A stretch of DNA of 64,000 bases, taken from NCBI GenBank assembly GCA_018697095.1, contig JABHSG010000003.1:20457-84456 (forward strand). Direction: 5' to 3'. Positions 1 to 64,000 of this stretch are shown piece by piece. Source of the stretch: an archaeon (GTDB taxonomy: Archaea > Nanobdellota > Nanobdellia > Woesearchaeales > GW2011-AR9). The notes beneath the pieces were generated by a model that was not told the DNA's origin, searched no databases, and saw only the letters and a program-made list of their open reading frames with translations. The position numbers and the translations under genes are program-made. Position 1 is the stretch's first letter. Every line of letters starts with the position of its first letter.

Positions 1-337
1 AATTGATGGTGTAGCGTGTAAAGTAACTGACATTTCAGTATCAAGGCCTGGAAAACACGGGCATGCAAAAGTAAATTTAACCGCTGTTGGTTTACTTGAT
101 AGCAAAAAAAGAAATACAATGATGCCAGGGCACGATAAAATCGAAGCTCCAATCATTGAAAAGAAAACTGCTCAAGTTTTAGCAATCAATGGAAATATTG
201 CAAACATAATGGACGAAACCAGTTTTGAAACATTCGATTTAGAAATCCCAGAAGAATTAAAAAAAGATTGTACAGAAGGAAGAAACGTTTTGTACTGGGC
301 TTTAATGGGACAAAAAGTAATGAAACAAGTAAAATAA
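1..337 (+). CDS. eif5a: translation initiation factor 5A (aIF5A), 5' end cut by window edge
   Basis: Frame 2 reads IDGVACKVTDISVSRPGKHGHAKVN... from base 2. It contains the GKHGHAK hypusine-lysine motif and continues into the listed ORF 119..337. Confidence 0.9.
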   Translation, partial: IDGVACKVTDISVSRPGKHGHAKVNLTAVGLLDSKKRNTMMPGHDKIEAPIIEKKTAQVLAINGNIANIMDETSFETFDLEIPEELKKDCTEGRNVLYWALMGQKVMKQVK

Positions 338-383
338 ACTTAACATTACAAAAATCAAAAATATAACGGAAGTGAAATAATAC

Positions 384-551
384 ATGGCAACAAAATTCCC
401 AGAAGCTGAAGCACGCCTTTTCAAAAACATCTTTGTTGATAAAAAAACAAAGCGTAAGATTAGAGCTAACCCATTAAAAGTGCAAGCTGGAAAAATTAAA
501 GGTCGCGGTAAAGGCGGATCAAATAAACTAAGACCAAAAAAGAAAAAATAA
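384..551 (+). CDS. rpl40e: ribosomal protein L40e-like, cysteine-free (55 aa)
   Basis: ATG 384 to TAA 549-551, below the ORF-track size cutoff. Sequence: MATKFPEAEARLFKNIFVDKKTKRKIRANPLKVQAGKIKGRGKGGSNKLRPKKKK. The N-terminal FPEAEARxF and C-terminal LRPKKK resemble archaeal and eukaryotic L40e as I recall them. Confidence 0.6.
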   Translation: MATKFPEAEARLFKNIFVDKKTKRKIRANPLKVQAGKIKGRGKGGSNKLRPKKKK

Positions 552-681
552 ACCATTATTTTATATTTTTATTTTATTATCTTTACAAAGCAAACAAACT
601 TTTACATTCAACTTTTCTTCTCAATTTTCAAATCCAAATTTCAGGTAACCTTAAAAAGGAAAACTTCCTCATTTTCTTTTG

Positions 682-1914
682 ATGGTTGAAGCAGTTATTG
701 ATTTTATTCTAAGATACAAAGCAATTATTCTCTTTTACTTAGCGATTTTAATTTTTGTTTATCTGCATAAAACCAAAATTGACTTTCAAGCAAAAATCAT
801 TATGCTCTATAGAACTAGTTTTGGAATCAAAGCTATGAAATGGGCTTCTAAAAGATATGGTGAATGGATCAAGCTAGTTGGTTATGTAGCGGCTGGCGTT
901 GGTTTCATCGGAATGATTTTTATCACTTATACTCTTATTCAAAACCTAATCAAACTATTAATAGAACCAGCAGCGCAATCAGGTGTTGCCCTCATCCTCC
1001 CAGGAGTAAACATTCCCGGTTTAGGCGTTCTTCCTTTTTGGCATTGGTTAATTTCAATTTTTGTAATTGCACTAATTCATGAGTTTGGTCATGGTATTGT
1101 TGCAAAAGCTCACGGAGTTAAAATTCATAATACTGGGTTTGTCTTAATTGGACCTATCATCGGAGCTTTTGTAGAACCTGATGAAAAACAAATGGCTAAA
1201 CAATCCGACATTGTTAACTATTCAATTTTAGGAGCAGGCCCATTTGCTAACGTTCTTTTAGCAGGACTTGCAATCTTACTATTAAGCTTCGTTTTCAATC
1301 CAATTCATGCAGGTATGCTTGAAGAAACAGGATTTACTTTCGAAACTTACGCTGGAGAATTAATGCCAACTGAAATCGCAGGAATTCCTCTAAAAACAAC
1401 TATCAATTCTATTAATGGAGAAACAACAACAACTTTTCAAGACTTCGCGAGTGTTCTTCAATGTGAAGGGCCCGGAGATACAATTACTGTAACTGGTTTT
1501 GCTACATCTGAAGACAACACTGAACTTGGAGAAACTCAAGATTACAATATTACTTTAACAAATAACCCTGATGATGTATCTCGTCCTTTTTTAGGAATTT
1601 CTACAATTTCTAACGATTTTCAAATCAAAGAAGCTTATCAAACAGGCCTAAAACGAGCTTGGTATGAAGTAATCAATTGGCTTGTTGAATTTTCACGTTG
1701 GACATTCATCCTTAGTTTAGGAATTGGTTTATTCAACCTTCTACCACTTCCAATTGTAGATGGTGGAAAAATGGCACAAATTTTCCTAAGAAAACTCAAA
1801 GGAAAAGTGAAAGGAGACCATATTTACAGTAAAATAAGTGTACTACTATTATTCATCTTACTCTTTAGTTTACTTTTACCACTAATCAAAAAACTCTTTG
1901 GATTTATATTTTAA
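682..1914 (+). CDS. site-2 protease family (M50) membrane metalloprotease with PDZ-like insert
   Basis: HEFGHG (HExxH) lies in a TM helix and there is a C-terminal NLLPLPIVDGG motif. The protein has multiple TM segments. ATG at 682 directly follows TTG at 679. Confidence 0.85.
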   Translation: MVEAVIDFILRYKAIILFYLAILIFVYLHKTKIDFQAKIIMLYRTSFGIKAMKWASKRYGEWIKLVGYVAAGVGFIGMIFITYTLIQNLIKLLIEPAAQSGVALILPGVNIPGLGVLPFWHWLISIFVIALIHEFGHGIVAKAHGVKIHNTGFVLIGPIIGAFVEPDEKQMAKQSDIVNYSILGAGPFANVLLAGLAILLLSFVFNPIHAGMLEETGFTFETYAGELMPTEIAGIPLKTTINSINGETTTTFQDFASVLQCEGPGDTITVTGFATSEDNTELGETQDYNITLTNNPDDVSRPFLGISTISNDFQIKEAYQTGLKRAWYEVINWLVEFSRWTFILSLGIGLFNLLPLPIVDGGKMAQIFLRKLKGKVKGDHIYSKISVLLLFILLFSLLLPLIKKLFGFIF

Positions 1915-1980
1915 TTTATATTCTAATTTTTTAATTCTTTAATTATTACAACTTTTAGAACTCACTAAAATCACAAATAT

Positions 1981-2298
1981 TTATTTGTATTTCTTATCAA
2001 AAAATTTAGCAACTTGTTTCAATCCTTTCACTTCAGCATTCGGACCTAGCATATAATAGATTTTTTCAACGCTTGCCCCCCAGGAGAAATTTCCTTTCTC
2101 TACTTTTACTTCACGTACAACAAATTCTCCCGTTTGAATCCCTTTGCGTAAGTGATAATACACTAATCTAGATGCAATCTCTGGATAAATCTCATTATAA
2201 ACTTTAGAAACACGATACCCATAACCTTTACCCATATGCGCAAGTATCTCAACAATACGCTGACGTACTCTACTTTTTGCAGGTCTTCCTCTTGGCAT
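1981..2298 (-). CDS. small winged-helix DNA-binding protein (105 aa)
   Basis: MPRGRPAKSRVRQRIVEILAHMGKGYGYRVSKVYNEIY...VYYHLRKG is an HTH/wing-like pattern. ATG at 2298 is preferred over the longer track ORF. Confidence 0.45.
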   Translation of the reverse strand: MPRGRPAKSRVRQRIVEILAHMGKGYGYRVSKVYNEIYPEIASRLVYYHLRKGIQTGEFVVREVKVEKGNFSWGASVEKIYYMLGPNAEVKGLKQVAKFFDKKYK

Positions 2299-2349
2299 AC
2301 AATTACAAACAAACAATTCTTAAAGAACCTTACTGTTTTTGATATTACC

Positions 2350-2757
2350 TTGGCTAAAGCGCGAATTCCCAAAAAAAGGCAAAAAGTAATTGCAAAAGAA
2401 CATCTAAAAGCAGTTTTTACTCTAGCCAAAGAAAAGCGTAGCGACAAAAATCTCACAAACAAACTAATTAAACTCGCTCGTAAAATTGCAATGAAAGTAC
2501 GTATGAGACTTCCTCTTAATTACAAAAGGCAATATTGCAAACACTGTTATTCTTATCAAACACCTGGAACAAATCAAAGAGTCAGAATCCAGAACAAAAA
2601 AGTTGTACTAAAATGCCAAGAATGTAATAAATTCACTAGAATCCCTATAACACCTAAAAGAAAACAAACTAAAACTAAAAAAAAGGGTTCAAAAAATAAG
2701 AAACCAGATAATAGACGTAAGTCAAAATCTTCTTCTAAAAGACAAAGAAAAAATTAG
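2350..2757 (+). CDS. rnp4: RNase P protein component 4 (Rpp21/Rpr2 family) with Lys-rich tail
   Basis: Zn-ribbon CKHCYSYQTPGTNQRVRI...LKCQECNKF follows a helical N-domain (KLARKIAMKVRMRLP). The start is uncertain. TTG 2350 was chosen because the track start at 2236 overlaps the divergent gene. Confidence 0.65.
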   Translation: MAKARIPKKRQKVIAKEHLKAVFTLAKEKRSDKNLTNKLIKLARKIAMKVRMRLPLNYKRQYCKHCYSYQTPGTNQRVRIQNKKVVLKCQECNKFTRIPITPKRKQTKTKKKGSKNKKPDNRRKSKSSSKRQRKN

Positions 2758-3515
2758 CTTTTCTTAATACCCTTCTTCCAAAGTTCTAAAAAATACTTCC
2801 TATAGCTTTTAGCGATCGCTGTAGATTTAATCAAAAATGTAACTGGGTTCTCGCCCCAATGCAAAGTTGCGACAAATGACCCAAAAATAAAGATAGTTGT
2901 AGGCGAACTTAATTCCTTTTTCAAAAACAAAACAGAAGAAGAAGGCATACGCACAAAACTTTTGTCTTTTAAGTCATGGTTAAATAACACTCGAACACTT
3001 GCTTTTTTCTCTACGCGCTTTCTATGCCATTGAGGGAAATAAATTGGCAAACTAAGTAAAGCCTTACCTGTGCCACCCAAGACAAATATTTCTTCACCAC
3101 TTTTTATTTCACTAAGTATTTTTTCAAAAAATCCCCTCTGTGCCTGAACTCCTCTAAAAACAAATGCATCTTCTGATTCTACTGATAGCTTTTGCATTTG
3201 TTCAAGCTTAGGTAACAGTTTTTCAACTAATTTTCTCTCTTTAGCAACCTTAGCTTCTTTTTCACGTACCAAACACAAAAGTTGATCAGCACTAGCTGCC
3301 CTATATGACCTACTTCCTTCTTCATTAACAAATGAAACTAAGCCTTTTTGTTCTAAACGCTGTAAAACATCATAACATGAAACTCGTCCAACTCCACTAT
3401 TTTTTACAAGTTCAGCAACTGTTGACTTTCCAAGTTTTACTAAAAGTAAGTATAATTCACTTTGCTGAGCTGTAAGTCCAATCCCTAAAAGCGAAGACTT
3501 CATTTTTTCTATCAT
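2754..3515 (-). CDS. TrmB-family transcriptional regulator
   Basis: The N-terminal wHTH LGLTAQQSELYLLLVKLGKSTVAELVKNSGVGRVSCYDVLQRLEQKGLV is followed by a coiled coil and a C-terminal domain. Confidence 0.7.
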   Translation of the reverse strand: MIEKMKSSLLGIGLTAQQSELYLLLVKLGKSTVAELVKNSGVGRVSCYDVLQRLEQKGLVSFVNEEGSRSYRAASADQLLCLVREKEAKVAKERKLVEKLLPKLEQMQKLSVESEDAFVFRGVQAQRGFFEKILSEIKSGEEIFVLGGTGKALLSLPIYFPQWHRKRVEKKASVRVLFNHDLKDKSFVRMPSSSVLFLKKELSSPTTIFIFGSFVATLHWGENPVTFLIKSTAIAKSYRKYFLELWKKGIKKS

Positions 3516-3555
3516 AAATCAAATAATCGCCCTTTAGATAAAAACCTTATGCTCA

Positions 3556-3576
3556 GTTGTAATGTGCCATTACAAC
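3556..3576. promoter_or_regulatory. perfect 9-3-9 inverted repeat in the divergent TrmB-regulator / ORF3615 intergenic region
   Basis: gttgtaatg-tgc-cattacaac was read directly. It lies 41 bp from the regulator ATG at 3515. Confidence 0.5.
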
Positions 3577-3614
3577 AATAATTGAAAAGCACACCTACAA
3601 AATGTGAACAAACA

Positions 3615-4124
3615 ATGGACCATATGACTGAATTTGAAAAAACTTTGCTAGGGGCAAAATTCAGATATTTACATCAAGAAACTCTAACTTTATTTCCAAG
3701 AATTCTAGAAAAAAGAGTTTTATCGCACTTTACTTTTGCTGCTAAAGCATATCAACATACACTAAAAGAAATAGACGAAGTAATTGGGAATGATCAAAAA
3801 ATAACTCCTATAGCTATCGGAAAAACAAGATATTTGACTTCTGAAGCAAAAAAACTATGGGGAAGTACCACTACAACTTCTACAACCAAACTTGGGCTCC
3901 ACACTCTATTTGATGAATTCCAAAATTCATTTACTTATTTTCACAGATACTCTCCTTTATGCTATGTAGATTTAACTGATCCTAACAAGCCAAAATTTGA
4001 ATGGAGAAAGCTGAATTCTAGAAATAGTAGAAGTGGAATAGAACTAAGGTTACTTAGTTTGTCATCTGCATGGGAATTATATGAACTAGGCGCCCATAAT
4101 CAAGGATACAAATTAAGGTTTTGA
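3615..4124 (+). CDS. hypothetical protein
   Basis: Long ORF with no recognised motif. ATG 3615 is preferred over TTG 3582. Confidence 0.4.
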   Translation: MDHMTEFEKTLLGAKFRYLHQETLTLFPRILEKRVLSHFTFAAKAYQHTLKEIDEVIGNDQKITPIAIGKTRYLTSEAKKLWGSTTTTSTTKLGLHTLFDEFQNSFTYFHRYSPLCYVDLTDPNKPKFEWRKLNSRNSRSGIELRLLSLSSAWELYELGAHNQGYKLRF

Positions 4125-4149
4125 TTTAAAAATAAAATAAAATAAAAAT

Positions 4150-5700
4150 CTAACTATAAACATTCCTTCCAAACTTACCACCCTTTTTCTTAAATGATGG
4201 ATACTTAGGAATACTTTTCCGATAAGAGTTTTCAGCGCCAAATCTTCTTCCTTGTCTATTTGACTCTTGACTTTGTGAATCCCCTGAATTTTCCAACCTA
4301 TCTGAACCAGTTAAAATATTCTCAGTGTCATTTCCTTGACCTTCTAATTCTTCTTCAGAAGGATCTTCTTCAGTTGAGTCCTCTGCTTCATCTTCGTCCT
4401 CGCTAGGACCGTCAGCAACATCGTCTGTCTCTTCTGATTCCTCTGGCTCATCATCTTCATTGTCCCCATCGTCATCTCCTAATTCCTCAGTTAACTCTTC
4501 ATTATTAACTGGAACTGCTGGAATAACATTAGTTACAAAAGGCACTTGCGTTTCTTCTTCCAAAGTTTCACTAGACTCTTCTGGTTCTACTTCAACTTCG
4601 TCAAGTTTTTCCTTAGCTTCTTTTACTTGTTCTAATTCTTCTGTTAAAACTTTTGAAGTTTCTTTTGCACTCTCTAAGGCAACATCACTATCATTTCTTT
4701 GGTTTTCATTATTTTCGGCACTAATTCCAACACTACTTTCAGCCTTACTTTCAATTTTTCTTTCTACATTCAATGGTTTTGCAGACAATAAATATACGTT
4801 CTCACCAATTATTGAAAATGATAATTTACAGGCCCCTCCAAGTGATTTTTGAGCTTTCTGCCCTTGCCGAGTTACTTCACCACATTCCCTATCAGTTAAT
4901 GTTTGATTTGCTTGATCTCTTAAATCAACACTACGTTGAACAATTTTACCATCATCATGAAATGCTCCTTCAATTTGTTCATCAATTTCGCAAGATACAA
5001 CTTCTCTTGGTCCGTTTGAAACTACATAAGAGTCATATACACTTCCTTCTTCTCCTAAACTATTCCCTAGGCCATACACAGCTTCAATTACACTTTTTTC
5101 AGTGTCTCCTGTAAATGGATGATTGGTAAAAACTAATCCGCTTTTTTGAGAATTAATCATTTCTTGAACAAGTATTGCTGGGTATCCTTCTCCCTTATGA
5201 ATTTTCAAATTTGGAGCGCTATAATATCCTGCCACAAGAGATTTTATTGCATTAAGTAAATCTTTTACTCCATTAACAGCCAACTTAACCTTCCCTTGCA
5301 ATGAACTATTAGCGCAGCTTTGCCTAACAGCAACAGATGCTTCGCGCGCAACTACTAGTCCTTCAGCAACACTTCCTCCTTGTGTTGCCCCGAAAATTTC
5401 GTAGTGATCAAGCAAATCTTCAGATAATTCAGGCGAAAATTCTGCGCTATGTACTAATTCAGAAATTGCAAAAGAGATTTCAGAAGACTCAACTCCAAAT
5501 GCAAGCGAAGCGCAAAGCTCTTTTATTTGACTAAGTATCCCTGCTTCTTCTAAAAAGCGTGAGATACCATCACTTGCTAAGATAAATCCAGAAGGAACTA
5601 AAAATCCGCCATTCATCATTTTTCCAAGAGCTCTTGCCTTATATCCTACAAGCGATACGTCAGCTTCTCCAGCATCTTTTAACCAATAAATATATTTCAT
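4150..5700 (-). CDS. PEP-utilising enzyme N-terminal (PPDK_N, ATP-grasp) domain protein with long acidic tail
   Basis: MKYIYWLKDAGEADVSLVGYKARALGKMMNGGFLVPSGFIL is typical of the PEP synthase / PPDK N-terminus. No swivel-His or PEP/pyruvate domain is seen. The C-terminal ~180 aa are D/E-rich, followed by a basic end. Confidence 0.6.
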   Translation of the reverse strand: MKYIYWLKDAGEADVSLVGYKARALGKMMNGGFLVPSGFILASDGISRFLEEAGILSQIKELCASLAFGVESSEISFAISELVHSAEFSPELSEDLLDHYEIFGATQGGSVAEGLVVAREASVAVRQSCANSSLQGKVKLAVNGVKDLLNAIKSLVAGYYSAPNLKIHKGEGYPAILVQEMINSQKSGLVFTNHPFTGDTEKSVIEAVYGLGNSLGEEGSVYDSYVVSNGPREVVSCEIDEQIEGAFHDDGKIVQRSVDLRDQANQTLTDRECGEVTRQGQKAQKSLGGACKLSFSIIGENVYLLSAKPLNVERKIESKAESSVGISAENNENQRNDSDVALESAKETSKVLTEELEQVKEAKEKLDEVEVEPEESSETLEEETQVPFVTNVIPAVPVNNEELTEELGDDDGDNEDDEPEESEETDDVADGPSEDEDEAEDSTEEDPSEEELEGQGNDTENILTGSDRLENSGDSQSQESNRQGRRFGAENSYRKSIPKYPSFKKKGGKFGRNVYS

Positions 5701-5856
5701 AAATCCCACCCCTAAAATAATTCTCAAACTATCTTCTATACAAAATAAACTTAATTAAAACTAAAAGAAGAATGAATATATAATCCTTATTGAAATTTAA
5801 ACCTTCATTACATCTTAAAAAATGCTAAACTGGCCTTAAACTGATAATATTAACAA

Positions 5857-6234
5857 TCACATCTCATCGTCATCTTCAAAATCAGCACCAAAATCATCTG
5901 TTTCTTCAATATCAGTTTTATACTCTTTTTTGTAAGATTCACGTGGAATATCAGAAACTTTAACGGTTGCAAAATTTTTTGATCTAGATGAAGAATGTGA
6001 ACTTGATGCTGGTTTTTTGTCTAGTTTTGCAACAAATTCTCCAAAAGCTGCTTTTGCTAGAACTTTTTTAACTTTAATTTTTACATAATCGCCTTTTTTA
6101 ACGCCTGGAACAAACACCACAAAGCCCCTTACTCGACAAATACCATCGCCTTTTGCTCCTACTGCCTGTACTTCTACTTCATATTCTTGACCTTCTTTTA
6201 CTGGTACTTGTTGTTCCATTACTTTTTGCCTCAT
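5857..6234 (-). CDS. TRAM-domain (OB-fold) RNA-binding protein with acidic tail
   Basis: VKEGQEYEVEVQAVGAKGDGICRVRGFVVFVPGVKKGDYVKIKVKKV is a classic stand-alone TRAM pattern. Confidence 0.7.
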   Translation of the reverse strand: MRQKVMEQQVPVKEGQEYEVEVQAVGAKGDGICRVRGFVVFVPGVKKGDYVKIKVKKVLAKAAFGEFVAKLDKKPASSSHSSSRSKNFATVKVSDIPRESYKKEYKTDIEETDDFGADFEDDDEM

Positions 6235-6317
6235 ATAGTTAATTATGTTCTTTATTACCTTCCCAGAAGAAAGTCAATATAAAAATGCTTCGTGTGTAAA
6301 ACAAAAAGATATATGGA

Positions 6318-6357
6318 GAAAAAACAAGAAAAAACAAAGAAAAAACAAAGAAAAAAT
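6318..6357 (-). terminator. oligo-T runs (minus strand) downstream of radA, in an ~11-nt A-rich tandem
   Basis: The plus strand reads agaaaaaacaagaaaaaacaaagaaaaaacaaagaaaaaa, giving several T5-T6 runs on the minus strand after the radA stop. Archaeal termination commonly uses oligo-T. Confidence 0.4.
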
Positions 6358-6401
6358 AAATAATTTATTTCAATTTATCAATCTTATCAATCACTTGATC
6401 A

Positions 6402-7475
6402 TCAAAAATCTTTAAGCCCAGGCCCAGTAACTTCAAAAGGTGCTTCTCCTTCAGGCAAATTAGGACTATCAATTAGTTTTGCAACCCGGCTTCCTTTTCT
6501 GCCCTTTCGTAAATAAATTCTAAAGGTACTAGCATGAGCCACAATATGTCCTCCAATTGCAACAGTTGGATCTCCAAAAAATGAATCTGGTTTTGACATT
6601 ACTTGATTCGTTACAAAAACACAAATATTTTGTGAACTAGACAACTTTCCAAGTGTATGCATATGCCTATTCAACTTTTGTTGCCTCTCAGCAAGGGTTC
6701 CACGTCCAATAAATTCTGCTCGAAAATGCGCAGTTAATGAATCAACAACAACTAATTTTATTTTCTTGCCTTGCTCTTTAATTAAGCCTTCAACTTTCTC
6801 AGCAAGTAACATTTGATGATCTGAGTTATACGCTCGTGCAACCATTATCCGTCTTAATGCATCTTCATAATCAAGTCCTACTCCTACACATAATTCTTTT
6901 ATCCTTTCTGGCCTAAAGGTGTTTTCAGTATCAATATACACAACACTTGCTTTAGGATCACGTGACAATACTTGTACAACTAGTACATGTCCAATTTGTG
7001 TTTTCCCAGAACCAAATTCTCCAAAACATTCAGTAATTGCTCCAGTTTCAAAACCTCCGCCAAGCAGTGCATCAATATTGCTACTTCCTGTAGGAATTCT
7101 CATAACTTTTGCTCGTCTAGCTAAAACTTGCGTTCCAGTTTCAAAACCCATCTTCATTGAGTCTCTTGCTGCATTGATAATCTTACGAGCCACAGCTTCA
7201 GATACTCCAGCAGCTTCGCACAATTTCCCAGGGCTTGCTACAGCAATACTAAGTACATCATGAAACCCAGAACTTTGAAGTTTCTCAGCGGTCGCTGCTC
7301 CAACTCCTGGAAGACTCGTTACATCGATTGCTTCAGGAACATCATCTTCAACTGCATTTTTTTCTGTTTCCAAAACTGATTCTTCGTTAATATTCATTTC
7401 ATCTACCACCTTTTTGGTGCCAAAAACTTCGTTTTTCTGCATAATTATATTCTCTACTTTTGCTGCTCTTGCCAT
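6402..7475 (-). CDS. radA: DNA repair and recombination protein RadA
   Basis: The HhH domain reads LPGVGAATAEKLQSSGF, Walker A is GEFGSGKTQ and Walker B is KLVVVDSL. Length is typical of RadA. Confidence 0.95.
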   Translation of the reverse strand: MARAAKVENIIMQKNEVFGTKKVVDEMNINEESVLETEKNAVEDDVPEAIDVTSLPGVGAATAEKLQSSGFHDVLSIAVASPGKLCEAAGVSEAVARKIINAARDSMKMGFETGTQVLARRAKVMRIPTGSSNIDALLGGGFETGAITECFGEFGSGKTQIGHVLVVQVLSRDPKASVVYIDTENTFRPERIKELCVGVGLDYEDALRRIMVARAYNSDHQMLLAEKVEGLIKEQGKKIKLVVVDSLTAHFRAEFIGRGTLAERQQKLNRHMHTLGKLSSSQNICVFVTNQVMSKPDSFFGDPTVAIGGHIVAHASTFRIYLRKGRKGSRVAKLIDSPNLPEGEAPFEVTGPGLKDF

Positions 7476-7912
7476 TATACACTCACCTCTGCTTTAAATA
7501 ATTCTTGCTCTTTAATGATTAGATCCTCATATGCACGTTGCATTACTGCTGCTACCTTTGGAAGATCGTTTAATCGAAGTGAATTGGTTGATTTCCAATT
7601 CCCTTCTTTATCTTGATATATTCTCTCAAGTGAAACTGTATTATAGCTCCCACTTCCTTTTTCATTTTGAAAAGAATTAGACCATACTGTCGCAGATATC
7701 GCTCCAGCCCGATACTTCTTTTGTGGATAGTTTTTAGAACCACCAAACTGTACTCCACTTTCTGAAGCAATTGCATCACTCACAATAAATTCTTCCTTAA
7801 CTTTGGTATTAGTATACCTTTTAACACTAGCCTGCTTTGTCGGCACGCTTCCATATTGGATTCCTTCCCCAATATTATTTGCACTACTTTCACTCACTAC
7901 ATAACTTTCCAT
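7475..7912 (-). CDS. possible PC4-like ssDNA-binding protein, translationally coupled to radA
   Basis: The C-terminal SATVWSN...YNTVSLERIYQDKEGNWKSTNSLRLNDLPKVAAVMQRAYEDL resembles the PC4/YdbC fold signature (xIRxYxxDxxGxxKPxxKGIxL). Its stop overlaps the radA ATG as TAATG. Confidence 0.4.
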   Translation of the reverse strand: MESYVVSESSANNIGEGIQYGSVPTKQASVKRYTNTKVKEEFIVSDAIASESGVQFGGSKNYPQKKYRAGAISATVWSNSFQNEKGSGSYNTVSLERIYQDKEGNWKSTNSLRLNDLPKVAAVMQRAYEDLIIKEQELFKAEVSV

Positions 7913-8182
7913 AGTTCTTCACCTCGTTGCTTATCGCTTCTTATTTCAACAGACACAATTTTCGGACTAATTTTCAACGCCCTTTTGATCTGCCAAGGTG
8001 CAAATCGTTTCCAACTTGCAAGAACTACAAATGATAATCCCTTTAAAAGCGCCATCCGAAGGTGACCAGTGGGTAGTGGCCAAAGAAAAATCAATGTTAA
8101 AGGGCGACAAACCCCCATAAAACTATAGTGTCCAGTGGCTTCAGAAAATTTATTAAACAAAAACAACTAAAAAATTATTATT

Positions 8183-8839
8183 ATGAAAAAAATTAAATTC
8201 ATTTGGTATCTTTTGACAATTATTCCTATTATCTTACTAATTTCGGGATATATTTTCCCTTCATCTTTTTTTGGAAACCAAGAAACAATTAGAAACTACG
8301 TTCTTCAATTTGGGTCATTTGCTCCTTTAATGTTCATTTTAATTCAAATAACTCAAGTTGTTATTACTCCATTTAATCACTACGCTGTTTCAATTGCAGG
8401 GGGATTTATTTTTGGAACTTGGCAAGGATTCATTTATAATTGGATTGGAAGAGTTATTGGAACAATCATTGCTTTTTATCTTGGTAGATTTCTTGGAAGA
8501 AATATATTAAAACATATTGTAAATCCCAAAATAATCAAAAAATACGATCACTACTTTGAAAAATGCAAAATATTGTTATTTTTGGCGTATTTCCTTCCAT
8601 TTTTCCCAGATGATGAAATTTCTTATTTTGCGGGTTTCTCTAAAATTAATCCTAAAACTTTTTTGACTTTAATAACAATTGGACATGTGAGTGGGAGTTT
8701 AAGTTTAGCTTATGTTGGGAATGGAATTAAGTCAGTTAAAGAGCCCTTATTCATTATCCTTTCTCTAATCACGCTAATAGGTGGCATCTGGTTCATACAA
8801 CACTACAAAAAAATAAAAAATACTAACTCTCTACTCTGA
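8183..8839 (+). CDS. TVP38/TMEM64 (DedA superfamily) membrane protein
   Basis: Multi-TM protein. FAPLMFILIQITQVVITPFNHYAVSIAGGFIFG...IGRVIGTIIAFYLGRFLGR is family-typical. Confidence 0.65.
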   Translation: MKKIKFIWYLLTIIPIILLISGYIFPSSFFGNQETIRNYVLQFGSFAPLMFILIQITQVVITPFNHYAVSIAGGFIFGTWQGFIYNWIGRVIGTIIAFYLGRFLGRNILKHIVNPKIIKKYDHYFEKCKILLFLAYFLPFFPDDEISYFAGFSKINPKTFLTLITIGHVSGSLSLAYVGNGIKSVKEPLFIILSLITLIGGIWFIQHYKKIKNTNSLL

Positions 8840-9428
8840 ACCTTCTGTTGCCACACTGAATCAGCATTACCATCTCAGGCCTACCGCCTTTCTGCCAACC
8901 TTGAAGAGTATTCAAATCAGTTTCAGACGCAATACAACTTCCGCGTGGGTGTGTATGGAGTGAGATTATCGTTTCCTCACTACAACTTTCAAACCTAACA
9001 TGAGAAAAACTACGATAAAATATCTGTGGGATATAGTAAGAATCAATCTTATACCCTAATTTGTTTCCATCAGAACTTATAGTGCCTTCCAAACACACAC
9101 TTATTTCTGCTCCTTCCTCTCCTACATATAATTCTGACAAATACAAAGCAACTTCAGAAGATAAAACTACTTCGCCTAAATCAAACTCTAAAGAATCGTC
9201 AAAATCAAGTACTGAACTAGCAGCCAAACTTGCCAAAATGTCGCCAACTGGAAAAGCTGAAAGTGTAAAAGATAACATCAATCCAACTAAAAATAAAGAG
9301 ATAACTGGAGTATACCAATGTTTATGCTGCTCCCAATGGCTATGCAGGTGTGAATCTACTTCTTCTTGCGCTCCAGTCATAATTTCTTTGTGCTCGCGCA
9401 ATTCCTTAGGGTCATGATGCTTTGTCAT
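8823..9428 (-). CDS. membrane-anchored JAB/MPN (JAMM) metalloprotease-like protein
   Basis: It has EISVCLEG (the ExxxCxxG-like motif) and HTHPRGSCIASETD (HxHx7SxxD), with one TM (ISLFLVGLMLSFTLSAFPV). The ATG at 9428 overlaps the upstream stop as ATGA. Confidence 0.6.
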   Translation of the reverse strand: MTKHHDPKELREHKEIMTGAQEEVDSHLHSHWEQHKHWYTPVISLFLVGLMLSFTLSAFPVGDILASLAASSVLDFDDSLEFDLGEVVLSSEVALYLSELYVGEEGAEISVCLEGTISSDGNKLGYKIDSYYIPQIFYRSFSHVRFESCSEETIISLHTHPRGSCIASETDLNTLQGWQKGGRPEMVMLIQCGNRRFRVES

Positions 9429-9916
9429 ATAAGCACCTTCCAAAACAATATAGCATTAACCAAAACTAAAACTCCCCATAAAAACTTCTCCCATATACTT
9501 CCAACACGTATTGGCCCTTTTATCTTAAACTCGGAAAATGGAATAAATATCTTAACTCCCATTGGCGTAATAGAATCTCCTAAGATGTGCGCAAGATAAC
9601 CAGCAAATAATGCAATCCCATAAGCCTGCCCTACCAATTTCCAAACTACTAAACTAAGTACAAAAAATAAAAGTACTGAATGTAAAATCCCTCGGTGTTT
9701 GAATAGCGCAGCTACAATTTTTCCAATAGGTCCACTCCACTTATTCACTTTACTATTAGCTTCATCAATATCTGGAAGAAGTGCCCCAATAAACACAAAA
9801 ATTCCCATTAATAAAAAAGCCATAAACCCTGAATCACCAAATATTGAAAAAACTCCAAATAGTTTCAACAATAAAAAAGCTAGAATTCCAAGTAGTACGT
9901 GGCCATAAAATAACAT
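9425..9916 (-). CDS. YdjM/DUF457 membrane-bound metal-dependent hydrolase
   Basis: Recognised motifs are LPDIDEANSK, HRGILHS and HILGDSITPMGVKIFIPFS, plus 4 TM segments. Confidence 0.65.
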   Translation of the reverse strand: MLFYGHVLLGILAFLLLKLFGVFSIFGDSGFMAFLLMGIFVFIGALLPDIDEANSKVNKWSGPIGKIVAALFKHRGILHSVLLFFVLSLVVWKLVGQAYGIALFAGYLAHILGDSITPMGVKIFIPFSEFKIKGPIRVGSIWEKFLWGVLVLVNAILFWKVLI

Positions 9917-9968
9917 AATAAAAGAATAAACAAAAAAATAACTTAAGCTTTACTGTTTACATAATTTT

Positions 9969-11210
9969 TTACTGAATCATTTCTTCTTCAACAGCTGGTA
10001 AATCGTCAAGTGACTCGACTTTTTCTGTTGCAACTACTTCCGCAGCTTCAACAGTTTCTACTGATTCCATTGCCTCTAAAGCTGGTACTGGAGTTGAAAC
10101 CTCAGAACTAACCGCTTCTTCTGCTACTACAGGTTCAACTGCTGATTCCACAACTGTTTCTTTTACAGTTTCCTGAACTTTCTCTTCAGCTTTCACTTCA
10201 ACTGTTTCCTTAGCAGCAACTTCTTCCTTTGCTCCCTTAGAACTTGCAGCATCAAGTTTAGAAATTTCAACTGCAGGATCGGCCTTCGAAACAGTCCGAA
10301 CAGAAAATTCTAACCTATCAAACATTTCATTATGTTTAACATTTCCTCGAACAACAAACTGTTCTCCAAGTAAATCAGTTTTTTCATCTTCAAACAAGCT
10401 TAAGTCTTGTTGATACTCATGCATTTTAGCTTCATCATTATTTAGTAGCATGTTAACTTGAGCTTTCCAAAAAACACAACGAATATTACTAGTCCCGTCA
10501 TCAAGTATTGCATTCATTACATAAGAAAGTGCAGGAGTAACGTCTCCTTCTTCTCCTTCGCGAATTCGTCTTCCTGTTTCTGGGTGCACATTAAAAAATC
10601 GTGGATCAAAAACTTGTACAATTGTTCCCATAACTTCAACGCCTTCCTCGCCACCAGTAAGTGATCCAAGTTCTTTACGTTCAAAAGCACCGCCAACTTT
10701 AATTTCAACAGTTTTCCCTTCAGGATTAACTTCAAAGGTTCCACCTTTACCAAGGTGTACTTCAACTCTGCCATTGTTTTCTTTGACATATACACCTTTG
10801 ATCAAAAGAACATCTCCTTCTTTACTTCCCTTAAAATGATCAACTTGATCATTCCATAATGTGAAACGAGTTTTTCCTGATTCATCAGCAACTAGCATTG
10901 ACTGTACTTTTCCAGTATAATCATTTTTGCTAAACTCTCGCATTTCCCAAATTTGAGCAACTTTAACAAGCATCTGAACACCATTCATTCCTGGCGCTAA
11001 GTCTCGAATATTCATCTTAGTATCTTGCACTTCTGGAAGTACATTAACTCCAAGTTCATTTGCAATTATGTGCGCTGCACCTTCTTCAGAAATAAGTCCA
11101 GATAATTCATTTATTTTTGCCTTGATTTTAGAATCAAGAGTAGCAGCATCTATTTTTTTAGACTCAACTAACTTTTCTTTAACTTGATCTAGTGATAATT
11201 TATATGTCAT
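9969..11210 (-). CDS. rpa: replication protein A-like OB-fold ssDNA-binding protein with acidic Val/Glu-rich tail
   Basis: The N-terminal LSGLISEEGAAHIIANELGV module is common in euryarchaeal RPA, followed by OB-fold-like regions. No Zn finger was seen. Confidence 0.6.
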   Translation of the reverse strand: MTYKLSLDQVKEKLVESKKIDAATLDSKIKAKINELSGLISEEGAAHIIANELGVNVLPEVQDTKMNIRDLAPGMNGVQMLVKVAQIWEMREFSKNDYTGKVQSMLVADESGKTRFTLWNDQVDHFKGSKEGDVLLIKGVYVKENNGRVEVHLGKGGTFEVNPEGKTVEIKVGGAFERKELGSLTGGEEGVEVMGTIVQVFDPRFFNVHPETGRRIREGEEGDVTPALSYVMNAILDDGTSNIRCVFWKAQVNMLLNNDEAKMHEYQQDLSLFEDEKTDLLGEQFVVRGNVKHNEMFDRLEFSVRTVSKADPAVEISKLDAASSKGAKEEVAAKETVEVKAEEKVQETVKETVVESAVEPVVAEEAVSSEVSTPVPALEAMESVETVEAAEVVATEKVESLDDLPAVEEEMIQ

Positions 11211-11292
11211 TTAAAAGCACCCCGCTCATTAAAACCACTCAAAATAAGTCTAATTTAACTCTCATTTGAGTGAGCGATTTGAAATTTTTATG

Positions 11293-11304
11293 TATATAAG
11301 CGTT
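11293..11304 (-). promoter_or_regulatory. BRE/TATA promoter (minus strand AACGCTTATATA) for rpa
   Basis: This is a one-mismatch copy of the 12-mer found at 19264, 28835 and 39517. It lies 83 nt upstream of the ATG at 11210, and GGGGTG (SD-like) lies ~8 nt before the ATG. Confidence 0.5.
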
Positions 11305-11325
11305 ACTGTGCTAAACACTAATCAC

Positions 11326-12945
11326 TCAAGAAGAAACTGCTACAATCCCGTTAATTTCACTCTCCTCGCCAGAATAAACACTAGTTACTGCAACATAATA
11401 ATCTCCACCTGCATAATCAAGACTACTTTCAAAATACACACTTTTTATTTCATCTCCACACACATATCCCTTACCAATTTCCATTGAATTTTCTGCTGGA
11501 CAACTATTCACTTTTTCAATCAAAATTCTTTCAAAAACATTGCTTGTAGAACTTGTACTTTGTAACTCAGAAAAAACTTGCCATTTGCCACTAAAACCTA
11601 AATTCTCATAATCTGTAAAATAAAGTACATAGGATTCAATTGAACTACTTGCTTCAAAACTAATCTCATATCCCCCACTATTAGAATTCAAACTAGAATC
11701 ATATAAAGCGCTAAGGCCACTTATTACTCCTGAGCTTCCACTAAAATCCAGTGCAAAATTATATTCAACATCCCGCTCATACAAACTCTCAACGCAAAAT
11801 TCTACTTTCCCATTAACAAAGCTAAACGAACTTTCAAGGCAAGACCCATAATTCCACCTCTCACCAACCTTAGAATCAAGGCAAGGCTGCAAAGGCGTTA
11901 CACCAGAACAACTCAAAAGTAATTGTTTTGATGCATCAAAAAGTGCATCATACTCTTCAAATTTATAATCACTAGAATAACTAAAATGTGGGTACACAAA
12001 ATAATTTGTGAAAGAAGATAATACATCTGCATTTTGTACTACTTCTACTCTATCAAGTACTTCAAGGCCATTTCGGGCAAACTCTCCCTTATCACTTAAA
12101 GACTCTTCGCAATAACTAACATCCCATTCACAACCATAATTGCAAGGGTCATAATCACAATAATATTGATTAACATATTTATCACAACTTACTTCTTCAG
12201 GGCAAACTCCACAAGAAGCATATTCATTCTCAGAGTAAAAACTCACACAATCAAGTGAGCAAGGGTCCAAATCGCAATATTCAGAAGACGCATAGTTTGA
12301 ACAAGAATCAAAGTTAGAACATTCTTTGCAAGAATTATAAACTAATTCTCCATTATACTCAAAAACCGTAGGCACTTTTCCTTTTTCTCCAAGGCATTGT
12401 AATTCTTCTTCAGAAAAACTACTTTCTTCAAAGTAACGTGGCAAAATTTCAATCTTATCAGAAGCCAAGAAAACAATTTCTTCTCCTGAAAAAAACATAT
12501 TATATTCAATATGGTCAAACCCACTCCTATTTAATTCTAAAATTCCGCTCGCGGCTTCTTTCAAAAATTCAGATTTATATGATGGAAAACAAAAACTTCC
12601 TCCTAAATTCCAAAGGGCAGCCCCACTATACGCCCCACATGAACTACTATCACTCAGATTAAAATATCCGCCTTTCTTAGCCAAATCAATTGTGCTATCT
12701 TCCAAAACTAACGTTAATATCAAATCATTAGATAACAAAATTTCATCACGTTGTGAACTATACTCTTCTAAAAAATCAGATTGCCACTGTCCTTTTACAG
12801 GAAAATCAGTATCCAAACTTAAGTCAAAACTATCTGAAAGGGCCATAAATATTCCAAACGCAAATATAAGTCCAATAAGTATAAAACTAATAACTGTTCC
12901 TTTCTTGTTTAAGAAATTAAACTTTAAAAAATTAAATCTCAACAT
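11326..12945 (-). CDS. prepilin-like N-terminus, Cys-rich secreted protein (539 aa)
   Basis: The N-terminus is ...FLNKKG/TVISFILIGLIFAFGIF. Two tandem CxxCx5Cx8Cx4Cx3C modules are present. The protein is acidic. Confidence 0.5.
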   Translation of the reverse strand: MLRFNFLKFNFLNKKGTVISFILIGLIFAFGIFMALSDSFDLSLDTDFPVKGQWQSDFLEEYSSQRDEILLSNDLILTLVLEDSTIDLAKKGGYFNLSDSSSCGAYSGAALWNLGGSFCFPSYKSEFLKEAASGILELNRSGFDHIEYNMFFSGEEIVFLASDKIEILPRYFEESSFSEEELQCLGEKGKVPTVFEYNGELVYNSCKECSNFDSCSNYASSEYCDLDPCSLDCVSFYSENEYASCGVCPEEVSCDKYVNQYYCDYDPCNYGCEWDVSYCEESLSDKGEFARNGLEVLDRVEVVQNADVLSSFTNYFVYPHFSYSSDYKFEEYDALFDASKQLLLSCSGVTPLQPCLDSKVGERWNYGSCLESSFSFVNGKVEFCVESLYERDVEYNFALDFSGSSGVISGLSALYDSSLNSNSGGYEISFEASSSIESYVLYFTDYENLGFSGKWQVFSELQSTSSTSNVFERILIEKVNSCPAENSMEIGKGYVCGDEIKSVYFESSLDYAGGDYYVAVTSVYSGEESEINGIVAVSS

Positions 12946-13567
12946 AATACCTCACTATAACGCTCTGAATTTCTAATCCATTTGCGCCATTCTCACTACC
13001 ACTAACCAATCCCTCTTCCAAACTTATTGGTACTTCCACTTGTGCATAAAAATCAGGCCGAGTGAAAATTCCGCTACCAGCGCGATAAGATGCAAGTACA
13101 TTTTCTTCTAAAAATTCATTAGATGAATAAACAATCACAATTCCCTCATATCCTGTTGACTCAAAATGTGCCTCAGCGTGCGCCTCGAACAAACCCCAAT
13201 TAGACACTTCAACTCCGTGCACTATAACTTCATTTGCTAAATAACTTCTCTCACCCAATTCATCAGATATACCTTTGCTTTCACTACCTTTTCCATCTTC
13301 GCCACTTTCGCCACCTTCATTTTCTAAAATAAAAGATGAACGCATATAATGAGATAACCCTTGTTCAAGTTCAAAGTCATCCAGGTAAGCATTGGTCTGC
13401 TCCTGTGCAGCGCTCACTGTAAAAGTAAGATACAAAAATAATGAAACGCCCGCAAAAAAAAGCGCTAAGATAGTAAACACTAAATCAAACAAATCATCAA
13501 TTTGCCCTTTTTTAGAAGCAAATAATCTTGGCCTCTTTCTTCCCAGTTTACTTTTCACCAAAAACAT
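12932..13567 (-). CDS. class III signal peptide (prepilin-like) protein, 211 aa
   Basis: ...FASKKG/QIDDLFDLVFTILALFFAGVSLF. The start overlaps the upstream stop as TAATG. Confidence 0.5.
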   Translation of the reverse strand: MFLVKSKLGRKRPRLFASKKGQIDDLFDLVFTILALFFAGVSLFLYLTFTVSAAQEQTNAYLDDFELEQGLSHYMRSSFILENEGGESGEDGKGSESKGISDELGERSYLANEVIVHGVEVSNWGLFEAHAEAHFESTGYEGIVIVYSSNEFLEENVLASYRAGSGIFTRPDFYAQVEVPISLEEGLVSGSENGANGLEIQSVIVRYYVEI

Positions 13568-14118
13568 TAAATCCCCTCTTGCACAAACACTAATAGTTGT
13601 GTACTGAATTCTTCACTTCCACTTCTAACAATAACTGGGAACCTCAAAGTAAAATCAACTTTATTAAAAAAATTATTCGTCATCAATATTTTTTCTTCTC
13701 CACTGTCAACATCAATAGCATCAAACCCAACTAGTGACAATCCAAAATTGAAACTGCTATACCCCCTTTCAGAATCACTACGGTAACAATCATCAAGTCT
13801 TTCTTGAGTAAACTTATCTATATCAATAACTCCACTTTCTATCCTACCAGTTACTAAGTCTTGGTAAGTAAAACACTCAGCTGTATTTACAAACCTAAGT
13901 GCAGTTAGTTTTGCTTCGTATTCAGCTGGCACTGTGGACACTTCTCCTTGATAAATGGATAAAATCATTGCAAAAGCAAGTACTGTAATTGTAATTACTA
14001 CTCCTGCGATCATCCAAAAAATGGATTTACGTGCAATATCATACTGCCCTTTTTTTGATTTAAACATCCTAACCATTTTTCTAAATATTGCCTTTACCTT
14101 ATCCGACCTTCCATCCAA
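13567..14118 (-). CDS. class III signal peptide (prepilin-like) protein, 183 aa
   Basis: ...MFKSKKG/QYDIARKSIFWMIAGVVITITVLAF. Confidence 0.5.
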   Translation of the reverse strand: MDGRSDKVKAIFRKMVRMFKSKKGQYDIARKSIFWMIAGVVITITVLAFAMILSIYQGEVSTVPAEYEAKLTALRFVNTAECFTYQDLVTGRIESGVIDIDKFTQERLDDCYRSDSERGYSSFNFGLSLVGFDAIDVDSGEEKILMTNNFFNKVDFTLRFPVIVRSGSEEFSTQLLVFVQEGI

Positions 14119-14127
14119 ACATATTCA

Positions 14128-14541
14128 CTAAACGCAATTACTAAGTAACATATTTGTATTTTGTTTCACAAAACACAACTTCTCTGATTCCATTACTGAC
14201 CCTGTTGCCTTGTATCCTTTAGGGAGAGAAAAATAATTCGATATTCCAAAGCCTTTATCTTCATCATATAACGCAACTAAAATATGGTCTTGAAACAAGT
14301 GGAATTGATATGATGAAACATCCCCAGGGTATTCTACAACAACATCTCCAGGCGTAGCTACTAATGTGTCTACCATCATTTTCAAATCTTTAGAGAGTAT
14401 CGCTTTTTGAGTTCCAGTTGTACTTCCATAAGATTCTGCAATTTTAACCAATGTAAATATCACAAATAATACTATCAAAAGTTCAAATACTATAAACAAT
14501 ATTTGAACTCCCTTTTTACCACCAAATATTTTTTTCATCAT
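14128..14541 (-). CDS. class III signal peptide (prepilin-like) protein, 137 aa
   Basis: MMKKIFGGKKG/VQILFIVFELLIVLFVIF. Confidence 0.5.
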   Translation of the reverse strand: MMKKIFGGKKGVQILFIVFELLIVLFVIFTLVKIAESYGSTTGTQKAILSKDLKMMVDTLVATPGDVVVEYPGDVSSYQFHLFQDHILVALYDEDKGFGISNYFSLPKGYKATGSVMESEKLCFVKQNTNMLLSNCV

Positions 14542-14572
14542 AGGCCACGCAATTTCTCTATTACTTCTACTT

Positions 14573-15253
14573 CTAATCTAAATTATCTGGAGCTTTAGAA
14601 TCCGTTAAAACAACTGCATTATCAGTACGGGTCAGATAAATTACTCGCCTTCGGTTATCTTCGTCATAAGCAAGTACCAGTTCAGTGGCTTCCGCCAAAT
14701 TTCTTTCAATTACAAACCCACCTTCACAACTCACTGAATTTACATTCTCTGGGTCTCCTACTGCGCAAGAATCAATTTCAAGTGGAAAACTCAAATCTTC
14801 ACAAAGCACTCTTTCAGCCTTAATTACAGTAGTAACAAGTGTGTCACTTCCTTCAGTTTGATAAAAGTCATCCCTCTCAGACTGAACACTCCTAAATAAA
14901 CAAATACAATTTCCACTATCTCCACATGCAGAGGGTTTCTCAAAAAACATTGTTAGATCTGTTTCAGGGAATGGGTAATCAATTACAACATCAACTTGTG
15001 AAATTCCATTTTCAAAATAAACAATTGCTGTCTCTTCATCCATAATCAATATTTCGCTACTTCTCTCGCCTACAAACGATTCAGCAGCAAAGTTCGCTAT
15101 CTCTTGTACGAAATCCGCATAGTTCTCTTTGGCTTGATCACTTGTACGAAATATATTAGACGCAATCATGCAAGCTGGTGCAAATACAATTAATCCTAAT
15201 AGTAGTGATACCAAAAACTTCACCATAAAACCCTTGCGATTCATTTTAAACAT
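14573..15253 (-). CDS. prepilin-like Cys-containing protein, 226 aa
   Basis: MFKMNRKG/FMVKFLVSLLLGLIVF. The ATG at 15253 makes a TAATG overlap with the upstream stop. Confidence 0.45.
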   Translation of the reverse strand: MFKMNRKGFMVKFLVSLLLGLIVFAPACMIASNIFRTSDQAKENYADFVQEIANFAAESFVGERSSEILIMDEETAIVYFENGISQVDVVIDYPFPETDLTMFFEKPSACGDSGNCICLFRSVQSERDDFYQTEGSDTLVTTVIKAERVLCEDLSFPLEIDSCAVGDPENVNSVSCEGGFVIERNLAEATELVLAYDEDNRRRVIYLTRTDNAVVLTDSKAPDNLD

Positions 15254-16104
15254 TAACTTTTCACCCATTCTCCACTATTACAAACATAATTTTTCCCAGA
15301 AACTTCCAAACTGCGTCCTTCTTGTCCGTCCTTACATCCAAACCAAAAACCACTGCTACAAATCAAAGAACCATATTCTGAACTAGACTCCCATCTCCAA
15401 GAAAATAGTCCCTCAGGGTCAGCTTCATCATCAATTGACAAATAAGATCCGCGAACCATATACTCTTTAATTGAAGCTACTCCACTTTGCGAAATTATTG
15501 CTCCACTTCCAAAACTTGCTTGTCCACAATCGTGCGGATCTAAAATACCATCATCTTCACTAGCCATAATTAAACAATAATCACTATTTTTTGGATAACT
15601 AAATTCGTCAACATCACAATCATTATCTTCGCTATGGCATTCTCGCCCAACCATGCCAACACACGCCTGTGCGATTTCACCAGTCCCAGCACCCAAAACT
15701 TCTCCATTGTCATCATCACCAAAAATTTCAATAGATCTATAATGTTCAAACCCTCCTTCAAATGAAGAAACATCAACTTCGCTTTGATCAGTATTCGTTT
15801 TGCCACACTCAGTATCAGAATTATAACTGTCTTGGTCTGCCGCTTTTTCTAAAAGTTCATAGTCGCTTGGGCAACCTGAATTTCCTAAGTCACCATATGT
15901 ACAAGGACAATCATCTTGAAAATCTCGAAATCCATCCCCATCACTATCGGTTTGCACTGACCTAAACTGTCCTCTAATATCATCTCCAACGCCAAGAACG
16001 CCAGGGAAAAAAATCCGCACAGCTACCATTAAAACAACTATTGCAATCAAAAGAGTCATTAGTTTCCACCAAATCTGTTCAGCTCCTTTTTTATTCAAAA
16101 ACAT
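15253..16104 (-). CDS. prepilin-like protein with Ca-binding-type Asp repeat, 283 aa
   Basis: MFLNKKG/AEQIWWKLMTLLIAIVVLMV, plus a DSDGDGFRDFQDDC motif. The internal ATG at 16104 is preferred because it gives a short signal peptide. Confidence 0.45.
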   Translation of the reverse strand: MFLNKKGAEQIWWKLMTLLIAIVVLMVAVRIFFPGVLGVGDDIRGQFRSVQTDSDGDGFRDFQDDCPCTYGDLGNSGCPSDYELLEKAADQDSYNSDTECGKTNTDQSEVDVSSFEGGFEHYRSIEIFGDDDNGEVLGAGTGEIAQACVGMVGRECHSEDNDCDVDEFSYPKNSDYCLIMASEDDGILDPHDCGQASFGSGAIISQSGVASIKEYMVRGSYLSIDDEADPEGLFSWRWESSSEYGSLICSSGFWFGCKDGQEGRSLEVSGKNYVCNSGEWVKS

Positions 16105-16123
16105 AGATCTCAATATAACACCT

Positions 16124-17161
16124 TTATTTCCCTGCGATATCTTCTGATCCGCATTTCTCTTCGCCAATTGTTAAAAAATTAAGTGAAACAGTACTCACAT
16201 CTCTTTCTGTTTCGTCAAAAACAGTATCAACTAAATCGTTATACGCTGCGCTACCTGTGTAAGCACTAGCACCAAGCGCTACTCCACCAACTATAAGTCC
16301 GCCTTTAGCAACTGCAAGTGAACTACTCGCAATAAATACTGCTTCACCTGCTGTTGCTGCTGCTGCAATTCCTCCAGCACAAATTCCACCGGTCCCAACA
16401 ATACAAGCACCAGCGATCACTCCTCCAGTGACAACAACGCCAACACCGACATAAACAAGCGCCACTGTTCCAACAGTTTCAGCAACACCAAACCAAAATT
16501 CAGATGAGCTTTCTTTATTTTTAGGCATAAACGAAATAGAATAAGCTTCTCGTGGAATTATCGCAGGCGCAGTTACAATTGCTCTACCTGGGCCACCAGA
16601 ACTTTGCAAATAATCTAAATAACTTGTATTAGATTTTGAATATGTCTCTTCACGTAAAAATTCTTCAAACTCTTCTTGAGCTATATACCCGCCTTCGATT
16701 TCTTTCTCATCAACAAGTATTGTATAACAATTAAAACACATATTTTCTGTATTTGATATATCAAAAAAAGCATTTATGTCAGTATCATGTAACAGCTCTT
16801 CGTATTTACCCTCGCCAAACATCCACCAACAACTAGCCATCGAATCAGCGAATTCTCGCATTATTTCATCTCGCTCGCCGCTAACCTTCTTAACAATATT
16901 TTTACAAAGTGAAGGTGCCAATTTTGCTTCAACATCAACTCCCATACTCTCTAATCGAACCGCACTCTGTGCGCGAAGCGCATTACTTTCATGACATAAT
17001 ACTTCAGCTGCAATATCGTTTGATTCTGACATGAAGCGCATAAGAGTCCCAGAAACAAGTACAAATGCAATAAGTGTAATCATCATACCAATTAAAACTG
17101 ACCCAGTCATCCCTTTTTTAGAATTAATTACAAACCACTTTTCCTTCTTCTCAAGTCCCAT
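16124..17161 (-). CDS. prepilin-like protein with C-terminal glycine-zipper hydrophobic domain, 345 aa
   Basis: ...INSKKG/MTGSVLIGMMITLIAFVLV. Near the C-terminus is VGVGVVVTGGVIAGACIVGTGGICAGGIAAAATAGEAVFIASSSLAVAKGGLIVGGVALGASAY. The start at 17161 is a TAATG junction. Confidence 0.45.
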   Translation of the reverse strand: MGLEKKEKWFVINSKKGMTGSVLIGMMITLIAFVLVSGTLMRFMSESNDIAAEVLCHESNALRAQSAVRLESMGVDVEAKLAPSLCKNIVKKVSGERDEIMREFADSMASCWWMFGEGKYEELLHDTDINAFFDISNTENMCFNCYTILVDEKEIEGGYIAQEEFEEFLREETYSKSNTSYLDYLQSSGGPGRAIVTAPAIIPREAYSISFMPKNKESSSEFWFGVAETVGTVALVYVGVGVVVTGGVIAGACIVGTGGICAGGIAAAATAGEAVFIASSSLAVAKGGLIVGGVALGASAYTGSAAYNDLVDTVFDETERDVSTVSLNFLTIGEEKCGSEDIAGK

Positions 17162-17967
17162 TAGCAAAGTACCACCTTTGAATCGCCATTCTTAGCGCGA
17201 TTAGCAATAGAATCTTTTTCTCCTAAATCAAACCATTCATTTCCAATCCCATCTTCACTTGCATCAGTCACATAATTAGTTGGGAAAAAACAAATTACTC
17301 CATTCCCTGGTGTGTAAAGCCATCCTTCATTTTCAAAATTATCATTTTCATCATTAACAAAACTATTACCAAACTCTGGAATTTCTATTTTGTTACCACT
17401 ATTTCCAAAAGTTCCACCGTCTGAAAACCTAATGTCAAGTCCCCTCACGTTTCGATAGTTTGGTTCAATAAGAGCTGAAGAACTTTGTGAAATATAGTAA
17501 GAGAAAAAGTTAGGTGCTTCACGTAAATCTCCAGCGATCACACAAGGACTAACGCCATGTATTTCCTGACTTAAACTAGTGACAATTTGTTTGCCCCCAG
17601 CACCTCCACCAACTATTAACTGTGACCCATTCCCTGAATCATCAACTTTTAAAGATAAACTCATTCCTTCTTCTCCAAAATCTGGAACACTTACTGAAAC
17701 TTGAGAAAAACACGTTTTATTGGCATCTCGCATCTGCCCTATGACATCCACAAGCCGGCTAACAAACAATTTTTGATTATCACTAACTACGACTTCTCCA
17801 CCATCAAGTTCTTCAAGACCAACTTCAAAATCCACATAATCTGTGACCCCAAGAACTGTTTCTTTGAGGTCTTCCCACATACCACTTTCTCCATAAAAAA
17901 CCAAAACTGCCACAATTAAAACTAGTAAAGGAATAATATACATCACCATTCTGTTCAAACTTCCCAT
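17161..17967 (-). CDS. signal-anchored secreted protein, 268 aa (no [KR]G motif)
   Basis: MGSLNRMVMYIIPLLVLIVAVLVFYG is followed by an acidic ectodomain. Confidence 0.4.
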   Translation of the reverse strand: MGSLNRMVMYIIPLLVLIVAVLVFYGESGMWEDLKETVLGVTDYVDFEVGLEELDGGEVVVSDNQKLFVSRLVDVIGQMRDANKTCFSQVSVSVPDFGEEGMSLSLKVDDSGNGSQLIVGGGAGGKQIVTSLSQEIHGVSPCVIAGDLREAPNFFSYYISQSSSALIEPNYRNVRGLDIRFSDGGTFGNSGNKIEIPEFGNSFVNDENDNFENEGWLYTPGNGVICFFPTNYVTDASEDGIGNEWFDLGEKDSIANRAKNGDSKVVLC

Positions 17968-18006
17968 CTTTCAACCTAAACACTACAAGTAAATGTTCTC
18001 AAATCT

Positions 18007-18153
18007 TTAAAACAGATTCAAAATCCCTCCAAGTATTCCACTAGACTTTGTATTAAGAATAGCCCAAAGCCCAATTGCTGCAAATAATAATAAAAGTCCC
18101 AAAATTATTTTAACCAAAAAACTCATCTCAAATGCTGCTTTTTTAGATCTCAT
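18007..18153 (-). CDS. mini prepilin-like peptide, 48 aa
   Basis: MRSKKA/AFEMSFLVKIILGLLLLFAAIGLWAILNTKSSGILGGILNLF. A GAGG lies ~10 nt upstream of the ATG at 18153. Confidence 0.4.
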   Translation of the reverse strand: MRSKKAAFEMSFLVKIILGLLLLFAAIGLWAILNTKSSGILGGILNLF

Positions 18154-18207
18154 TATCCATCCTCTTTTTCTCAAAAATACACCTAATAAATCCAATTTGT
18201 AAATAGA

Positions 18208-18336
18208 TCACGGTGCAATTCCAGAGATTTTTCCTTTAAGTCCAATCATAAAAACAAAAAAGAGCATCAAAGCTGCTAAGCTAACAACAATTAATACTGT
18301 TGTACCTGAACTCATTGCCTTTTTTGTGTTCTGCAT
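18208..18336 (-). CDS. mini prepilin-like peptide, 42 aa
   Basis: MQNTKKA/MSSGTTVLIVVSLAALMLFFVFMIGLKGKISGIAP. Confidence 0.35.
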   Translation of the reverse strand: MQNTKKAMSSGTTVLIVVSLAALMLFFVFMIGLKGKISGIAP

Positions 18337-18456
18337 TATAGACGATAAAGAAGACTTGTGCCAATAAAAAGCTACCGGAAAATCAAACAACAAAAAGATA
18401 CAAAAATAACTTATAAAATTAAAAAATGAACAGAATAAACCTTTTAACTAATAGTA

Positions 18457-18747
18457 CTAACTATCAGCCGTACTTTTCTCAAAACAGCACCCTGAGGTTC
18501 CTTCACATTCAAAAGCTGAAGACCAAGTTCCTCCGCCCCTTGTTTTACAATCATTTGAATCTTCATACTCGCAACTTCCACCTTTGCTACCGCAATCTAA
18601 AAGCCCAATTTCCAAAACATTACTTTTGCTTGTAAACATCAAAATTAGAACAACCATTACAACAAGTGCAATCACCGCACCAATAATAATCCAAAACATA
18701 TTGGATTGCGCTTTTCTACCGGCTAAAAAATTTCGTAAATTTACCAT
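18457..18747 (-). CDS. small Cys-rich prepilin-like protein, 96 aa
   Basis: MVNLRNFLAGRKA/QSNMFWIIIGAVIALVVMVVLILMF, then a 6-Cys head (CGSKGGSCEYEDSNDC...CEGTSGCC). Confidence 0.45.
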   Translation of the reverse strand: MVNLRNFLAGRKAQSNMFWIIIGAVIALVVMVVLILMFTSKSNVLEIGLLDCGSKGGSCEYEDSNDCKTRGGGTWSSAFECEGTSGCCFEKSTADS

Positions 18748-18808
18748 AATGCACCACATCAAACTCTACAAAAATTAAAAATTAATTAAAATTAAAAATA
18801 CTAAACCT

Positions 18809-19186
18809 TTATTTCCACTTACATCCCGAAACAGATTCACATGAGTTTTCATCAATTCCAGCAGAGCGACAATCTGAAACTATTTCTTCAAACTCTTCGG
18901 CTGCTTCAATTTCAAGAACATCTTGGTTGTCAGAATCATCTTTAGCACGAGACATATCATTCAAAAATGCTTGTTCAGAAGATAAACTTGGGCGACAATC
19001 ACCATATGTGATTCTATATTTTGTGATTTGCGCTTGCCCTGCTTCTCCAATACCATCGGTAAAAACTGCCATTCGACCAGTGAAAATCAGAACCAAAACT
19101 ACAAGAACTATTAATGCTAATGCCGCAACAATAATCACGTTAAGCGAAAGTCCTTGTCCTTTTTTTCCTTTGAAAAGTTCCATCAT
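18809..19186 (-). CDS. prepilin-like protein, 125 aa (candidate major subunit)
   Basis: MMELFKGKKG/QGLSLNVIIVAALALIVLVVLVLIF. It has its own BRE/TATA at 19264-19275, and a GAGGT SD ~8 nt upstream. Confidence 0.5.
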   Translation of the reverse strand: MMELFKGKKGQGLSLNVIIVAALALIVLVVLVLIFTGRMAVFTDGIGEAGQAQITKYRITYGDCRPSLSSEQAFLNDMSRAKDDSDNQDVLEIEAAEEFEEIVSDCRSAGIDENSCESVSGCKWK

Positions 19187-19263
19187 CCATCAACCTCTTT
19201 TCCCCAATCGAATTGGCAATCTTTGGGAATTTTTTTAACTAAAATAAAATGTGCAAAAAGAAG

Positions 19264-19275
19264 TATATAAACGTT
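19264..19275 (-). promoter_or_regulatory. BRE/TATA promoter (minus strand AACGTTTATATA)
   Basis: The 12-mer is identical to those at 28835 and 39517. It lies 78 nt upstream of the ATG at 19186. Confidence 0.5.
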
Positions 19276-19313
19276 GCTGTAAAGCAACATTCAGAAATGA
19301 ATATTCATTTCTG
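19273..19313. repeat. two adjacent perfect inverted repeats between sub-operons
   Basis: gttgct-gtaa-agcaac lies at 19273-19288. The 22-bp perfect palindrome cagaaatgaat/attcatttctg lies at 19292-19313. Confidence 0.8.
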
Positions 19314-19415
19314 TAAGATTGCGTAGTTTACATATATTATCAACAACTTTATTGTCAGCCCGTCGCTATAAACTTCAATTTAAAAAATACTTAAAATTTT
19401 TATTGATAACAAAAT

Positions 19416-19979
19416 TCAATCACATAAATACAAAATATTTTCAACAATCCCAATGTCAGTTACAAAAATAGGAAACAAACCACTTGTATCTCTATTACTA
19501 GAACCTGCGCACCCACTACCGCCGCGCACATCTATAAGTATCGGCTCTTCTCCTGCAAGAAGTCTTGATTGAAATAAATAATCTTTTTGCCAAACACCAA
19601 GTGTTTCATTAAGCATAATCTCTATTTCTTGTTGCATAAAGGCGCAGCTATGCATTCCAAAACAATCATGTGAATTAAGTGTTGATGCATAATTCGCTGC
19701 GCAATCATCTATTAATTCAAGTCCAATACTAAGCACCTTAACTCTTGAATTTCCTGGTTCCACACAAGCAACTTCAGATTTAAGTAACGAACTCATTGTA
19801 GAATATGCCAGTCCTTTTCTGGTAAATATTTTTTCACTAGAATCATCTTGAAGTGCAAACTTCGCTAAAAAAAGCATCCCAAGAGTAATCATAATAACTA
19901 TTATTACAAGTCCAATCATTTCTGACTGCCCTAATTTAGATCCTTTAAATCTAAATTTAACAAAAACTTCAGCTGCCAT
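19416..19979 (-). CDS. class III signal peptide (prepilin-like) protein, 187 aa
   Basis: ...FKGSKLG/QSEMIGLVIIVIMITLGMLFLA. The start is a TAATG junction with the upstream stop. Confidence 0.5.
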   Translation of the reverse strand: MAAEVFVKFRFKGSKLGQSEMIGLVIIVIMITLGMLFLAKFALQDDSSEKIFTRKGLAYSTMSSLLKSEVACVEPGNSRVKVLSIGLELIDDCAANYASTLNSHDCFGMHSCAFMQQEIEIMLNETLGVWQKDYLFQSRLLAGEEPILIDVRGGSGCAGSSNRDTSGLFPIFVTDIGIVENILYLCD

Positions 19980-20533
19980 TAACTATACACCTCAACTGCT
20001 AAATATCCAAAGCTATAAACTCCATCATAAGAATAAAGTTCTTCAGGGCCACCAAGAGTATAATCTCTAAGCGCGACAATAAAATAAGTTGGTTCTTTTC
20101 TAGTCCAACTAGCTACTGTTTCTCCTTCATCATTAATACTTACTTTTTCTCTGTCATAAATGATCCAACTATGCTGTTCAGGATAGACCATATTTACAGA
20201 AATTTTAGAAAACCCAAACAAATTGAAATAGTAGTCATTAGAATGGGCCTCCATTATAGTTACAAGTTCCCGTACTTTTAGTAAATCAACACAATTATCT
20301 TCGGCTTCAGCTTCTCCTTGACTACACTGAAGTTCTGGCAAAAACAAAGCAATAAGCGTATTATCCATAGCAGTTTGCGCCACAAGTTCTTCTTGATACT
20401 GCTCAAAACTAGATTGACTAAATTTAAAATAAAATATTGCTGCAAAAAGTATCAATACAAAAAATATGAAAATAACTCCAACGGTCTCCATCATTTGCAT
20501 TTGTCCATGCTTACCGATTTTCATTTTGCCCAT
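19979..20533 (-). CDS. class III signal peptide (prepilin-like) protein, 184 aa
   Basis: MGKMKIGKHG/QMQMMETVGVIFIFFVLILFAAIF. Confidence 0.5.
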   Translation of the reverse strand: MGKMKIGKHGQMQMMETVGVIFIFFVLILFAAIFYFKFSQSSFEQYQEELVAQTAMDNTLIALFLPELQCSQGEAEAEDNCVDLLKVRELVTIMEAHSNDYYFNLFGFSKISVNMVYPEQHSWIIYDREKVSINDEGETVASWTRKEPTYFIVALRDYTLGGPEELYSYDGVYSFGYLAVEVYS

Positions 20534-20574
20534 CTTCCTAATAATCTAAATTTAATTCAACTATCCCTTGTAAA

Positions 20575-21693
20575 CTAATATAATTCAATACACCCAGCAT
20601 TATCTAATTCGTCATTAAGTTCTAATAATCTCCTAGAATACTCTTCAATATTAAGACAATCTTCATACCCTCTTGCAACGCAGCTAGTAATTTGAACCCC
20701 AAGAGGATTTAACTCCCCTGCTACATCGTCATAAAGCAAAAGGCATTCTGAATCATAATTTTCTGGGCTTTCATAAAAATTGGCAAGTTGCATAGCCTTT
20801 CCTTCGTAAACATCAACAATAATTTCCATTCTTTTGAATACTTTCATCATATTGCACTGATAATTTTCTTGTGACCCTGAAAAAAGCGCACTTATTTGCG
20901 CAGCATCCCTGTCTGAATTAAATAAAGAGATTATTGGAATCTGTCCAGCGCGATTTACTTTTGCAAATACATTTCCTTCTTTTTGATACAAGTCATACCC
21001 TCCAATTCCTAAAACTACCGCGCTGACATCTTGGTCTGACGCAGAATTCAGCTCAATTGGAACAGGGGCGCCAGCAGCAATATAACTTCCATCCAAATCG
21101 ATTATTCTTACATGTTCATTCGCGCCAATAGAACTTATTTCAGATGCACTGGTGACAAAGTCTATATTAAAAGAACTTGTTGCATTTTGTAATTCAGAAC
21201 CTAAAACAGAACTTGAACTACCAAACACATAATATTGATGACTTTGCCCAGTTAAAATCAAAATATCTGTTACTTTAAAGGGCATTTCATAAGGTAAACT
21301 CCACAAAATTAATTTTTTGGTACTAAATTTTGGAGGACTCATAATTACTTGTATTGGTAATTCCTGACTAGCTGTCGTACCAGTAATGCCATAACGTGCA
21401 AACACATCTAAAAATCCGCCGTCTGAATCAAGTTCACACTCAAAAAAAAGTTCCATGCTAGAAATCCCGCTAGTGTCAATCGTGTTGATTGTTTGTTCAG
21501 AGACCGTACTTCCAACAAGAATTGATTCCAAAATATTTACAACATCAAAATTAAGTTTTTGCTCAGAACTATCTTTTTGTTTAACTATAAGCCCAACAAA
21601 AAAAAGTAAAATTACCGCTCCAGCCACCATCACAAAGATCCAGTTAAAACTAAGTGTAAGTTGCCCTTTTTTTGAAACAGTCATATCACCCAT
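20575..21693 (-). CDS. class III signal peptide (prepilin-like) protein, 372 aa
   Basis: MGDMTVSKKG/QLTLSFNWIFVMVAGAVILLFFVGLIV. Confidence 0.5.
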   Translation of the reverse strand: MGDMTVSKKGQLTLSFNWIFVMVAGAVILLFFVGLIVKQKDSSEQKLNFDVVNILESILVGSTVSEQTINTIDTSGISSMELFFECELDSDGGFLDVFARYGITGTTASQELPIQVIMSPPKFSTKKLILWSLPYEMPFKVTDILILTGQSHQYYVFGSSSSVLGSELQNATSSFNIDFVTSASEISSIGANEHVRIIDLDGSYIAAGAPVPIELNSASDQDVSAVVLGIGGYDLYQKEGNVFAKVNRAGQIPIISLFNSDRDAAQISALFSGSQENYQCNMMKVFKRMEIIVDVYEGKAMQLANFYESPENYDSECLLLYDDVAGELNPLGVQITSCVARGYEDCLNIEEYSRRLLELNDELDNAGCIELY

Positions 21694-21751
21694 AAATTTC
21701 GCCTCTGTGAAAGTTCAAATCAATTTTTGTTTCAAACATCCACCCAATCAA

Positions 21752-22273
21752 TCAAGAAACTTCGCTAACTGCAGTACGTGAACCTTTCCCTTCAAGTCGT
21801 AGAGCAAAGCTTCCACTAAAAATATCCTCGCACAAAAAACCATCCTCAATTTCTAAGTTAAATACCTTTAACACAACTGGGCCAGGTGGAGTTAAAAATA
21901 CATTCTCGTCAGCAGCTGCATACCCTCCTTCTTGGCTTGCAGTTTCCCAAACATCACATGCGATAGGGTTTTTACTACAAAGTTCATTATTCGGATCAAA
22001 ATCTGCGTCCAAATCCACAAAACAAATCTCTTCATATTTACTTGGAAGTAAAAATTCGCTTTGTCTAACAGCCCCATATTCAGAATGAATCCGTTCAACG
22101 CTATTTTCTAAGTCACTTTTGAATTGAAAAAATTCAACGGTTTCTCCTTGCTCTAAAAAATCAGAGATTGCATTATAACCAAAAATCATTACAAATGCAA
22201 ATGTAATCCCTGCTACAATAAACATAAACACCTGTCCAATCCCTTGCGCCTTTTTTCCTAACATTACCTTCAC
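21752..22273 (-). CDS. class III signal peptide (prepilin-like) protein, 173 aa
   Basis: MKVMLGKKA/QGIGQVFMFIVAGITFAFVMIFG. Confidence 0.5.
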   Translation of the reverse strand: MKVMLGKKAQGIGQVFMFIVAGITFAFVMIFGYNAISDFLEQGETVEFFQFKSDLENSVERIHSEYGAVRQSEFLLPSKYEEICFVDLDADFDPNNELCSKNPIACDVWETASQEGGYAAADENVFLTPPGPVVLKVFNLEIEDGFLCEDIFSGSFALRLEGKGSRTAVSEVS

Positions 22274-22301
22274 CTACTTTATACCAAAAAATCACTAAAT
22301 C

Positions 22302-25300
22302 TTACTCCTTACGTTGGTCGCTTAATTTTCGCAATTTCTTAAAAATATCTTGCGCATCTTCTTTACTTGCAACAGAATTAATTCCACCTTCAGAATTCGC
22401 TTTTGCATTACTTATTTTATCCAATTTATCAAACACTGACTTTTCATGTGGTTTAAGTCCTGCCCGAACTTCTTCTCGATGTTCACTATAAGTATCAGTT
22501 ACTTTGTCAAGCCGATTTAAACTAGCACCACGTGAACGAATGTGTTTTTCAAAATGTCCTAAGTGTGGTGTTTCTTGCGTAAACTCATCAAATACACCAG
22601 TACGTGACTTATCTTTTCTACGACCTTCATGTACTCTGCGAAGCCCAAATACTTTATCACGAAGACCTGCAAAAATTCCAGGACTTGCTCCAGCAGCTGA
22701 GGTTTCAACTCCTACTTGCACTCCTCTATTTCCTTGAACCCCTGAACTTCTCCTGGAACCTACATTACTTGCTCCAGCATTAATACTCGGTCTTGCCTCA
22801 GGTTGTCTTCTTCCAAAATTACCAGAAAGAGTATCAGAAACTACTTTTTTACCTGGGAGCGTTTGAGTATAATAGTAAATCAAACCGCCAATCCCACTAA
22901 AAGCCATCAAAAGTCCAAATATGAAAAGCAGTTTCCCTGCAATCCCTCCTTTAGAACTGGTAGGAGTGCTATCTCCATAATCATAATCTGTGTCAATTGA
23001 ATCGTCTAAATCAAGTCCATCGTCACTAGCTGGTGCATCACTTAAACAAGGATTGTACCCATTACGGTATTCTTCATAGTTATGCAGACCATCACCATCG
23101 TAATCTTCATCTCCATCAGTTATCCCATCATTGTCAGTATCTCTTGATAAATAATCAAATTCACAACTGGTTTGGTCAAACAATTTTTCCCAAGTATCAG
23201 GGAGCCCATCACTATCATAATCATCAGTTTGGTCATCGTCTTTTGTTTCTCCAAAAGAACACCCATCACTATCTACTGCTGAGCCCGCGCTGCTTCCACC
23301 GCACAGATCACAACTGTTTGCAATCCCATCCCCATCGCTATCAGGAAAATCAATTATCTCACTCCCAGTAATATTATTTCCAGAACTGTCAGTTGCACTA
23401 TAACAAATCCATCCACTTCCTTCATAACTAAGTGCGCCACCGTAATAAATTTCATCAGCAACGCAGCTACTACTATCCCCTGACTTACCATAAAGAATTT
23501 CTTTGCATCCAAGTGTATCAGAACAATCTAAACTAACTGCAACTTGATTACATGCAACACCAGTTGTGACTGCAACACTTGGTTCATCTGAGTCTGATAA
23601 ACAAAGTTCACTCTCAGGATCTGTTGCAATAAATCCATCACTATCAACTGACTCCCCTAAATTCCCTACAAAATCTTGGGCGCTTACTCTAACAAAATAA
23701 CTTGCGTTTTCAGTTAAACTAACATCCACACTGCTGCTATTTCCAAATGGCAAACTTCCACTTGCAACTAATGTATCACTTGTACCAGTATCAGTTTCAG
23801 TAAAGTTTTCTCCAAGTAATTCTCCTAAACTCTCATCCTCTATCCCTGAGTCTCCTACGTAAACCTCGTAATAAAATAAATCAATATCAGAATCCAGGCT
23901 TGCTGGGAAAAAAGACACCTGTTCTAATGAACATGAATAACTTCCATCATCTACTGTATCAATTACCGGGGCAGTCGCATCAACACTAAAAATAACTTCT
24001 GCTTCACGGCTAACTTCTCCAATCCTACAAGAAACAACATATTGGTAATCTCTTTCTTCTAAAACGCCTAATGCATAAGTATGGTCAACTCCACCTGTTT
24101 CTTCAAAACTAATTCCATCTACTTCGCAAATTGCATTTTTACTAGTTTCAACTTCTAAACTATATTCTCCTGGTAGCACATATCCTTCTGGTGAAACTGC
24201 CGCAATGTATCCTTCAACAGAATAATCTACTTCAAATTCAATTTCTACAGCTTCACTAAAATCTCCTGCACCATTTTTACATTGCGCAGCAAGCAAATAA
24301 TTTTTTTGTGCCCCAGTAAAACTAAATTCAAAATCAGAGATATGGGATAAGTCTAAGATTCCCTCTAATTCACCTTCAAAGCCATACTCCATAGTATCAT
24401 ACTCATAAGATCCAAGAATCTCGCCAGAAGATTCATCTGCAGTCAAATCACTAAATCTACAAACAGTTTTATCATCAGTATTAACGTACAAAAAGGTCTC
24501 AATACCTTCTGTTACAAAATCTGGATCAGCGTAAGCACTCCCTATCTCAGGTGCACTTGGGTCATATTCTAAGTTCATCAAAGTGGCAGGGCCAACTTCT
24601 CCACGATAATCCTCGCAAGCCACATAAAGTGTTTTCACATCACCACTACTCCCATAAGAGCTCAAAACATCTCCAGGAAAATCAGGATAAACATAGTAAT
24701 TATCACTTTCAGCTTCTATTGTCTTGTATGCAGGCTGAGAATAAATATCAAAGCCATCATTAAAATCAAATGTACAAATTCCAGTATCTACTTTTGTTGT
24801 GAAAGCCCAATCAAAAATGGCAGTATTACTAACTCCCCAAATTTCATCTTCATAATAATATTGTTCAGGGCTCACAAGTACAAGACCATACCCTTCAATC
24901 AAAATTTCTCCACAATCAGGGTAACCAAAAAGGCCGCCAGCATCAACAGAATAATAACAAATCTCAGTACTTTGCTCAATTAAAAGTTCACCAACATATT
25001 CTGTGTATCCATCAGCCGCTGCATATTCGCAACCTTCTCCTAAACAATAATATGTGTTAGCACATTCAAATCCATCACTACTACAAGAAAATCCTACAAT
25101 TGCAGTTTCAATAAAAAACTCTTCCCAGGCAAACCCACTTGGCTCCTCACTTCTTTCACCTTCACTCAAAATAATTTGTGTATCTGGCCCAGTAAAATCA
25201 ATTGTAAAGAAAAAGTAATCTTCTAAAATATCTCCAGTTAGTTGTTCAAGGCAAACTACTTGAATATTTCCTGCATATTCTCCCTCATAATATCCACTAA

Positions 25301-28300
25301 GAGAATTTGTTTCATGTAATTTCCCCCCTTCATCAGCACTAAAGGCGGCCAAACTAAGTCCACTATCAGTATCATAAAGTGTACAAACAGAACTTACCGC
25401 AGTTTCTACAGAAAAAGCAATTTCTGTTTCACTAACAACTCCTTCATATTCTGGATAAATTAAAGTTATATCTTGTTCCAAATCAAATACTATCTCTTCA
25501 TTTTCAATATGTGAATTTCCGTAATCATCAGTGCAAGTCACTTCAAGAGAATAAATAACTCCAAGTAAATTTTCAAAAATTGCTTCTTTATCAGAATCTC
25601 GTTCAGTACTAACTTCATCAATACTCCCAGAAGGTAAAATTTCTTCTAAATTAAAATCGCAACTAACTGGTTCATTCATATTACTCAAATAAACAGATAA
25701 ACTACTAATGTCAGCGCTTGTTTCAGCCAAATATTCTATATCATATGAAGGCTCTTCTGTGTCAATAAACACATATGTTTCTAAAACAGATTCCTGATTA
25801 TAATATTTATCAAGTGAAAAATATCTAAGTAAATAACTTTCTCCATCAATTATTGATCCTAGAATAAAACTACTATTAGTCAAATTCACTAGTATTTCTT
25901 CTTCTCCTAAAAGTCCTTCATAAAAGAGATATTCAAAATCATCACAAGCTGGCGAGTCCGCTGGCGCCAAACAATAAGCAAAAGACCCAAGTGGATTTTC
26001 TTGGTCCACTGTTAAAAAACTAACTTCGCTATGCACTGTACTAATTACTTCAAAACTGTCAGTTACAACTGTTGTTTGAGGTGAAATCACATCAACTTGG
26101 CAAGAACTATATTCTCCTGCAGTAAATTCAGTACAATCATCAACTCCATCTCCATTCCCATCTTTAAAACAATAACCTGTATCCACAAAAAATGAATGAA
26201 TCACTTCGCCGCTATCTACACTAGCTGCTCCAGTACTACTCTCTTGCCAAGAACAAACATTCCAAGAACATTGATCATCAGACCCAATCACTAATCCAGA
26301 ACTAATTCTTGTATCAAGTCCGCCTGAACACTCTAATGAAGAACTATAGGTATAACAATTTGAAAGTGAGTTTGGTGTATCTCCACATTCTAAACATTCG
26401 CTTGCATCATTATCACTAAAACAAGAACCTAAACTATTACAAACTTCAGGCATACAATAATTGTTTTCAAATAAACTTGCTTCTGATCCACAAAGAGAAC
26501 AAAATTCTCCGCTGCTTGCAGCAATCTCCTTCTCTTCAGCCGGAGCGCAATACCCTTTCCCTAGTTCATCTGTAACTGGAAAAATTGCACTATAATCTAA
26601 AAATTCGCTACTTCCAGTTCCTGCTTCTCCACTTTCAACACTTGCTGCACTAGTATCGATCCAATGACAGCTTTGTCCAAGACAATTGTTATTTCCACAG
26701 GCATCTTCGCTTTGATAATCAAAACAACTTGTAACTTCAGTGCAACTAAAACATGCATCAACTATTGAATAAGAATAATCATAATAACAAAAATTGTCAT
26801 ATCCACTCTCTTCTTGATATTCTCCATAACATGAATCTGATTCATAATAAAGTCCAAATGGGTCAGCACCTTGCGGCCATACTCCACATTCTCCTGCATC
26901 CTTACAAAGTGCAGAGCCTTCAGAGATAGCACTACAAAAATATGATGAATCAGAATCATCAAGCGCTGTACAGTCAGTCACTGCAACAATATTATTCTCC
27001 CCATCGCAACTATAAACTTGTTTTCTTTCATTAATACTAGAGGTGCTGTCTGAGTCAAATAAACAAAATTGCTCGCCAACTGCATATCCTTCACAATGGC
27101 TACTACCAAGAGTCACACTGGCATCTGCAGATGACGAAGATAATCTAACTTCATGTTCTCCATCTTCTCCAAGTGGGCCATCAGTATAAACTGCCCACAA
27201 AGAATATGAATACATTGTGTCCCACTCCAAGTCACTATCAATAAATGTTGTAGCAAGTGGTGATAACGCCTGATAATATTCCCCATTTAATTCTAATTTG
27301 TAACCACTTACTTCAGCGCAAGGTTTATCCCAATTAAGTTCCAATTCTGCCTCGCCAGAAACTACTTCTAAAAATAATTCCTCTACAGGTTTTTGATCAT
27401 TTTCCTCGCCATAACTACACTCACCAATTGTTTTTGAAAGAAGTAGACCTAGGTCTGTTGTCTCACCAGAAACAACTTCTAAAAACAATTCCTCACTCAC
27501 ATAATCTTGAAAAGTAGCATGAATTGTATAGTCTCCTTCTTCAAGGTACACTTCATAATTCCCTTCAGGATATTCTGAGTTCCCGAGTAAAACACCGTCA
27601 ACAAAAATACTTGCTCCATAAACTACGCTCTCAGATCCATCATGTTCAAGTTCCCCATCGCCATCTGAATCAAGCCAAGTAAATCCACTCACTCCTTGAA
27701 AATCAATAGAGTCTATTACCAAGTTCTCTGATAAATGTGATGATACAATTAATTCTACTTCGGTACTGAGGTAACCATACTTTGTCAAAGTAAAAGTGTA
27801 TGTCCCTACTGCTAATTCTTCAAAAGTATAACTTCCATCACTAGAGCTACTTCCACAATCGCTACTCCCGTCACTTCCTAAATAACAAATAGCTACTGAA
27901 CTAAGTAAATCTCCTGCTTGATTAAATACAAACCCGTCAAGAGTATAAGTTTCTCCAGATTCACTTAATGTGATATCAAGTTCAGATTGCTCAGCTGAAT
28001 CCAAACTTATTGAAGAAGAGACATCGCTATATCCGTCAAGTGAAACCCGTAAGATGTAGCTTCCAGGGTCGATGTTTGTAAAACTATAACTTCCATCACT
28101 TGAACTAACTGTACTAATACTGCTACTAAGTTCCATTTCTGCGCCAGAAAGTGCATTGCCATCTAAGTCAACAACAAATCCAATTAAACTCGCATCTTCT
28201 AAAACAACACCACAAATACTACTTTGACAATAACTTGGAGTAATTTCACTTCCAGTGATTAGCGTGATGTCATCTTCTGAAAGCCCTTGTTGGTCTGCAC

Positions 28301-28805
28301 GCTCTACGCATTCATAACGCAAATCCACATATTCACAAAAGTTTCCAACATCACAACATCCTTCACTACACCAATAATTTTGTTCGTCAGCTTCTAATGC
28401 TCTTCCACCAAGTCCTTCACAGATGCTAAGAGAATGATAATCACAATCTACTGAACAAAGAACTTGAGTACATTCATCATAACTACTACAACTAGCGCCA
28501 GGAATAAACATTGCACTAAAATCACATTCAGAATCACTTTCACAATCTGCTTGCGCTTCGGACTCTAATACTCCTACTTGGCAGACCAAGTCTTCAGATC
28601 CTTCACTATAAAGATAACATCCTTCTAAATCAGCTGCATGCCCAAATGGGCTTAAAAAACTTGAAGAAATTACTAAAAATATTCCAAAAAACAAAGCCAT
28701 GGCTAAGAGCAAAAAGCTTCGCTTGGCAATTTCTTGAAAAGCCGTACCATCACCTAAATAAGAGTTACTAAAAAAAGTACTCTTCTCTCGTCGGAATATG
28801 GCCAT
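22302..28805 (-). CDS. giant type-I membrane surface protein (2167 aa)
   Basis: Domains in order: N-terminal signal/TM (FLLLAMALFFGIFLVISSSF), then a Cys-rich head. Three units like GSYSFTNIDPGSYILRVSLDGYSD follow, then ELNWDKP...GYKLELNG, then repeated ...VTCTDDYGNS-type beta-sandwich ends. Next come DSDGDGIANSCD and DTDNDGITDGDEDYDGDGLHNYEEY, a TM (LLFIFGLLMAFSGIGGLIYYY) and a basic tail. The start is set to ATG 28805 because the TATA at 28835 lies inside the track's TTG extension. Confidence 0.7.
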   Translation of the reverse strand: MAIFRREKSTFFSNSYLGDGTAFQEIAKRSFLLLAMALFFGIFLVISSSFLSPFGHAADLEGCYLYSEGSEDLVCQVGVLESEAQADCESDSECDFSAMFIPGASCSSYDECTQVLCSVDCDYHSLSICEGLGGRALEADEQNYWCSEGCCDVGNFCEYVDLRYECVERADQQGLSEDDITLITGSEITPSYCQSSICGVVLEDASLIGFVVDLDGNALSGAEMELSSSISTVSSSDGSYSFTNIDPGSYILRVSLDGYSDVSSSISLDSAEQSELDITLSESGETYTLDGFVFNQAGDLLSSVAICYLGSDGSSDCGSSSSDGSYTFEELAVGTYTFTLTKYGYLSTEVELIVSSHLSENLVIDSIDFQGVSGFTWLDSDGDGELEHDGSESVVYGASIFVDGVLLGNSEYPEGNYEVYLEEGDYTIHATFQDYVSEELFLEVVSGETTDLGLLLSKTIGECSYGEENDQKPVEELFLEVVSGEAELELNWDKPCAEVSGYKLELNGEYYQALSPLATTFIDSDLEWDTMYSYSLWAVYTDGPLGEDGEHEVRLSSSSADASVTLGSSHCEGYAVGEQFCLFDSDSTSSINERKQVYSCDGENNIVAVTDCTALDDSDSSYFCSAISEGSALCKDAGECGVWPQGADPFGLYYESDSCYGEYQEESGYDNFCYYDYSYSIVDACFSCTEVTSCFDYQSEDACGNNNCLGQSCHWIDTSAASVESGEAGTGSSEFLDYSAIFPVTDELGKGYCAPAEEKEIAASSGEFCSLCGSEASLFENNYCMPEVCNSLGSCFSDNDASECLECGDTPNSLSNCYTYSSSLECSGGLDTRISSGLVIGSDDQCSWNVCSWQESSTGAASVDSGEVIHSFFVDTGYCFKDGNGDGVDDCTEFTAGEYSSCQVDVISPQTTVVTDSFEVISTVHSEVSFLTVDQENPLGSFAYCLAPADSPACDDFEYLFYEGLLGEEEILVNLTNSSFILGSIIDGESYLLRYFSLDKYYNQESVLETYVFIDTEEPSYDIEYLAETSADISSLSVYLSNMNEPVSCDFNLEEILPSGSIDEVSTERDSDKEAIFENLLGVIYSLEVTCTDDYGNSHIENEEIVFDLEQDITLIYPEYEGVVSETEIAFSVETAVSSVCTLYDTDSGLSLAAFSADEGGKLHETNSLSGYYEGEYAGNIQVVCLEQLTGDILEDYFFFTIDFTGPDTQIILSEGERSEEPSGFAWEEFFIETAIVGFSCSSDGFECANTYYCLGEGCEYAAADGYTEYVGELLIEQSTEICYYSVDAGGLFGYPDCGEILIEGYGLVLVSPEQYYYEDEIWGVSNTAIFDWAFTTKVDTGICTFDFNDGFDIYSQPAYKTIEAESDNYYVYPDFPGDVLSSYGSSGDVKTLYVACEDYRGEVGPATLMNLEYDPSAPEIGSAYADPDFVTEGIETFLYVNTDDKTVCRFSDLTADESSGEILGSYEYDTMEYGFEGELEGILDLSHISDFEFSFTGAQKNYLLAAQCKNGAGDFSEAVEIEFEVDYSVEGYIAAVSPEGYVLPGEYSLEVETSKNAICEVDGISFEETGGVDHTYALGVLEERDYQYVVSCRIGEVSREAEVIFSVDATAPVIDTVDDGSYSCSLEQVSFFPASLDSDIDLFYYEVYVGDSGIEDESLGELLGENFTETDTGTSDTLVASGSLPFGNSSSVDVSLTENASYFVRVSAQDFVGNLGESVDSDGFIATDPESELCLSDSDEPSVAVTTGVACNQVAVSLDCSDTLGCKEILYGKSGDSSSCVADEIYYGGALSYEGSGWICYSATDSSGNNITGSEIIDFPDSDGDGIANSCDLCGGSSAGSAVDSDGCSFGETKDDDQTDDYDSDGLPDTWEKLFDQTSCEFDYLSRDTDNDGITDGDEDYDGDGLHNYEEYRNGYNPCLSDAPASDDGLDLDDSIDTDYDYGDSTPTSSKGGIAGKLLFIFGLLMAFSGIGGLIYYYTQTLPGKKVVSDTLSGNFGRRQPEARPSINAGASNVGSRRSSGVQGNRGVQVGVETSAAGASPGIFAGLRDKVFGLRRVHEGRRKDKSRTGVFDEFTQETPHLGHFEKHIRSRGASLNRLDKVTDTYSEHREEVRAGLKPHEKSVFDKLDKISNAKANSEGGINSVASKEDAQDIFKKLRKLSDQRKE

Positions 28806-28834
28806 AATTCCTATCTGAAAAGACCCAAAAGGCC

Positions 28835-28846
28835 TATATAAACGTT
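28835..28846 (-). promoter_or_regulatory. BRE/TATA promoter (minus strand AACGTTTATATA) of the giant-protein operon
   Basis: There are 29 nt between the TATA end and the ATG at 28805, implying a near-leaderless mRNA. Confidence 0.55.
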
Positions 28847-28919
28847 CCGACAATAGAGCTCTAAGAAATAGCTAAAAATAACAAACCTACAAAAAAAAAA
28901 TGTTCTAAATCATCAAGGT

Positions 28920-30089
28920 TTACTTCTTTAAAAGTGATTTAAGTTTCTCAAAAGGGTTCTTCTTTTTCTCTATAGCTGCCAACCTTTCATGTAAATCAGA
29001 AATTCTAACATGTGTCTTTGTTTTTCTTTCATGTTTTTTTATCAGCTTAACTAGTTTTTTTGTATCTTCTTTACTAGTAGTGCTCCTGTTTTTTAACTCC
29101 AAATCACTCTCTTTTTCTGAAACGTAACCAGTAAACTCTTCTGCAAGTCTTTGTTTTTTACGTGTAGTGTGAGCATGCTTTGGCAAACCATAATCTGGTT
29201 GTTTTACAAAAAAACTCGCACTTACTTTCTCTTTTTCAACCCCTTGGCCAAAAGATTGCATTTCACGCAAATCCTCGCTTGAATTATTAGACCCAGCAGA
29301 CTTTTGCTTAGCTAATCCATTTCCACCAATTTTTTTATTTTTTCCTTGACTTTTCATGTACAATAATATTAAAATGAATACAATTGCTGCAAATGGAAAA
29401 ACTAAAATCCCTCTCCCAGAACCATTTTTTTCATAAGCGGATTCTTCACTTAATTCCACTTCTACAATCTCTGCACTAGTCCCTTTGCTATATTCGTCCC
29501 CTAGCTCACCTACTTCAAATTCTTCACTAAGTTCTTTTTCAAACTCATAAACACTAAAAATTTCTGTTTCACTAAGTGAGACTTCTTCAGAATATACTTC
29601 TAATACGCATTCCAAACTACAGGTTTCACTTGGGTAAACTTCTTCATATGAATACTTACTAGTGCCTGAATTTTTTGCTGCAATTTGGCACTCCCATTCA
29701 TTACCTAATTCTTGGCAAGAATGTCCTTCGTTTCCTAAAAATCTACAACAAGAACTAGCGCACCAACTTTCTTCTTTCCCGCTTGGGATCCCTCCATAAC
29801 GGCAATCTCCACTCGCAGTTAACTCGCAACTGCTTTGGCACATAATTTCAGTACATTCTTCAAAAAAATTGCAACTTACTCCTGGGAACAAAACATCAAA
29901 AAAACAATCGTCAAATCCAAAACATTCCACCTTTGCTATTTCCTCACTAATTTCTTGACAATAGTACTCTGACTCTGGATGTAAGAAACAGCTTTCATCT
30001 GCAAACACCAAGCTACTCAAAACAATAATTAAAAACACCAAAATTAAAACACTAATTAGGCCTCTTCTCTTGATTCTCCCTTCACCCAT
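28920..30089 (-). CDS. 'mini' paralogue of the giant protein (389 aa)
   Basis: The head CFLHPESEYYCQ...FPGVSCNFFEECTEIMCQSSC...WCASSCCRF aligns with the giant's CYLYSEGSEDLVCQ...IPGASCSSYDECTQVLCSVDC...WCSEGCCDV. The tail motifs SKEDTKKLVKLIKK and FEKLKSLL match SKEDAQDIFKKLRKL and FDKLDKIS. Confidence 0.6.
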   Translation of the reverse strand: MGEGRIKRRGLISVLILVFLIIVLSSLVFADESCFLHPESEYYCQEISEEIAKVECFGFDDCFFDVLFPGVSCNFFEECTEIMCQSSCELTASGDCRYGGIPSGKEESWCASSCCRFLGNEGHSCQELGNEWECQIAAKNSGTSKYSYEEVYPSETCSLECVLEVYSEEVSLSETEIFSVYEFEKELSEEFEVGELGDEYSKGTSAEIVEVELSEESAYEKNGSGRGILVFPFAAIVFILILLYMKSQGKNKKIGGNGLAKQKSAGSNNSSEDLREMQSFGQGVEKEKVSASFFVKQPDYGLPKHAHTTRKKQRLAEEFTGYVSEKESDLELKNRSTTSKEDTKKLVKLIKKHERKTKTHVRISDLHERLAAIEKKKNPFEKLKSLLKK

Positions 30090-30150
30090 AACAAATAAAA
30101 AGTGATTGCAAACTTAAACCTTTTTATCTAATAAGATCTTTTCAAACAAA

Positions 30151-31515
30151 ATGCCAAGGCGATCAAAAAAAGGGATACAAATTGTTAATGCTCTTTTACT
30201 TGCACTTTTACCTGCTTGCGGCCCATGTAACCCAGAATATTCTATTGATTGGTATAAAACTACTAACCAAGTTAAAAGTAGTTCTGCTAATGCAAAAATT
30301 GCAAATGACCAATGCCAAGCAGTTATCCCAGATATCGAAGAAAATCCTCTCACTGTTACTGTAAAAAATTCAGCAGGGTCACCTATCTGTGCTGCGCAAA
30401 TTGGTCATATTTATTCTGATGACCACGATGACCATACGTTTGTAGTGTACTCCTCCTTAGAAAAAGACGAAAATGGAATTATTGTAACAGAAACAAAACA
30501 CACTTTGGCTGTCCTAAGAAATGCTAAAAAAAATAACATAGGAAATATTTCTCCAACTTTAGAAGTTACTCTGCATAGTGCAAACAACTACTACAACTCT
30601 AGAAGACTTAATTCAAATAGAGATGAATTTAAGGTACTAACACCTCTAGTGAAATGGGTAGAAAATCAACCTGACCTTTACGCTGGTTGTGTTGACTTAG
30701 ATGACCCGACTTTCTCTTTAGGCAGAAATACTGGACTATTTTTATATTCAAAAGCAAAAGGCCTAAGTGGCGAAATCTCTGTTCTTGAAACTTCATCTGG
30801 AAGATTATTTGATTGGATTGGTGATGCTGCAAATAGTATTCAAAAAGTTAATGCAAATGAACTAACTGATGGTTACCAAAGCGTAGAAAATTTTTGGATA
30901 ACACCACCCGCAACTGAAGATGATGACAATATCCGCCCAGCCCTTATGGTCAGTTTTGCTAAAGTTCAGCCGTGTGACCCACAAAACAAAAATAGCAACT
31001 CAGATTCTAATACTAATAACGACTCAGCTAGCGACTATTGTGATGGTGCTATTTTCTGTGACCCTTTTAATGGAGCATCTCTTTCAGATAAGTGGACTGA
31101 CTATAACCAAAATACATTAGTAAATAGTGGGTCTGCTTTTTTAGATAATGGTTTAATCTACACAGAAGATTTTCCTTTAGAAACAGATTCATATTCTTTT
31201 GAAACCTCACTAATACCTCACAATGATGGCATTGCAATAAAATTACGTGGTGATACTGGAACAATGTCTGTGTTTTTTTATAGCTCACGTGGGACAATAG
31301 AAATGCCAGACTGTCCTGGTTCTCCTAGAACTTTTTTCGAACTAGACCAATCTGATATGAATGACATTCTAATTGAATCAGATGAAGGTTTAGTTGAAGT
31401 TTTTGTAAATGGATCTTCACTTGAAGAATTGACTACTCGATGTTATGTTGGAGGAACTCCTGACATTGCTATTCGTGGTTCGGGCGCCGTTGATTACATA
31501 GGATTTTGGGATTAA
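30151..31515 (+). CDS. lipoprotein with possible C-terminal LamG/ConA-like domain (454 aa)
   Basis: It has a lipobox LLALLPAC/G and an Asn/Ser-rich linker. The C-terminal beta-rich region reads CDPFNGASLSDKWTDYNQ...GLIYTEDF... This is the only plus-strand gene in the locus. Confidence 0.45.
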   Translation: MPRRSKKGIQIVNALLLALLPACGPCNPEYSIDWYKTTNQVKSSSANAKIANDQCQAVIPDIEENPLTVTVKNSAGSPICAAQIGHIYSDDHDDHTFVVYSSLEKDENGIIVTETKHTLAVLRNAKKNNIGNISPTLEVTLHSANNYYNSRRLNSNRDEFKVLTPLVKWVENQPDLYAGCVDLDDPTFSLGRNTGLFLYSKAKGLSGEISVLETSSGRLFDWIGDAANSIQKVNANELTDGYQSVENFWITPPATEDDDNIRPALMVSFAKVQPCDPQNKNSNSDSNTNNDSASDYCDGAIFCDPFNGASLSDKWTDYNQNTLVNSGSAFLDNGLIYTEDFPLETDSYSFETSLIPHNDGIAIKLRGDTGTMSVFFYSSRGTIEMPDCPGSPRTFFELDQSDMNDILIESDEGLVEVFVNGSSLEELTTRCYVGGTPDIAIRGSGAVDYIGFWD

Positions 31516-31519
31516 AAAA

Positions 31520-33952
31520 TTAAACACACACACCATTTTGGCACTGTCCTTCAAAAACTCCATCATAATTTGAATCACATTCAAAAATTTCATTTGCAAA
31601 AGATGGAAGATTGGAACAGCCCAGTTTCACTGCAAAATTTGTATTCCCCTCATCATCATTTGCTTTAAATTCTGCAGCTAAAAAACTTAAATCGCTTGGT
31701 ACGCTTCCTTGACTAATAAACACAATTGGATTGTCTGAATTCGCATAACTTACTTCACTACACCCCATCTTTCCATGACACCATCCGTTTCTTCCGTTCG
31801 TTTCATCTACAACAAAGCCCCAAGAATCTTTTCCTTCGCAAATATCTGGAATTGAATTTAAATTACATTCTTCATAAGCAGAACTCCCACAAATCATTTT
31901 GTTATTAAAAAGTCGATAATCTGCTCCATCAATACTTGTATCTCCACAAATATTTCCTCGCTCCCCACTACAAACGTCATAGGATTCTTCAAGGACATAT
32001 CCACTATCACTTCCAGTACTAAATCCAATTATTCCACCATAACATCCTGGAACACTTTCATAACAAACATGTTCCAATTCCGCGCCATAAGGCGCATTTG
32101 TATCTGGGTTACAACAACTATGGCCTGCTAAAAAAGGATTAACACGTTCATTTTCTCCTAAATATTCCCCATAGACTGGGCCATTTTCATCATAGGTTTC
32201 TCCATGATAAGGGTAAGCAAATGGGTTAGTCATATTTGTATGTGGGATACAAGCAACTACATTCAAATCCACATAGTCCTCTTCAGGGTCATCGTATTGA
32301 CTACAATAGTCTCTAGAAAACTCCAAAGTCAATCTCCCTGTTGAAGTTACAGTTTCAAAAGATGAGTGCGGCAAATTACTTTCTGCTTGTTTTTTTTTCC
32401 AGTTTTCAATATCATTAGAATAACTATCAATATCGCACCCAAAATGACTTGTCGGCCAAGGAAAACTAAAACAATTTTCACGTTCAGTTTCAAAATTCCA
32501 ATAAAGCCCACTCCATTCTTCAAGGCCAAGACCACCATCTGTATATGACAAACTAGCACTTTCTGTAGCATCTGTAGTCACACTTTCTCCCCCAAGTGCT
32601 ACTCTCACAAAAGTCGGGTCTTCAATACTAACCATTGTTTTACTAGACTGGTCGGTATAACTATATGGATTTTCCACGATAACTTCTGCAGTCATTTCAG
32701 TGTCAATTAATATCTGTACATCTTGCCAATCTAAAAGTCCATGCGAATCACTTGCACTAACTTTAACTTCATAAATATCAGAAACAAATGATTCCTCTAG
32801 TACTCCAGCTTCCATGAAAATTGTTCCATTATCTGCAAGTTCTACATAATACCCTAACGAAGAATCAATTGCACTGGTATAACTAATACTATCATCATCT
32901 GGGTCAAGTGCAAATGGGATTATATCAATCCCTCCTAATTCTGCTTCATGACTTCTAATAACTAGATAATCATATTCACTACAAGCGCGCCTAGACACAT
33001 AATCAAGTGCTGGCGGACGATTTTCAATAGACAAAAAATAACTATAAGGTGAATTTTTCAAAATTATTCCTTCATCTAAATCATAACTAATGATTGTATC
33101 CCCATCACTCCCTTCGACTTCATTAAAAATTGGAGACAATTCCCTATACCTTACTGACTGACGATTTAAAATTTCTTCATTAAAAGGATAAGTTATATTT
33201 TGTGCTTCGTAAATTAACGGCCTAGATACAGCGTGTGTAAAAAAACTTTGAAAATCACTAATATAAAAAAAATCAAAATCTTCTAAATGAAAATAACTCT
33301 CATCACCAACAACTAATTCAAACGGATATAATACTGAAATATCAAACCCTTCAGTTTCAATATCAACTGTTAGTTCCATATCGCCAACAACTAAGTCTCC
33401 AGAATAACTAAGTTCGCTGTTCAAAAATTCTTCAGCGCAAGTTTGTGCCTCTTTTAACATAAAGGCTTGCAAATCTGATTCCACTGTTGAGAGTGTCAAA
33501 GAAGATTTTACTCCAAATTCTGCAAAATCATAAGCACTATATTGACAAAAATCTGGTGCGCTGCTAGTATTTACAGTGCAAGGGTAACTATTAGAATTAT
33601 TTTCGTCTACGTCATAAGTAACCCCAAGGTAAATTTGTTTGTTCTCGCTGCCATATAACACGCCGTTAATCCTATCACGATAAGTTAAACTTCCACCACT
33701 TTGTCCTTCCCAAATTCTGCCTTGCTCACCAAGTAAAATTAATCCTTCTTCTAAGCTATCTTCTAAACAATCAGTTGTAAATATTCGCAAACTTTCTCTT
33801 TCAAATAAAGTACTAACTACATTTTCACTTTCAGTTGCAAGTTCTTCAGTTTGCACCATATTCACAATAAAAAACATAAACCCAGCAGAAGCAAGAAGTA
33901 AAATCCCTAAGATTATGAAAATAGTAACTTGCCCACGATTAGATAACACCAT
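31520..33952 (-). CDS. 810-aa protein with prepilin-like N-terminus and cadherin-like domain
   Basis: MVLSNRG/QVTIFIILGILLLASAGFMFF. The cadherin-like segment is IIPFALDPDDDSISYTS...YEVKVSASDSHGLLDWQDVQILID. The C-terminus is Cys-rich. Confidence 0.5.
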   Translation of the reverse strand: MVLSNRGQVTIFIILGILLLASAGFMFFIVNMVQTEELATESENVVSTLFERESLRIFTTDCLEDSLEEGLILLGEQGRIWEGQSGGSLTYRDRINGVLYGSENKQIYLGVTYDVDENNSNSYPCTVNTSSAPDFCQYSAYDFAEFGVKSSLTLSTVESDLQAFMLKEAQTCAEEFLNSELSYSGDLVVGDMELTVDIETEGFDISVLYPFELVVGDESYFHLEDFDFFYISDFQSFFTHAVSRPLIYEAQNITYPFNEEILNRQSVRYRELSPIFNEVEGSDGDTIISYDLDEGIILKNSPYSYFLSIENRPPALDYVSRRACSEYDYLVIRSHEAELGGIDIIPFALDPDDDSISYTSAIDSSLGYYVELADNGTIFMEAGVLEESFVSDIYEVKVSASDSHGLLDWQDVQILIDTEMTAEVIVENPYSYTDQSSKTMVSIEDPTFVRVALGGESVTTDATESASLSYTDGGLGLEEWSGLYWNFETERENCFSFPWPTSHFGCDIDSYSNDIENWKKKQAESNLPHSSFETVTSTGRLTLEFSRDYCSQYDDPEEDYVDLNVVACIPHTNMTNPFAYPYHGETYDENGPVYGEYLGENERVNPFLAGHSCCNPDTNAPYGAELEHVCYESVPGCYGGIIGFSTGSDSGYVLEESYDVCSGERGNICGDTSIDGADYRLFNNKMICGSSAYEECNLNSIPDICEGKDSWGFVVDETNGRNGWCHGKMGCSEVSYANSDNPIVFISQGSVPSDLSFLAAEFKANDDEGNTNFAVKLGCSNLPSFANEIFECDSNYDGVFEGQCQNGVCV

Positions 33953-34021
33953 CCTTCATAATACTCTCTCATTAAAATAATAATTTAAATTTAATACAAA
34001 TATATTACAACGCCAAACTAA

Positions 34022-37000
34022 TTAATTGTTAGCTTCAATACGCAAGTTAGCAGTTAATTCATTCCACCAAAATTCTGTATTTGTTGCAGTCAAAACCCTG
34101 TATACTCCGTCCGAACTAAGTTCACAATGAACAAGTTCTTTTGGCTCTGCTGGCCATTGATACTCATAGATGTATTCTTCAGGCGCATTATTAATAAAAT
34201 CACAAAGTGGCGACTCAAATCCATCAAATTCCACTGAAACTGTTTCGTTTTCAGACACAATTTCTTGAATTCCCCGAACTGAATAATCTCCTACACTTGC
34301 AATGTAAAGGCGGTTAAAATTTTGAGCTTGCGCTAAAAAGTCTTCACTAAGTTCAGCTTCTGTTGAGCCAAATAAAGAACTAAACCAAGATGTCACTCGG
34401 TCTATTATAGAACTACTAATACTAATTCCTTCTTTTGCATAAATAAGTGAACCAAGTTCACTAGCATACCACATCTCTTCACTACAAGAAATAAATCCAC
34501 TCGCGCCAGTTCCATCGTCACAAAATGTGTCCAAATCAGATACTCCAATCCCTAACGGAATCAAAAATGATTGTTCCTCACTTGCATCCACATTCATACT
34601 TGCTCCAAAAGCTGCAGCATAGTTATCTCCAGATTTATACTTTAAAACGCACACTGCATTAATGCAAGTGTTTTCATCTTGACTAACAAGCCTGCGTCCA
34701 GTTTCGCTATTTTCAAGGGCACTAAAACATACTTCTGTTGTCTCACTAGTACTTGAAGAACTACTCCCGCCTAGTGCAGTTCCTAAGTCTGCGGTTCCGC
34801 TAGATTCTGCGCTAACTTCTCCTGCCAAATAATTAACATAATTGTAATCGTTTTTATCATAATCTACAAATGTATCGTCAAAATAACTACAGTATAAAAC
34901 ATAGTCTTCGCTTTGCGCGAATTCAATAAGTTGTGAAGCTACAAATTTAGTTCTACTAGTCCAGCTACCAGCGTCACAATAATGATCAAGTAAATATTCT
35001 CCATCATTTACGCACGTTGGGTAAATTCCGTCATAAAAGTCTTCAAGTGTTGCTTCGCTACTTGCTCCTTCACTTAAACTACTAGTCACGTAGCATTGCT
35101 CACTTTGTTCACAAAAGCCAAACTCTTCATTATTCCAATCATATTGTGGTTCTAAATGGTTCCAGTCCCCTTCAATACATCGGTAAAATGATTCTTTCCC
35201 AGTGTCCTCTGCTAAATAACTATTTCCTGACATCTCCTCAACGCACGCGTATCCATTATAACACATGTTTTCAGGACAACAAGCGGCTCCAGAACGAACT
35301 GGATATTCTTGATCATATCCACCATCAGCATGTAATTCACCTGCTTCTAAAAGATCGTCTCTTTCTTCCTCACTAAGTCCAACATACCCTTCGCTTGCAC
35401 CCAAGTCATCAACAAGTTGTAAGTAAGGGTAACTATATTCGCATGGGCCAACTACTTCAATTCGTAAATATGAATTCCCAGCTGAAGGAAAATAACTCCA
35501 TTCACTTTCAGAAACCCCGCTAGCAGTTCCATTTTGGTCAACAAGAGTTAAACTAATAGAACTACACTCACTCTCGTCCTGATAACTATAATACTCATTT
35601 TGCGCAAGCGAAATTCTTCCAGAACGTAATATATTTCCAGAATCTACTTCAAAAATTTCATAATCTAATTCACCATATTCGTCTTCAATTAAATTTCCAG
35701 AACTATCAATTAATTGCCAAAAGATTAAGTCTGCACCTTCAGTAGAATCAAAGTCCATGTTTGAGATAAAGTTTCTTCCTGAAACAACGGAACTACTATG
35801 GTTTCTCTGAGTTGCGCTATAACTTGCATCCTTTAATTCAAATTCTGTCTCAGCAGTATATTCTTCAATTTCCGCGTAACCAACTTGACTTATTCCTTCA
35901 TCGCTCCAACTACTTACTAAAAAATTAGAATCAGAATATGAACAATAAAAATTTCCTTGTACACTACAATAACCATAATTTTCTGATAAAACTACGCTTC
36001 CATCTTCAAGTGCAAGTGCCTCTAAATAATCCACTGCATTACATCCATAAAATCCGCCGTTCTCAACTTCTGCGTCATACTCATACAAAACTTGTTGGCT
36101 AATTTCTCGTACACTCACCGCTCCAATTTCATCAAAATTCTGGCTAGCATCATTTGTTACTAAAATTTCTTGCTCAACACCATCAATTTCTGCAACATAA
36201 TACATCTCATAAAGATCCAAATGTTTGTTTGTAATTTTATATGGTGGAAGTCCAGGTAGTGCAAATGTGCATTCTGATTCTATGCAAGGGTAGGAATAAT
36301 CACTATTTGTTTCATTTTCAAAAACACTAATTGTAACTTCTTCTACAGTGCCCATAATCCAAACTTCAAAGTCTTCAGGAAAATCGTCGTCCCAATCAAA
36401 TTCAAAAGTTGTTCCCCTATCTCTTTGGTCATGTGGAGTAAAATAAAATAATTCTACTTCATCTGAATTTCCGCTTTCAAAAGATAATTCTAAACTATAC
36501 TCCCCACCATCAGGAGACAAAACTTCTGATCTTGAGAGAATGTGTTTTCCTAAAAACGCTGGTGAATCATCATAAGAGATATAATCTTCTCCGCTCTTTG
36601 AATCATCTGGACCAATGTAATATTCTTCTTCATGATATCCAATTTGTCCTACAGTTAATGTCAATTCATCAACAGGTCCTAGATACTCCCTATAATCTTC
36701 ACTTCCTTCAGAACAAAATACTTCAAAAGTAGGTAGGTCACCACCATTTGTTTTACATCCTGGATCTCTACTACTACTTCCTGTTTCAGCTATCCTATTA
36801 TCATATTCCTCATCGCACATTCTATCAGAATTCCTTGTAGTCTTACAGTCTAGTTCATCATCCCTATCTGGGCAATCTTCAGCACATTCTCCAGGATTCA
36901 AATCACAAAAATCACTAGTGCTATAATCACAAATCCATTTGAAATTTTCAAGCAAAACAGATCCACTTGCGGAACTAACCCAATTAATAGTTCTGTCTTG

Positions 37001-39493
37001 GTATTCTGCAACATAATCTTCTACTTGGAATTCTACGTTATATTCAACAGTCATCACGGTCTCGCCATTTGCTATTGGTTCTGAGTTAAAACACCCATAC
37101 TCTGTATCTAAACTTTTTCCAGAATAATATTCATTAGCTGCATTTCCGCAACAACTAGCACTTCGATACTCGACTTCGCCATATCCTTCATAATCTCCAA
37201 GCCAAGCTTCACTACCATAACGGCTAATACAAATAGATTCTCCGTCGACATCTGTTTCTGAATCACTCACATCTAAATTTGTAAGCCAATTATTTGCAAG
37301 AACAGTATCGTCAACACCACTACAAATGTACGGGTCTTCTCCACTCTTACTCAAGTATACATTAGCAACTTCAATCTCACTACTAGCTTGCAAAGGAGTG
37401 AACGCTAACTGTGATACATCAAGCCAGTTTCCAATTGGTACTTTTACATGAATAAACCCGCCTGGTTCAATTCCACCTTCAAGTAGTGGTGCATTAACAG
37501 CATACCCAAGTACATATTGATCAAAATAAATTACTTGTTCTTCTGTCGTTATATCAATTGGAAGACCTTGTATAAGCAATTTAATATTTTCAGGAATTAT
37601 TATTCCTTCATTTGTATACCTAACAAAAAATTCTAAATAATCATAATCTGTAAAATCAAGTGTTTGATCAAAGTTTGCAATACTGTAAAGTTCTTGATAA
37701 CTTTCAGTATATGATCCTGCTGAAGTCAAGTCAACTTTCCATAAGTTTTCACTAACCATTACAATTGGAAGTGCTACAGCCCCATCTCCAATCTCACGAA
37801 GTTTAGTAGAACTTGGATTATATACTATTCCAGATTCACTTTCAGTACTAGAACTGTCCAAAACACATTCGGCCCAAGCATAATGGTCTCCTTCTTTTGT
37901 ACAATAAAGTCTATTAGCTCCAAGTATCCATGGGTTTAACTCAGCGTCAATTGAATTGTGTGGTCCAACGTGTTCGTCAGCACTACACTCGAGCCAACCT
38001 TGTTGTCCTCCTTCTGACACAATATCATAAGCTTCTTCTCCAAAACTTCTAATTGTAAAAATTTTTAGTTGATTGCTTGCTTCAGAAATCCAACACCACT
38101 TACTTCCACTAGCACAACTTTCCGGCGCATCAACTACTTGTGGAACTAAGTCTATATCTGTACTCAAGCAAGCATACTCTTGATCTCCACCGTCCCACTC
38201 GCGAATATCTCCTAAATATCCCCCTTCACTAGTTTGATCAAAAAGGCCAGCTCCACAACAAAAACCTGGTTCTATATCAATATCATCAAGACTTAATGAA
38301 TCATCACATTCTGTTTCGTTTCCTTCACAAGCATCGCCTTGTAAACTTAAATAATCGCAACTGTTATCTCGCCATAAACAATGACTCTCGCATGCTGTTG
38401 GGTTTTCATGGCAGCTATCTGGCTGTTCAGGAATCCTATCTTCATAATCTCTATCTGGATAAAGTTCATCATAAACATTACTAAACCTATCATACAAATT
38501 AGATTCCAAACATATATTAGAAACGCCATCGCCACAAATTTCTACTGGGTTATCATCTCCAAGACCATTAAATGGGGTTAAATCACTTTGCACTCGCGCA
38601 TCGTTATCATCACAATCCCAATCTCCTTGACTAAATGGTCCACTTCCAGGAGCGCCATCACCATCTTCATCATAATGGTTTAAAATATATTCAAAGTCTC
38701 GCCACTTTTTCCCATCACACAAAAAAACCTCGTATGTTGCAATGCCACCTTCTTCTGTTGAAGGAATCTTTTGAGTTACAATTAAGTGGTCAGGGTTATG
38801 ATCTGCGTCAAACAGATCCCAATAGTTACCGTATGCATGCCCAGTTTCGCTAACTAAGTTTAATCCATCTTTTCCTCCACACACAAGCATTGCTGGAATA
38901 TTGTTTATTCCACCTTTCTCTCTTATTTGACTAACATCTGTACTATCAATTCCATAATAATTTCTTCTAGGTGCTAAAAATGCACTAACGTCAAACTTAA
39001 GTTTATCAACACAATTTCCACTTGCTCCTCCTCCTTCCCAATCATTTACATCATCATAAAAACCATCACCTGCATTACACTCATTACGATCTTCGTCTTG
39101 GCATTCTATTATCCCATCACCATACAACTCATCTGATGCTATTGCTGCTATTTCTATTGCATCATTATCTGAAATTGCCCAGTTAAAGGATGCTTCATAC
39201 AAATACAAAAAAGTGTTAGCTGTCATTTGATCAAAATATCTACTACTTGCTGGTTCTCCATTCGCTTTTCGAAGACACACTGGTGAATCACTAATGTCGC
39301 CACTTTCAACTCCCACGCATAAAACCCGTTGATCTGAAGCAATCCAAGAATTTTGTGTATTCTGACCATTAAGGCAATCATCAAAAATAGTTGCTTTACT
39401 AGTACAAGAACTCAAAAATAAAATACTAATTAGTAAAAGGGCAAAAGCTACTCGCAGTTTAATAGAGAAGACTTTCTTCTCACCAATCACCAT
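34022..39493 (-). CDS. giant Cys-rich surface lipoprotein (1823 aa)
   Basis: It has a lipobox ILFLSSC/T. DEDGDGAPGSGPFSQGDWDCDDNDARV...ICGDGVSNIC is a MopE-like DCDD metal-binding motif. The protein is very acidic and Cys-rich. It has its own promoter at 39517. Confidence 0.6.
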   Translation of the reverse strand: MVIGEKKVFSIKLRVAFALLLISILFLSSCTSKATIFDDCLNGQNTQNSWIASDQRVLCVGVESGDISDSPVCLRKANGEPASSRYFDQMTANTFLYLYEASFNWAISDNDAIEIAAIASDELYGDGIIECQDEDRNECNAGDGFYDDVNDWEGGGASGNCVDKLKFDVSAFLAPRRNYYGIDSTDVSQIREKGGINNIPAMLVCGGKDGLNLVSETGHAYGNYWDLFDADHNPDHLIVTQKIPSTEEGGIATYEVFLCDGKKWRDFEYILNHYDEDGDGAPGSGPFSQGDWDCDDNDARVQSDLTPFNGLGDDNPVEICGDGVSNICLESNLYDRFSNVYDELYPDRDYEDRIPEQPDSCHENPTACESHCLWRDNSCDYLSLQGDACEGNETECDDSLSLDDIDIEPGFCCGAGLFDQTSEGGYLGDIREWDGGDQEYACLSTDIDLVPQVVDAPESCASGSKWCWISEASNQLKIFTIRSFGEEAYDIVSEGGQQGWLECSADEHVGPHNSIDAELNPWILGANRLYCTKEGDHYAWAECVLDSSSTESESGIVYNPSSTKLREIGDGAVALPIVMVSENLWKVDLTSAGSYTESYQELYSIANFDQTLDFTDYDYLEFFVRYTNEGIIIPENIKLLIQGLPIDITTEEQVIYFDQYVLGYAVNAPLLEGGIEPGGFIHVKVPIGNWLDVSQLAFTPLQASSEIEVANVYLSKSGEDPYICSGVDDTVLANNWLTNLDVSDSETDVDGESICISRYGSEAWLGDYEGYGEVEYRSASCCGNAANEYYSGKSLDTEYGCFNSEPIANGETVMTVEYNVEFQVEDYVAEYQDRTINWVSSASGSVLLENFKWICDYSTSDFCDLNPGECAEDCPDRDDELDCKTTRNSDRMCDEEYDNRIAETGSSSRDPGCKTNGGDLPTFEVFCSEGSEDYREYLGPVDELTLTVGQIGYHEEEYYIGPDDSKSGEDYISYDDSPAFLGKHILSRSEVLSPDGGEYSLELSFESGNSDEVELFYFTPHDQRDRGTTFEFDWDDDFPEDFEVWIMGTVEEVTISVFENETNSDYSYPCIESECTFALPGLPPYKITNKHLDLYEMYYVAEIDGVEQEILVTNDASQNFDEIGAVSVREISQQVLYEYDAEVENGGFYGCNAVDYLEALALEDGSVVLSENYGYCSVQGNFYCSYSDSNFLVSSWSDEGISQVGYAEIEEYTAETEFELKDASYSATQRNHSSSVVSGRNFISNMDFDSTEGADLIFWQLIDSSGNLIEDEYGELDYEIFEVDSGNILRSGRISLAQNEYYSYQDESECSSISLTLVDQNGTASGVSESEWSYFPSAGNSYLRIEVVGPCEYSYPYLQLVDDLGASEGYVGLSEEERDDLLEAGELHADGGYDQEYPVRSGAACCPENMCYNGYACVEEMSGNSYLAEDTGKESFYRCIEGDWNHLEPQYDWNNEEFGFCEQSEQCYVTSSLSEGASSEATLEDFYDGIYPTCVNDGEYLLDHYCDAGSWTSRTKFVASQLIEFAQSEDYVLYCSYFDDTFVDYDKNDYNYVNYLAGEVSAESSGTADLGTALGGSSSSSTSETTEVCFSALENSETGRRLVSQDENTCINAVCVLKYKSGDNYAAAFGASMNVDASEEQSFLIPLGIGVSDLDTFCDDGTGASGFISCSEEMWYASELGSLIYAKEGISISSSIIDRVTSWFSSLFGSTEAELSEDFLAQAQNFNRLYIASVGDYSVRGIQEIVSENETVSVEFDGFESPLCDFINNAPEEYIYEYQWPAEPKELVHCELSSDGVYRVLTATNTEFWWNELTANLRIEANN

Positions 39494-39516
39494 AGGCTTA
39501 AATTAGCTTAAAGAGT

Positions 39517-39528
39517 TATATAAACGTT
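39517..39528 (-). promoter_or_regulatory. BRE/TATA promoter (minus strand AACGTTTATATA)
   Basis: There are 23 nt between the TATA and the ATG at 39493, so the transcript is likely leaderless. An 8-1-8 palindrome aaaagaaa-c-tttctttt lies at 39549-39565, just upstream. Confidence 0.55.
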
Positions 39529-39650
39529 ACGACGAGAACAAACTTTCAAAAAGAAACTTTCTTTTGTTTTTTCAAAATAACCCTTGAGTTTAAATGATAA
39601 AATAATAATAATAATAAAATTTAATCTTAGTTCTTTGTTAAATGCACTCT

Positions 39651-40244
39651 TTATCTATCGCAATTAAACGTTATTGAATGTACTGCGTCATCAAAGTCTT
39701 CTTCTGTAACCATTTCAAGACTAACTGCGAACCCAGTCCCATATCCTGACCCAAATTCTTGTCCCCAAAGCCCAGGGCCAATTGCATAATCTGAATGCGC
39801 CATTAATTGAACTGCAACATCTGTGCAATCTATTTCTCCAAGTGGTTCTTCGTTAGCATCTTGAAGCTGGTATCCTGCACCTGCTTCACCCTCACTAAAA
39901 TATCCCCCATACCATTCACTAAGTTTGCTTAGGTCAAACCTTGCCTCAAATTTAGAAGCTCCGGTTGTAACTAGTTGCCCAACCCCTGTTTCTATATCGT
40001 GATACCCTAAACTCAAATCTAATGTTGAACAATCGTCTTGCACATATATTTGCGCGGCAGTTCCAATATCACTTAACCATACGTCACAAAATTCATCTGG
40101 ATTATACTGTTGTGTTGCTTCATCATATATTGCTCCAGCACGATCTTCTTCTTTTTTACAACCACTCCCAATCACTCCTACTACTACTAGAGCTAATAAA
40201 TTCCTTACTAAACTACTCTCTGAACTAAATTGTCTTTTATGCAT
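39651..40244 (-). CDS. acidic lipoprotein (197 aa)
   Basis: MHKRQF...LLALVVVGVIGSGC/KK is a lipobox. ATG 40244 is preferred over TTG 40286. Confidence 0.45.
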   Translation of the reverse strand: MHKRQFSSESSLVRNLLALVVVGVIGSGCKKEEDRAGAIYDEATQQYNPDEFCDVWLSDIGTAAQIYVQDDCSTLDLSLGYHDIETGVGQLVTTGASKFEARFDLSKLSEWYGGYFSEGEAGAGYQLQDANEEPLGEIDCTDVAVQLMAHSDYAIGPGLWGQEFGSGYGTGFAVSLEMVTEEDFDDAVHSITFNCDR

Positions 40245-40429
40245 TTTTATTCCCCACGTTAACCATTTATAATCCAAGCTCCACAAAATAAATCATCTGT
40301 TTCTATAAAAGTATTTCCAAAAGGTGCTAAAATGACACATTTTACCTAGGGTTTAGTGCTATTGGTTCACTTTACCAAAGATATCGCTACAAAAGATATC
40401 CTTTTATACGAAAACTTCTATTAAACTAC

Positions 40430-41266
40430 GTGAAAAAAATAAAATCTTTTGATGGTGTGAAAGTGGCATACAATTTTCACAAAGGAAAAAATGATCATGT
40501 CCTTGTGTTTTTACATGGAGTTGGTGGTAATTGGACTACTTGGAAAAAAGAAATTACTTATTTCAAAAAAAAAGGTTATTCTACCTTAGGAATTGATTTT
40601 CGAGGTCATGGTGAAAGTGACGCTCCAGATGAATTTGAAAAATATAAAACAGAATTTTTTGCAAAGGACTTAGGTGTTGTTCTTCAAAAAGAAAAAATAA
40701 ACAAATTTTCTCTAATTGGTCACAGTATTGGGGGAGGAGTCGCAATTTGCTACGAATCTTTTCATCCAGAACATGAACCTCAATCTATCATCTTAGTTGA
40801 ACCTTCTCCTGTTTATCCTTTCAAACATGATGATTTACTTCATGAAGGAAAGTTCCTAACAAAGCTAATCCGTTACATTGCATACAATACTCATATTAAA
40901 AACAAATATTTTCCTCATATGAAAGACTGTGACCTTTCAAATTATGAACACAACAAAATGGATCTTCTTCACCATTTAGTTCATGTAACTCCTATTCGTA
41001 GTCTTGTTTATACTTTAGACCAAGGTGAAACTTATATGAAAGAAAGTAAGAAAAAAATCGAAAACACTTTCAAAGAATTGAAATGCCCATTACTTGTTAT
41101 CTCTTCAGAAAATGATAAAATTACTCCTCCTTGCCTTGCGAAAAAAATTATCAAATGGGATAAACTCGCAAAATTTTATTTTGTAAAGAACGCAGACCAC
41201 GCTGTAATTGTTGAGAAACCTCAAGAAATCAGTAAAGCCATTAACGAATTTCTAGAAAATAATTAA
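40430..41266 (+). CDS. alpha/beta-fold hydrolase
   Basis: FLHGVGGN is the oxyanion HG, GHSIGG is the nucleophile elbow and the C-terminal ADHAV supplies the His. The start is GTG. Confidence 0.75.
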   Translation: MKKIKSFDGVKVAYNFHKGKNDHVLVFLHGVGGNWTTWKKEITYFKKKGYSTLGIDFRGHGESDAPDEFEKYKTEFFAKDLGVVLQKEKINKFSLIGHSIGGGVAICYESFHPEHEPQSIILVEPSPVYPFKHDDLLHEGKFLTKLIRYIAYNTHIKNKYFPHMKDCDLSNYEHNKMDLLHHLVHVTPIRSLVYTLDQGETYMKESKKKIENTFKELKCPLLVISSENDKITPPCLAKKIIKWDKLAKFYFVKNADHAVIVEKPQEISKAINEFLENN

Positions 41267-41499
41267 TCAAAGCTATAAGGTCCGGCCATTGCTGCACCAT
41301 AACCATTGTCTAAAGGTAGTTTTTGTTCTGTCTGACTCAATGGGACTCCTACATTCGGATCACAACCAAGTGGATATTCTATTTGAGATAAACCAGGAAG
41401 AAATGCCTCTCCAACTGTTTTACTAGCATAATCGCATCCGCTTGTTAAAGAAACAATTGCTGCAAAGCTTACTGCTTGTACTATATCTGATAATCTCAT
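41263..41499 (-). CDS. small lipoprotein (78 aa)
   Basis: AAIVSLTSGC/DYASK is a lipobox-like signal. Confidence 0.35.
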   Translation of the reverse strand: MRLSDIVQAVSFAAIVSLTSGCDYASKTVGEAFLPGLSQIEYPLGCDPNVGVPLSQTEQKLPLDNGYGAAMAGPYSFD

Positions 41500-41532
41500 A
41501 ACCTTCTCAAAAGAAACTTACTTTATAAATTC

Positions 41533-42294
41533 TCATGGGCGCTTTTTTGAACTATATTTCAGTGAATATACTAAGTAAGCACCAGCTGCCAAAAATCCCA
41601 GTAGAGATAACCCAAAAGCAAACTTAGTGAATGCAAGATATCCTAAGTTTGGTAAACTCAAAAAACTTCCAAAAGAAAATATCAAAATCAAATAAATTCC
41701 TAAAGAATATGTTCTTGCTTGAAGCCAAGATCCTTTTTGATAAAATTCAAAAGCAACAGGTACAAGTAAGATAGCAATGTGTTTGAAAATTGCGCCAGGA
41801 TACAAAAGTAAAACAAATCCGAGGTTCCAAATAGTATAAGCTATTATCCAATACCAATCAATTCCTAAAAATAATAAATCGTGTGTTTTCGAATCACTTA
41901 CTTCTCCTTTTGCCCTTTGCCACAACGTAATTATCAAAAAAATCCCTGCTATCGAATTTAGAATGAATGCCAATTTTAATGACATAAATGCAGCAAAGCA
42001 AGCTTCTAAGATGTTTATAGCAACTACTGCAACAAAAAGTTGACTAAGAAGTGTTTTCCTATATGATTGAGTAAACCGAATAAACATTATCAACAAAACA
42101 CCAGCAACTACTGAATATAGTTTAACCCAAGTAAAACTGTCATGAATACCTTTGTCCATCCAAACTGGCGCAAGAATTATTGGGAGTGCAAGAAAAACGA
42201 GCCAATCCCATTTCTCTGATCTTCTAAGAATTTCATAAAGTAAAGATAAACCAACAAAAAAAACCAAAAGATATAACCAGTAATACTCCATCAA
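41533..42294 (-). CDS. polytopic membrane protein, unknown function
   Basis: About 8 hydrophobic segments and no catalytic motif recognised. Confidence 0.5.
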   Translation of the reverse strand: MMEYYWLYLLVFFVGLSLLYEILRRSEKWDWLVFLALPIILAPVWMDKGIHDSFTWVKLYSVVAGVLLIMFIRFTQSYRKTLLSQLFVAVVAINILEACFAAFMSLKLAFILNSIAGIFLIITLWQRAKGEVSDSKTHDLLFLGIDWYWIIAYTIWNLGFVLLLYPGAIFKHIAILLVPVAFEFYQKGSWLQARTYSLGIYLILIFSFGSFLSLPNLGYLAFTKFAFGLSLLGFLAAGAYLVYSLKYSSKKRP

Positions 42295-42338
42295 ACATAT
42301 TACTCAAACTCAAAATATAAATCTTTAGGCAAATGTGG

Positions 42339-43850
42339 CTAAGAATAATGGTTTTTTATACTTTTTTTCTGTGGAAATTTATCAAACGAATGTAAAATTA
42401 TTTTGGGTTCAGCTAATTTTCCAAATTTAATGTGTGTAGCTCTATATCCACCATTCACTTCTCTAAGTGTTTTTATTATCAATTTTGTAAAACTTGATAA
42501 AATTCTTGGGTTTGGTCTTTTACTCTTCTTTAATTGAAATTCAATAACTAATTGTTTATTATTTTTAGAAGTGTATCCTGAATGAAAGTGAAATTTTCCA
42601 GTAACGCTACTAGCAATTTCTTTATTTTGATAGATTGTATCTTTAATATTCTCTGGGTAGATGAAAAACCCATTATAGTTAACTGCGCCAGAACTTCTTC
42701 CAGTATAATAAAAAAAAGGCAATGGGACTTTAATTTCTTTATTAATTCCAAATTTAGACAAAATTTCTTTCATCTTAGAATAACTCAAAACTCCTCCCTG
42801 GTCTTTAATATTATATTTCATCACAGGTTCAGTTGTCTCTGGTAAAATTGTACTAAAAATTAATTCATTGTTTTTGTTAACACAAATATGGTTCGAGAGT
42901 GGGTATTGAAAAAGCATTGGTGTTTCTTCAACATCTCCAAAAAGTGCTTTATGTAATTCTTTATTTTCAAGAGATTTCCGGCGAATGAAAATAGAATCAG
43001 AACTTTCCATTCCTCCTACAAGTCCAATATCTGATGCGCCAAACCCAGAGATTATTTTAGCTCCCTTAACTTCTGTTTGCATATAATCTCTCCAAGATTC
43101 CGGAAAAGCTTCTGCTCCAGGGAAAAAATGAACACTAGATCTTTTGAAACTGAATTTTTTTGACTTCGCAAAATCTACTAATTCTTTCAAAAATGGAGGG
43201 TATCCACTGATAATAAATTGATCAAACTGGCTTTCTAAATCCAGTAAAGTTTGTAAAATTTCTTCTTTGTCTGGGCCAATATTTATTGAAGGGCAATTCC
43301 ATGAAGCATACTCCCCAAAATTTATCCCTGCTACCCAGCTACCTAAAATAAATCCATTTATCACGAGTGTTTTTTTAGAATAAATTTTAAAATTCATATC
43401 AAGGCCCATTCCCATAGTAGAATGTAAAAATAAATCTTGATTGTGAGATTTTAACCAGTAACTTTGTTTTCCTGAATGCCCAGAACTTTTAACAACTAAA
43501 CTAACTTTTTTCAAATCTCTTCCTTGAGTTAAATCTTCTAATTTTTTTGCTTTGTAAATGTAATTTTGTTTATTAGTTTCTGGAAAATGTTTAACAAACC
43601 CTTTTGTTGAAGAAATACTAGCAACATGCACATTTTTCGAAGAAATAAATTTTTTGAATTGTGGGACCTTTACAGCATTATTTTTAAGTGAATAAAGCAA
43701 AAATTTCTCTTGTAGTAAAGAAAACATTTCTGGGTCTTGTTTAGAAAAAAACTTTATGAATGACTTATGGTCTTTCATCTTCTTCAATAGTTGATTATAA
43801 ACTATTTTTGCAGGTAATACCCTAACCATCAGTGAATTGAAAAATGACAT
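42339..43850 (-). CDS. adenylate-forming enzyme, PaaK/F390-synthetase/CapK-like
   Basis: VVKSSGHSGKQSYW resembles the SSGTTGxP AMP-binding P-loop. The size and C-terminal lobe are consistent with this family. Confidence 0.4.
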   Translation of the reverse strand: MSFFNSLMVRVLPAKIVYNQLLKKMKDHKSFIKFFSKQDPEMFSLLQEKFLLYSLKNNAVKVPQFKKFISSKNVHVASISSTKGFVKHFPETNKQNYIYKAKKLEDLTQGRDLKKVSLVVKSSGHSGKQSYWLKSHNQDLFLHSTMGMGLDMNFKIYSKKTLVINGFILGSWVAGINFGEYASWNCPSINIGPDKEEILQTLLDLESQFDQFIISGYPPFLKELVDFAKSKKFSFKRSSVHFFPGAEAFPESWRDYMQTEVKGAKIISGFGASDIGLVGGMESSDSIFIRRKSLENKELHKALFGDVEETPMLFQYPLSNHICVNKNNELIFSTILPETTEPVMKYNIKDQGGVLSYSKMKEILSKFGINKEIKVPLPFFYYTGRSSGAVNYNGFFIYPENIKDTIYQNKEIASSVTGKFHFHSGYTSKNNKQLVIEFQLKKSKRPNPRILSSFTKLIIKTLREVNGGYRATHIKFGKLAEPKIILHSFDKFPQKKSIKNHYS

Positions 43851-43949
43851 AAGTAACTTGTAATAAAAAAAATATTAATAAACTATGTTGTCATCGTCAA
43901 AGAGTAAATGTTGCAAAACATATTTAAATAAACCCGTATTGTAACACGA

Positions 43950-46190
43950 ATGGTTCAATCTTTAGAAGATCATCTTGGCGGCGAAGGAGCTTTTGTTAAC
44001 TTAACTGTCGAGGCCATTTTAACTTCAGCTATAAAACATTCCGGTGTTGAAATATTAGATCACTTGACAAAAAATATCCCTGTCCCTCCTTCTCAAAAAA
44101 AAACTATCCCTAGAAAATTTGCTTCTGACGATGGAAGAGCATTTTTAGAACACACTATAAACGTAACAAATTATGTTGTAGACAACGGGTTAAACGGCCT
44201 ATCTCAAGCTGGAAGGCATCAAGTGTATACTAACCTCCGAGAAATTTATGGGGATCACTCTCCTGTAATTCTTCACAATGCTGTTAGTCTTATGCCAGAA
44301 AACCCATTGATCCAATTTCTTCTTGCAAGTTATAGGTTAAGAAAAGGTAATAAAAAAATCATTCCAGGTGAAGCTTTTGAACAAACAGTTGAACGCGCCG
44401 CAAACAAATTAAACAAGTTAATGCATACCACTCCTGATGGATATACTGATACTTCTCTTCGCTTTTCAACAAGATATCATGATCCTAATGATGCAATTGC
44501 TGATGGGAGTATCATAACGCTTGCAATTGCTATGAATACAGTTAAAAACATAGAGCCAAGAGCAAAAAAATTCGAAGTTACTTGTTACAAATCTCCATTC
44601 ACTAAAGATGAAGAACTAGCAAAACAAAGATTCTATGACTCAATTGGGATCACTTACGACATAAGCCATAGAATAGAAAGTTCTGATGGTTCTGAAAGTT
44701 ATGGGGTTGAATGGGATCTTAGTGAAACAAAACAAAAAAGTGAAAGTGTCATTAGAAGAGGCGCTGAATTCATTCCAAATTTTCTTAGTGTTGGGTATCA
44801 ATTACTCAGAGCTAAAAGACTAAAAGCAGGAAAACCACCATTTCCTTGGGAAAGGGCATCTAATTTTCTTAGTAATTGTATCGGGCAAAGCCTCTACAAA
44901 ATCGGGCAAACTGCTGAATTTTTTCTTGGGCATGATCCTGCTGCTCTTGCAGCAGATAAAAGAGCAGGAAAGGTTTGGGATGCTGCTAAAACATCTAAAG
45001 AAGAAGCACTTGAAGGTCGGCTAGAGGCAGCTGATGCTAGAACTGCAGAAGCAAAAGCTGAAACTAGAGCAGTAAGAGCAGAAGCAGAAGTTGGAAAATT
45101 AAAACAAGAAGCTGAAGACGGTGAAAAAAGGGCTAGGTTAATTACTTCGGTAAGAGAAATTCAACAAAGACATGCAAGACATGGAATTAATAATGTTATT
45201 GGGTCTATCGGAACTAATGCTAGAGAAGACGCGCTCTTAGTTGCATGTACTTCTTTATTTGCAGGAACTAATTCAAAAAATGAACTTGATTCTGCTTATG
45301 CAAATGCTATGTGTGATTATCTTGGGATAAGACCTATCCACAGAAGAGATCCAAAAAGAATTTTACGTGGAGTGACAAGGTTCACAAGAGGTGGTTCTTT
45401 TGAAGACCAATTAACAAAAATTCTCTCTGAACATTCCCGTTTGGTTGCAAACATTAACCTCGGTGATAATCCACTCACTAAAACTTGGGACTCTATTCAA
45501 AGATATGAAAATGGGACTGCACCTGCAATCACCACAATTGGAGAAGAGATTAGAAGAATTGGGGTTGATGTCGAAGAACTTACAAAACGTGGCGCAAATG
45601 ACATCAGGGCTTTAGTTACAAATGCTATGACTCTTACAAATACAAAAGCAGTCTCTGAAGGGAGAGATGAATTAAAATATGAATTTAGTGCCTTATCAAC
45701 ACCAGAAGATTGGATGTTAGAGTGTCTTGCAGATACATTATTAGGGTCTATAAGGGATCTTGGTTACAATATGATTGCTGCTGGTGGTTCAGAAGCATTA
45801 ATTCAGTTTGGAAGTTTTTCTGATTTAGATGCTAATGTTTATTCTGGCAGGTTAGCTGCATTACAACAGTATAATGGACATTCACCTTCAAAAATTCTGT
45901 TACTAACAGACAATGCTGATGGCCTGCCTAAAAAACTTGTAGAATTAAAAAAGATGGGTGTTTACATTGATGGTCTACCAGAAGAACTCCAAATGAGAGA
46001 TTATTTTAATTTGATACTAAGTGATTCTCGTCTAATTGAACCAGAGAAAACAAAAGCCGAAGGGAAGGGGACTGGAATTTGGACTTTAAGAAATGTTGCT
46101 GGTGCTAACAATGGGCTTGCCCAATATCTTGGTAAAGATTTATTTGGTTACTCTGGAGAAACAGTTGGGTTATTCTTCTGGGACAATTAA
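43950..46190 (+). CDS. large soluble orphan protein (746 aa), C-terminal half possibly histidine-kinase/GHKL-like
   Basis: A coiled coil (EALEGRLEAADARTAEAKAETRAVRAEAE...) leads into RHARHGINNVIGSI (H-box-like?). Further on are LLLTDNADGLPKKL (G1-like?) and GKGTGIWTLRNVAG...GETVGLFFW (G2-like?). Confidence 0.3.
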   Translation: MVQSLEDHLGGEGAFVNLTVEAILTSAIKHSGVEILDHLTKNIPVPPSQKKTIPRKFASDDGRAFLEHTINVTNYVVDNGLNGLSQAGRHQVYTNLREIYGDHSPVILHNAVSLMPENPLIQFLLASYRLRKGNKKIIPGEAFEQTVERAANKLNKLMHTTPDGYTDTSLRFSTRYHDPNDAIADGSIITLAIAMNTVKNIEPRAKKFEVTCYKSPFTKDEELAKQRFYDSIGITYDISHRIESSDGSESYGVEWDLSETKQKSESVIRRGAEFIPNFLSVGYQLLRAKRLKAGKPPFPWERASNFLSNCIGQSLYKIGQTAEFFLGHDPAALAADKRAGKVWDAAKTSKEEALEGRLEAADARTAEAKAETRAVRAEAEVGKLKQEAEDGEKRARLITSVREIQQRHARHGINNVIGSIGTNAREDALLVACTSLFAGTNSKNELDSAYANAMCDYLGIRPIHRRDPKRILRGVTRFTRGGSFEDQLTKILSEHSRLVANINLGDNPLTKTWDSIQRYENGTAPAITTIGEEIRRIGVDVEELTKRGANDIRALVTNAMTLTNTKAVSEGRDELKYEFSALSTPEDWMLECLADTLLGSIRDLGYNMIAAGGSEALIQFGSFSDLDANVYSGRLAALQQYNGHSPSKILLLTDNADGLPKKLVELKKMGVYIDGLPEELQMRDYFNLILSDSRLIEPEKTKAEGKGTGIWTLRNVAGANNGLAQYLGKDLFGYSGETVGLFFWDN

Positions 46191-46218
46191 AAATATAAAA
46201 TAAATTAAAAAATAAAAA

Positions 46219-47001
46219 TTAAGAATGACGAAAATCAATATTTTCTAATCTAAACCTTCCTGGCAAAATCTGTGTAGTTGCAAATTCCTTTGCCCAAACA
46301 TTAGGATCAAATCTATCTTGAGTTGTCATAGCTAAAAGATACTTATGTGTTGCAAAAGCCAATGCCCTATATATTACTCCGCCATCTTCTTCTAAATCTT
46401 CAGTTTTTTCTAAAGCAGCTCTTACTGGCATTCTTCCATGCTCCAAGGTATCTCTAAACTCTTGACCAAGTCCATCTTTTGCAACTTTTTCAATAACTCC
46501 TGACCAAGTATAATCAACAACAATATTATTTAGGCCAAATTCTCCCCTAGCTCTTCTCGAAAGATGTGTTCCTGCTTCAGTAGACCTAGTACTCTGCTCA
46601 ACATCTCTGTCTGTAGCCATAAAGTAAACTAATTCAGGGCAACCTTCCATCTCTTCTGGGATACCACTATATGCTTGGGCTCTTTCCTCAAAAGTCCATT
46701 CATAAGAAGGGTGTAGTGGGGCACCAACCAAAGTAGGACTTCTTCCAATATGTCTCATACTTACAAGGGCATCCTCGTTATCCCCTCCAGAAGTTACTCT
46801 TATTAAAGCGTCATTTCCCTCTCCTAAACTATCATTATAAATTGCGTCTGCAAGAAAGTCCCCCATTGGAAGTCTCTTATTTATACGGTCATCCATTACA
46901 ACCCAAGCTGGAACTACTCCAAGCTCTGCCCTTGCATAATCAAGAACTGCTTTAAAATTTGTTAATGCATCTGCGCCATGTGTAACTTCATAAATTCCCA
47001 T
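46219..47001 (-). CDS. hypothetical protein (260 aa), convergent with the 746-aa ORF
   Basis: Long ORF with no motif recognised. It has more R/G/A and less K/N than its neighbours. Confidence 0.45.
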   Translation of the reverse strand: MGIYEVTHGADALTNFKAVLDYARAELGVVPAWVVMDDRINKRLPMGDFLADAIYNDSLGEGNDALIRVTSGGDNEDALVSMRHIGRSPTLVGAPLHPSYEWTFEERAQAYSGIPEEMEGCPELVYFMATDRDVEQSTRSTEAGTHLSRRARGEFGLNNIVVDYTWSGVIEKVAKDGLGQEFRDTLEHGRMPVRAALEKTEDLEEDGGVIYRALAFATHKYLLAMTTQDRFDPNVWAKEFATTQILPGRFRLENIDFRHS

Positions 47002-47298
47002 TTTTATTAATCTCCGTATAATTTGTATTGTATTTTTATTCTCACAATTATTTCAAATTGTATTATCAATAAGATCCAAAACCACAAGTTAAAATTATTA
47101 CAATTGCTTGCTTTCCAATTTAATCATAACTCTAAAGGAGCAACTCTTAAGGATTATATATAAACCTTATGCCATAACTTCTGACACACTTACTTGGTGA
47201 CAACATTTCAAACTATTAGTGACACTGTACTAAATACGGCATAAATATTACTTACAAAAACAAAATTAGAATTTATTCTAAACTAAGACTTTACTCTC

Positions 47299-48255
47299 TT
47301 AAGAAACATCAAGTTCAAGTAAGCTGCCGCTAAGTTCTAAGCTTTTAACTTCCCCATCCATTCGCAAAGCTTCACTACTTTGTGGAACAATTTCAACTTC
47401 TCCAAAAAATGAAGTCAAATCTAAATGTTCATCTTTTAATTTGTAAGTTAACCGGTCATAAACTTCAAGTTCCCCACTACCTGCTGGCAAATAAAGTGAA
47501 TCAAGACCCATATCGCTCAAAAGTAAACTACTGTAATCAATCTCAGAAATAAATACAGAAATGTCCCCATTATTGTTAAGTGCAACTCCGTTAACACTAA
47601 CTCCTCGAGCTCCTCCATCTAAACTAAGTTTGCTTGATTCCAAATTCAAACTACCACTAAAATCTGTAAGTTTTAATTCGATACTACTTGAGTCAACAGA
47701 TAATTCGCTTCCATCAAGTAAAATTTTTCCATTTATAGAAGATAAATCAATTACAATTTCTGGTACAGAAATTACAGTTTCTAAATTTGGAATTTGTGAA
47801 AAAGACAAAGAGATTTCATGTAAATCATTACTTTTAACGCCACGTGAAGAGCTTGAGTCAGTTGAATCACTTTCAGATACACCATCATTATTCTCGGAGT
47901 TTGAATTTGAAGAATCACTTGATTCAATTCCGCTATCTGAATCCAAATTGCCACTGCTTACTGCTGACCCTGCAAGATTAGAATTACTATCAAACATTCC
48001 ATTAACAAGTTGTCCAGTAATAGAAGCGCCATTCATTACAACAATAACAGAAAAAACTACTATTAGGCAAACTCCTATCCCTCCCCAAAAATAAGCGTTC
48101 TTATACGCTGGAACTGTGTTTGGACTTCCCATAAATACCTTCTCTAATAGTTCTAATGGAAAACTCTTTTTTGAAGCTTTATAAGACTTCTGACCGGAGT
48201 GATTAGTAGAATCAATTTTCATAGAACTAAAAAATAGTGAATAACTTTTAAGCAT
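47299..48255 (-). CDS. membrane-anchored Ser-rich protein with beta-helix-like repeats
   Basis: A TM segment (FWGGIGVCLIVVFSVIVVM) is followed by a Ser/Asp/Asn linker. After that come degenerate repeats such as LDGSELSVDSSSIELKLTDFSGSLNLESSKLSLDGG... Confidence 0.4.
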   Translation of the reverse strand: MLKSYSLFFSSMKIDSTNHSGQKSYKASKKSFPLELLEKVFMGSPNTVPAYKNAYFWGGIGVCLIVVFSVIVVMNGASITGQLVNGMFDSNSNLAGSAVSSGNLDSDSGIESSDSSNSNSENNDGVSESDSTDSSSSRGVKSNDLHEISLSFSQIPNLETVISVPEIVIDLSSINGKILLDGSELSVDSSSIELKLTDFSGSLNLESSKLSLDGGARGVSVNGVALNNNGDISVFISEIDYSSLLLSDMGLDSLYLPAGSGELEVYDRLTYKLKDEHLDLTSFFGEVEIVPQSSEALRMDGEVKSLELSGSLLELDVS

Positions 48256-48283
48256 CTGTGGCCTAGAACCTCTTTGTTGTAGT

Positions 48284-48763
48284 TTATCTTTTACAGACTA
48301 CTCTTTCAAACGATTTAATCTGTTTGGGATCATGTTCGCATTTACTACTGCCACAAAAACATCTTACTTCCACATCTACTTTTTCTTTGCGACAAAGTGC
48401 CATACTCTGCTTCATACGGGCCAGCAATCTTCCAGCCAAATTTATCTTTGATTCTTTAGTGAAATCACAAAATGAGAAACAAATAGTTTTTCCCCGGCGT
48501 TTAGCTGTACGTAAAATTCCCAAGTCAAGGCCACTACGTACATAATGTACAGAATCTTTATGGTGAACTTTTTCGCTACCTAAAATATATTTGCAATGGC
48601 TTTTCTCAATTGCATGGACAAGTTGTTTTTCATCGTGAACTCGAACTAATACACTCTTTTTTTGACGTTTAGTCCTTTCTAAAATTCGCAAAAACTTTTT
48701 CCAGTCCCTTTCATCAATGAATTGCAAATCTTGTAAACTTTCTTCCATAGTCTCAAAAAACAC
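48284..48763 (-). CDS. rnp3: short RNase P protein component 3 (Rpp30)-like
   Basis: ILGSEKVHHKDSVHYVRSGLDLGILRTAKRRGKTICFSF...LARMKQSMALCRKEKVDVEVRCFCGS...DPKQIKSF resembles the C-terminal half of the Rpp30 PHP-like barrel. At 159 aa it is shorter than typical. Confidence 0.4.
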   Translation of the reverse strand: MFFETMEESLQDLQFIDERDWKKFLRILERTKRQKKSVLVRVHDEKQLVHAIEKSHCKYILGSEKVHHKDSVHYVRSGLDLGILRTAKRRGKTICFSFCDFTKESKINLAGRLLARMKQSMALCRKEKVDVEVRCFCGSSKCEHDPKQIKSFERVVCKR

Positions 48764-48862
48764 CCATTCTATAATAATTATAGCAAATCCTTTTAAAAAC
48801 GCGATCTACTTAACAACTCTATAAACGCCTGGCCAATTAGTGGACGCGCGGGAAGAAAAAGT

Positions 48863-49087
48863 ATGTTAGCAACAAAAGAAGTAACTATTGTAAACGAAAA
48901 AGAATTTTCAACAACTAAGTTTAATTTCAAAGAAGGTTCTGTGAATACAGTAAAGGACCTTTTACTTGCAACATCAATAAATTCTGAAACAGTCATTGTT
49001 ACTAGAGGTTCTGATGTTCTCTTAAGTGATGATACTGTAAATGATAAAGATACTATTACTCTTCTCTCCGTGATCTCTGGTGGCTAA
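48863..49087 (+). CDS. samp: ubiquitin-like small modifier / sulfur carrier (ThiS/MoaD/SAMP/TtuB family)
   Basis: 74 aa with a beta-grasp-like pattern, ending ...LLSVISGG followed by stop. Confidence 0.7.
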   Translation: MLATKEVTIVNEKEFSTTKFNFKEGSVNTVKDLLLATSINSETVIVTRGSDVLLSDDTVNDKDTITLLSVISGG

Positions 49088-50156
49088 AACACCAAATAAC
49101 ATGGAATCGAAAACCAAACCTAAAACAGAAATTGCCAATAAGAATAAAAAGTACGTTATCGAGCTGCAGCACGGCAAACTTACCAAACCTGAATTCTTTG
49201 ACTATTTGGAATCTAAGGTTTTCAAAACTATCAGTAAATACAAATTAGTTGATAAAAATGATAAAATTTGTGTAGCTGCGTCTGGTGGAAAGGATTCTTT
49301 AACAGTACTATACTTGCTCAAAAAATATTTTCAAAAATGTAATTTTCCAAAAGAAAATCTTCAAGCCCTAATTATAGATGAGGGAATCAAAGATTACAGA
49401 AGTAAAACTCTTGATGATCTTAAAATTTTTTGCAAAGAACATGACGTGCCACTCACAATTGCTTCGTTCAAAAAGGAATACTCAAAAACATTAGATGAAG
49501 CTTACCCAATTATCCACAAAAAAACCAAAAAGAAACCGTGCAACATTTGTGGGGTCTGGCGGCGTAATCTTCTAAATACTTACGCAAAAAAAATGGGCGC
49601 AACCAAATTAGCTACTGGCCATAATCTTGACGACGAATCTCAAGCTGTCATAATGAATATTTTTAAGGCAAACACCAAATTAGCTGCAAAACTTGGGCCA
49701 ATGTCAGGGATCAAAGCCCATGATGGTTTTGTTAGAAGAATTAAACCGTTATATCTTTGTTCAGAAAAAGAAACAAGGCTTTACACATTTCTTAAAGGTT
49801 TCAAAGTAAATTATACTCAGTGCCCAAACGTCTCACTTAGCTACCGTTCACAAATAAGAGATATGCTAAATGATTTTGAAGCAAAATATCCTGGAACAAA
49901 AAATGGAATTATCAGATCCTTTCTTGACTTAATGCCAATGCTCAGAAATCGTGAATTAGAAAAAGATCAATCTAACTCTATACCTAAAAATGATCACTCT
50001 CCCAAAACTGGGCCACTAAGTGGCACCGGCTTAGAAACTTTGCCAAGCAAAGTTTCAAAGAAATCTGCCTGTGAACCAAACTCTTGTCAAGTATGTCAAG
50101 AGCCAAGTAGCGGTGACACTTGTAATGCTTGTAAATTAAAAGAACTAATTAAGTAA
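49080..50156 (+). CDS. ncsA: tRNA 2-thiolation PP-loop ATPase (TtuA/NcsA/Ncs6 family)
   Basis: The PP-loop is CVAASGGKDS. The Fe-S Cys are CNICGVWRR and YTQCPN, and the C-terminal Zn finger is CQVCQ...CNAC. The start may be GTG 49080 (overlapping the SAMP stop) or ATG 49101. Confidence 0.8.
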   Translation: MAKTPNNMESKTKPKTEIANKNKKYVIELQHGKLTKPEFFDYLESKVFKTISKYKLVDKNDKICVAASGGKDSLTVLYLLKKYFQKCNFPKENLQALIIDEGIKDYRSKTLDDLKIFCKEHDVPLTIASFKKEYSKTLDEAYPIIHKKTKKKPCNICGVWRRNLLNTYAKKMGATKLATGHNLDDESQAVIMNIFKANTKLAAKLGPMSGIKAHDGFVRRIKPLYLCSEKETRLYTFLKGFKVNYTQCPNVSLSYRSQIRDMLNDFEAKYPGTKNGIIRSFLDLMPMLRNRELEKDQSNSIPKNDHSPKTGPLSGTGLETLPSKVSKKSACEPNSCQVCQEPSSGDTCNACKLKELIK

Positions 50157-50196
50157 ACTAAACCCTAGAAAAAAATAAAAAATAACCAACTAAAAT

Positions 50197-51213
50197 ATGG
50201 CTTTAACAAACATCCAAAAACAACGTTATTCAAGACAAATTGTTCTCAAAGAGATTGGAATCTCTGGTCAAAAAGCCCTAAGCACTGCCCACGTAACTAT
50301 TGTTGGTGCAGGGGCGCTCGGGTCAACATCCGCTGAAATTCTTCTAAGGGCGGGCGTTACAAATCTTACAGTCATTGATAGAGACATTGTTGAATTAAGT
50401 AATCTTCAAAGACAATCTCTTTATACTCAAAATGATGTAGGTAAAGATAAAGTTATTGCCCTCAAAAATCATTTAATAAAAATCAACTCGCTTGCAAAAT
50501 CCACTATCATTATCCACCCAAATCATTTATACAAAGAAAATATTGAAGATCTTATTCCAAAAAATACTAATTTGATTCTTGATTGTACTGATAACCTTCA
50601 AACAAGATTTCTTCTTGATATTTTCCGACAAACAGTAAACAAAAAAAAAGTTATTCCTTGGGTATTCACAAGCGCAATTCAAACAAGTGGCCAAATTTCT
50701 CTAATTACTAAAAAAGAAATTTCTCTTGAATCTTTTTTACCAAAAAATGCGCAAGGGCAAACTTGCTCGCAAGTAGGCGTCCTAGGTTCAACAACTCACA
50801 TCATAGCTTCATACGCAACAAACCTTGCAATTTTATTTTTAACAAATAATCACAAAAACCTTGAAAATAAACTAATTTCAATTGACACTTTTAATTTTTC
50901 ACAAAGAATTTTTACCCTAAAAGAATTGCCAAAAGATAACAATAATAGCAACCCAAGGATTCTAGAATATCCCAAAGAACCAAGAGTTTCTAAGTTCTGT
51001 CAAGGTTTCTTCCAAGTCCTGCCTGCCAAAAAAAGTGATATCGATCTTAAAAAAATGGCTCGCCTCTTAGCAGATTTAACTGGTTCTTCTAACTCATCGC
51101 CTCTTTCTATCAAAATTGATGGCCACAGAATATTCAAAGATGCAAGAGCCCTAATTAAAGCTAAAACAAAAAAAGACGCTATTAGTATATACTCAAAACT
51201 TGTTGGAAACTAG
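50197..51213 (+). CDS. ubaA: E1-like ThiF/MoeB/UbaA adenylyltransferase
   Basis: RYSRQIVLKEIGISGQKAL, VGAGALGS and DRDIVELSNLQRQ are present, and the catalytic region reads CSQVGVLGS. Confidence 0.8.
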   Translation: MALTNIQKQRYSRQIVLKEIGISGQKALSTAHVTIVGAGALGSTSAEILLRAGVTNLTVIDRDIVELSNLQRQSLYTQNDVGKDKVIALKNHLIKINSLAKSTIIIHPNHLYKENIEDLIPKNTNLILDCTDNLQTRFLLDIFRQTVNKKKVIPWVFTSAIQTSGQISLITKKEISLESFLPKNAQGQTCSQVGVLGSTTHIIASYATNLAILFLTNNHKNLENKLISIDTFNFSQRIFTLKELPKDNNNSNPRILEYPKEPRVSKFCQGFFQVLPAKKSDIDLKKMARLLADLTGSSNSSPLSIKIDGHRIFKDARALIKAKTKKDAISIYSKLVGN

Positions 51214-51284
51214 TAAAATTTCTCATACAAAACAAAAAAGCCAATTTTTGCCTTTAAATCAGCCAAACTGGGGGTTTTTATCTT

Positions 51285-51312
51285 TTCTCCACTGGAAATG
51301 AAGGGGTTCCCC
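51285..51312 (+). promoter_or_regulatory. isolated ORB-like (Orc1/Cdc6 origin-recognition-box-like) element upstream of tbp
   Basis: ttctCCACTGGAAATgaaGGGGttcccc has a dyad core plus G-string like the oriC ORBs at 56.9 and 57.3 kb. Confidence 0.4.
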
Positions 51313-51426
51313 TTAATAAAGGAATTAATAAGCTTTATAAAGTCGAAGCGAAAAGAGTATTTAAATGCTTTTTAAACTAAAGTTTTTACATATCTGAATT
51401 AATTATCTATCACGGAGGCAAAAATC

Positions 51427-52017
51427 ATGGCAAAAACAACTAAACCAGTAACTACTAAAAAAAAAAAAATAAAGGGAAAAAAAGAGATCACAATTGTAAA
51501 CATTGTTGTATCAACCGCCCTTGAAAAAGACATCCCTCTTGAAAAAATGGCAGCAACTTTGCCAAATACTGAATACAACCCAGAACAGTTCCCTGGACTA
51601 GTTCTAAGAATTAAAGATCCAAAAACTTCCGCACTTATCTTTTCATCAGGAAAAGTTGTTTGTACTGGTGCAAGAACACTTAAGGATGTAGATAGAAGTG
51701 TTTTATCAATTATCGAGTCACTTAAAAAAATTGATATTAAAGTCGTTATTAAACCAATTATTACTGTACAAAATATTGTAGCTTCAGGTTCTATTGGTAT
51801 AAAACTTAATTTAAATTATCTTGGACTTAAATTGCCAAATACTGAATATGAACCAGAACAGTTCCCTGGGTTAGTTCATAAGCTTAAAGGTACACGCGCA
51901 ACATTTCTTCTCTTCTCAAATGGGAAAATTGTTTGTACTGGAACTAGAACAGAAGAAAAAGTGCATGAAGCAACCGATCTTTTAATCAAAAACCTAGAAA
52001 AGCTACTTAATCAATAA
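51427..52017 (+). CDS. tbp: TATA-box binding protein
   Basis: Two direct repeats each contain LPNTEYNPEQFPGLV or LPNTEYEPEQFPGLV and SGK(V/I)VCTG. GGAGG lies 9 nt upstream. There is a Lys-rich N-terminal extension. Confidence 0.95.
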   Translation: MAKTTKPVTTKKKKIKGKKEITIVNIVVSTALEKDIPLEKMAATLPNTEYNPEQFPGLVLRIKDPKTSALIFSSGKVVCTGARTLKDVDRSVLSIIESLKKIDIKVVIKPIITVQNIVASGSIGIKLNLNYLGLKLPNTEYEPEQFPGLVHKLKGTRATFLLFSNGKIVCTGTRTEEKVHEATDLLIKNLEKLLNQ

Positions 52018-52104
52018 ACAAAATAAATATATTAATTTTTTCTTTAATTTTTTTCTTGACTTTTGTAGAAATCGTTATATACTTCTTTATTTAATATCTT
52101 GTTA

Positions 52105-53001
52105 ATGAAACTTGAAAAATATTTTGCACAAGTTGAACTTGATATAGACAAGTTATTACCATATTTAATTGGGCATCACCAATTCTGGTTTTCTCCGAAT
52201 GGAAATAATGGAATGAAAAGGTTAAAAGATTCTATTTATATTTTCTATCATAGCCATGCACAAAATACTATTAAACCTGAATCAAAATTACTCATTCAAG
52301 AAAATTTAGTGAACGCAGAAGCTGCCGTACGCCGTAAAGGATTTCATATAAGCTCATTAACTGTTTGGAACAAATGTACTTCTTTTGATCCTGCTCTTGA
52401 CAAAGATGATAAACTAGATGACCAATGTGTATTTAGAGTTTATTGTAATGTTCATTGGGGTTCGTTCTGTGCCCTAGCCATTCGAATGTTAAATATTTGG
52501 ATAAAAGAATCTAAGTCTAAAGGAAAACAAATTCCATTCCAGTTCAAATTTCCAAAGTCAAGTAAATCTGCTCTAGTTAGTTGTGGAAGGATTGAACCTT
52601 TTGTGTTATATTTTGATCCAAATGACAAAGAATTTGCAAAAGCAGCGCTTAGTCATATCCAAGCGCTGCCAAACACTTGGTTCAATGAACATGTTCCTTT
52701 ATTTACTCACAAAATTGCAAAAGGAAGAGCAATTGCCTTTGATCCAAAAGACAATAATAGCGCGCAAAAAATAAATAAAAGGTGGACTGGCGTTGATGAC
52801 TTTGTTTCTTATGGACAGTATATGTCAATAATTATTGCAACAGCAATTCAAACAGGAGTTGTCAATGCAAAGCAAAGAAAAAAAGATGAGATAATATATC
52901 TAAATAATCTTACCAACGTAGAGTTAATATCTGTCAAAAAGGCAATAATGCAATATATCAAAATAAGAGTGCCTCGTGATTTACACATATCTGAATTCTA
53001 A
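52105..53001 (+). CDS. hypothetical protein, weakly HopA1-family-like
   Basis: FRVYCNV...IPFQFKFPKSSKSALVSCGRIEPFVLYF resembles the RLYLNV...F..K......R.D..V.Y pattern I associate with HopA1-like proteins. The resemblance is weak. Confidence 0.25.
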   Translation: MKLEKYFAQVELDIDKLLPYLIGHHQFWFSPNGNNGMKRLKDSIYIFYHSHAQNTIKPESKLLIQENLVNAEAAVRRKGFHISSLTVWNKCTSFDPALDKDDKLDDQCVFRVYCNVHWGSFCALAIRMLNIWIKESKSKGKQIPFQFKFPKSSKSALVSCGRIEPFVLYFDPNDKEFAKAALSHIQALPNTWFNEHVPLFTHKIAKGRAIAFDPKDNNSAQKINKRWTGVDDFVSYGQYMSIIIATAIQTGVVNAKQRKKDEIIYLNNLTNVELISVKKAIMQYIKIRVPRDLHISEF

Positions 53002-53097
53002 ATTTCTTTTCTAAACCTCTTTTCCAAAATATCTTTTGCAGTCCTTCGTTATTTTATCAGCAGCAAGCTTTTAAAACACAAAAATCCCATTATTAAC

Positions 53098-55152
53098 ATG
53101 AGCGATTCTAAAACACAAGAAGTTGAAGAAATTCTAGAGACTAGTGAACAAATTAGGCTTCTAAAAGAGTTTATTGAACAAAATTACCACGCTCAGCTTT
53201 TAGAAACCGCTAGAAAAGGAAAACAGTCACTTGTAGTTGATTTTTCAGAATTAATCAAATTTAATACAGAATTAGTTGATGAGTTAATTGAACGCCCAGA
53301 AGAAGTTCTAAAAGCAGGGGAAATTGCTATTAAGGAATTTGACTTGCCAAAAAAGGTTGAAAAATTTAACCTACGTATCAGAAACCTTCCAAGTTCACTC
53401 AAAATAAACGTTAGTGAGATTAGGTCAAAACATCTTGGAAAATTTGTCTGGTCAACTGGTATTGTTCGTCAAAAATCAGATGTAAGGCCACATGTTGCAA
53501 CCGCTAAGTTTGAATGCCCTAGTTGTGGAAATATTTTAAGTGTGCTTCAACTTGATCAGAAATACAAAGAGCCTACAAGGTGTTCTTGTGGCCGTAAAGG
53601 AAAATTTAGAGAAATTAGTAAAGAACTTCTTGATGGTCAAGGTTTAGTTCTTGAAGAATCTCCTGATGACTTAGATGGGGCGCAACCAAAGCGTATCAAT
53701 GTTTTTCTAAAAGGGGACTTGGTAAGCCCAATTACTGAAAGAAAGTCTTCTCCTGGTACTAAAGTGCGCGTTTATGGGTGGGTAACTGAAGTCCCAATCA
53801 CTTTACGTGCTGGTGGTCAATCTACAAAATTCGATTTAATATTAGAAGCAAATTTTATTGAGCCTGTTGAAGATGACCCTGCAGAGATGAAAATTTCAGA
53901 TGAAGATGAAAAAAAAATTAAAAAAATTGCAAATCATTCTAATGTGCTTTTATTTGTGAGTAATAGTTTAGCTCCTTCTATTTACGGACATGATAAAATC
54001 AAAGAAGCAATGGTTTTACAACTAGTTGGCGGTTGCCGAAAAAAACGCCCAGATGGGGTTGCAACCCGTGGAGATTTACATATGCTCTTAATTGGTGATC
54101 CTGGTGCAGGTAAATCACAATTATTAAAACGTATTTCTAGAATTGCTCCAAAAGCCAGATTCACAAGTGGTAAGGGTGCAAGTGCAGCAGGTCTAACTGC
54201 TAGTGTTGTTAAAGATGAATTTTTGGGTGGTTGGTCTCTTGAAGCAGGTACACTTGTTTTAGCAAACCATGGGTTCGCAATTATTGATGAGCTTGATAAG
54301 ATGACTAAAGAAGATAGGTCCGCTCTGCACGAGGCAATGGAGCAGCAAACTGTTAGTATTAGTAAGGCAAATATCCAAGCGACCCTTCGTTGTGAAACGT
54401 CACTTCTTGCTGCAGCAAACCCTAAATTTGGAAGATTCGATCCTTACGACTTGATTGCAAACCAAATTAATTTGCCTCCAACTCTAATTAACAGGTTCGA
54501 TTTGATTTTTCCAATTAAAGATGTCCCTAGCCGTGAAAAAGATGAATTGCTAGCTGGATTTATTCTTGAACTTCATAAAAACCCTAAAATTGCTGCAGGT
54601 GAAATAGAAACTGATATTCTTAAAAAATTTATTTTGTATGTTCGCAAAAAAACAAATCCTCTTTTAACACAAGAAGCAATTGATGAAATTAAAAAATATT
54701 ACATTACTATGCGAAACTCCAATAGTGATGAAGCTGGGATTAAATCTATTCCAATTACTGCCCGGCAACTTGAAGCATTAGTGCGATTAGCAGAAGCTTC
54801 AGCAAAATTACGTCTTGGTAAAAAAGTGCTGAAAAAGGATGCTGAAAAGGCGATAGAATTAGTTGATTATTCTTTAAACCAAATTGCAAAAGATAGTGAA
54901 ACTGGCAGAATTGATATTGATAGGATTTCCAGTAGAATTACTGCTTCTCAACGAAGTAAAATTAGTGTAATTAAAGAAATAATTTCAAAAGTCGAATCAG
55001 AAACTGGCCAAAAAATTCTTCCAATTGAAGCAATTCATCAGATGGCAAAAGAAAAAAATATTCCTGAAGAAGAAGTTGATAAAACTCTTGAAAAACTAAG
55101 AAGATCAGGAGATATTTTCGAACCTAAACGTGGGTTCATCCAAAAACTCTAA
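53098..55152 (+). CDS. mcm: MCM replicative helicase
   Basis: The Zn motif is CPSCGN...CSCG, Walker A is GDPGAGKSQ and Walker B is IIDELDKM. The arginine finger region is NRFDLIF, and a C-terminal wH is present. Confidence 0.95.
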   Translation: MSDSKTQEVEEILETSEQIRLLKEFIEQNYHAQLLETARKGKQSLVVDFSELIKFNTELVDELIERPEEVLKAGEIAIKEFDLPKKVEKFNLRIRNLPSSLKINVSEIRSKHLGKFVWSTGIVRQKSDVRPHVATAKFECPSCGNILSVLQLDQKYKEPTRCSCGRKGKFREISKELLDGQGLVLEESPDDLDGAQPKRINVFLKGDLVSPITERKSSPGTKVRVYGWVTEVPITLRAGGQSTKFDLILEANFIEPVEDDPAEMKISDEDEKKIKKIANHSNVLLFVSNSLAPSIYGHDKIKEAMVLQLVGGCRKKRPDGVATRGDLHMLLIGDPGAGKSQLLKRISRIAPKARFTSGKGASAAGLTASVVKDEFLGGWSLEAGTLVLANHGFAIIDELDKMTKEDRSALHEAMEQQTVSISKANIQATLRCETSLLAAANPKFGRFDPYDLIANQINLPPTLINRFDLIFPIKDVPSREKDELLAGFILELHKNPKIAAGEIETDILKKFILYVRKKTNPLLTQEAIDEIKKYYITMRNSNSDEAGIKSIPITARQLEALVRLAEASAKLRLGKKVLKKDAEKAIELVDYSLNQIAKDSETGRIDIDRISSRITASQRSKISVIKEIISKVESETGQKILPIEAIHQMAKEKNIPEEEVDKTLEKLRRSGDIFEPKRGFIQKL

Positions 55153-55169
55153 ACAAATAATCATTGAAA

Positions 55170-55877
55170 ATGGAAACTCCAAATTTTAAATCTGCAATAC
55201 GTGACACTTCAAGTCTTCTTTGTGTCAAGCAAATCAATATTTGTCATTTTATTCAAACTGAAGATAAAAAATCCTTTCTTAAATTAAGTTTTGATCATCC
55301 CAATCAAATTGCCAAATTACATATAATTGGTACTGTTGTTGAAAAACAAAATCAAGGTTCAATTACAAATGTACTTTTAGATGACGGGACAGACACTATT
55401 TTACTTAGGTTTTTCGAAAAAAATAAAAAAATTGAAAGTGTGAAGATAGGGGATGTCTTGCGTTGTATCGGCAGAGCAAGAGAATACAATAAAGAGCGTT
55501 ACATCTTCCCTGACTGTATCCAAAAGGTTGATCCACTTTGGCTTAAATGGTTCCATAAAAAGATTAACCCTAGTCGTGTTTTTACAAATCAAATTAATTC
55601 TTCAAAAATTAATTCCTTAAAACAAGAAACTTCCTCCCAAAAAAAACAAAAAACTCCAGAACCTAAAGTTATTCCTCCTAGCAAAAAAATAGAACAAGGG
55701 ATTTCTTCTTTTGATCAATTATTAACTTTTATTAAAGATGAAGACCAAGGAGATGGTATTCTAATTGAACTTCTTTTACAAAAAACAAACATCCAAAACG
55801 CTCAAAAAATGATTGACAAAATGATTGAATCTGGAGATGTGTTTCAAAATGCTCCAGGTAAAATAAAAATTCTCTAA
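55170..55877 (+). CDS. OB-fold plus C-terminal winged-helix protein (RPA32/Stn1-like architecture)
   Basis: The OB-like segment is KLHIIGTVVEKQNQGSITNVLLDDGTDTILLRFF...VLRCIGRAREYNKERYI. The C-terminal wH-like segment is ILIELLLQKTNIQNAQKMIDKMIESGDVFQNAPGKIKIL. It lies immediately after mcm. Confidence 0.4.
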   Translation: METPNFKSAIRDTSSLLCVKQINICHFIQTEDKKSFLKLSFDHPNQIAKLHIIGTVVEKQNQGSITNVLLDDGTDTILLRFFEKNKKIESVKIGDVLRCIGRAREYNKERYIFPDCIQKVDPLWLKWFHKKINPSRVFTNQINSSKINSLKQETSSQKKQKTPEPKVIPPSKKIEQGISSFDQLLTFIKDEDQGDGILIELLLQKTNIQNAQKMIDKMIESGDVFQNAPGKIKIL

Positions 55878-55931
55878 ACATAAAATTCCTTAAGCTTCTT
55901 AAAAACAGTCATAATATTCAAAACTCTTGTT

Positions 55932-56837
55932 TTAATGTGCAATACTAAAAATTAATGGCGTCACATATACTTCAACAACTCCTGCAAAAAGTAGTAGTAT
56001 AAGACTAATAAGAACTAAGTCAAGTGCATCATACAAAACACTCTCTTCTTCAAGGTTATGTTTAATCACTGCAATAGAAATTATACTCCCTGCAATCCCT
56101 GCAACAAAATATGCTGCAATTTCAATAACTCCATGAAACATATATCTAAAAAAACTCACTGTCCCAATACCAAAATATTGCATGATTCCAACTGACCCAA
56201 ACTCAGTTGCCAAACTTGCTATTTGAGTTTTAAACAAATTTCCAACTGCTACAGCAACAACACTCGCATTCCATGTCAAAATAAATATTGCTCCAACACC
56301 AAATAAAAAACTAAAAATCAAACAAAAAAGTAATACTTTCAAATTATTCAAAAAAATACCACCAAATAATCCAAACTGTGTTAGGTTCCCTTGAACATTA
56401 TTTTGGACATCTACTATTGCGCTTGTTTGTACACTAAATAATTGTTCAACTATTCCAGAAGGGAGCAAAACATATGCTGCTGCAAGAGAGACCACTACTC
56501 CAAAAAAAAAATATAGTAAAAATAAAAGTACCTTTGCATGTTCGCGAAGTAATTTCCATTCACTATGAATTTTAAGATCAATTTCTTCTTCATTTTTTAT
56601 TGCATTGTAAATCAAAGGAATAGCACTCATCACAATAAAAAAAACCATCAAAAGGCTTGCATGCTCTCTAAAAGATATATATGCTAAAAACAAACTAATC
56701 AAAGAATAAACTACTCCTGCAATAAACATTTCCCATGGGTAACGTTTTACTGCAAAGGGATTAAATAAAGACTCTAAAACCATTAATTGAAAATAACCTT
56801 TTACATATTTATAAATGTGACGAAGTAGCCCTTGCAC
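55932..56837 (-). CDS. SpoIIM/DUF95-family integral membrane protein
   Basis: GIFLNNLKVLLFCLIFSFLFGVGAIFILTWNASVVAVAVG is the family-typical core. The protein has about 6 TM segments. Confidence 0.55.
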   Translation of the reverse strand: MQGLLRHIYKYVKGYFQLMVLESLFNPFAVKRYPWEMFIAGVVYSLISLFLAYISFREHASLLMVFFIVMSAIPLIYNAIKNEEEIDLKIHSEWKLLREHAKVLLFLLYFFFGVVVSLAAAYVLLPSGIVEQLFSVQTSAIVDVQNNVQGNLTQFGLFGGIFLNNLKVLLFCLIFSFLFGVGAIFILTWNASVVAVAVGNLFKTQIASLATEFGSVGIMQYFGIGTVSFFRYMFHGVIEIAAYFVAGIAGSIISIAVIKHNLEEESVLYDALDLVLISLILLLFAGVVEVYVTPLIFSIAH

Positions 56838-56944
56838 TTAATTAGTAAAACATAATAATAAACCTTGTAGGTTTATTCTTTAAACTATTCATTGTAACAG
56901 TTGTTTTTGTTTGCATTTTATTTCTAATTCAAAAAATATTTTTT

Positions 56945-57413
56945 CTCCCCTACCCCCCTATTTCCACTGCAAACTTGCGATATTGAAAATATCAAAAATC
57001 ACTCTTTTTGCTAGAAAAAGATCACGTTTAACTCAATTTCTTTTTTCACTAAAAAAATTAAAAGTTAACTGCTGTTTTCATCAAACATAACTGGTATTTC
57101 TCTTATTATTATTATTATTATTATTATTATTTACTATATAGATATAATAATATAATAGACTATAAAAAACAAAAACAAAAGAAAAAAAAAATAACAAAAA
57201 AAACAAAGAATTAAAAAAACAAAAACAAATCAATGATTCCTTAAACAACTAAACAAACACAAAAACAATCAATTATTCAATAAAACATAATTTTTCACAA
57301 ACAAACAAACAAAAAAATTCAACGCACATTTCCAAACGAAACCAAGGGGGAGGGGAGAAGCAAAAAAATTACCAAAAGAGTATCAACGAACATAGCTCAT
57401 TTCGCATGGAAAA
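56945..57413. other. replication origin (oriC): inverted ORBs flanking an AT-rich unwinding region, adjacent to orc1/cdc6
   Basis: ORB1 (56945-56974) reads GTTTGCAGTGGAAATAGGGGGGTAGGGGAG on the minus strand. ORB2 (57328-57357) reads ATTTCCAAACGAAACCAAGGGGGAGGGGAG on the plus strand. A mini-ORB-like ttcgcatggaaaa lies at 57401-57413. About 350 bp of A/T-rich DNA separates the two ORBs. Confidence 0.8.
57103..57131. repeat. (TTA)n microsatellite, ~9.7 units, inside the origin AT-rich region
   Basis: ttattattattattattattattattatt was read directly from the sequence. Confidence 0.95.
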
Positions 57414-57493
57414 CAATAAAAACCCCAACATACAAAAATCCTTTAAGTAATTATTAAATTAAAATCAAAACAACTCAAAAACAAGGTAAACAA

Positions 57494-58693
57494 ATGGACA
57501 TGAACAATTTTTTTGAAAACTACTTAGAGCGTGATAGTCTTTTTATTAACAAATCACTACTCCTTTCTTCATATCTCCCAGAAGAAGTACTTTTTCGTGG
57601 AGACTTGATCCAAGAGATTGCAAATATTTTAGCGCCTGCACTTCGTGTAGAAAAACCATCGAACCTTTTTGTTTACGGTAAAACAGGAACTGGAAAAACA
57701 CTATCTCTAAAATACATATTAAAGTCTATGAGTGAAATTGCAAAAAAACGTGACATCCCAATTAAACCAGTATACATTAACTGTAAGCTTAAACGTGTAG
57801 CAGACACAGAATACCGATTAATAGCTCAAATCATTAAAGAGTTTGGAAAAACTGATGTTCCAGCAACTGGTCTTCCAACAGACGAAATTTATAATATATT
57901 TTATTCTCTTGTTGACACAAAAAAACAAGTTGTTCTTTTAGTACTTGATGAGATAGATCAGCTCACAAAAAAAATGGGTGATGGAATACTTTACAACCTT
58001 ACTAGAATTAATAGTGAACTTAAAAACGCACAAATTGCATTAATTGGTATCTCCAATAATTTAGTATTCGCAGAAAACCTTGACCCTAGGGTCCAATCCT
58101 CGCTCTCTGAAGAAGAATTAATCTTTCCACCATACAATGCAGTACAAATCCAAGACATCCTCAGAAAGCGCGCACAAGGAGCATTCAGGCCTGATGCAAT
58201 AGAACCAGGGGTAATTGAAAAATGTTCAGCTTACGCCGCACGCGAACATGGGGATGCACGTAGGGCAATAGATCTTCTTCGCGTAGCTGGAGAACTTGCA
58301 GATAGAGAAAACTCCAGTAAAATAACAATCCCTCATCTTGATGACGCTGAAGACAAAATAGAATCAGACAAAATTGTAGGAACAGTAACTAGTCAACCTA
58401 AACAACATCAGATGGTTCTTTACGCGATACTTCTACTAACACCCAGCAAACGCCCATTTTTCACAGGGGAAATTTATGATGTTTATGCAAAAGTGTGTAA
58501 AAAAGCACATTATAACGTTTTAACTCAACGTAGAATTTCTGATATCTTAGCAGAGTTTGATATGCTTGGTATAATCAATGCAAAAATTATTAGTAAAGGC
58601 CGTTATGGGAGAACAAGAGAAGTATCGCTTTCTCTTGATGATGATATGAAACGTAAAATCAAAGAGATAATAGAAAAATCTCTTCAAATCTGA
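57494..58693 (+). CDS. cdc6: Orc1/Cdc6 replication initiator
   Basis: Walker A is GKTGTGKT and Walker B is LVLDEID. Sensor motifs and a C-terminal winged helix (RRISDILAEFDMLGII) are present. Confidence 0.95.
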   Translation: MDMNNFFENYLERDSLFINKSLLLSSYLPEEVLFRGDLIQEIANILAPALRVEKPSNLFVYGKTGTGKTLSLKYILKSMSEIAKKRDIPIKPVYINCKLKRVADTEYRLIAQIIKEFGKTDVPATGLPTDEIYNIFYSLVDTKKQVVLLVLDEIDQLTKKMGDGILYNLTRINSELKNAQIALIGISNNLVFAENLDPRVQSSLSEEELIFPPYNAVQIQDILRKRAQGAFRPDAIEPGVIEKCSAYAAREHGDARRAIDLLRVAGELADRENSSKITIPHLDDAEDKIESDKIVGTVTSQPKQHQMVLYAILLLTPSKRPFFTGEIYDVYAKVCKKAHYNVLTQRRISDILAEFDMLGIINAKIISKGRYGRTREVSLSLDDDMKRKIKEIIEKSLQI

Positions 58694-58733
58694 TTTTTTT
58701 AAAATTTGTACTCTACCCACATTAAATTTCACA

Positions 58734-60551
58734 ATGCAAGCAAAAGAAAAGATAATCAAATCTTTAGTAGATCACGGCATCTTGCCTAGTTCTGACGTTC
58801 TTGAAAACATTGAGTCAAGGTTAAACGCAGGTGAAGATCCAGAGTCTTTAGAACAAAAACTTCTAGCATCTCTTTCATCAGAAAATTCCACTAGTTCCAA
58901 TCCAAAAATTTCTTTAGAGCAAAACCATTTGGATTCTTCCTTACAGCAAACTAGTATGGCCATAGTTCCCACAAAAAAGATTTCTCCCGAGCAAGAGTTA
59001 GCAACCAAAACTAAACAAGAGCAAGATCTCTATAACGCCCATCTTTCTTCTGGAACAACTACTACAACAACTAATCCCTTAAGTTCAGAAAATAAGCAAC
59101 AAAAAGAAAATCAAGAAAGTAATCAAGAAAATAAAGTAAATAATAAAGCGCTTCTTGCAGTGAAAAAACAACAAGAAGCCCACGAAGTTTCTTTTGAAAC
59201 AACAACTGATACAAATACTAAAGAATCAGAAATTTTTGAAAAAAGCAAACCAATTTCATTAGACGACATTCCTGATATTGAAGACGAACCACAAATAACA
59301 TACGAAGTAGCTGTTAATCATGAACACGTCCCTCACAAATATAAAGTTCAAGATTTTACCAACTTCTTCAGATCCCGCCTTAAATTTTTAGAAAAAATAA
59401 TCCGGCAACACCCAGAGATGAAATCAGTCACCTCTATCTCTCGTGTACTTCAAAAAAAAGAAAAAGAAGACACTTCAATTATTGGAGTAGTATTTGATGT
59501 TGCAACTACCAAAAATGGAAATATAATTCTTACTTTAGAAGACTTAACTGGTCAGATGAAAGTAATTATCACAAAAAACAATAAAGACGCCTTTGAAGCC
59601 GCTAGTGAACTAATTTTTGATGAAGTAATCGGGGTTAGAGGTATGAATTCAGGTGACGTAATATTTGCAAATGACATTGTTTGGCCAGACATCCCAAGTG
59701 GGAAACAAATAAAGAAATCACCAGTTGAAGAACACGCAATTTTTCTAAGTGATATCCATGTAGGGTCAACATATTTTTTAGAAAAAGATTTCCAAAAATT
59801 CATAGATTGGATTTGCGCAAAAACAGGTTCAGACCAGCAAAAAGAAACCGCTAAAAAAGTAAAATACATTTTCATCGCAGGCGATTTAATTGATGGGATT
59901 GGAATTTACCCAAACCAAGATAAAGAATTAACTCATAAAACAATGGAAGGCCAGTATGCAGAATTTGCAAGATTCATTAAACAAATTCCAACTGACAAAC
60001 AAATTTTCATATGCCCAGGAAACCACGACGTTGTGCATTTAGCTGAACCTCAATCAAGTTTTTACAAAGAATACACTAAAGAATTACATGAGATGCCAAA
60101 CGTAACTTTACTATCGAACCCAAGTGTTGTCACAATAGCAAAAACAGATTCATTTTCTGGAATTGATGTTTTAATGTATCATGGATACTCTTTTGATTTT
60201 TATGTAGCTAATGTTGACCAGATTAGAAACAATGGAGGATACCATAGAGCAGATTTGATCATGAAATTTTTACTCAAGCGCAGGCATTTAGCACCATCTT
60301 TCAAATCAACACCGTACTTACCTTCTTTCAAAGAAGACCCACTATTAATCAGAAAAGTTCCAGACATTATGATCTCTGGACACATCCACTATAGCAGCGT
60401 AGCACATTACAAAGGAGTAACTATGATCTGTGGATCATGCTGGCAAGCAAAAACAGATTTCCAAGAAAAGTTAGGGCACACCCCAGAGCCTGGCCGAGTC
60501 CCAATAGTGAATCTAAAAACACGAGAAGTAAAAGTTCTAAGATTCGTGTAG
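58734..60551 (+). CDS. dp1: DNA polymerase II (PolD) small subunit DP1
   Basis: Calcineurin-like phosphoesterase motifs are FLSDIHVGS, IAGDLIDGIG, PGNHD and SGHIH. An OB region precedes them, and there is a long low-complexity N-terminal linker. Confidence 0.9.
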   Translation: MQAKEKIIKSLVDHGILPSSDVLENIESRLNAGEDPESLEQKLLASLSSENSTSSNPKISLEQNHLDSSLQQTSMAIVPTKKISPEQELATKTKQEQDLYNAHLSSGTTTTTTNPLSSENKQQKENQESNQENKVNNKALLAVKKQQEAHEVSFETTTDTNTKESEIFEKSKPISLDDIPDIEDEPQITYEVAVNHEHVPHKYKVQDFTNFFRSRLKFLEKIIRQHPEMKSVTSISRVLQKKEKEDTSIIGVVFDVATTKNGNIILTLEDLTGQMKVIITKNNKDAFEAASELIFDEVIGVRGMNSGDVIFANDIVWPDIPSGKQIKKSPVEEHAIFLSDIHVGSTYFLEKDFQKFIDWICAKTGSDQQKETAKKVKYIFIAGDLIDGIGIYPNQDKELTHKTMEGQYAEFARFIKQIPTDKQIFICPGNHDVVHLAEPQSSFYKEYTKELHEMPNVTLLSNPSVVTIAKTDSFSGIDVLMYHGYSFDFYVANVDQIRNNGGYHRADLIMKFLLKRRHLAPSFKSTPYLPSFKEDPLLIRKVPDIMISGHIHYSSVAHYKGVTMICGSCWQAKTDFQEKLGHTPEPGRVPIVNLKTREVKVLRFV

Positions 60552-60596
60552 AACAAAAAACAAGAATTTAATAAATCTTAAACACATTCTACTCTT

Positions 60597-61742
60597 ATGG
60601 GTAATCTTAAAGATACTTTAGCAGCAGTAAGAGCTTCAAGAAGAGTTCTTAATCGCATAAAAAATCAAGGAATAGCCACAAAACGCACAGAATATCTAAC
60701 AGAACTAGAAAACACAAAAAATTTACTTCTCTTCATCCAAGCAAACATAAAAAAATTCCCACACACACAACACGCAGTATTAGGAACAATTTCACAAATA
60801 GAAGACGAACAAAAAAACAATTCTGGAATGGTCAGAAGAATGTTTATAGGAAGAAAAGCAACACAAATTATTGCGAATCTAGATCTAATCATAAATCAAA
60901 TGCGCCATAATGCCGAGCATTTTGAAAAACAAAGAAGAGCACACATAATTAGAACCATGGAACTAAATGGTGTTTCTACAAAAGAGGCATTTGGGCAAAT
61001 CATTGCCATTTTAAGTCAAACAAAAACCCAGCTGTTCAATTGGATAATTCAAGAGAATGCAATGGCAGTATGCTCTGGCCCCATATATCCTAAAGAGATA
61101 GAAGATAAAGGAGATCCGATCGTAAGAAAATCAAAAAAAGGTTCAAGCGGGCTTGGTGAAATGGACTTTTTCGTTCCTTCCCTTCATAGAGCCCATGCCA
61201 GATTTATAAGGTCAGTTTACAAAGGAGCAATCCCTACCCTCACACCTAGCCATGTAATAACTACAAGGTTCCAACAAAAAAATAAGTTATCTGTTTATGC
61301 ATCAAAAAGAAAACCAATTAGAATTGAAATAAAAACAGTGAGAAGAATAGTTGGCATATATGTTCATTTATACAAGAATACTCCTAAGTTTACCTTAGAC
61401 ACTAGAGCTTCACCAAGGGCAGTATGGATTGGAGTTTGCCCAGAGGACATGTGGGAAGCAACACTTCACCAAAAAAAAATAAATGTGAGGGGTCACACAC
61501 CTGCCTTCCAATTAGCGGCAATGCTTCTCCAAATAGATTTTGATCCATTTTGGCTAATCAAATTTCTTCGAGAGTTTCATTTTGATATGGGCCAGGCAGC
61601 AACAAGAAAAAGTAAGATCAACCCTAAAGTACACAACCCTAATATTTTCACAGCATGGGTTGATTCAATGGTAGAACAAGGCAACATAGGTAATGTTAAC
61701 AAAAAAAGTATAGATGAAGAAGTCGCAAAACTATTTCACTAA
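60597..61742 (+). CDS. hypothetical basic protein (381 aa)
   Basis: Long ORF, K/R-rich, with no motif recognised. Confidence 0.45.
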   Translation: MGNLKDTLAAVRASRRVLNRIKNQGIATKRTEYLTELENTKNLLLFIQANIKKFPHTQHAVLGTISQIEDEQKNNSGMVRRMFIGRKATQIIANLDLIINQMRHNAEHFEKQRRAHIIRTMELNGVSTKEAFGQIIAILSQTKTQLFNWIIQENAMAVCSGPIYPKEIEDKGDPIVRKSKKGSSGLGEMDFFVPSLHRAHARFIRSVYKGAIPTLTPSHVITTRFQQKNKLSVYASKRKPIRIEIKTVRRIVGIYVHLYKNTPKFTLDTRASPRAVWIGVCPEDMWEATLHQKKINVRGHTPAFQLAAMLLQIDFDPFWLIKFLREFHFDMGQAATRKSKINPKVHNPNIFTAWVDSMVEQGNIGNVNKKSIDEEVAKLFH

Positions 61743-61811
61743 AAACAAAAAATCACAACAAAGTTAAACCACAAGGCTTCAAACAAAATAACAAGTAAAA
61801 TAACAAACAAA

Positions 61812-62378
61812 ATGGGATTCATAGGACGCATTTGGGAAGGTTTTTTCACAAGAGGGCAAGAAGGGCCAAAGATTTTTGACCACCAAAGAACAATTGAAAG
61901 AGGAGTAGAGCAAGCTAGTTTAGCAAAACTAAAAAAAGAAGGTGACAAATTCATTGCCGAAATAAGTTTGCAAGATAAAAGAATTAAAGAAGAAACAGTT
62001 TTCAGAAAACAAGAAAAATTAAGAGTAGGATTTTGCTTTTTGTGGTCAAAAAGAGCAAGCAGAATATTCAATATTGCAAGTTCTACAGACAAAAATTTAG
62101 ATTATTTTTATTCTAGTGAGAGTAAGTCACTTTCAGCTTTCGCAACAAGAGGAGTTATACGCTTTGTAAAACCTTTACCAAATACACATTACCTCAAAAG
62201 ATATTTGACTGAAGAAACAACGGTACTTCGAGCTAGAAGTAATGAGCTTCAAGCCTCAAAAAAAAGGACTGCTGATGCATTTACAGGAAGAAGATACGAC
62301 CCAAAGAAAATAGCTGAGATAAAAAAGATATTCAAACAATTATCTCCTGCACTAAAAGACGCCAGAAAAAGAGCATAA
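61812..62378 (+). CDS. hypothetical basic helical protein (188 aa)
   Basis: MGFIGRIWEGFF... begins with an amphipathic helix followed by charged helical stretches. The family was not recognised. Confidence 0.4.
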   Translation: MGFIGRIWEGFFTRGQEGPKIFDHQRTIERGVEQASLAKLKKEGDKFIAEISLQDKRIKEETVFRKQEKLRVGFCFLWSKRASRIFNIASSTDKNLDYFYSSESKSLSAFATRGVIRFVKPLPNTHYLKRYLTEETTVLRARSNELQASKKRTADAFTGRRYDPKKIAEIKKIFKQLSPALKDARKRA

Positions 62379-62429
62379 TAAAAAATTAAAAACAAAGGAT
62401 TTAGTTTATCATAAACAGTAAATAATCAA

Positions 62430-63164
62430 TTATTCAATTCTAGTCCCTTCAAAATCTTTGCCAGAAATTAATTTACCAAGTTCTTCAAGTTTTCTGCCGC
62501 CAATCATTGCAACGCCAATTCCCAAGTCACGAGCTTCACGTGCAGCAATCGGATCAAATGGACTATTCAAACCAGGTTTCCAATCTTTTGGCAAAATATC
62601 AATAAAGTCGTCCCAAGAAATATTTTCAATTTTTTTGGCATCAGAAAATTCAGATGGATCTTTATCATAAACATAATCAATATTACTTAAGTTCACTATA
62701 TGTTTAGCGCCAATATTTTTTGCAATAAGTACGGCATCAGTGTCAGTACTATGGCCTGGTGCATATCCAGCCCCTACAATAATTGAAGCCTTGCTTGTAA
62801 TTGGAAGTGAAGGATTAAAGTCAGTAATTAATTCAGCAGCGCCCCCAAACATATGACAAACTAATTGAGCATTCACTCGTGTAACCCAAAGCCCAAGCCA
62901 ATCAACTCCTTCAGAATTAACTTCTGGATATACATCACGTAAACCTTTTTGGTACCTACGACAAGAATTTCCCCCACCAGTAATAATTACAAATCTTTTG
63001 CCTTTCTCAACATACTCCAAAATAAATGCCTTAAATTTTTTCAAAAATTCAACATCAACAATCCCTTTCGTGTCTTTAAAATTAGATTTGTCAGGATCAG
63101 GTGCAATAATAGAACCACCAAGCGATAATACAAAAGTCTCAGAATCAACCATATCTTCCATCAA
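62430..63164 (-). CDS. pyrH: UMP kinase, archaeal type (amino-acid kinase fold)
   Basis: Recognised motifs are LSLGGSII, VIITGGGNSCRRY, GYAPGHSTDTDAVLIA and NIDYVYDKDP. Length is ~240 aa. Confidence 0.8.
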   Translation of the reverse strand: MMEDMVDSETFVLSLGGSIIAPDPDKSNFKDTKGIVDVEFLKKFKAFILEYVEKGKRFVIITGGGNSCRRYQKGLRDVYPEVNSEGVDWLGLWVTRVNAQLVCHMFGGAAELITDFNPSLPITSKASIIVGAGYAPGHSTDTDAVLIAKNIGAKHIVNLSNIDYVYDKDPSEFSDAKKIENISWDDFIDILPKDWKPGLNSPFDPIAAREARDLGIGVAMIGGRKLEELGKLISGKDFEGTRIE

Positions 63165-63256
63165 AAATAACTATCTTAATTATCTATTAATAAGCTTTAT
63201 GTAAACAAATACAACTAAAAGAAAAATTTATTAACTAAAACAAATTATTATCAAAC

Positions 63257-63838
63257 ATGGTTACAGGTATACCGTCAGTTAGCAGTGGAAAAACAAATCG
63301 CCTTAAAAAAAGAATTATAGCAAGCAGAGTATCTATCGCAAAATTAACAAAAACTTTACATACAACCGCGACAGGAAGAAAAAGAGGATATGAACCAATA
63401 TTTTTTGAAAAATTAGAATTAAAAGAATCTGCAATTTTAAGCACCATAGACCATATTTCAGATAAATTTTTAGGATTATTAGAAGCACAATTAAATGGGA
63501 ACAGAAGAAGAGAAAAATCACTTGCAAAAAACATAATTAAATATTCAAAAAGATTAAGAAGGTTAGTTCTTGAAACAACAATGCTTCGGCCAGAAGGAAG
63601 TTATAGTGAAGTTATGGTCTCAAAATTATTATTTGAAATAACTGGTAAAATAAATTTAAAAATCAATGGGTTATATGCGTTTATTCACGCAATTATGACA
63701 GACAAAAAAGACGAAGACATGATAATTGAAATTGATGGGGAATTAGTTAAAATATTTGAATCTTTAATTTATGATGAAAAAAGAGTAATCATTGGAGTAG
63801 AGGCAGCAGAGGTCCAATTGTTAAGTGCAGCAAAGTAA
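63257..63838 (+). CDS. hypothetical basic protein (193 aa)
   Basis: Long ORF with no motif recognised. Confidence 0.4.
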   Translation: MVTGIPSVSSGKTNRLKKRIIASRVSIAKLTKTLHTTATGRKRGYEPIFFEKLELKESAILSTIDHISDKFLGLLEAQLNGNRRREKSLAKNIIKYSKRLRRLVLETTMLRPEGSYSEVMVSKLLFEITGKINLKINGLYAFIHAIMTDKKDEDMIIEIDGELVKIFESLIYDEKRVIIGVEAAEVQLLSAAK

Positions 63839-63945
63839 AAGACAACAAAAAACACTCCTGCAAAACAACTATTCAGTTACCCTAATCCAGACCCACTGGC
63901 CACTTGCCATAAAGGCTTTTAAAGAGCCAAACTCACAACAATTCT

Positions 63946-64000
63946 ATGGCGCCAGTTGCATCCCCAAGAGTCCAAAAATACTTCGATGATCTAAAAAAAG
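63946..64000 (+). CDS. 5' fragment of an unidentified CDS running off the window
   Basis: The ATG at 63946 (MAPVASPRVQKYFDDLKK...) is preceded by a TATA-like cTTTTAAAGa ~22 nt upstream. Confidence 0.3.
   Translation, partial: MAPVASPRVQKYFDDLKK

Follow-up and report, generated by a model that had tools for sequence, protein, structure and literature searches.

A conserved woesearchaeal locus for pilin-like and giant adhesin-like proteins, possibly parts of a type IV filament-like surface apparatus

Organisation and conservation of the locus

The window (the whole 64-kb stretch of DNA that was analysed) comes from a DPANN archaeon whose relatives are named Woesearchaeota or Nanoarchaeota, in keeping with the small-genome archaeon of the original prediction. 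Woesearchaeota are tiny, probably host-dependent archaea. By its predicted origin, MCM, Cdc6, PolD, RPA and RadA, the window is a replication-gene neighbourhood. It contains a block of about 22 genes (28 kb) for some 16 pilin-like proteins, all different, and for several giant adhesin-like ones. From 11326 to 40286 all genes lie on the minus strand, with the sole exception of 30151-31515, and intergenic spacing within the locus is -44 to +229 nt; the description of the locus as nearly unidirectional and tightly packed thus holds. The predicted contrast between acidic, Cys-rich ectodomains and Lys-rich proteins elsewhere is seen in the composition of the locus (D+E 17.1%, K+R 6.0%, Cys 3.1%) as compared to the flanking proteins (D+E 12.5%, K+R 13.8%, Cys 0.9%). 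When the locus proteins were searched against curated families (Pfam, NCBIfam), the giant protein alone matched a model, CarboxypepD_reg. As had been stated, the locus matches no characterised archaeal pilus cluster by sequence.

Conservation was surveyed in a one-genome-per-species collection, from which 80 loci were fetched. The 372-aa protein has 234 matches among the species-representative genomes. Nearly all genes are found again in the 80 loci in collinear order, with the RPA gene at the end, so that the proposed synteny comparison returned the same gene order across relatives. The cluster is not peculiar to one genome; it is conserved in hundreds of Woesearchaeota yet has no functional annotation. 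Since the order is strictly collinear over this range, the products probably work together. The RPA-like ssDNA-binding protein (9969..11210, minus strand, Pfam OB folds) is the conserved downstream boundary and lies outside the locus. It is likewise present in L001-L003, L006, L007 and L008, and many other loci end in an ORF of about 320 aa. At the upstream edge, a 211-aa lipoprotein (39651..40286, lipobox-like GSGC) has no Pfam match, nor do the 80 loci contain a homologue, most of them ending short of that point; it is at most a putative member of the conserved module.

Giant proteins and lipoproteins

The giant type-I membrane protein (22302..28853) is 2183 aa long from a TTG start and 2167 aa from the ATG at 28805. 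It consists of a Sec signal, a Cys-rich domain, CarboxypepD_reg Ig-like domains (Pfam E 2e-25), DxDxDG repeats, a TM segment (residues ~1975-1997) and a cytoplasmic tail of 190 aa. The predicted CarboxypepD_reg domains and five DxDxDG thrombospondin-type-3-like motifs (Ca-binding-type repeats, as judged by sequence) are present, although the Pfam TSP_3 model itself gives no significant match. The protein has orthologues in 76 of the 80 loci and no relative in the PDB. Its tail (22305..22859) carries a repeated conserved motif, [IL]FxKL[ED]xI[AS], and ends in EAKDIFxKLKxISKKRK; the motif is found in nearly all of the ~40 orthologue C-termini listed. The 389-aa protein (28920..30089, 60/80 loci) is indeed a mini-paralogue of the giant, with 29% identity over 154 aa to its N-terminal Cys-rich domain (E 1e-10). 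It has a Sec signal, the Cys-rich N-domain, a TM segment and a basic cytoplasmic tail of ~140 aa. Its orthologues often have a C-terminal sequence of the xLxKLKx[MI]xKK type that, read by eye, resembles the terminal motif of the giant.

The 810-aa pilin-like protein (31520..33952) begins MVLSNRG/QVTIFIILG (here and below, the slash marks the predicted cleavage site) and has a large Cys-rich ectodomain. The cadherin-like domain assigned to it is not borne out by Pfam at E <= 0.1, and searches of Pfam, NCBIfam and the PDB gave no match. Its family is found in 44/80 loci, a count limited by flank length, and 8 of 12 orthologue N-termini have Gln at +1. In L109, a 330-aa relative with the N-terminus of the 810-aa protein adjoins a 2578-aa ORF. 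The acidic, Cys-rich 1823-aa lipoprotein (34022..39493, lipobox LSSC) is the first gene of the conserved block and has no match in Pfam or the PDB; in all six loci with a long enough flank, the C-terminus of its orthologue is found just upstream of the 810-aa orthologue. Together with the protein at the upstream edge, the 454-aa lipoprotein (30151..31515, plus strand, lipobox-like LPAC) makes up the two further lipoproteins predicted. It has homologues in none of the 80 loci and no Pfam match, and is a lineage-specific insertion outside the conserved module.

Prepilin-type N-termini

N-termini were scanned for [KR/H/L][GA] with at least 16 hydrophobic residues directly after it (mean Kyte-Doolittle >= 2.3). 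Fifteen ORFs are positive, being all those of the two blocks described below except 17161-17967, which has no G/A. With the latter they make up the 16 prepilin-like ORFs originally counted, and the 810-aa ORF has an N-terminus of the same type. The general plan (11326 to 33952) is a short basic leader, [KR][GA] and about 25 hydrophobic residues. In a six-frame scan of the whole window, the motif occurs at no real protein N-terminus outside the locus; the remaining matches fall in TM segments inside M50, YdjM and DUF5692 proteins, apart from one antisense ORF.

In alignments of up to 80 species, the orthologue consensus just before the hydrophobic segment is M-x-N-K-K-[G/A] for most aligned families. 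Gln is found at +1 in 77/77 members of the 372-aa family, 71/76 of the 184-aa family and 62/70 of the 187-aa family. These features match the EppA-processed pilins of Methanococcus, whose leaders of 5-13 aa end in Gly and are followed by Gln (PMC3875500). For six core families, conservation of the N-helix far exceeds that of the remainder (identity ratio 1.3-2.7). The Sec signal of the giant, which serves as internal control, shows the opposite trend (0.16 versus 0.34 for the remainder); the true Sec signals of the giant and its mini-paralogue are unlike the prepilin-type N-termini and poorly conserved. The consensus and the N-helix conservation support the view that the N-termini behave as class III rather than Sec signals, as the original prediction proposed.

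Core and downstream blocks

By conservation, the pilin-like proteins fall into two groups. The core block runs from 21752 down to 18007 and has the hyper-conserved N-helices typical of pilins; the downstream block runs from 17967 to 11326. The 173-aa protein (21752..22273, MLGKKA/QGIGQVFMF) belongs to the most widely conserved family (80/80 loci, median identity 49%; N-helix identity 0.64 versus 0.50 elsewhere). The 372-aa protein (20575..21693, SKKG/QLTLSFNW), the largest core subunit, has 98 homologues, all unnamed. Its AF2 model (pLDDT 92.4) combines a helix at 18-64 with a beta domain and a helical bundle, and matches no PDB fold. The 184-aa (19979..20533, GKHG/QMQMMETVGV, 78/80 loci) and 187-aa (19416..19979, SKLG/QSEMIGLVIIV, 73/80 loci) proteins have N-helix identities of 0.62 and 0.75, versus 0.42 and 0.40 elsewhere.

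The largest internal gap (229 nt) precedes the gene of the 125-aa protein (18809..19186, GKKG/QGLSLNVIIVAALALIVLVVLVLIFTGR), a candidate major pilin with a small head and four invariant Cys, in which N-helix identity reaches 0.86 versus 0.32 elsewhere. AF2 (pLDDT 80) predicts a helix at 14-59 and a small helical head; the N-terminal helix is thus 46-47 residues long in both modelled proteins, each with a globular head. A profile search with the 125-aa protein found at least 2,740 clusters (50% identity), many having mainly the N-module in common. This module is near-invariant, KK[GA]/QG[LI]S[LI]N[VT]II.AA.ALIVLVVLV.IFTGR, and the heads of sampled members are hypervariable and Cys-rich; the four members inspected in their genomic context are stand-alone or tandem genes. 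The 101-aa protein (18457..18762, GRKA/QSNMFWIIIGAVIALVV, 56/80 loci) has a Cys-rich tail and is paralogous to the 125-aa protein (BLASTP E 1e-6; N-helix identity 0.68 versus 0.37 elsewhere). Two mini pilin-like ORFs complete the block. ORF A (42 aa, 18208..18336, MQNTKKA/MSSGTTVLIVV...KGKISGIAP) has a similar sequence at the same position in most of 51 loci, with the family pattern M..NKK[AG]/VDWSSPETLV...KLKGxLxP, and is a called 42-aa gene in L002. ORF B (48 aa, 18007..18153, MRSKKA/AFEMSFLVKIILG...ILGGILNLF) is likewise found again in most of 51 loci (pattern MNKKG/MEMWQLVLIILALLLLF..IAWYGGL...LLDKLGxLL) and is a called 48-aa gene in L001-L006.

The anchors of the eight downstream-block proteins are no better conserved than their ectodomains, so that these proteins may be merely membrane-anchored. 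The 268-aa protein (17161..17967, 56/80 loci) has a basic N-terminus and an anchor that is probably an uncleaved signal anchor (identity 0.29 versus 0.29 elsewhere); its family ranges from 244 to 702 aa among loci. The 347-aa protein (16124..17167, SKKG/MTGSVLIG, 54/80 loci; consensus leader MKNKKG/) has an extra C-terminal hydrophobic region of ~90 aa rich in Gly, Ala and Val, and the 304-aa protein (15253..16167, NKKG/AEQIWWKL, 27/80 loci) has a Cys-rich head with a single DSDGDG motif. They are followed by proteins of 231 aa (14573..15268, MNRKG/FMVKFLVSLLLG, 44/80 loci; consensus MNKKG/IMLKFLV), 137 aa (14128..14541, GKKG/VQILFIVFELL, 47/80 loci) and 183 aa (13567..14118, SKKG/QYDIARKSIFWMIAG, 48/80 loci; consensus MNKKG/QFDVARKSIYWMIAG). 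The fast-evolving 211-aa pilin-like protein (12932..13567, SKKG/QIDDLFDLVFT) is found by tblastn in only 7/80 loci, but many loci have an ORF of similar size at that position. The last gene encodes a 539-aa protein with a Cys-rich ectodomain (11326..12945, NKKG/TVISFILIG, 41/80 loci; family consensus MNKKG/).

Assembly machinery

The predicted lack of assembly machinery in the 64 kb was confirmed, as no sizeable ORF of the window has a Pfam match to T2SSE/FlaI, T2SSF/FlaJ or Peptidase_A24 and the window contains no T2SSE-type Walker A/B pair. A T2SSE-like ATPase is also absent from 176 sequences (2.42 Mb) around the locus, stand-alone pilins and A24 genes. In L092, L103, L109, L145 and L151, Peptidase_A24 genes are found at a distance of 0.06-6 kb from members or relatives of locus families; in L109 the neighbour is the 330-aa relative of the 810-aa protein (~1.3 kb), and in L145 and L151 distant relatives of the 173-aa protein (3 kb). 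The lack of ATPase and platform genes in cis is not unusual; the Epd pilins of M. maripaludis and the PilA pilins of Hfx. volcanii are also encoded apart from theirs (PMC3875500).

Proposed function

With about even confidence, we read the locus as coding for the structural components of a type IV filament-like surface or adhesion apparatus specific to Woesearchaeota, with a putative motor and peptidase in trans. A filament is supported by the restriction of the motif to the locus within the window, by the leader consensus and +1 Gln that match EppA-processed pilins, by the strictly collinear gene order among relatives, by the hyper-conserved N-helices of the six core families, unlike the giant's Sec signal, by the long N-helix and head in the two AF2 models and by the A24 genes near relatives of locus families. 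The 125-aa superfamily also shows the conserved N-module, hypervariable head and stand-alone or tandem genes from which Makarova et al. predicted major pilins (PMC4858521), and flaI, flaJ and flaK have been reported from most Woesearchaeota MAGs (PMC5994134, PMC11606122). Several observations count against it. Curated pilin and archaellin models (Pfam, NCBIfam) match none of the locus proteins, Foldseek finds no similar solved pilin for the 372-aa and 125-aa models, and the locus families lack the Glu at +5 that is typical of Epd and bacterial pilins. The giant has its own TM anchor and is not obviously fibre-borne. The absence of machinery from the window, and of the ATPase from the 2.42 Mb, weakens the case further.

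In such an apparatus, some 15-16 proteins would be made as prepilins with basic leaders of 5-20 residues, cleaved after G/A by a Peptidase_A24 (FlaK/PibD-type) encoded elsewhere, and their hydrophobic N-helices would then pack together. The four mid-sized "minor pilin"-like proteins, the 125/101-aa pair and the two mini-pilins would most likely form the fibre or stalk and a priming or tip complex, the putative major subunit being the 125-aa protein. Adhesive or contact surfaces may be provided by the larger, mutually unrelated ectodomains of the downstream block, the 810-aa and 1823-aa proteins and the 2167-aa giant with its Ca-binding-type repeats and predicted disulfides. Polymerisation would depend on a FlaI/PilB-type ATPase and a FlaJ/TadC-type platform acting in trans, as for the Epd pili of Methanococcus. 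The similar tail motifs of the giant and its mini-paralogue, both membrane-spanning, could couple the apparatus to a cytoplasmic partner, and the apparatus would likely serve to attach the organism to surfaces or to partner or host cells. The original interpretation is thus upheld in part: the class III signals, the lack of machinery in cis and of a characterised match stand, whereas a "fibre of many minor subunits" oversimplifies, given that the core block includes a candidate major pilin and that the downstream anchors are no better conserved than their ectodomains.

A non-filamentous envelope complex is rather unlikely. Here, the class III-type N-termini would be only processed membrane anchors and oligomerisation helices, used as in the substrates of the Sulfolobus bindosome, and the ~20 proteins would build a cell-envelope or contact structure of fixed stoichiometry; the giant and the lipoproteins would be the main surface layer and the pilin-like proteins short membrane-embedded stalks, with no extended pilus. 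A defined hetero-complex fits the subunits, because each is a single-copy, position-fixed orthologue and the ectodomains are mutually unrelated (hhalign probability <= 10%). With its 234 matches, the locus resembles core gene content of the lineage, and the unexceptional conservation of the downstream anchors, the membrane anchors and similar tail ends of the giant and its mini-paralogue and the lack of a nearby motor point the same way. Yet the hyper-conserved core N-helices and the huge, hypervariable-headed 125-aa superfamily have the look of polymerising major pilins, and the bindosome itself requires a dedicated ATPase and platform.

A competence-type pseudopilus, in which one major pilin and several minor ones make a short fibre that captures environmental DNA, would suit an organism likely dependent on external nucleotides and would be linked in function to the adjacent RPA and nearby RadA genes. 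The small helical-headed candidate major pilin and its four mid-sized minor partners are reminiscent of ComGC and ComGD-G, and the RPA-like gene is a conserved same-strand neighbour with RadA 4 kb beyond. However, genes like ComEA or ComEC are lacking, giant adhesin-like proteins would be unexpected in such a system, and in a replication-gene neighbourhood the RPA adjacency is most simply conserved synteny; DNA uptake is very unlikely. Least probable is an island of ordinary surface proteins with plain Sec signals or type II anchors, the KKG motif reflecting just the positive-inside rule in a Lys-rich proteome. The failure of curated pilin models and the machinery missing in cis would agree with this, but up to 80 species keep G/A at -1 and Gln at +1, the true Sec signals differ, the other membrane proteins of the window have no such motif, and A24 peptidase genes adjoin relatives of the locus proteins.

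Gene layout and composition

The window has a GC content of about 35% and codes for MCM, TBP, Cdc6, the small subunit of PolD, RadA and an RPA-like protein. Between 11326 and 40286, all sizeable ORFs are located on the minus strand, with 30151–31515 as the sole exception, and the intergenic gaps range from −44 to +229 nt. Read 5′ to 3′ on the minus strand, the locus starts with an 1823-aa lipoprotein and an 810-aa pilin-like protein, followed by a non-conserved lipoprotein on the opposite strand, the 389-aa mini-paralogue (28920–30089) and the 2167-aa giant membrane protein (22302–28853). Then comes the core block (22273 down to 18007), with four mid-sized pilin-like proteins (173, 372, 184 and 187 aa), a gap of 229 nt, the 125-aa candidate major pilin, its 101-aa paralogue and two mini-pilins. 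The mini-pilins (about 35–42 residues when mature) are the shortest pilin-like peptides known to us. The downstream block (17967 down to 11326) consists of a 268-aa anchored protein and seven more pilin-like proteins, the ectodomains of which are mutually unrelated by hhalign; the RPA gene follows.

The locus proteins contain 17.1% D+E, 6.0% K+R and 3.1% Cys, as compared to 12.5%, 13.8% and 0.9% in the flanking proteins, in agreement with the original prediction of very acidic, Cys-rich ectodomains and Lys-rich cytoplasmic proteins elsewhere. The 389-aa protein is, as had been proposed, a true mini-paralogue of the N-terminal Cys-rich domain of the giant. Pfam searches covered the 22 locus proteins and about 35 proteins from the flanks, NCBIfam searches 10 of the pilin-like proteins. 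CarboxypepD_reg in the giant is the sole Pfam match in the locus; this domain had been suggested together with cadherin-like and MopE-like domains, neither of which was found; for the cadherin-like domain, this includes the 810-aa protein to which it had been assigned. The three largest locus proteins gave no match in a PDB sequence search.

N-terminal signals

The window was scanned in six frames for [KR][GA] with a strongly hydrophobic 16-mer within 8 residues and a Met no more than 40 residues upstream. The pattern is located at the N-terminus of 14 locus ORFs and of the 810-aa ORF. The 389-aa protein also scored, yet its signal is of the Sec type. Outside the locus ORFs, the scan of the window gave only internal TM segments or one antisense ORF. 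Direct reading of the sequences adds 19979–20533 (KHG↓Q, the arrow marking the predicted cleavage site) to the set and places the predicted cleavage site of 19416–19979, itself found by the scan, at KLG↓Q. A class III leader is present in 15 ORFs and in the 810-aa ORF; 17161–17967 has a basic N-terminus and an anchor without G/A. The earlier count of 16 prepilin-like proteins plus the 810-aa protein is thus correct to within one borderline case.

The leaders in the window are 5–21 residues long, counted from the nearest in-frame start codon, and Gln directly follows G/A in 9 of 17 proteins. Orthologue alignments give the consensus M-x-N-K-K-[G/A] immediately ahead of the hydrophobic segment, with Gln at +1 in 62/70, 71/76 and 77/77 members of three families and no conserved Glu at +5. 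Methanococcus pilins processed by EppA have a leader of 5–13 aa with Gly at its end and Gln at +1 (PMC3875500), a description that the MxNKK[GA] leader followed by Gln matches.

Classic Sec signals (KKRG-LFLVV...S-x-A↓QEGC) are present in the giant and in its mini-paralogue, which serve as an internal control. The signal of the giant is less conserved than the remainder of the protein (identity 0.16 versus 0.34; control ratio 0.5), as is expected for a cleaved Sec signal. Over the first 25 mature residues, the six core families (173, 372, 184, 187, 125 and 101 aa) show an identity of 0.62–0.86, versus 0.32–0.50 for the rest. The ratio of N-helix to rest is 1.3–2.7 in these six and weakly raised in three others; for the eight proteins of the downstream block it is 0.8–1.6, four of those families reaching only 0.8–1.0. 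Hyper-conservation of the N-helix is a pilin signature and in the core families implies helix–helix packing. Several independent lines of evidence indicate that the N-termini are prepilin-type signals, at least for the core block.

Predicted structures and relationships between families

The AlphaFold2 model of the 372-aa protein (20575–21693), calculated with a deep alignment, consists of a 47-residue N-helix (residues 18–64), a beta domain and a helical bundle (pLDDT 92.4, pTM 0.86). The 125-aa protein, modelled in the same way, is predicted to form a 46-residue helix (14–59) with a small disulfide-bonded helical head (pLDDT 80). Both modelled families would therefore have the 'lollipop' architecture of an N-helix of about 50 residues and a globular head. 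Foldseek searches of the PDB with the two models gave no match at E ≤ 1e-3 and no solved pilin resembling them; the architecture is consistent with a pilin, the fold is not confirmed by similarity and the heads appear to be new. No curated pilin or archaellin model (PF04021, PF07790, TIGR02537 and similar; Pfam, NCBIfam) matches any member. In the leader, in the N-helix (most clearly in the core block) and, for the two families modelled, in the predicted architecture, the locus proteins resemble type IV filament subunits; they stand apart from that class in curated models and fold similarity.

An all-versus-all hhalign comparison of 13 ectodomain profiles revealed no relationship between families. 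On this result, an origin of the pilin-like proteins by tandem duplication was rejected, save for the 125/101-aa pair. The 347-aa pilin-like protein (16124–17167, minus strand), which has orthologues of the whole protein in 54 of 80 loci, carries a C-terminal hydrophobic region of about 90 residues rich in Gly, Ala and Val (FWFGVAETVGTVALVYVGVGVVVTGGVIAGAC...). This region may form several TM helices or a glycine zipper, unusual in a pilin.

Conservation of the module

The 372-aa protein has 98 homologues, none with a functional name or Pfam domain; where the organism is named, it is Woesearchaeota, Nanoarchaeota or plain 'archaeon'. A scan of a one-genome-per-species collection with this protein gave 234 confirmed matches. 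In 80 fetched loci (the match with 10 kb on either side), nearly every window gene has an orthologue (tblastn) whose strand and relative offset agree with those in the window. The 173-aa protein is found in all 80 loci, the 184-aa protein in 78, the giant in 76, the 187-aa protein in 73, the 125-aa protein in 64, the 389-aa protein in 60, the 101- and 268-aa proteins in 56 each, the 347-aa protein in 54, the 183-aa protein in 48, the 137-aa protein in 47, the 231- and 810-aa proteins in 44 each and the 539-aa protein in 41. Genes further from the anchor gene have lower counts, as many contigs stop before reaching them. In 6 of the 6 loci whose flank extends far enough, the 810-aa orthologue has an orthologue of the 1823-aa lipoprotein immediately upstream. 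The opposite-strand ORF 30151–31515 has a counterpart in none of the 80 loci, and none was found for 39651–40286, though most flanks stop short of that upstream point.

Where the annotation of a locus was read, the block ends with an RPA-like gene; many other loci finish with an ORF of about 320 aa. Gene order is kept even in the most distant homologues (27–29% identity). The loci contain a median of 13 class-III-like N-termini per 21 kb, with Gln the commonest +1 residue (36%). Window ORFs of 42 and 48 aa recur at the same position and with a recognisable consensus in most of 51 loci and are therefore real genes. The locus is a conserved module and not a peculiarity of one genome. What had appeared as an odd locus becomes a defined module of about 22 genes, with its order kept in hundreds of species and wholly unannotated. 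Woesearchaeota are among the most widespread DPANN archaea, and we know of no well-characterised laboratory culture. As the locus is lineage-wide, large, unannotated and testable, it is relevant to specialists in both DPANN archaea and archaeal envelopes.

Dozens of GenBank MAG records with this Woesearchaeota-type locus (among the fetched loci L009–L088) are titled 'uncultured Methanosarcinales archaeon', probably a mislabel or a submitter's placeholder in the deposited taxonomy.

The 125-aa family

A profile search with the family of the 125-aa protein, the candidate major subunit, gave at least 2,740 clusters at 50% identity. Outside the full-length family, the common element of many clusters is mainly a near-invariant N-module, KK[GA]↓QG[LI]S[LI]N[VT]II.AA.ALIVLVVLV.IFTGR, which in the members read is joined to hypervariable Cys-rich heads in proteins of 65–150 aa. 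Family members are present in the related loci L092 (10001–10645), L094 (8013–8279 and 10001–10249) and L095 (10001–10549) and among the related proteins P0283–P0364; the four members with context examined are located elsewhere in the genome, as stand-alone or tandem genes. Makarova et al. predict major pilins from that pattern (PMC4858521). No Pfam model scored above its curated cut-off in 10 sampled members. The family thus appears to be a very large, uncatalogued group of small pilin-like proteins of archaea, overlooked by the present Pfam and NCBIfam models. In that case, pilin censuses based on these models probably give too low a count in these genomes. The JGI annotation of some members reads 'YqiK', 'TatA' or 'cobalt transport substrate-binding protein'.

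Prepilin peptidase and motor

As stated in the original prediction, no T2SSE, T2SSF or Peptidase_A24 domain is present anywhere in the 64-kb window, and neither the window locus nor the 80 orthologous loci contain a polytopic peptidase. Peptidase_A24 genes are located 0.06–6 kb from family members or relatives in five other related loci (L092, L103, L109, L145 and L151). In L092, an A24 gene with a GGGD motif lies 6 kb from a tandem pair of 125-aa-type pilin-like genes. This peptidase was used as the query against JGI metagenomes and gave 80 A24 loci, with no contig from the sample containing this organism. In four A24 loci, the peptidase gene has relatives of locus proteins at a distance of 0.06–3 kb. 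In L103 these belong to the 372-aa family, in L145 and L151 to the 173-aa family, and in L109 there is a relative of the N-terminus of the 810-aa protein adjoining a 2578-aa ORF. In L109 (1–8730, minus strand, and 9992–10861, plus strand), the 330-aa pilin-like protein (MSKRG↓QITLFIILG) and the adjacent 2578-aa ORF are placed divergently about 1.3 kb from the peptidase gene, an alternative arrangement that ties the peptidase to this protein set.

A T2SSE-type ATPase (PilB/FlaI type) was sought with a regular expression for Walker A plus the T2SSE Walker B over 176 sequences (2.42 Mb); an earlier, narrower expression used Walker A alone. The search was negative throughout: for the window, for the 80 orthologous loci, for the stand-alone pilin loci and for the 80 A24 loci. 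The motor is consistently unlinked to the locus, which does not indicate its absence from the genome because Epd and PilA pilins are also unlinked from theirs and flaI, flaJ and flaK are reported in most Woesearchaeota MAGs (PMC5994134, PMC11606122). In Methanococcus maripaludis, the Epd pilin operon is apart from the locus that carries the ATPase gene and two platform genes (PMC3875500; bioRxiv 10.64898/2026.04.22.720090), and the PilA genes of Haloferax volcanii are likewise unlinked from the ATPase and platform genes (PMC3875500).

Cytoplasmic tail of the giant

The tail of the giant (22305–22859; about 150–190 residues) carries a conserved short motif twice, as [IL]FxKL[ED]xI[AS] and then as EAKDIFxKLKxISKKRK at the C-terminus, a pattern seen in about 40 orthologues. 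A related xLxKLKx[MI]xKK commonly terminates the orthologues of the mini-paralogue (tail at 28920–29340 in the window). The related motifs suggest a shared cytoplasmic partner. The tail motif did not figure in the original prediction.

Proposed function and alternatives

The module combines a clear candidate major subunit, a minor-pilin-like core, putative giant adhesins and a conserved motif that may dock a cytoplasmic partner. Beyond the sequence features, their conservation, the predicted architectures and the genomic associations, which the data show, we infer that, after cleavage of the leaders by an A24 peptidase, the core block would form a fibre or stalk together with its priming complex, the remaining pilin-like proteins and the giant proteins would provide adhesive contact surfaces, and assembly would be driven by an ATPase and platform encoded in trans. 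In a further proposal, which we put forward as speculation and consider unlikely, more than 15 unrelated pilin-like subunits would form a membrane-rooted hetero-oligomeric stalk without a dedicated canonical type IV pilus motor. By way of the conserved FxKLxxIS-KKRK tails that the giant and the mini-paralogue carry, this stalk would be connected with the cytoplasm, mechanically or by signalling, and it would act as a Woesearchaeal host-contact organelle.

Single-copy genes in fixed order, unrelated ectodomains, a TM-anchored giant and an unlinked motor would also suit a non-filamentous, stoichiometric envelope complex. We regard such a complex as possible, if somewhat unlikely; the hyper-conserved N-helix and the superfamily with hypervariable heads are less well explained by it. 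The neighbouring RPA and RadA genes are the main argument for a competence-type pseudopilus, which we consider very unlikely, as the origin-proximal replication-gene context accounts for these neighbours more simply; we have down-weighted a link between RPA and DNA uptake for the same reason. That the N-termini are plain Sec signals or anchors is scarcely credible, being contradicted by the restriction of the motif to the locus, the orthologue consensus, the conservation of the N-helix and the A24 neighbours.

Comparison with known systems

Among characterised systems, the closest to the proposed pilin-like assembly is the Epd pilus of M. maripaludis (TFF system 1). Both have short basic leaders with a terminal Gly and with Gln at +1 (near-invariant in three families of the locus), tiny subunits (54–63 aa mature in Epd) mixed with larger pilin-like proteins, and a multi-gene pilin cluster that includes an adhesin-like member. 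No sequence homology was detected between the two. Unlike Epd, the locus has no DUF361/Class_III_signal Pfam match (no PF04021), no +5 Glu and no peptidase gene, whereas EppA sits inside the Epd operon. The number of distinct pilin-like families is also about double that of Epd, the mini-subunits have only some 35–42 mature residues, and the locus includes giant proteins (1823 and 2167 aa) as well as TM-anchored proteins whose cytoplasmic tails are conserved.

The four differently sized minor-pilin-like genes adjoin the gene of a very large adhesin-like protein of Ca-binding type and the small gene of the candidate major pilin, which recalls the bacterial fimU-pilVWXY1E set and the T2SS GspH-K pseudopilins. 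Minor pilins and PilY1 prime and tip the fibre in Myxococcus/Pseudomonas T4aP (PMC7541494). The likeness to this priming and tip module is an analogy in gene arrangement only, not homology; no match to the FimU/PilVWX/GspHIJK folds or the PilY1 beta-propeller was found with Pfam, or with Foldseek for the 372-aa model. The locus differs from the bacterial sets in that the giant is itself anchored by a TM segment and has a cytoplasmic tail, that the organism is a single-membrane archaeon and that the head of the candidate major pilin is predicted to be helical, not alpha-beta.

The PilA1-6 adhesion pilins of Hfx. volcanii are likewise encoded away from pilB/pilC (PMC3875500) and have a highly conserved hydrophobic N-domain with divergent heads (PMC3875500; PMC4858521). 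PilA proteins, however, are paralogues of one family (arCOG02416), match Pfam pilin models and have no associated giant proteins, whereas the locus combines 13 or more unrelated families in one operon-like block. Substrates of the Sulfolobus bindosome (Bas) share class III signals on diverse surface proteins, with long fibres not required (PMC3047682). Bas substrates are solute-binding proteins encoded beside ABC transporter genes, with basEF in the genome, whereas Pfam found no solute-binding or transporter domain in the locus proteins.

We found no published description of this locus in the literature. A recent census of archaeal TFF systems takes core assembly genes, for instance those of the ATPase and the platform, as the basis of its clusters (bioRxiv 10.64898/2026.04.22.720090) and would probably not capture an ATPase-less cluster.

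Other features of the window

The ORF 8823–9443 (minus strand) codes for a 206-aa protein with one TM segment and a JAMM/MPN+ metalloprotease-like motif (HTHPRGSCIASETD), without a Pfam match at E ≤ 1e-3. Between the surface locus and the ThiF/PP-loop genes, the ORFs 42339–43850 (minus, 503 aa, Lys-rich), 43950–46190 (plus, 746 aa) and 46219–47001 (minus, 260 aa) have no Pfam match. A 318-aa Ser/Asp-rich protein (47299–48255, minus strand) with a single N-terminal anchor and no KG motif is probably a further surface protein, outside the locus; it has a homologue in none of the 80 related loci, which cover the main locus. The 300-aa protein encoded at 52099–53001 (plus strand) matches the HopA1 effector family (PF17914, E 1.9e-10), familiar from plant-pathogenic Pseudomonas type III effectors and unexpected in an archaeon.

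The AT-rich intergenic region 56838–57493 (about 29% GC), upstream of cdc6 (57494–58693), contains an inverted pair of elements with a G-string and TTCCAC (56943–56979 and 57323–57359, with 343 nt between them), which look like the ORB elements of a replication origin. With MCM, PolD-small, RPA and RadA all within 50 kb, this pair would place the surface locus about 17–45 kb from a probable oriC.

Follow-up and report, generated by a model that had tools for sequence, protein, structure and literature searches.

What does a marine archaeon build from a run of genes whose products share a short basic leader and a hydrophobic segment? We address this question in the window, a 64,000-nucleotide stretch of a marine Woesearchaeota (DPANN) contig; all positions refer to this stretch. 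A minus-strand block at 11.3–22.3 kb forms one co-linear operon, downstream of a gene for a Cys-rich surface protein of ~2,100 aa. The features of the region are:

31520–33952, minus strand: 810-aa class III-type protein, translated as SNRG/QVTIFIILG; upstream member of the extended cluster
28920–30089, minus strand: 389-aa Cys-rich protein with N-terminal signal KRRG/LISV...VFADESCF; second TM segment at aa 223–241
22302–28853, minus strand: giant acidic surface protein of 2,183 aa, containing 80 Cys; opens the conserved block
21752–22273, minus strand: 173-aa pilin-like protein, GKKA/QGIGQVF; orthologues in 82 loci
20575–21693, minus strand: 372-aa pilin-like protein, SKKG/QLTLSFNW; near-invariant Gln+1 (77/79)
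19979–20533, minus strand: 184-aa pilin-like protein, GKHG/QMQMMETVG; Gln+1 in 73/74
19416–19979, minus strand: 187-aa pilin-like protein, SKLG/QSEMIGLV; Gln+1 in 72/72; start overlaps the upstream stop (TAATG)
19187–19415, minus strand: 229-nt intergenic region with T-runs, two hairpins (19292–19313 and 19273–19288) and a GAGGT Shine-Dalgarno motif
18809–19186, minus strand: 125-aa small pilin, GKKG/QGLSLNVIIVAALALIVLVVLV-IFTGR; four invariant Cys; 312 homologues
18457–18762, minus strand: 101-aa small Cys-rich pilin, GRKA/QSNMFWIIIGAVIALV; orthologues in 56 loci
18208–18393, minus strand: tiny helix-only pilin-like ORF, TKKA/MSSGTTVLIVV...; mature form ~35 aa with C-terminal Pro; likely start ATG 18336
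18007–18195, minus strand: tiny helix-only pilin-like ORF, KKAA/FEMSFLVKIILG...; mature form 41 aa; likely start ATG 18153
17161–17967, minus strand: 268-aa protein with N-terminal TM segment and no [KR][GA] site; sole operon member that is not pilin-like
16124–17167, minus strand: 347-aa pilin-like protein, SKKG/MTGSVLIG; TAATG start at 17161; orthologues in 56 loci
15253–16167, minus strand: Cys-rich pilin-like protein of ~283–304 aa, NKKG/AEQIWWKL; less conserved, orthologues in 22 loci
14573–15268, minus strand: 226–231-aa pilin-like protein, NRKG/FMVKFLVS; start at 15268 or at the TAATG at 15253
14128–14541, minus strand: 137-aa pilin-like protein, GKKG/VQILFIVFE; acidic residue near +9
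13567–14118, minus strand: pilin-like protein of ~166–183 aa, SKKG/QYDIARKSIFWMIAG; orthologue +1 residues Q 17, E 6, I 3, V 3
12932–13567, minus strand: 211-aa pilin-like protein, SKKG/QIDDLFDLVF; TAATG start; poorly conserved, orthologues in 7 loci
11326–12945, minus strand: 539-aa Cys-rich pilin-like protein, NKKG/TVISFILIG; closes the block, with an RPA gene next

The original prediction listed 16 N-termini here, nine of them with Gln at +1. Translation reproduces all 16, and the count of 9/16 holds; where Gln makes up 3.0% of the window's proteins, P(≥9/16) is 2e-10. The carriers are 15 ORFs in 11326–22273 and the gene at 31520–33952, all on the minus strand. In all 16, a short basic leader closes with [KR]-x-[GA] and runs into a ~20-residue hydrophobic segment; a [KR][KR][GA] leader precedes the hydrophobic segment in nearly every product of the block, and hydropathy assigns a single N-terminal TM segment to all members. 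A mechanical detector run over all 320 window ORFs of at least 35 aa recovers 14 of the 16. Elsewhere in the window it flags only three credible genes, all atypical: an internal TM segment of an M50 peptidase, residue 54 of the 47299–48255 protein, and the lipobox signal of 34022–39493.

The motif is kept position by position in orthologues from ~80 other genomes: of ~600 orthologues, nearly all have G or A at -1 and K or R at -2 and -3. At +1, conservation follows the orthologous group, with Q in 77/79, 73/74, 72/72 and 60/64. Gln+1 is near-invariant in five groups, including that of the 810-aa protein, which has orthologues in 46 loci and no Pfam match; every in-range N-terminus there reads [GA]/Q[ILV]T[ILV]F. 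In the remaining nine or so groups, Gln+1 is absent or variable, and the residue is mostly hydrophobic or small: M 41, L 15, V 8, I 6 and Q 4 for the 173-aa protein; M, L, I, Q and others for the 347-aa protein; I, L or F for 14573–15268; and S, Q, D or E for the 101-aa pilin. Acidic residues also hold fixed positions. The 184-aa family has a conserved Glu+6 (D/E at +6 in 97% of orthologues), and the 187-aa family an invariant Glu+3 (D/E at +3 in 100%).

Such leaders could in principle stay uncleaved: the products would be ordinary bitopic proteins, basic N-terminus and TM segment serving as a signal-anchor, with KKG reflecting the positive-inside rule of this lineage. The giant and 389-aa proteins start with KKRG or KRRG and yet look Sec-type, with AxA after the h-region; the 268-aa protein is anchored without the motif, which is also absent from 44/53 of its orthologues; and a peptidase search at these loci found none. 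Charge alone, however, fails to explain the strict G/A at -1 and the near-invariant Gln+1 of five groups in ~80 genomes. By the detector run over all ORFs of at least 35 aa, the motif is missing from the window's other membrane and secreted proteins. In a profile–profile comparison of two families, similarity is confined to the KKGQ site, and thus selection acts on a recognition site. We regard uncleaved leaders as very improbable.

Structural models were obtained for two families, the 372-aa protein and the 125-aa pilin (AlphaFold 2, pLDDT 91.8 and 79.2). Both have long N-terminal helices (47 and 44 residues) whose first half is the hydrophobic segment; as modeled, these helices appear typical of type IV pilins. 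In the 372-aa model, helix 18–64 is followed by a beta-rich domain and a helical bundle, with no Foldseek match in the PDB; its 98 homologues are all annotated "hypothetical" and all belong to Woesearchaeota or Nanoarchaeota. In the 125-aa model, helix 15–58 carries a small helical head. For neither family does the head domain resemble any solved structure. Three products depart from the usual pilin: 13567–14118 and 12932–13567 have charged residues after the predicted cut, ahead of the helix, and 16124–17167 has three further Gly/Ala-rich hydrophobic segments toward its C-terminus (aa 226–294).

The block is a lineage-wide unit. Its marker gene is present in at least 234 GTDB species representatives, one-strand co-linearity is kept in 80/82 loci, and the median for complete loci is 16 ORFs in ~10 kb, including 14 class III-like ones. 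The RPA gene at its end remains adjacent in at least 21 loci. Judged from sequence, this is a ~16-gene operon conserved across uncultivated Woesearchaeota that encodes ~15 predicted type IV pilin-like surface proteins and adjoins a giant adhesin-like protein. The data support the original idea that a single compact operon encodes many different proteins with class III (prepilin-type) signal peptides. Its product is probably a cell-surface filament; more broadly, we give a probability of about 60% to the reading that minus-strand 11326–33952 is an operon shared throughout the Woesearchaeota (DPANN) lineage and encodes a surface structure resembling a type IV filament.

In 79 loci, an orthologue of the giant protein directly precedes the pilin-like genes. 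The giant protein has an N-terminal signal, CarboxypepD_reg, PEGA and fn3 Ig-like domains (Pfam), and a C-terminal TM segment (aa 1969–1987) followed by a basic tail. The N-terminus in 56/73 orthologues is Sec-like: KKRG, an h-region, then AxA-GCY. With a Sec-like signal and a C-terminal anchor of its own, the giant protein has only a speculative physical link to a fiber. The 389-aa protein is paralogous to its N-terminal part, and BLAST with the 389-aa protein also finds giant-protein orthologues. KKG-like N-termini occur at 28920–30089 (KRRG/L) and, on the plus strand, at 30151–31515 (SKKG/I, then a lipobox); from their sequences, both signals look like Sec or lipoprotein types.

These large ectodomains invite a different view: class III N-termini may anchor and arrange them without any filament, whether as a short pseudopilus or as a complex of bindosome-like or S-layer-associated type around the giant protein. 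Most members are large (137–810 aa) and acidic, rich in Cys, and their novel head folds are unrelated to one another; in 79 loci their genes are co-transcribed with the one for the C-terminally anchored 2,183-aa protein; and no assembly genes were found nearby. Sulfolobus is reported to place class III signals on non-pilus surface proteins (PMC3047682). Against this view, no substrate-binding or ABC-transporter domains were found in any cluster protein or neighbor searched, and the conserved, separately promoted small subunits, together with the helix-only ones of 35–41 aa, fit a polymerizing shaft. We consider a non-filament assembly unlikely.

How are these subunits produced relative to one another? 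The original prediction held that 1-nt TAATG overlaps, in which the last A of the stop TAA is shared with ATG, imply stoichiometric co-translation. The overlaps are present at all five positions named (7475, 13567, 15253, 17161 and 19979), and a GGTG/GAGG Shine-Dalgarno-like motif lies 8–12 nt upstream of every one; the one at 15253 depends on the start chosen, as the source's gene caller starts the gene at 15268, giving a 16-nt overlap. The implication drawn from them is an over-reading. TAATG occurs at only 4 of the block's 15 junctions and also at the unrelated radA junction, and ~75 genomes keep an overlap at a single junction (19979; 60/75 loci), mostly as ATGA. A conserved internal promoter splits the block, and the genes are therefore not one equimolar unit. 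TAATG overlaps here are ordinary operon packing. The companion suggestion, low-copy "minor" subunits rather than alternative major pilins, agrees with what most of the genes look like.

The promoter lies in the 229-nt intergenic region, which contains a TTTATATA box at 19264–19271. A TATA-like box occurs at this junction in 55/56 loci, versus at most 7% at five other junctions, and runs of five or more T are commonest after the gene upstream of it (43%). The region is, on sequence grounds, a conserved internal TATA promoter for the small pilin gene. The N-terminal module of this 125-aa pilin is strongly conserved, and 2,730 cluster representatives carry it on Cys-rich heads that vary; a conserved helix with a variable head is the usual pilin pattern. 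We consider the 125-aa pilin a candidate major (shaft) subunit. Its 101-aa neighbor is a paralogue (37% identity). The position of 18208–18393 is held in nearly all of 53 loci by a class with a mature length of ~33–36 aa. The counterparts of 18007–18195 are conserved across loci at exactly 41 aa mature and read KKG/MEMWQ...; the N-terminus originally listed for this ORF is reproduced, but orthologues suggest cleavage at KKAA/F, not KKA/A.

Which enzyme might cut these leaders, and to which pilin family do they belong? The original model invoked DUF361-type Epd pilins (archaeal TFF "system 1"), processed by a Gln+1-specific EppA-type enzyme and forming a stoichiometric minor-pilin complex. The N-terminal motif of the DUF361 family is QxSxExxxL. 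It occurs in 0 of ~610 orthologous N-termini; Glu+5 is essentially absent among them (at most 4 per orthologous group), and the conserved acidic residues of the groups sit at +3, +6 or +9, not +5. PF04021 (cut-off 23.7 bits) gives no match at E≤10 to 19 window proteins and 10 wider relatives, while two synthetic DUF361-like N-termini, searched in the same way as a positive control, reached 42.3 and 38.2 bits. With the PF04021, QxSxExxxL and Glu+5 tests all failing, we rejected the methanogen DUF361/EppA pilin family for this operon.

The rule that ties Gln+1 to EppA processing is itself real: EppA substrates in Methanococcus maripaludis have Gln at +1, and changing it blocks processing (PMC3875500, PMC4390842); Glu+5 is stated alongside Gln+1 for these substrates (PMC3875500). 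This requirement and the near-invariant Gln+1 of five groups speak for the model, as do the tiny helix-only pilins, which recall EpdE with its lack of a globular head, the separation of the pilin operon from any ATPase locus, as in M. maripaludis, and the report of system 1 in some DPANN (2026 preprint). Yet 7 of the 16 proteins and whole orthologous groups lack Gln at +1, and so a Gln-requiring EppA-like enzyme cannot be the whole story. The eppA gene of M. maripaludis sits inside the epd operon; no eppA-like gene was found at or close to the cluster, either in the window extended by 10 kb at both ends or in 82 related loci. Together with the single conserved junction overlap and the internal promoter, these results make the DUF361/EppA model improbable.

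Machinery genes are likewise absent from the neighborhood. No A24 peptidase, assembly ATPase or platform gene was found in the 64-kb window, in 10 kb past its two ends, or up to 10 kb from the marker gene in 82 loci; a FlaK query gave no match at the cluster loci; and across 82 loci the polytopic ORFs of the operon and its 10-kb flanks are UbiA, permeases, VTT, MFS and ABC-2, with no polytopic peptidase among them, such as the 9-TM EppA (arCOG02300). The link to an assembly machine is putative. Woesearchaeota MAGs have been annotated with flaI, flaJ and flaK (PMC11606122, PMC8407392). Cluster proteins had no match among Pfam/NCBIfam pilin families, PDB sequences or PDB folds.

Several known systems invite comparison with the operon. 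Like the Epd pili of M. maripaludis (EpdA–E, EppA; PF04021), it holds several different class III proteins, many with Gln+1, a very small candidate major pilin without globular head, and pilin genes apart from the ATPase/platform locus; unlike them, it lacks PF04021 matches, QxSxExxxL, Glu+5 and a peptidase gene, about half of its members are non-Gln at +1, it has ~14–15 pilin-like genes rather than five designated pilins, and a giant surface-protein gene heads it. As in FimU-PilVWX-PilY1 (type IVa pili) and GspH–K (type II secretion), at least four mutually dissimilar pilin-like genes are co-transcribed and tightly coupled; as in bacterial minor-pilin/tip-adhesin modules, a very large adhesin-like gene adjoins and the abundant small pilin is transcribed separately. 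The host, however, is archaeal, neither sequence nor fold is similar, the leader reads [KR][KR][GA]/Q in place of G/F with Glu5, and the large protein, which has a membrane anchor, is no relative of PilY1.

The tiny ORFs resemble Flp/Tad pilins, with mature subunits of ~35–45 aa that are essentially one hydrophobic helix, but they read KKG/MEMWQ... or KKA/MSSG..., without the Glu-Tyr at +5/+6 of G/XXXXEY when the sequences are read directly, and tad genes were not found nearby. The Sulfolobus bindosome (Bas system, sugar-binding proteins) likewise has class III signals on large, diverse extracellular proteins and requires no long pilus; substrate-binding domains are absent here, and ABC transporter and bas genes were not found nearby. 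Finally, DPANN "dark matter" islands contain runs of unannotatable signal-peptide proteins interpreted as divergent pilins (PMC6393860; Makarova, Wolf & Koonin 2019). Those islands are recognized by adjacent FlaI/TadC, which are not found within 10 kb here in 82 genomes, and the present operon differs in its fixed gene order and fixed neighbor (RPA).

For the filament reading, the motif, its position-specific conservation, the operon synteny, the internal promoter and the long N-terminal pilin-type helix of two families come directly from the data; cleavage, polymerization, subunit roles and biological function we infer. Each pre-protein would insert in the membrane through its N-terminal hydrophobic helix. 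An A24 prepilin-type aspartyl peptidase encoded elsewhere would cut after the [KR][KR][GA] leader, and a FlaI/PilB-type ATPase with a FlaJ/TadC-type platform, also encoded elsewhere, would polymerize the helices into a fiber. The shaft may consist of the separately promoted 18809–19186 product, possibly with its paralogue 18457–18762 and the helix-only pilins (~35 and 41 aa mature). The larger subunits would be low-copy "minor pilins" that prime or cap the fiber and carry binding surfaces, in two putative sets: Gln+1 (31520, 20575, 19979, 19416) and variable, mostly hydrophobic or small +1 (16124 through 11326). They would probably act with the co-transcribed 2,183-aa Cys-rich membrane-anchored protein. 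The archaeon, ultra-small and probably an episymbiont, would likely use the structure to attach to surfaces or other cells.

A more specific version of the filament reading is tentative and, on balance, unlikely. The operon may encode a Woesearchaeota-specific filament outside the described archaeal TFF subtypes. Its shaft would be a ~115-aa disulfide-bonded helical pilin and/or the 35–41-aa helix-only pilins; at least ten novel-fold subunits would form a tip or base complex that couples the fiber to the 2,100-aa adhesin; and the Gln+1 and variable +1 sites would mark two sub-assemblies or two processing routes. If this is true, the helix-only pilins of 35–41 aa would be among the smallest known, and the operon would encode a dedicated host-attachment organelle of a DPANN lineage.

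We read the block, with a probability of roughly 0.6, as a lineage-specific type IV filament locus that comprises a shaft pilin, minor-pilin-like subunits, and a giant protein. Translation of the minus-strand ORFs in 11326-22273, together with 31520-33952, reproduces all 16 N-termini of the original prediction. Each of the 16 has a short, basic leader that ends in [KR]-x-[GA], and a hydrophobic stretch some 20 residues long begins immediately after it. Gln at +1, the residue straight after the predicted cut, is present at 9 of the 16 sites, as had been claimed; with Gln accounting for 3.0% of residues in the window proteins, the chance of 9 or more is 2e-10. A mechanical motif detector applied to all 320 window ORFs of at least 35 aa recovers 14 of the 16. 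Elsewhere among credible genes it matches only 3 places, all atypical: an internal TM segment of an M50 peptidase, residue 54 of the 47299-48255 protein, and the lipobox signal of 34022-39493. One mid-block member, 17161-17967, carries no [KR]-x-[GA] cleavage-type site, and the tiny ORF at 18007 is probably cut at KKAA/F.

The window, whose G+C content is about 35%, also encodes archaeal RadA, TBP, MCM, Cdc6, RPA, the small subunit of PolD, and a subunit of RNase P. Cluster-protein homologues occur only in records labelled Woesearchaeota, Nanoarchaeota or Nanoarchaeia (DPANN), in unclassified "archaeon" MAGs, and under "uncultured Methanosarcinales", a label from one set of third-party assemblies that is, in our view, mistaken. 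All carry the annotation "hypothetical" and have no precomputed Pfam domains. Marine samples of the Saanich Inlet type contain contigs near-identical to the window. Scanning a single genome for each GTDB species finds relatives of the 372-aa protein (20575-21693) in at least 234 species representatives, from which 80 loci were retrieved. The cluster genes are co-linear and on a single strand in 80 of 82 loci, and the adjoining RPA gene is also conserved; where both ends are in range (21 loci), the interval from the giant gene to RPA spans about 9.9 kb, with a median of 16 ORFs and 14 class III-like N-termini. A mobile or viral origin is unlikely because the chromosomal neighbours are fixed and the order is co-linear in 80 of 82 genomes.

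Genes of the block by lower window coordinate (minus strand), with the number of loci holding an orthologue and the +1 residues of the orthologous group. Counts come from BLAST searches of the ORFs in 82 loci with each window protein as query; the lower ones are partly due to the 10-kb flank limit.
31520-33952, 810-aa protein: 46 loci; Gln in all orthologues with the N-terminus in range
22302-28853, giant protein, 2,183 aa: 79 loci
21752, pilin-like: 82 loci; Met, Leu, Val, Ile (Gln in 4)
20575-21693, 372-aa protein: 81 loci; Gln in 77/79
19979, pilin-like: 76 loci; Gln in 73/74
19416, pilin-like: 75 loci; Gln in 72/72
18809, 125-aa small pilin: 64 loci; Gln in 60/64
18457, pilin-like: 56 loci; Ser, Gln, Asp, Glu
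17161-17967, non-pilin-like member: 54 loci
16124-17167, pilin-like: 56 loci; Met, Leu, Ile (Gln in 7)
14573, pilin-like: 49 loci; Ile, Leu, Phe
14128, pilin-like: 50 loci; Ser, Val, Thr
13567, pilin-like: 46 loci; Gln, Glu, Ile, Val

Among orthologues, position -1 is Gly or Ala and positions -2 and -3 are Lys or Arg with almost no exceptions, while the +1 residue is characteristic of each orthologous group. By these alignments, selection acts on the cleavage-type motif at the level of single positions. The count of 9 in 16 separates into two predicted site classes that lie side by side in one operon in every genome: in one, +1 is near-invariantly Gln; in the other, it varies and is mostly hydrophobic or small. 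In a profile-profile comparison, the 372-aa and 125-aa families are similar only at the KKGQ site and a few residues after it, as expected if a processing enzyme reads that site. The operon is a natural test of prepilin-peptidase specificity, with Gln+1 groups beside variable-+1 groups.

The original prediction placed these proteins with DUF361-type pilins processed by EppA. The +1 Gln rule on which it drew is correct for Methanococcus maripaludis, where EppA substrates are DUF361 proteins with +1 Gln and +5 Glu, and where a +1 Gln-to-Ala change abolishes processing (PMC3875500, PMC4390842). Family membership itself does not hold up. None of 19 window proteins and 10 wider relatives matches PF04021 at E<=10; two synthetic family-motif N-termini score 42 and 38 bits (cut-off 23.7 bits), and 3 window Gln+1 N-termini in the same run give no score. 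The DUF361 family motif, QxSxExxxL, is found in 0 of about 610 orthologous N-termini, and Glu+5 is essentially absent; a conserved acidic residue lies instead at +3 (19416), +6 (19979), or +9 (14128). A peptidase with an absolute requirement for Gln+1 would leave half of the operon unprocessed, and these non-Gln members count against the family assignment. Location differs as well: EppA is a 9-TM enzyme that accompanies clade-1 pili, often inside the pilin locus (PMC4858521), whereas no polytopic peptidase occurs in or near the Woesearchaeota operon in 82 loci. Together, these points argue that the likeness to DUF361 is functional, a Gln-reading class III site, and KKGQ alone is insufficient to assign a protein to that family. 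Epd-like "system 1" loci are reported from some DPANN (2026 preprint), so a distant evolutionary link may exist. A true Epd/EppA-type system, with Gln+1 in its favor and the family tests against it, is improbable; we retain the reading as a lineage-specific filament locus.

Searches for assembly machinery were negative at every scale covered. The A24 peptidase, PilB/FlaI ATPase, and PilC/FlaJ platform have no Pfam match in the 64-kb window, none in the 10 kb past either window end, where only housekeeping genes are found, and none within 10 kb of the 372-aa protein gene in 82 loci. Walker-A and polytopic-membrane scans of the 82 loci return just unrelated transporters and a UbiA. A FlaK query, its sequence checked against PDB 3S0X, was searched with phmmer --max over the six-frame ORFs of 90 loci and the window (1.58 Mb), and gave no match below E=0.15. 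Two genomic surveys annotate flaI, flaJ, and flaK in most Woesearchaeota MAGs (PMC11606122, PMC8407392), and the lineage therefore plausibly possesses the machinery. We found no literature on a Woesearchaeota prepilin peptidase or on MMP1685 pyroglutamate. That the leaders are uncleaved signal anchors would suit a locus with no peptidase nearby, and would sit poorly with position-by-position conservation of the motif; we consider it very unlikely.

Five TAATG stop/start overlaps are present (7475, 13567, 15253, 17161, and 19979), and a Shine-Dalgarno-like GGTG/GAGG motif lies 8-12 nt ahead of each; the overlap at 15253 hinges on start choice, the alternative annotated start being 15268. One-base and four-base overlaps are routine in compact prokaryotic operons, and TAATG is not specific to the cluster, as its presence at radA, a gene with no relation to the cluster, shows. 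It accounts for 4 of 15 block junctions; the others are gaps of 9-60 nt, other overlaps, and one 229-nt promoter gap. Only the 19979-to-19416 junction keeps an overlap across genomes (60/75 loci, mostly as ATGA). The pattern supports co-transcription of the block, and translational coupling of the 19979/19416 pair is probable; stoichiometric production of all subunits, the earlier interpretation, is unsupported.

The 229-nt gap (19187-19415), upstream of the 125-aa gene, is the sole long intergenic gap in the block. It holds T-runs, two hairpins, a GAGGT ribosome-binding site, and, 77 nt before the ATG, a TTTATATA box (19264-19271). In 55 of 56 loci a TATA-like box precedes the 125-aa gene, frequently within CGTAAnGTTTATATAC, compared with at most 7% at five other junctions, and T5+ runs are commonest just after the preceding gene (43%). 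These features point to at least two transcription units: a predicted first unit with the giant protein and four pilin-like genes, and a second with the separately promoted small pilin and then the rest. In 51 of 53 loci, the stretch from the small pilins to 17161 holds two to four class III-like ORFs, mostly tiny. They include one class whose mature form is about 33-36 aa long, with Pro usually last, and a second (KKG/MEMWQ...) whose mature form measures exactly 41 aa in nearly all cases. The ORFs at 18208 and 18007 represent the two classes in the window.

Type IV pilins consist of a long N-terminal helix bearing a variable head. AlphaFold2 with family alignments predicts this architecture for both families modelled. 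In the 372-aa family (pLDDT 91.8), residues 18-64 form an N-terminal helix of 47 residues, with the hydrophobic segment making up its first half; a beta-rich domain follows, and the C-terminal part is a helical bundle. The 125-aa family (pLDDT 79.2) has a 44-residue helix (15-58) and, by model and alignment, a small helical head held by four invariant cysteines. The heads match no solved pilin in Foldseek searches of the PDB (best E 0.03 with TM<0.2, and best E 2.9), and a PDB sequence search with the small-pilin profile finds no match. At E<=10, Pfam and NCBIfam return only noise for all 19 candidate proteins, and the 10 wider relatives likewise give family-library noise. The cluster proteins are all acidic and Cys-rich, with few N-glycosylation sequons. 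In addition, 16124-17167 (-) has three extra Gly/Ala-rich hydrophobic segments (aa 226-294) near its C-terminus, atypical for a pilin, which might tether some of the assembly to the membrane.

An exhaustive HMMER search with the 125-aa profile finds 2,730 representative clusters (50% identity; E<=1e-3); in many of the weaker matches among those listed, the alignment is confined to the N-terminal 45 or so residues. This module, KK[GA]/QG[LI]S[LI]N-IIIAAIALIVLVVLV-IFTGR, sits atop unrelated small Cys-rich heads in 17 of 17 sequences read. Pilins typically pair a conserved polymerisation helix with an exposed head that diversifies. As KK[GA]/QG[LI]S[LI]N..IIAAIALIVLVVLV.IFTGR, the module heads a very large family of 65-154 aa with hypervariable Cys-rich heads (representative-library hits P0283-P0364), and ten members scanned match no Pfam pilin family. 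The pilin superfamily gains thousands of proteins missed by current HMM libraries. A pseudopilus or bindosome-like envelope complex that forms no filament would accommodate the unmatched heads, and less readily the very small, separately promoted pilin and the helix-only subunits; we hold it to be improbable.

In the filament locus that we favor, the shaft would be the small, abundant pilin, which is separately promoted, perhaps together with helix-only subunits. The larger subunits would form two minor-pilin-like sets, and the giant Cys-rich, membrane-anchored protein with Ig-like domains, co-transcribed with them, would be the third element. Together they probably serve adhesion in a presumed episymbiont.

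Several neighbouring features merit record. Giant protein orthologues (e.g., L001 3093-9398) begin with KKRG, an h-region, and AxA, then an invariant GCY (56/73); the Gly after KR is conserved within an apparently Sec-type signal. A paralogue of the giant protein's N-terminal region lies at 28920-30089 (389 aa). Lipobox-like signals occur in three neighbouring secreted proteins:
34022-39493 (-): ..LFLSSC
30151-31515 (+): ..LLPAC
39651-40286 (-): ..GSGC
A Peptidase_A8 (PF01252, lipoprotein signal peptidase II; L088 20241-20735) is encoded in the same genome, about 17 kb outside the window on the side of its start. For an archaeon, an Lsp of bacterial type is unusual and may reflect horizontal transfer. 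A 656-nt AT-rich gap upstream of cdc6 (56838-57493), between MCM/SpoIIM and Cdc6/PolD, contains an inverted pair (arms 56943-56979 and 57323-57359) with CAGTGGAAA...GGGGGG-type elements flanking about 340 nt of A/T-rich repeats; it is likely a replication origin, because the inverted elements resemble archaeal ORB boxes around an unwinding element. A 300-aa protein at 52099-53001 (+) matches PF17914 (E 1.9e-10), the HopA1 effector family, which is known from type III effectors of plant pathogens and is unexpected in an archaeon. Three ORFs in 42339-47001 (503, 746, and 260 aa) have no Pfam match, and GC skew is positive at 44-46 kb, contrasting with the rest of the window. The 525-aa protein at 4150-5727 (-) matches PPDK_N (pyruvate phosphate dikinase ATP-binding) alone, with the other PPDK domains unmatched. 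Scans of the window for tRNAs and Rfam families found no RNA genes.

Divergent DPANN pilin islands have been anticipated in general terms (PMC6393860), and we found no description of this particular operon in the searchable literature. The fixed operon of about 10 kb, present in at least 234 species-level genomes and unannotated in databases, offers a concrete candidate attachment apparatus for the Woesearchaeota: abundant, uncultivated, ultra-small archaea that are thought to live attached to other cells.
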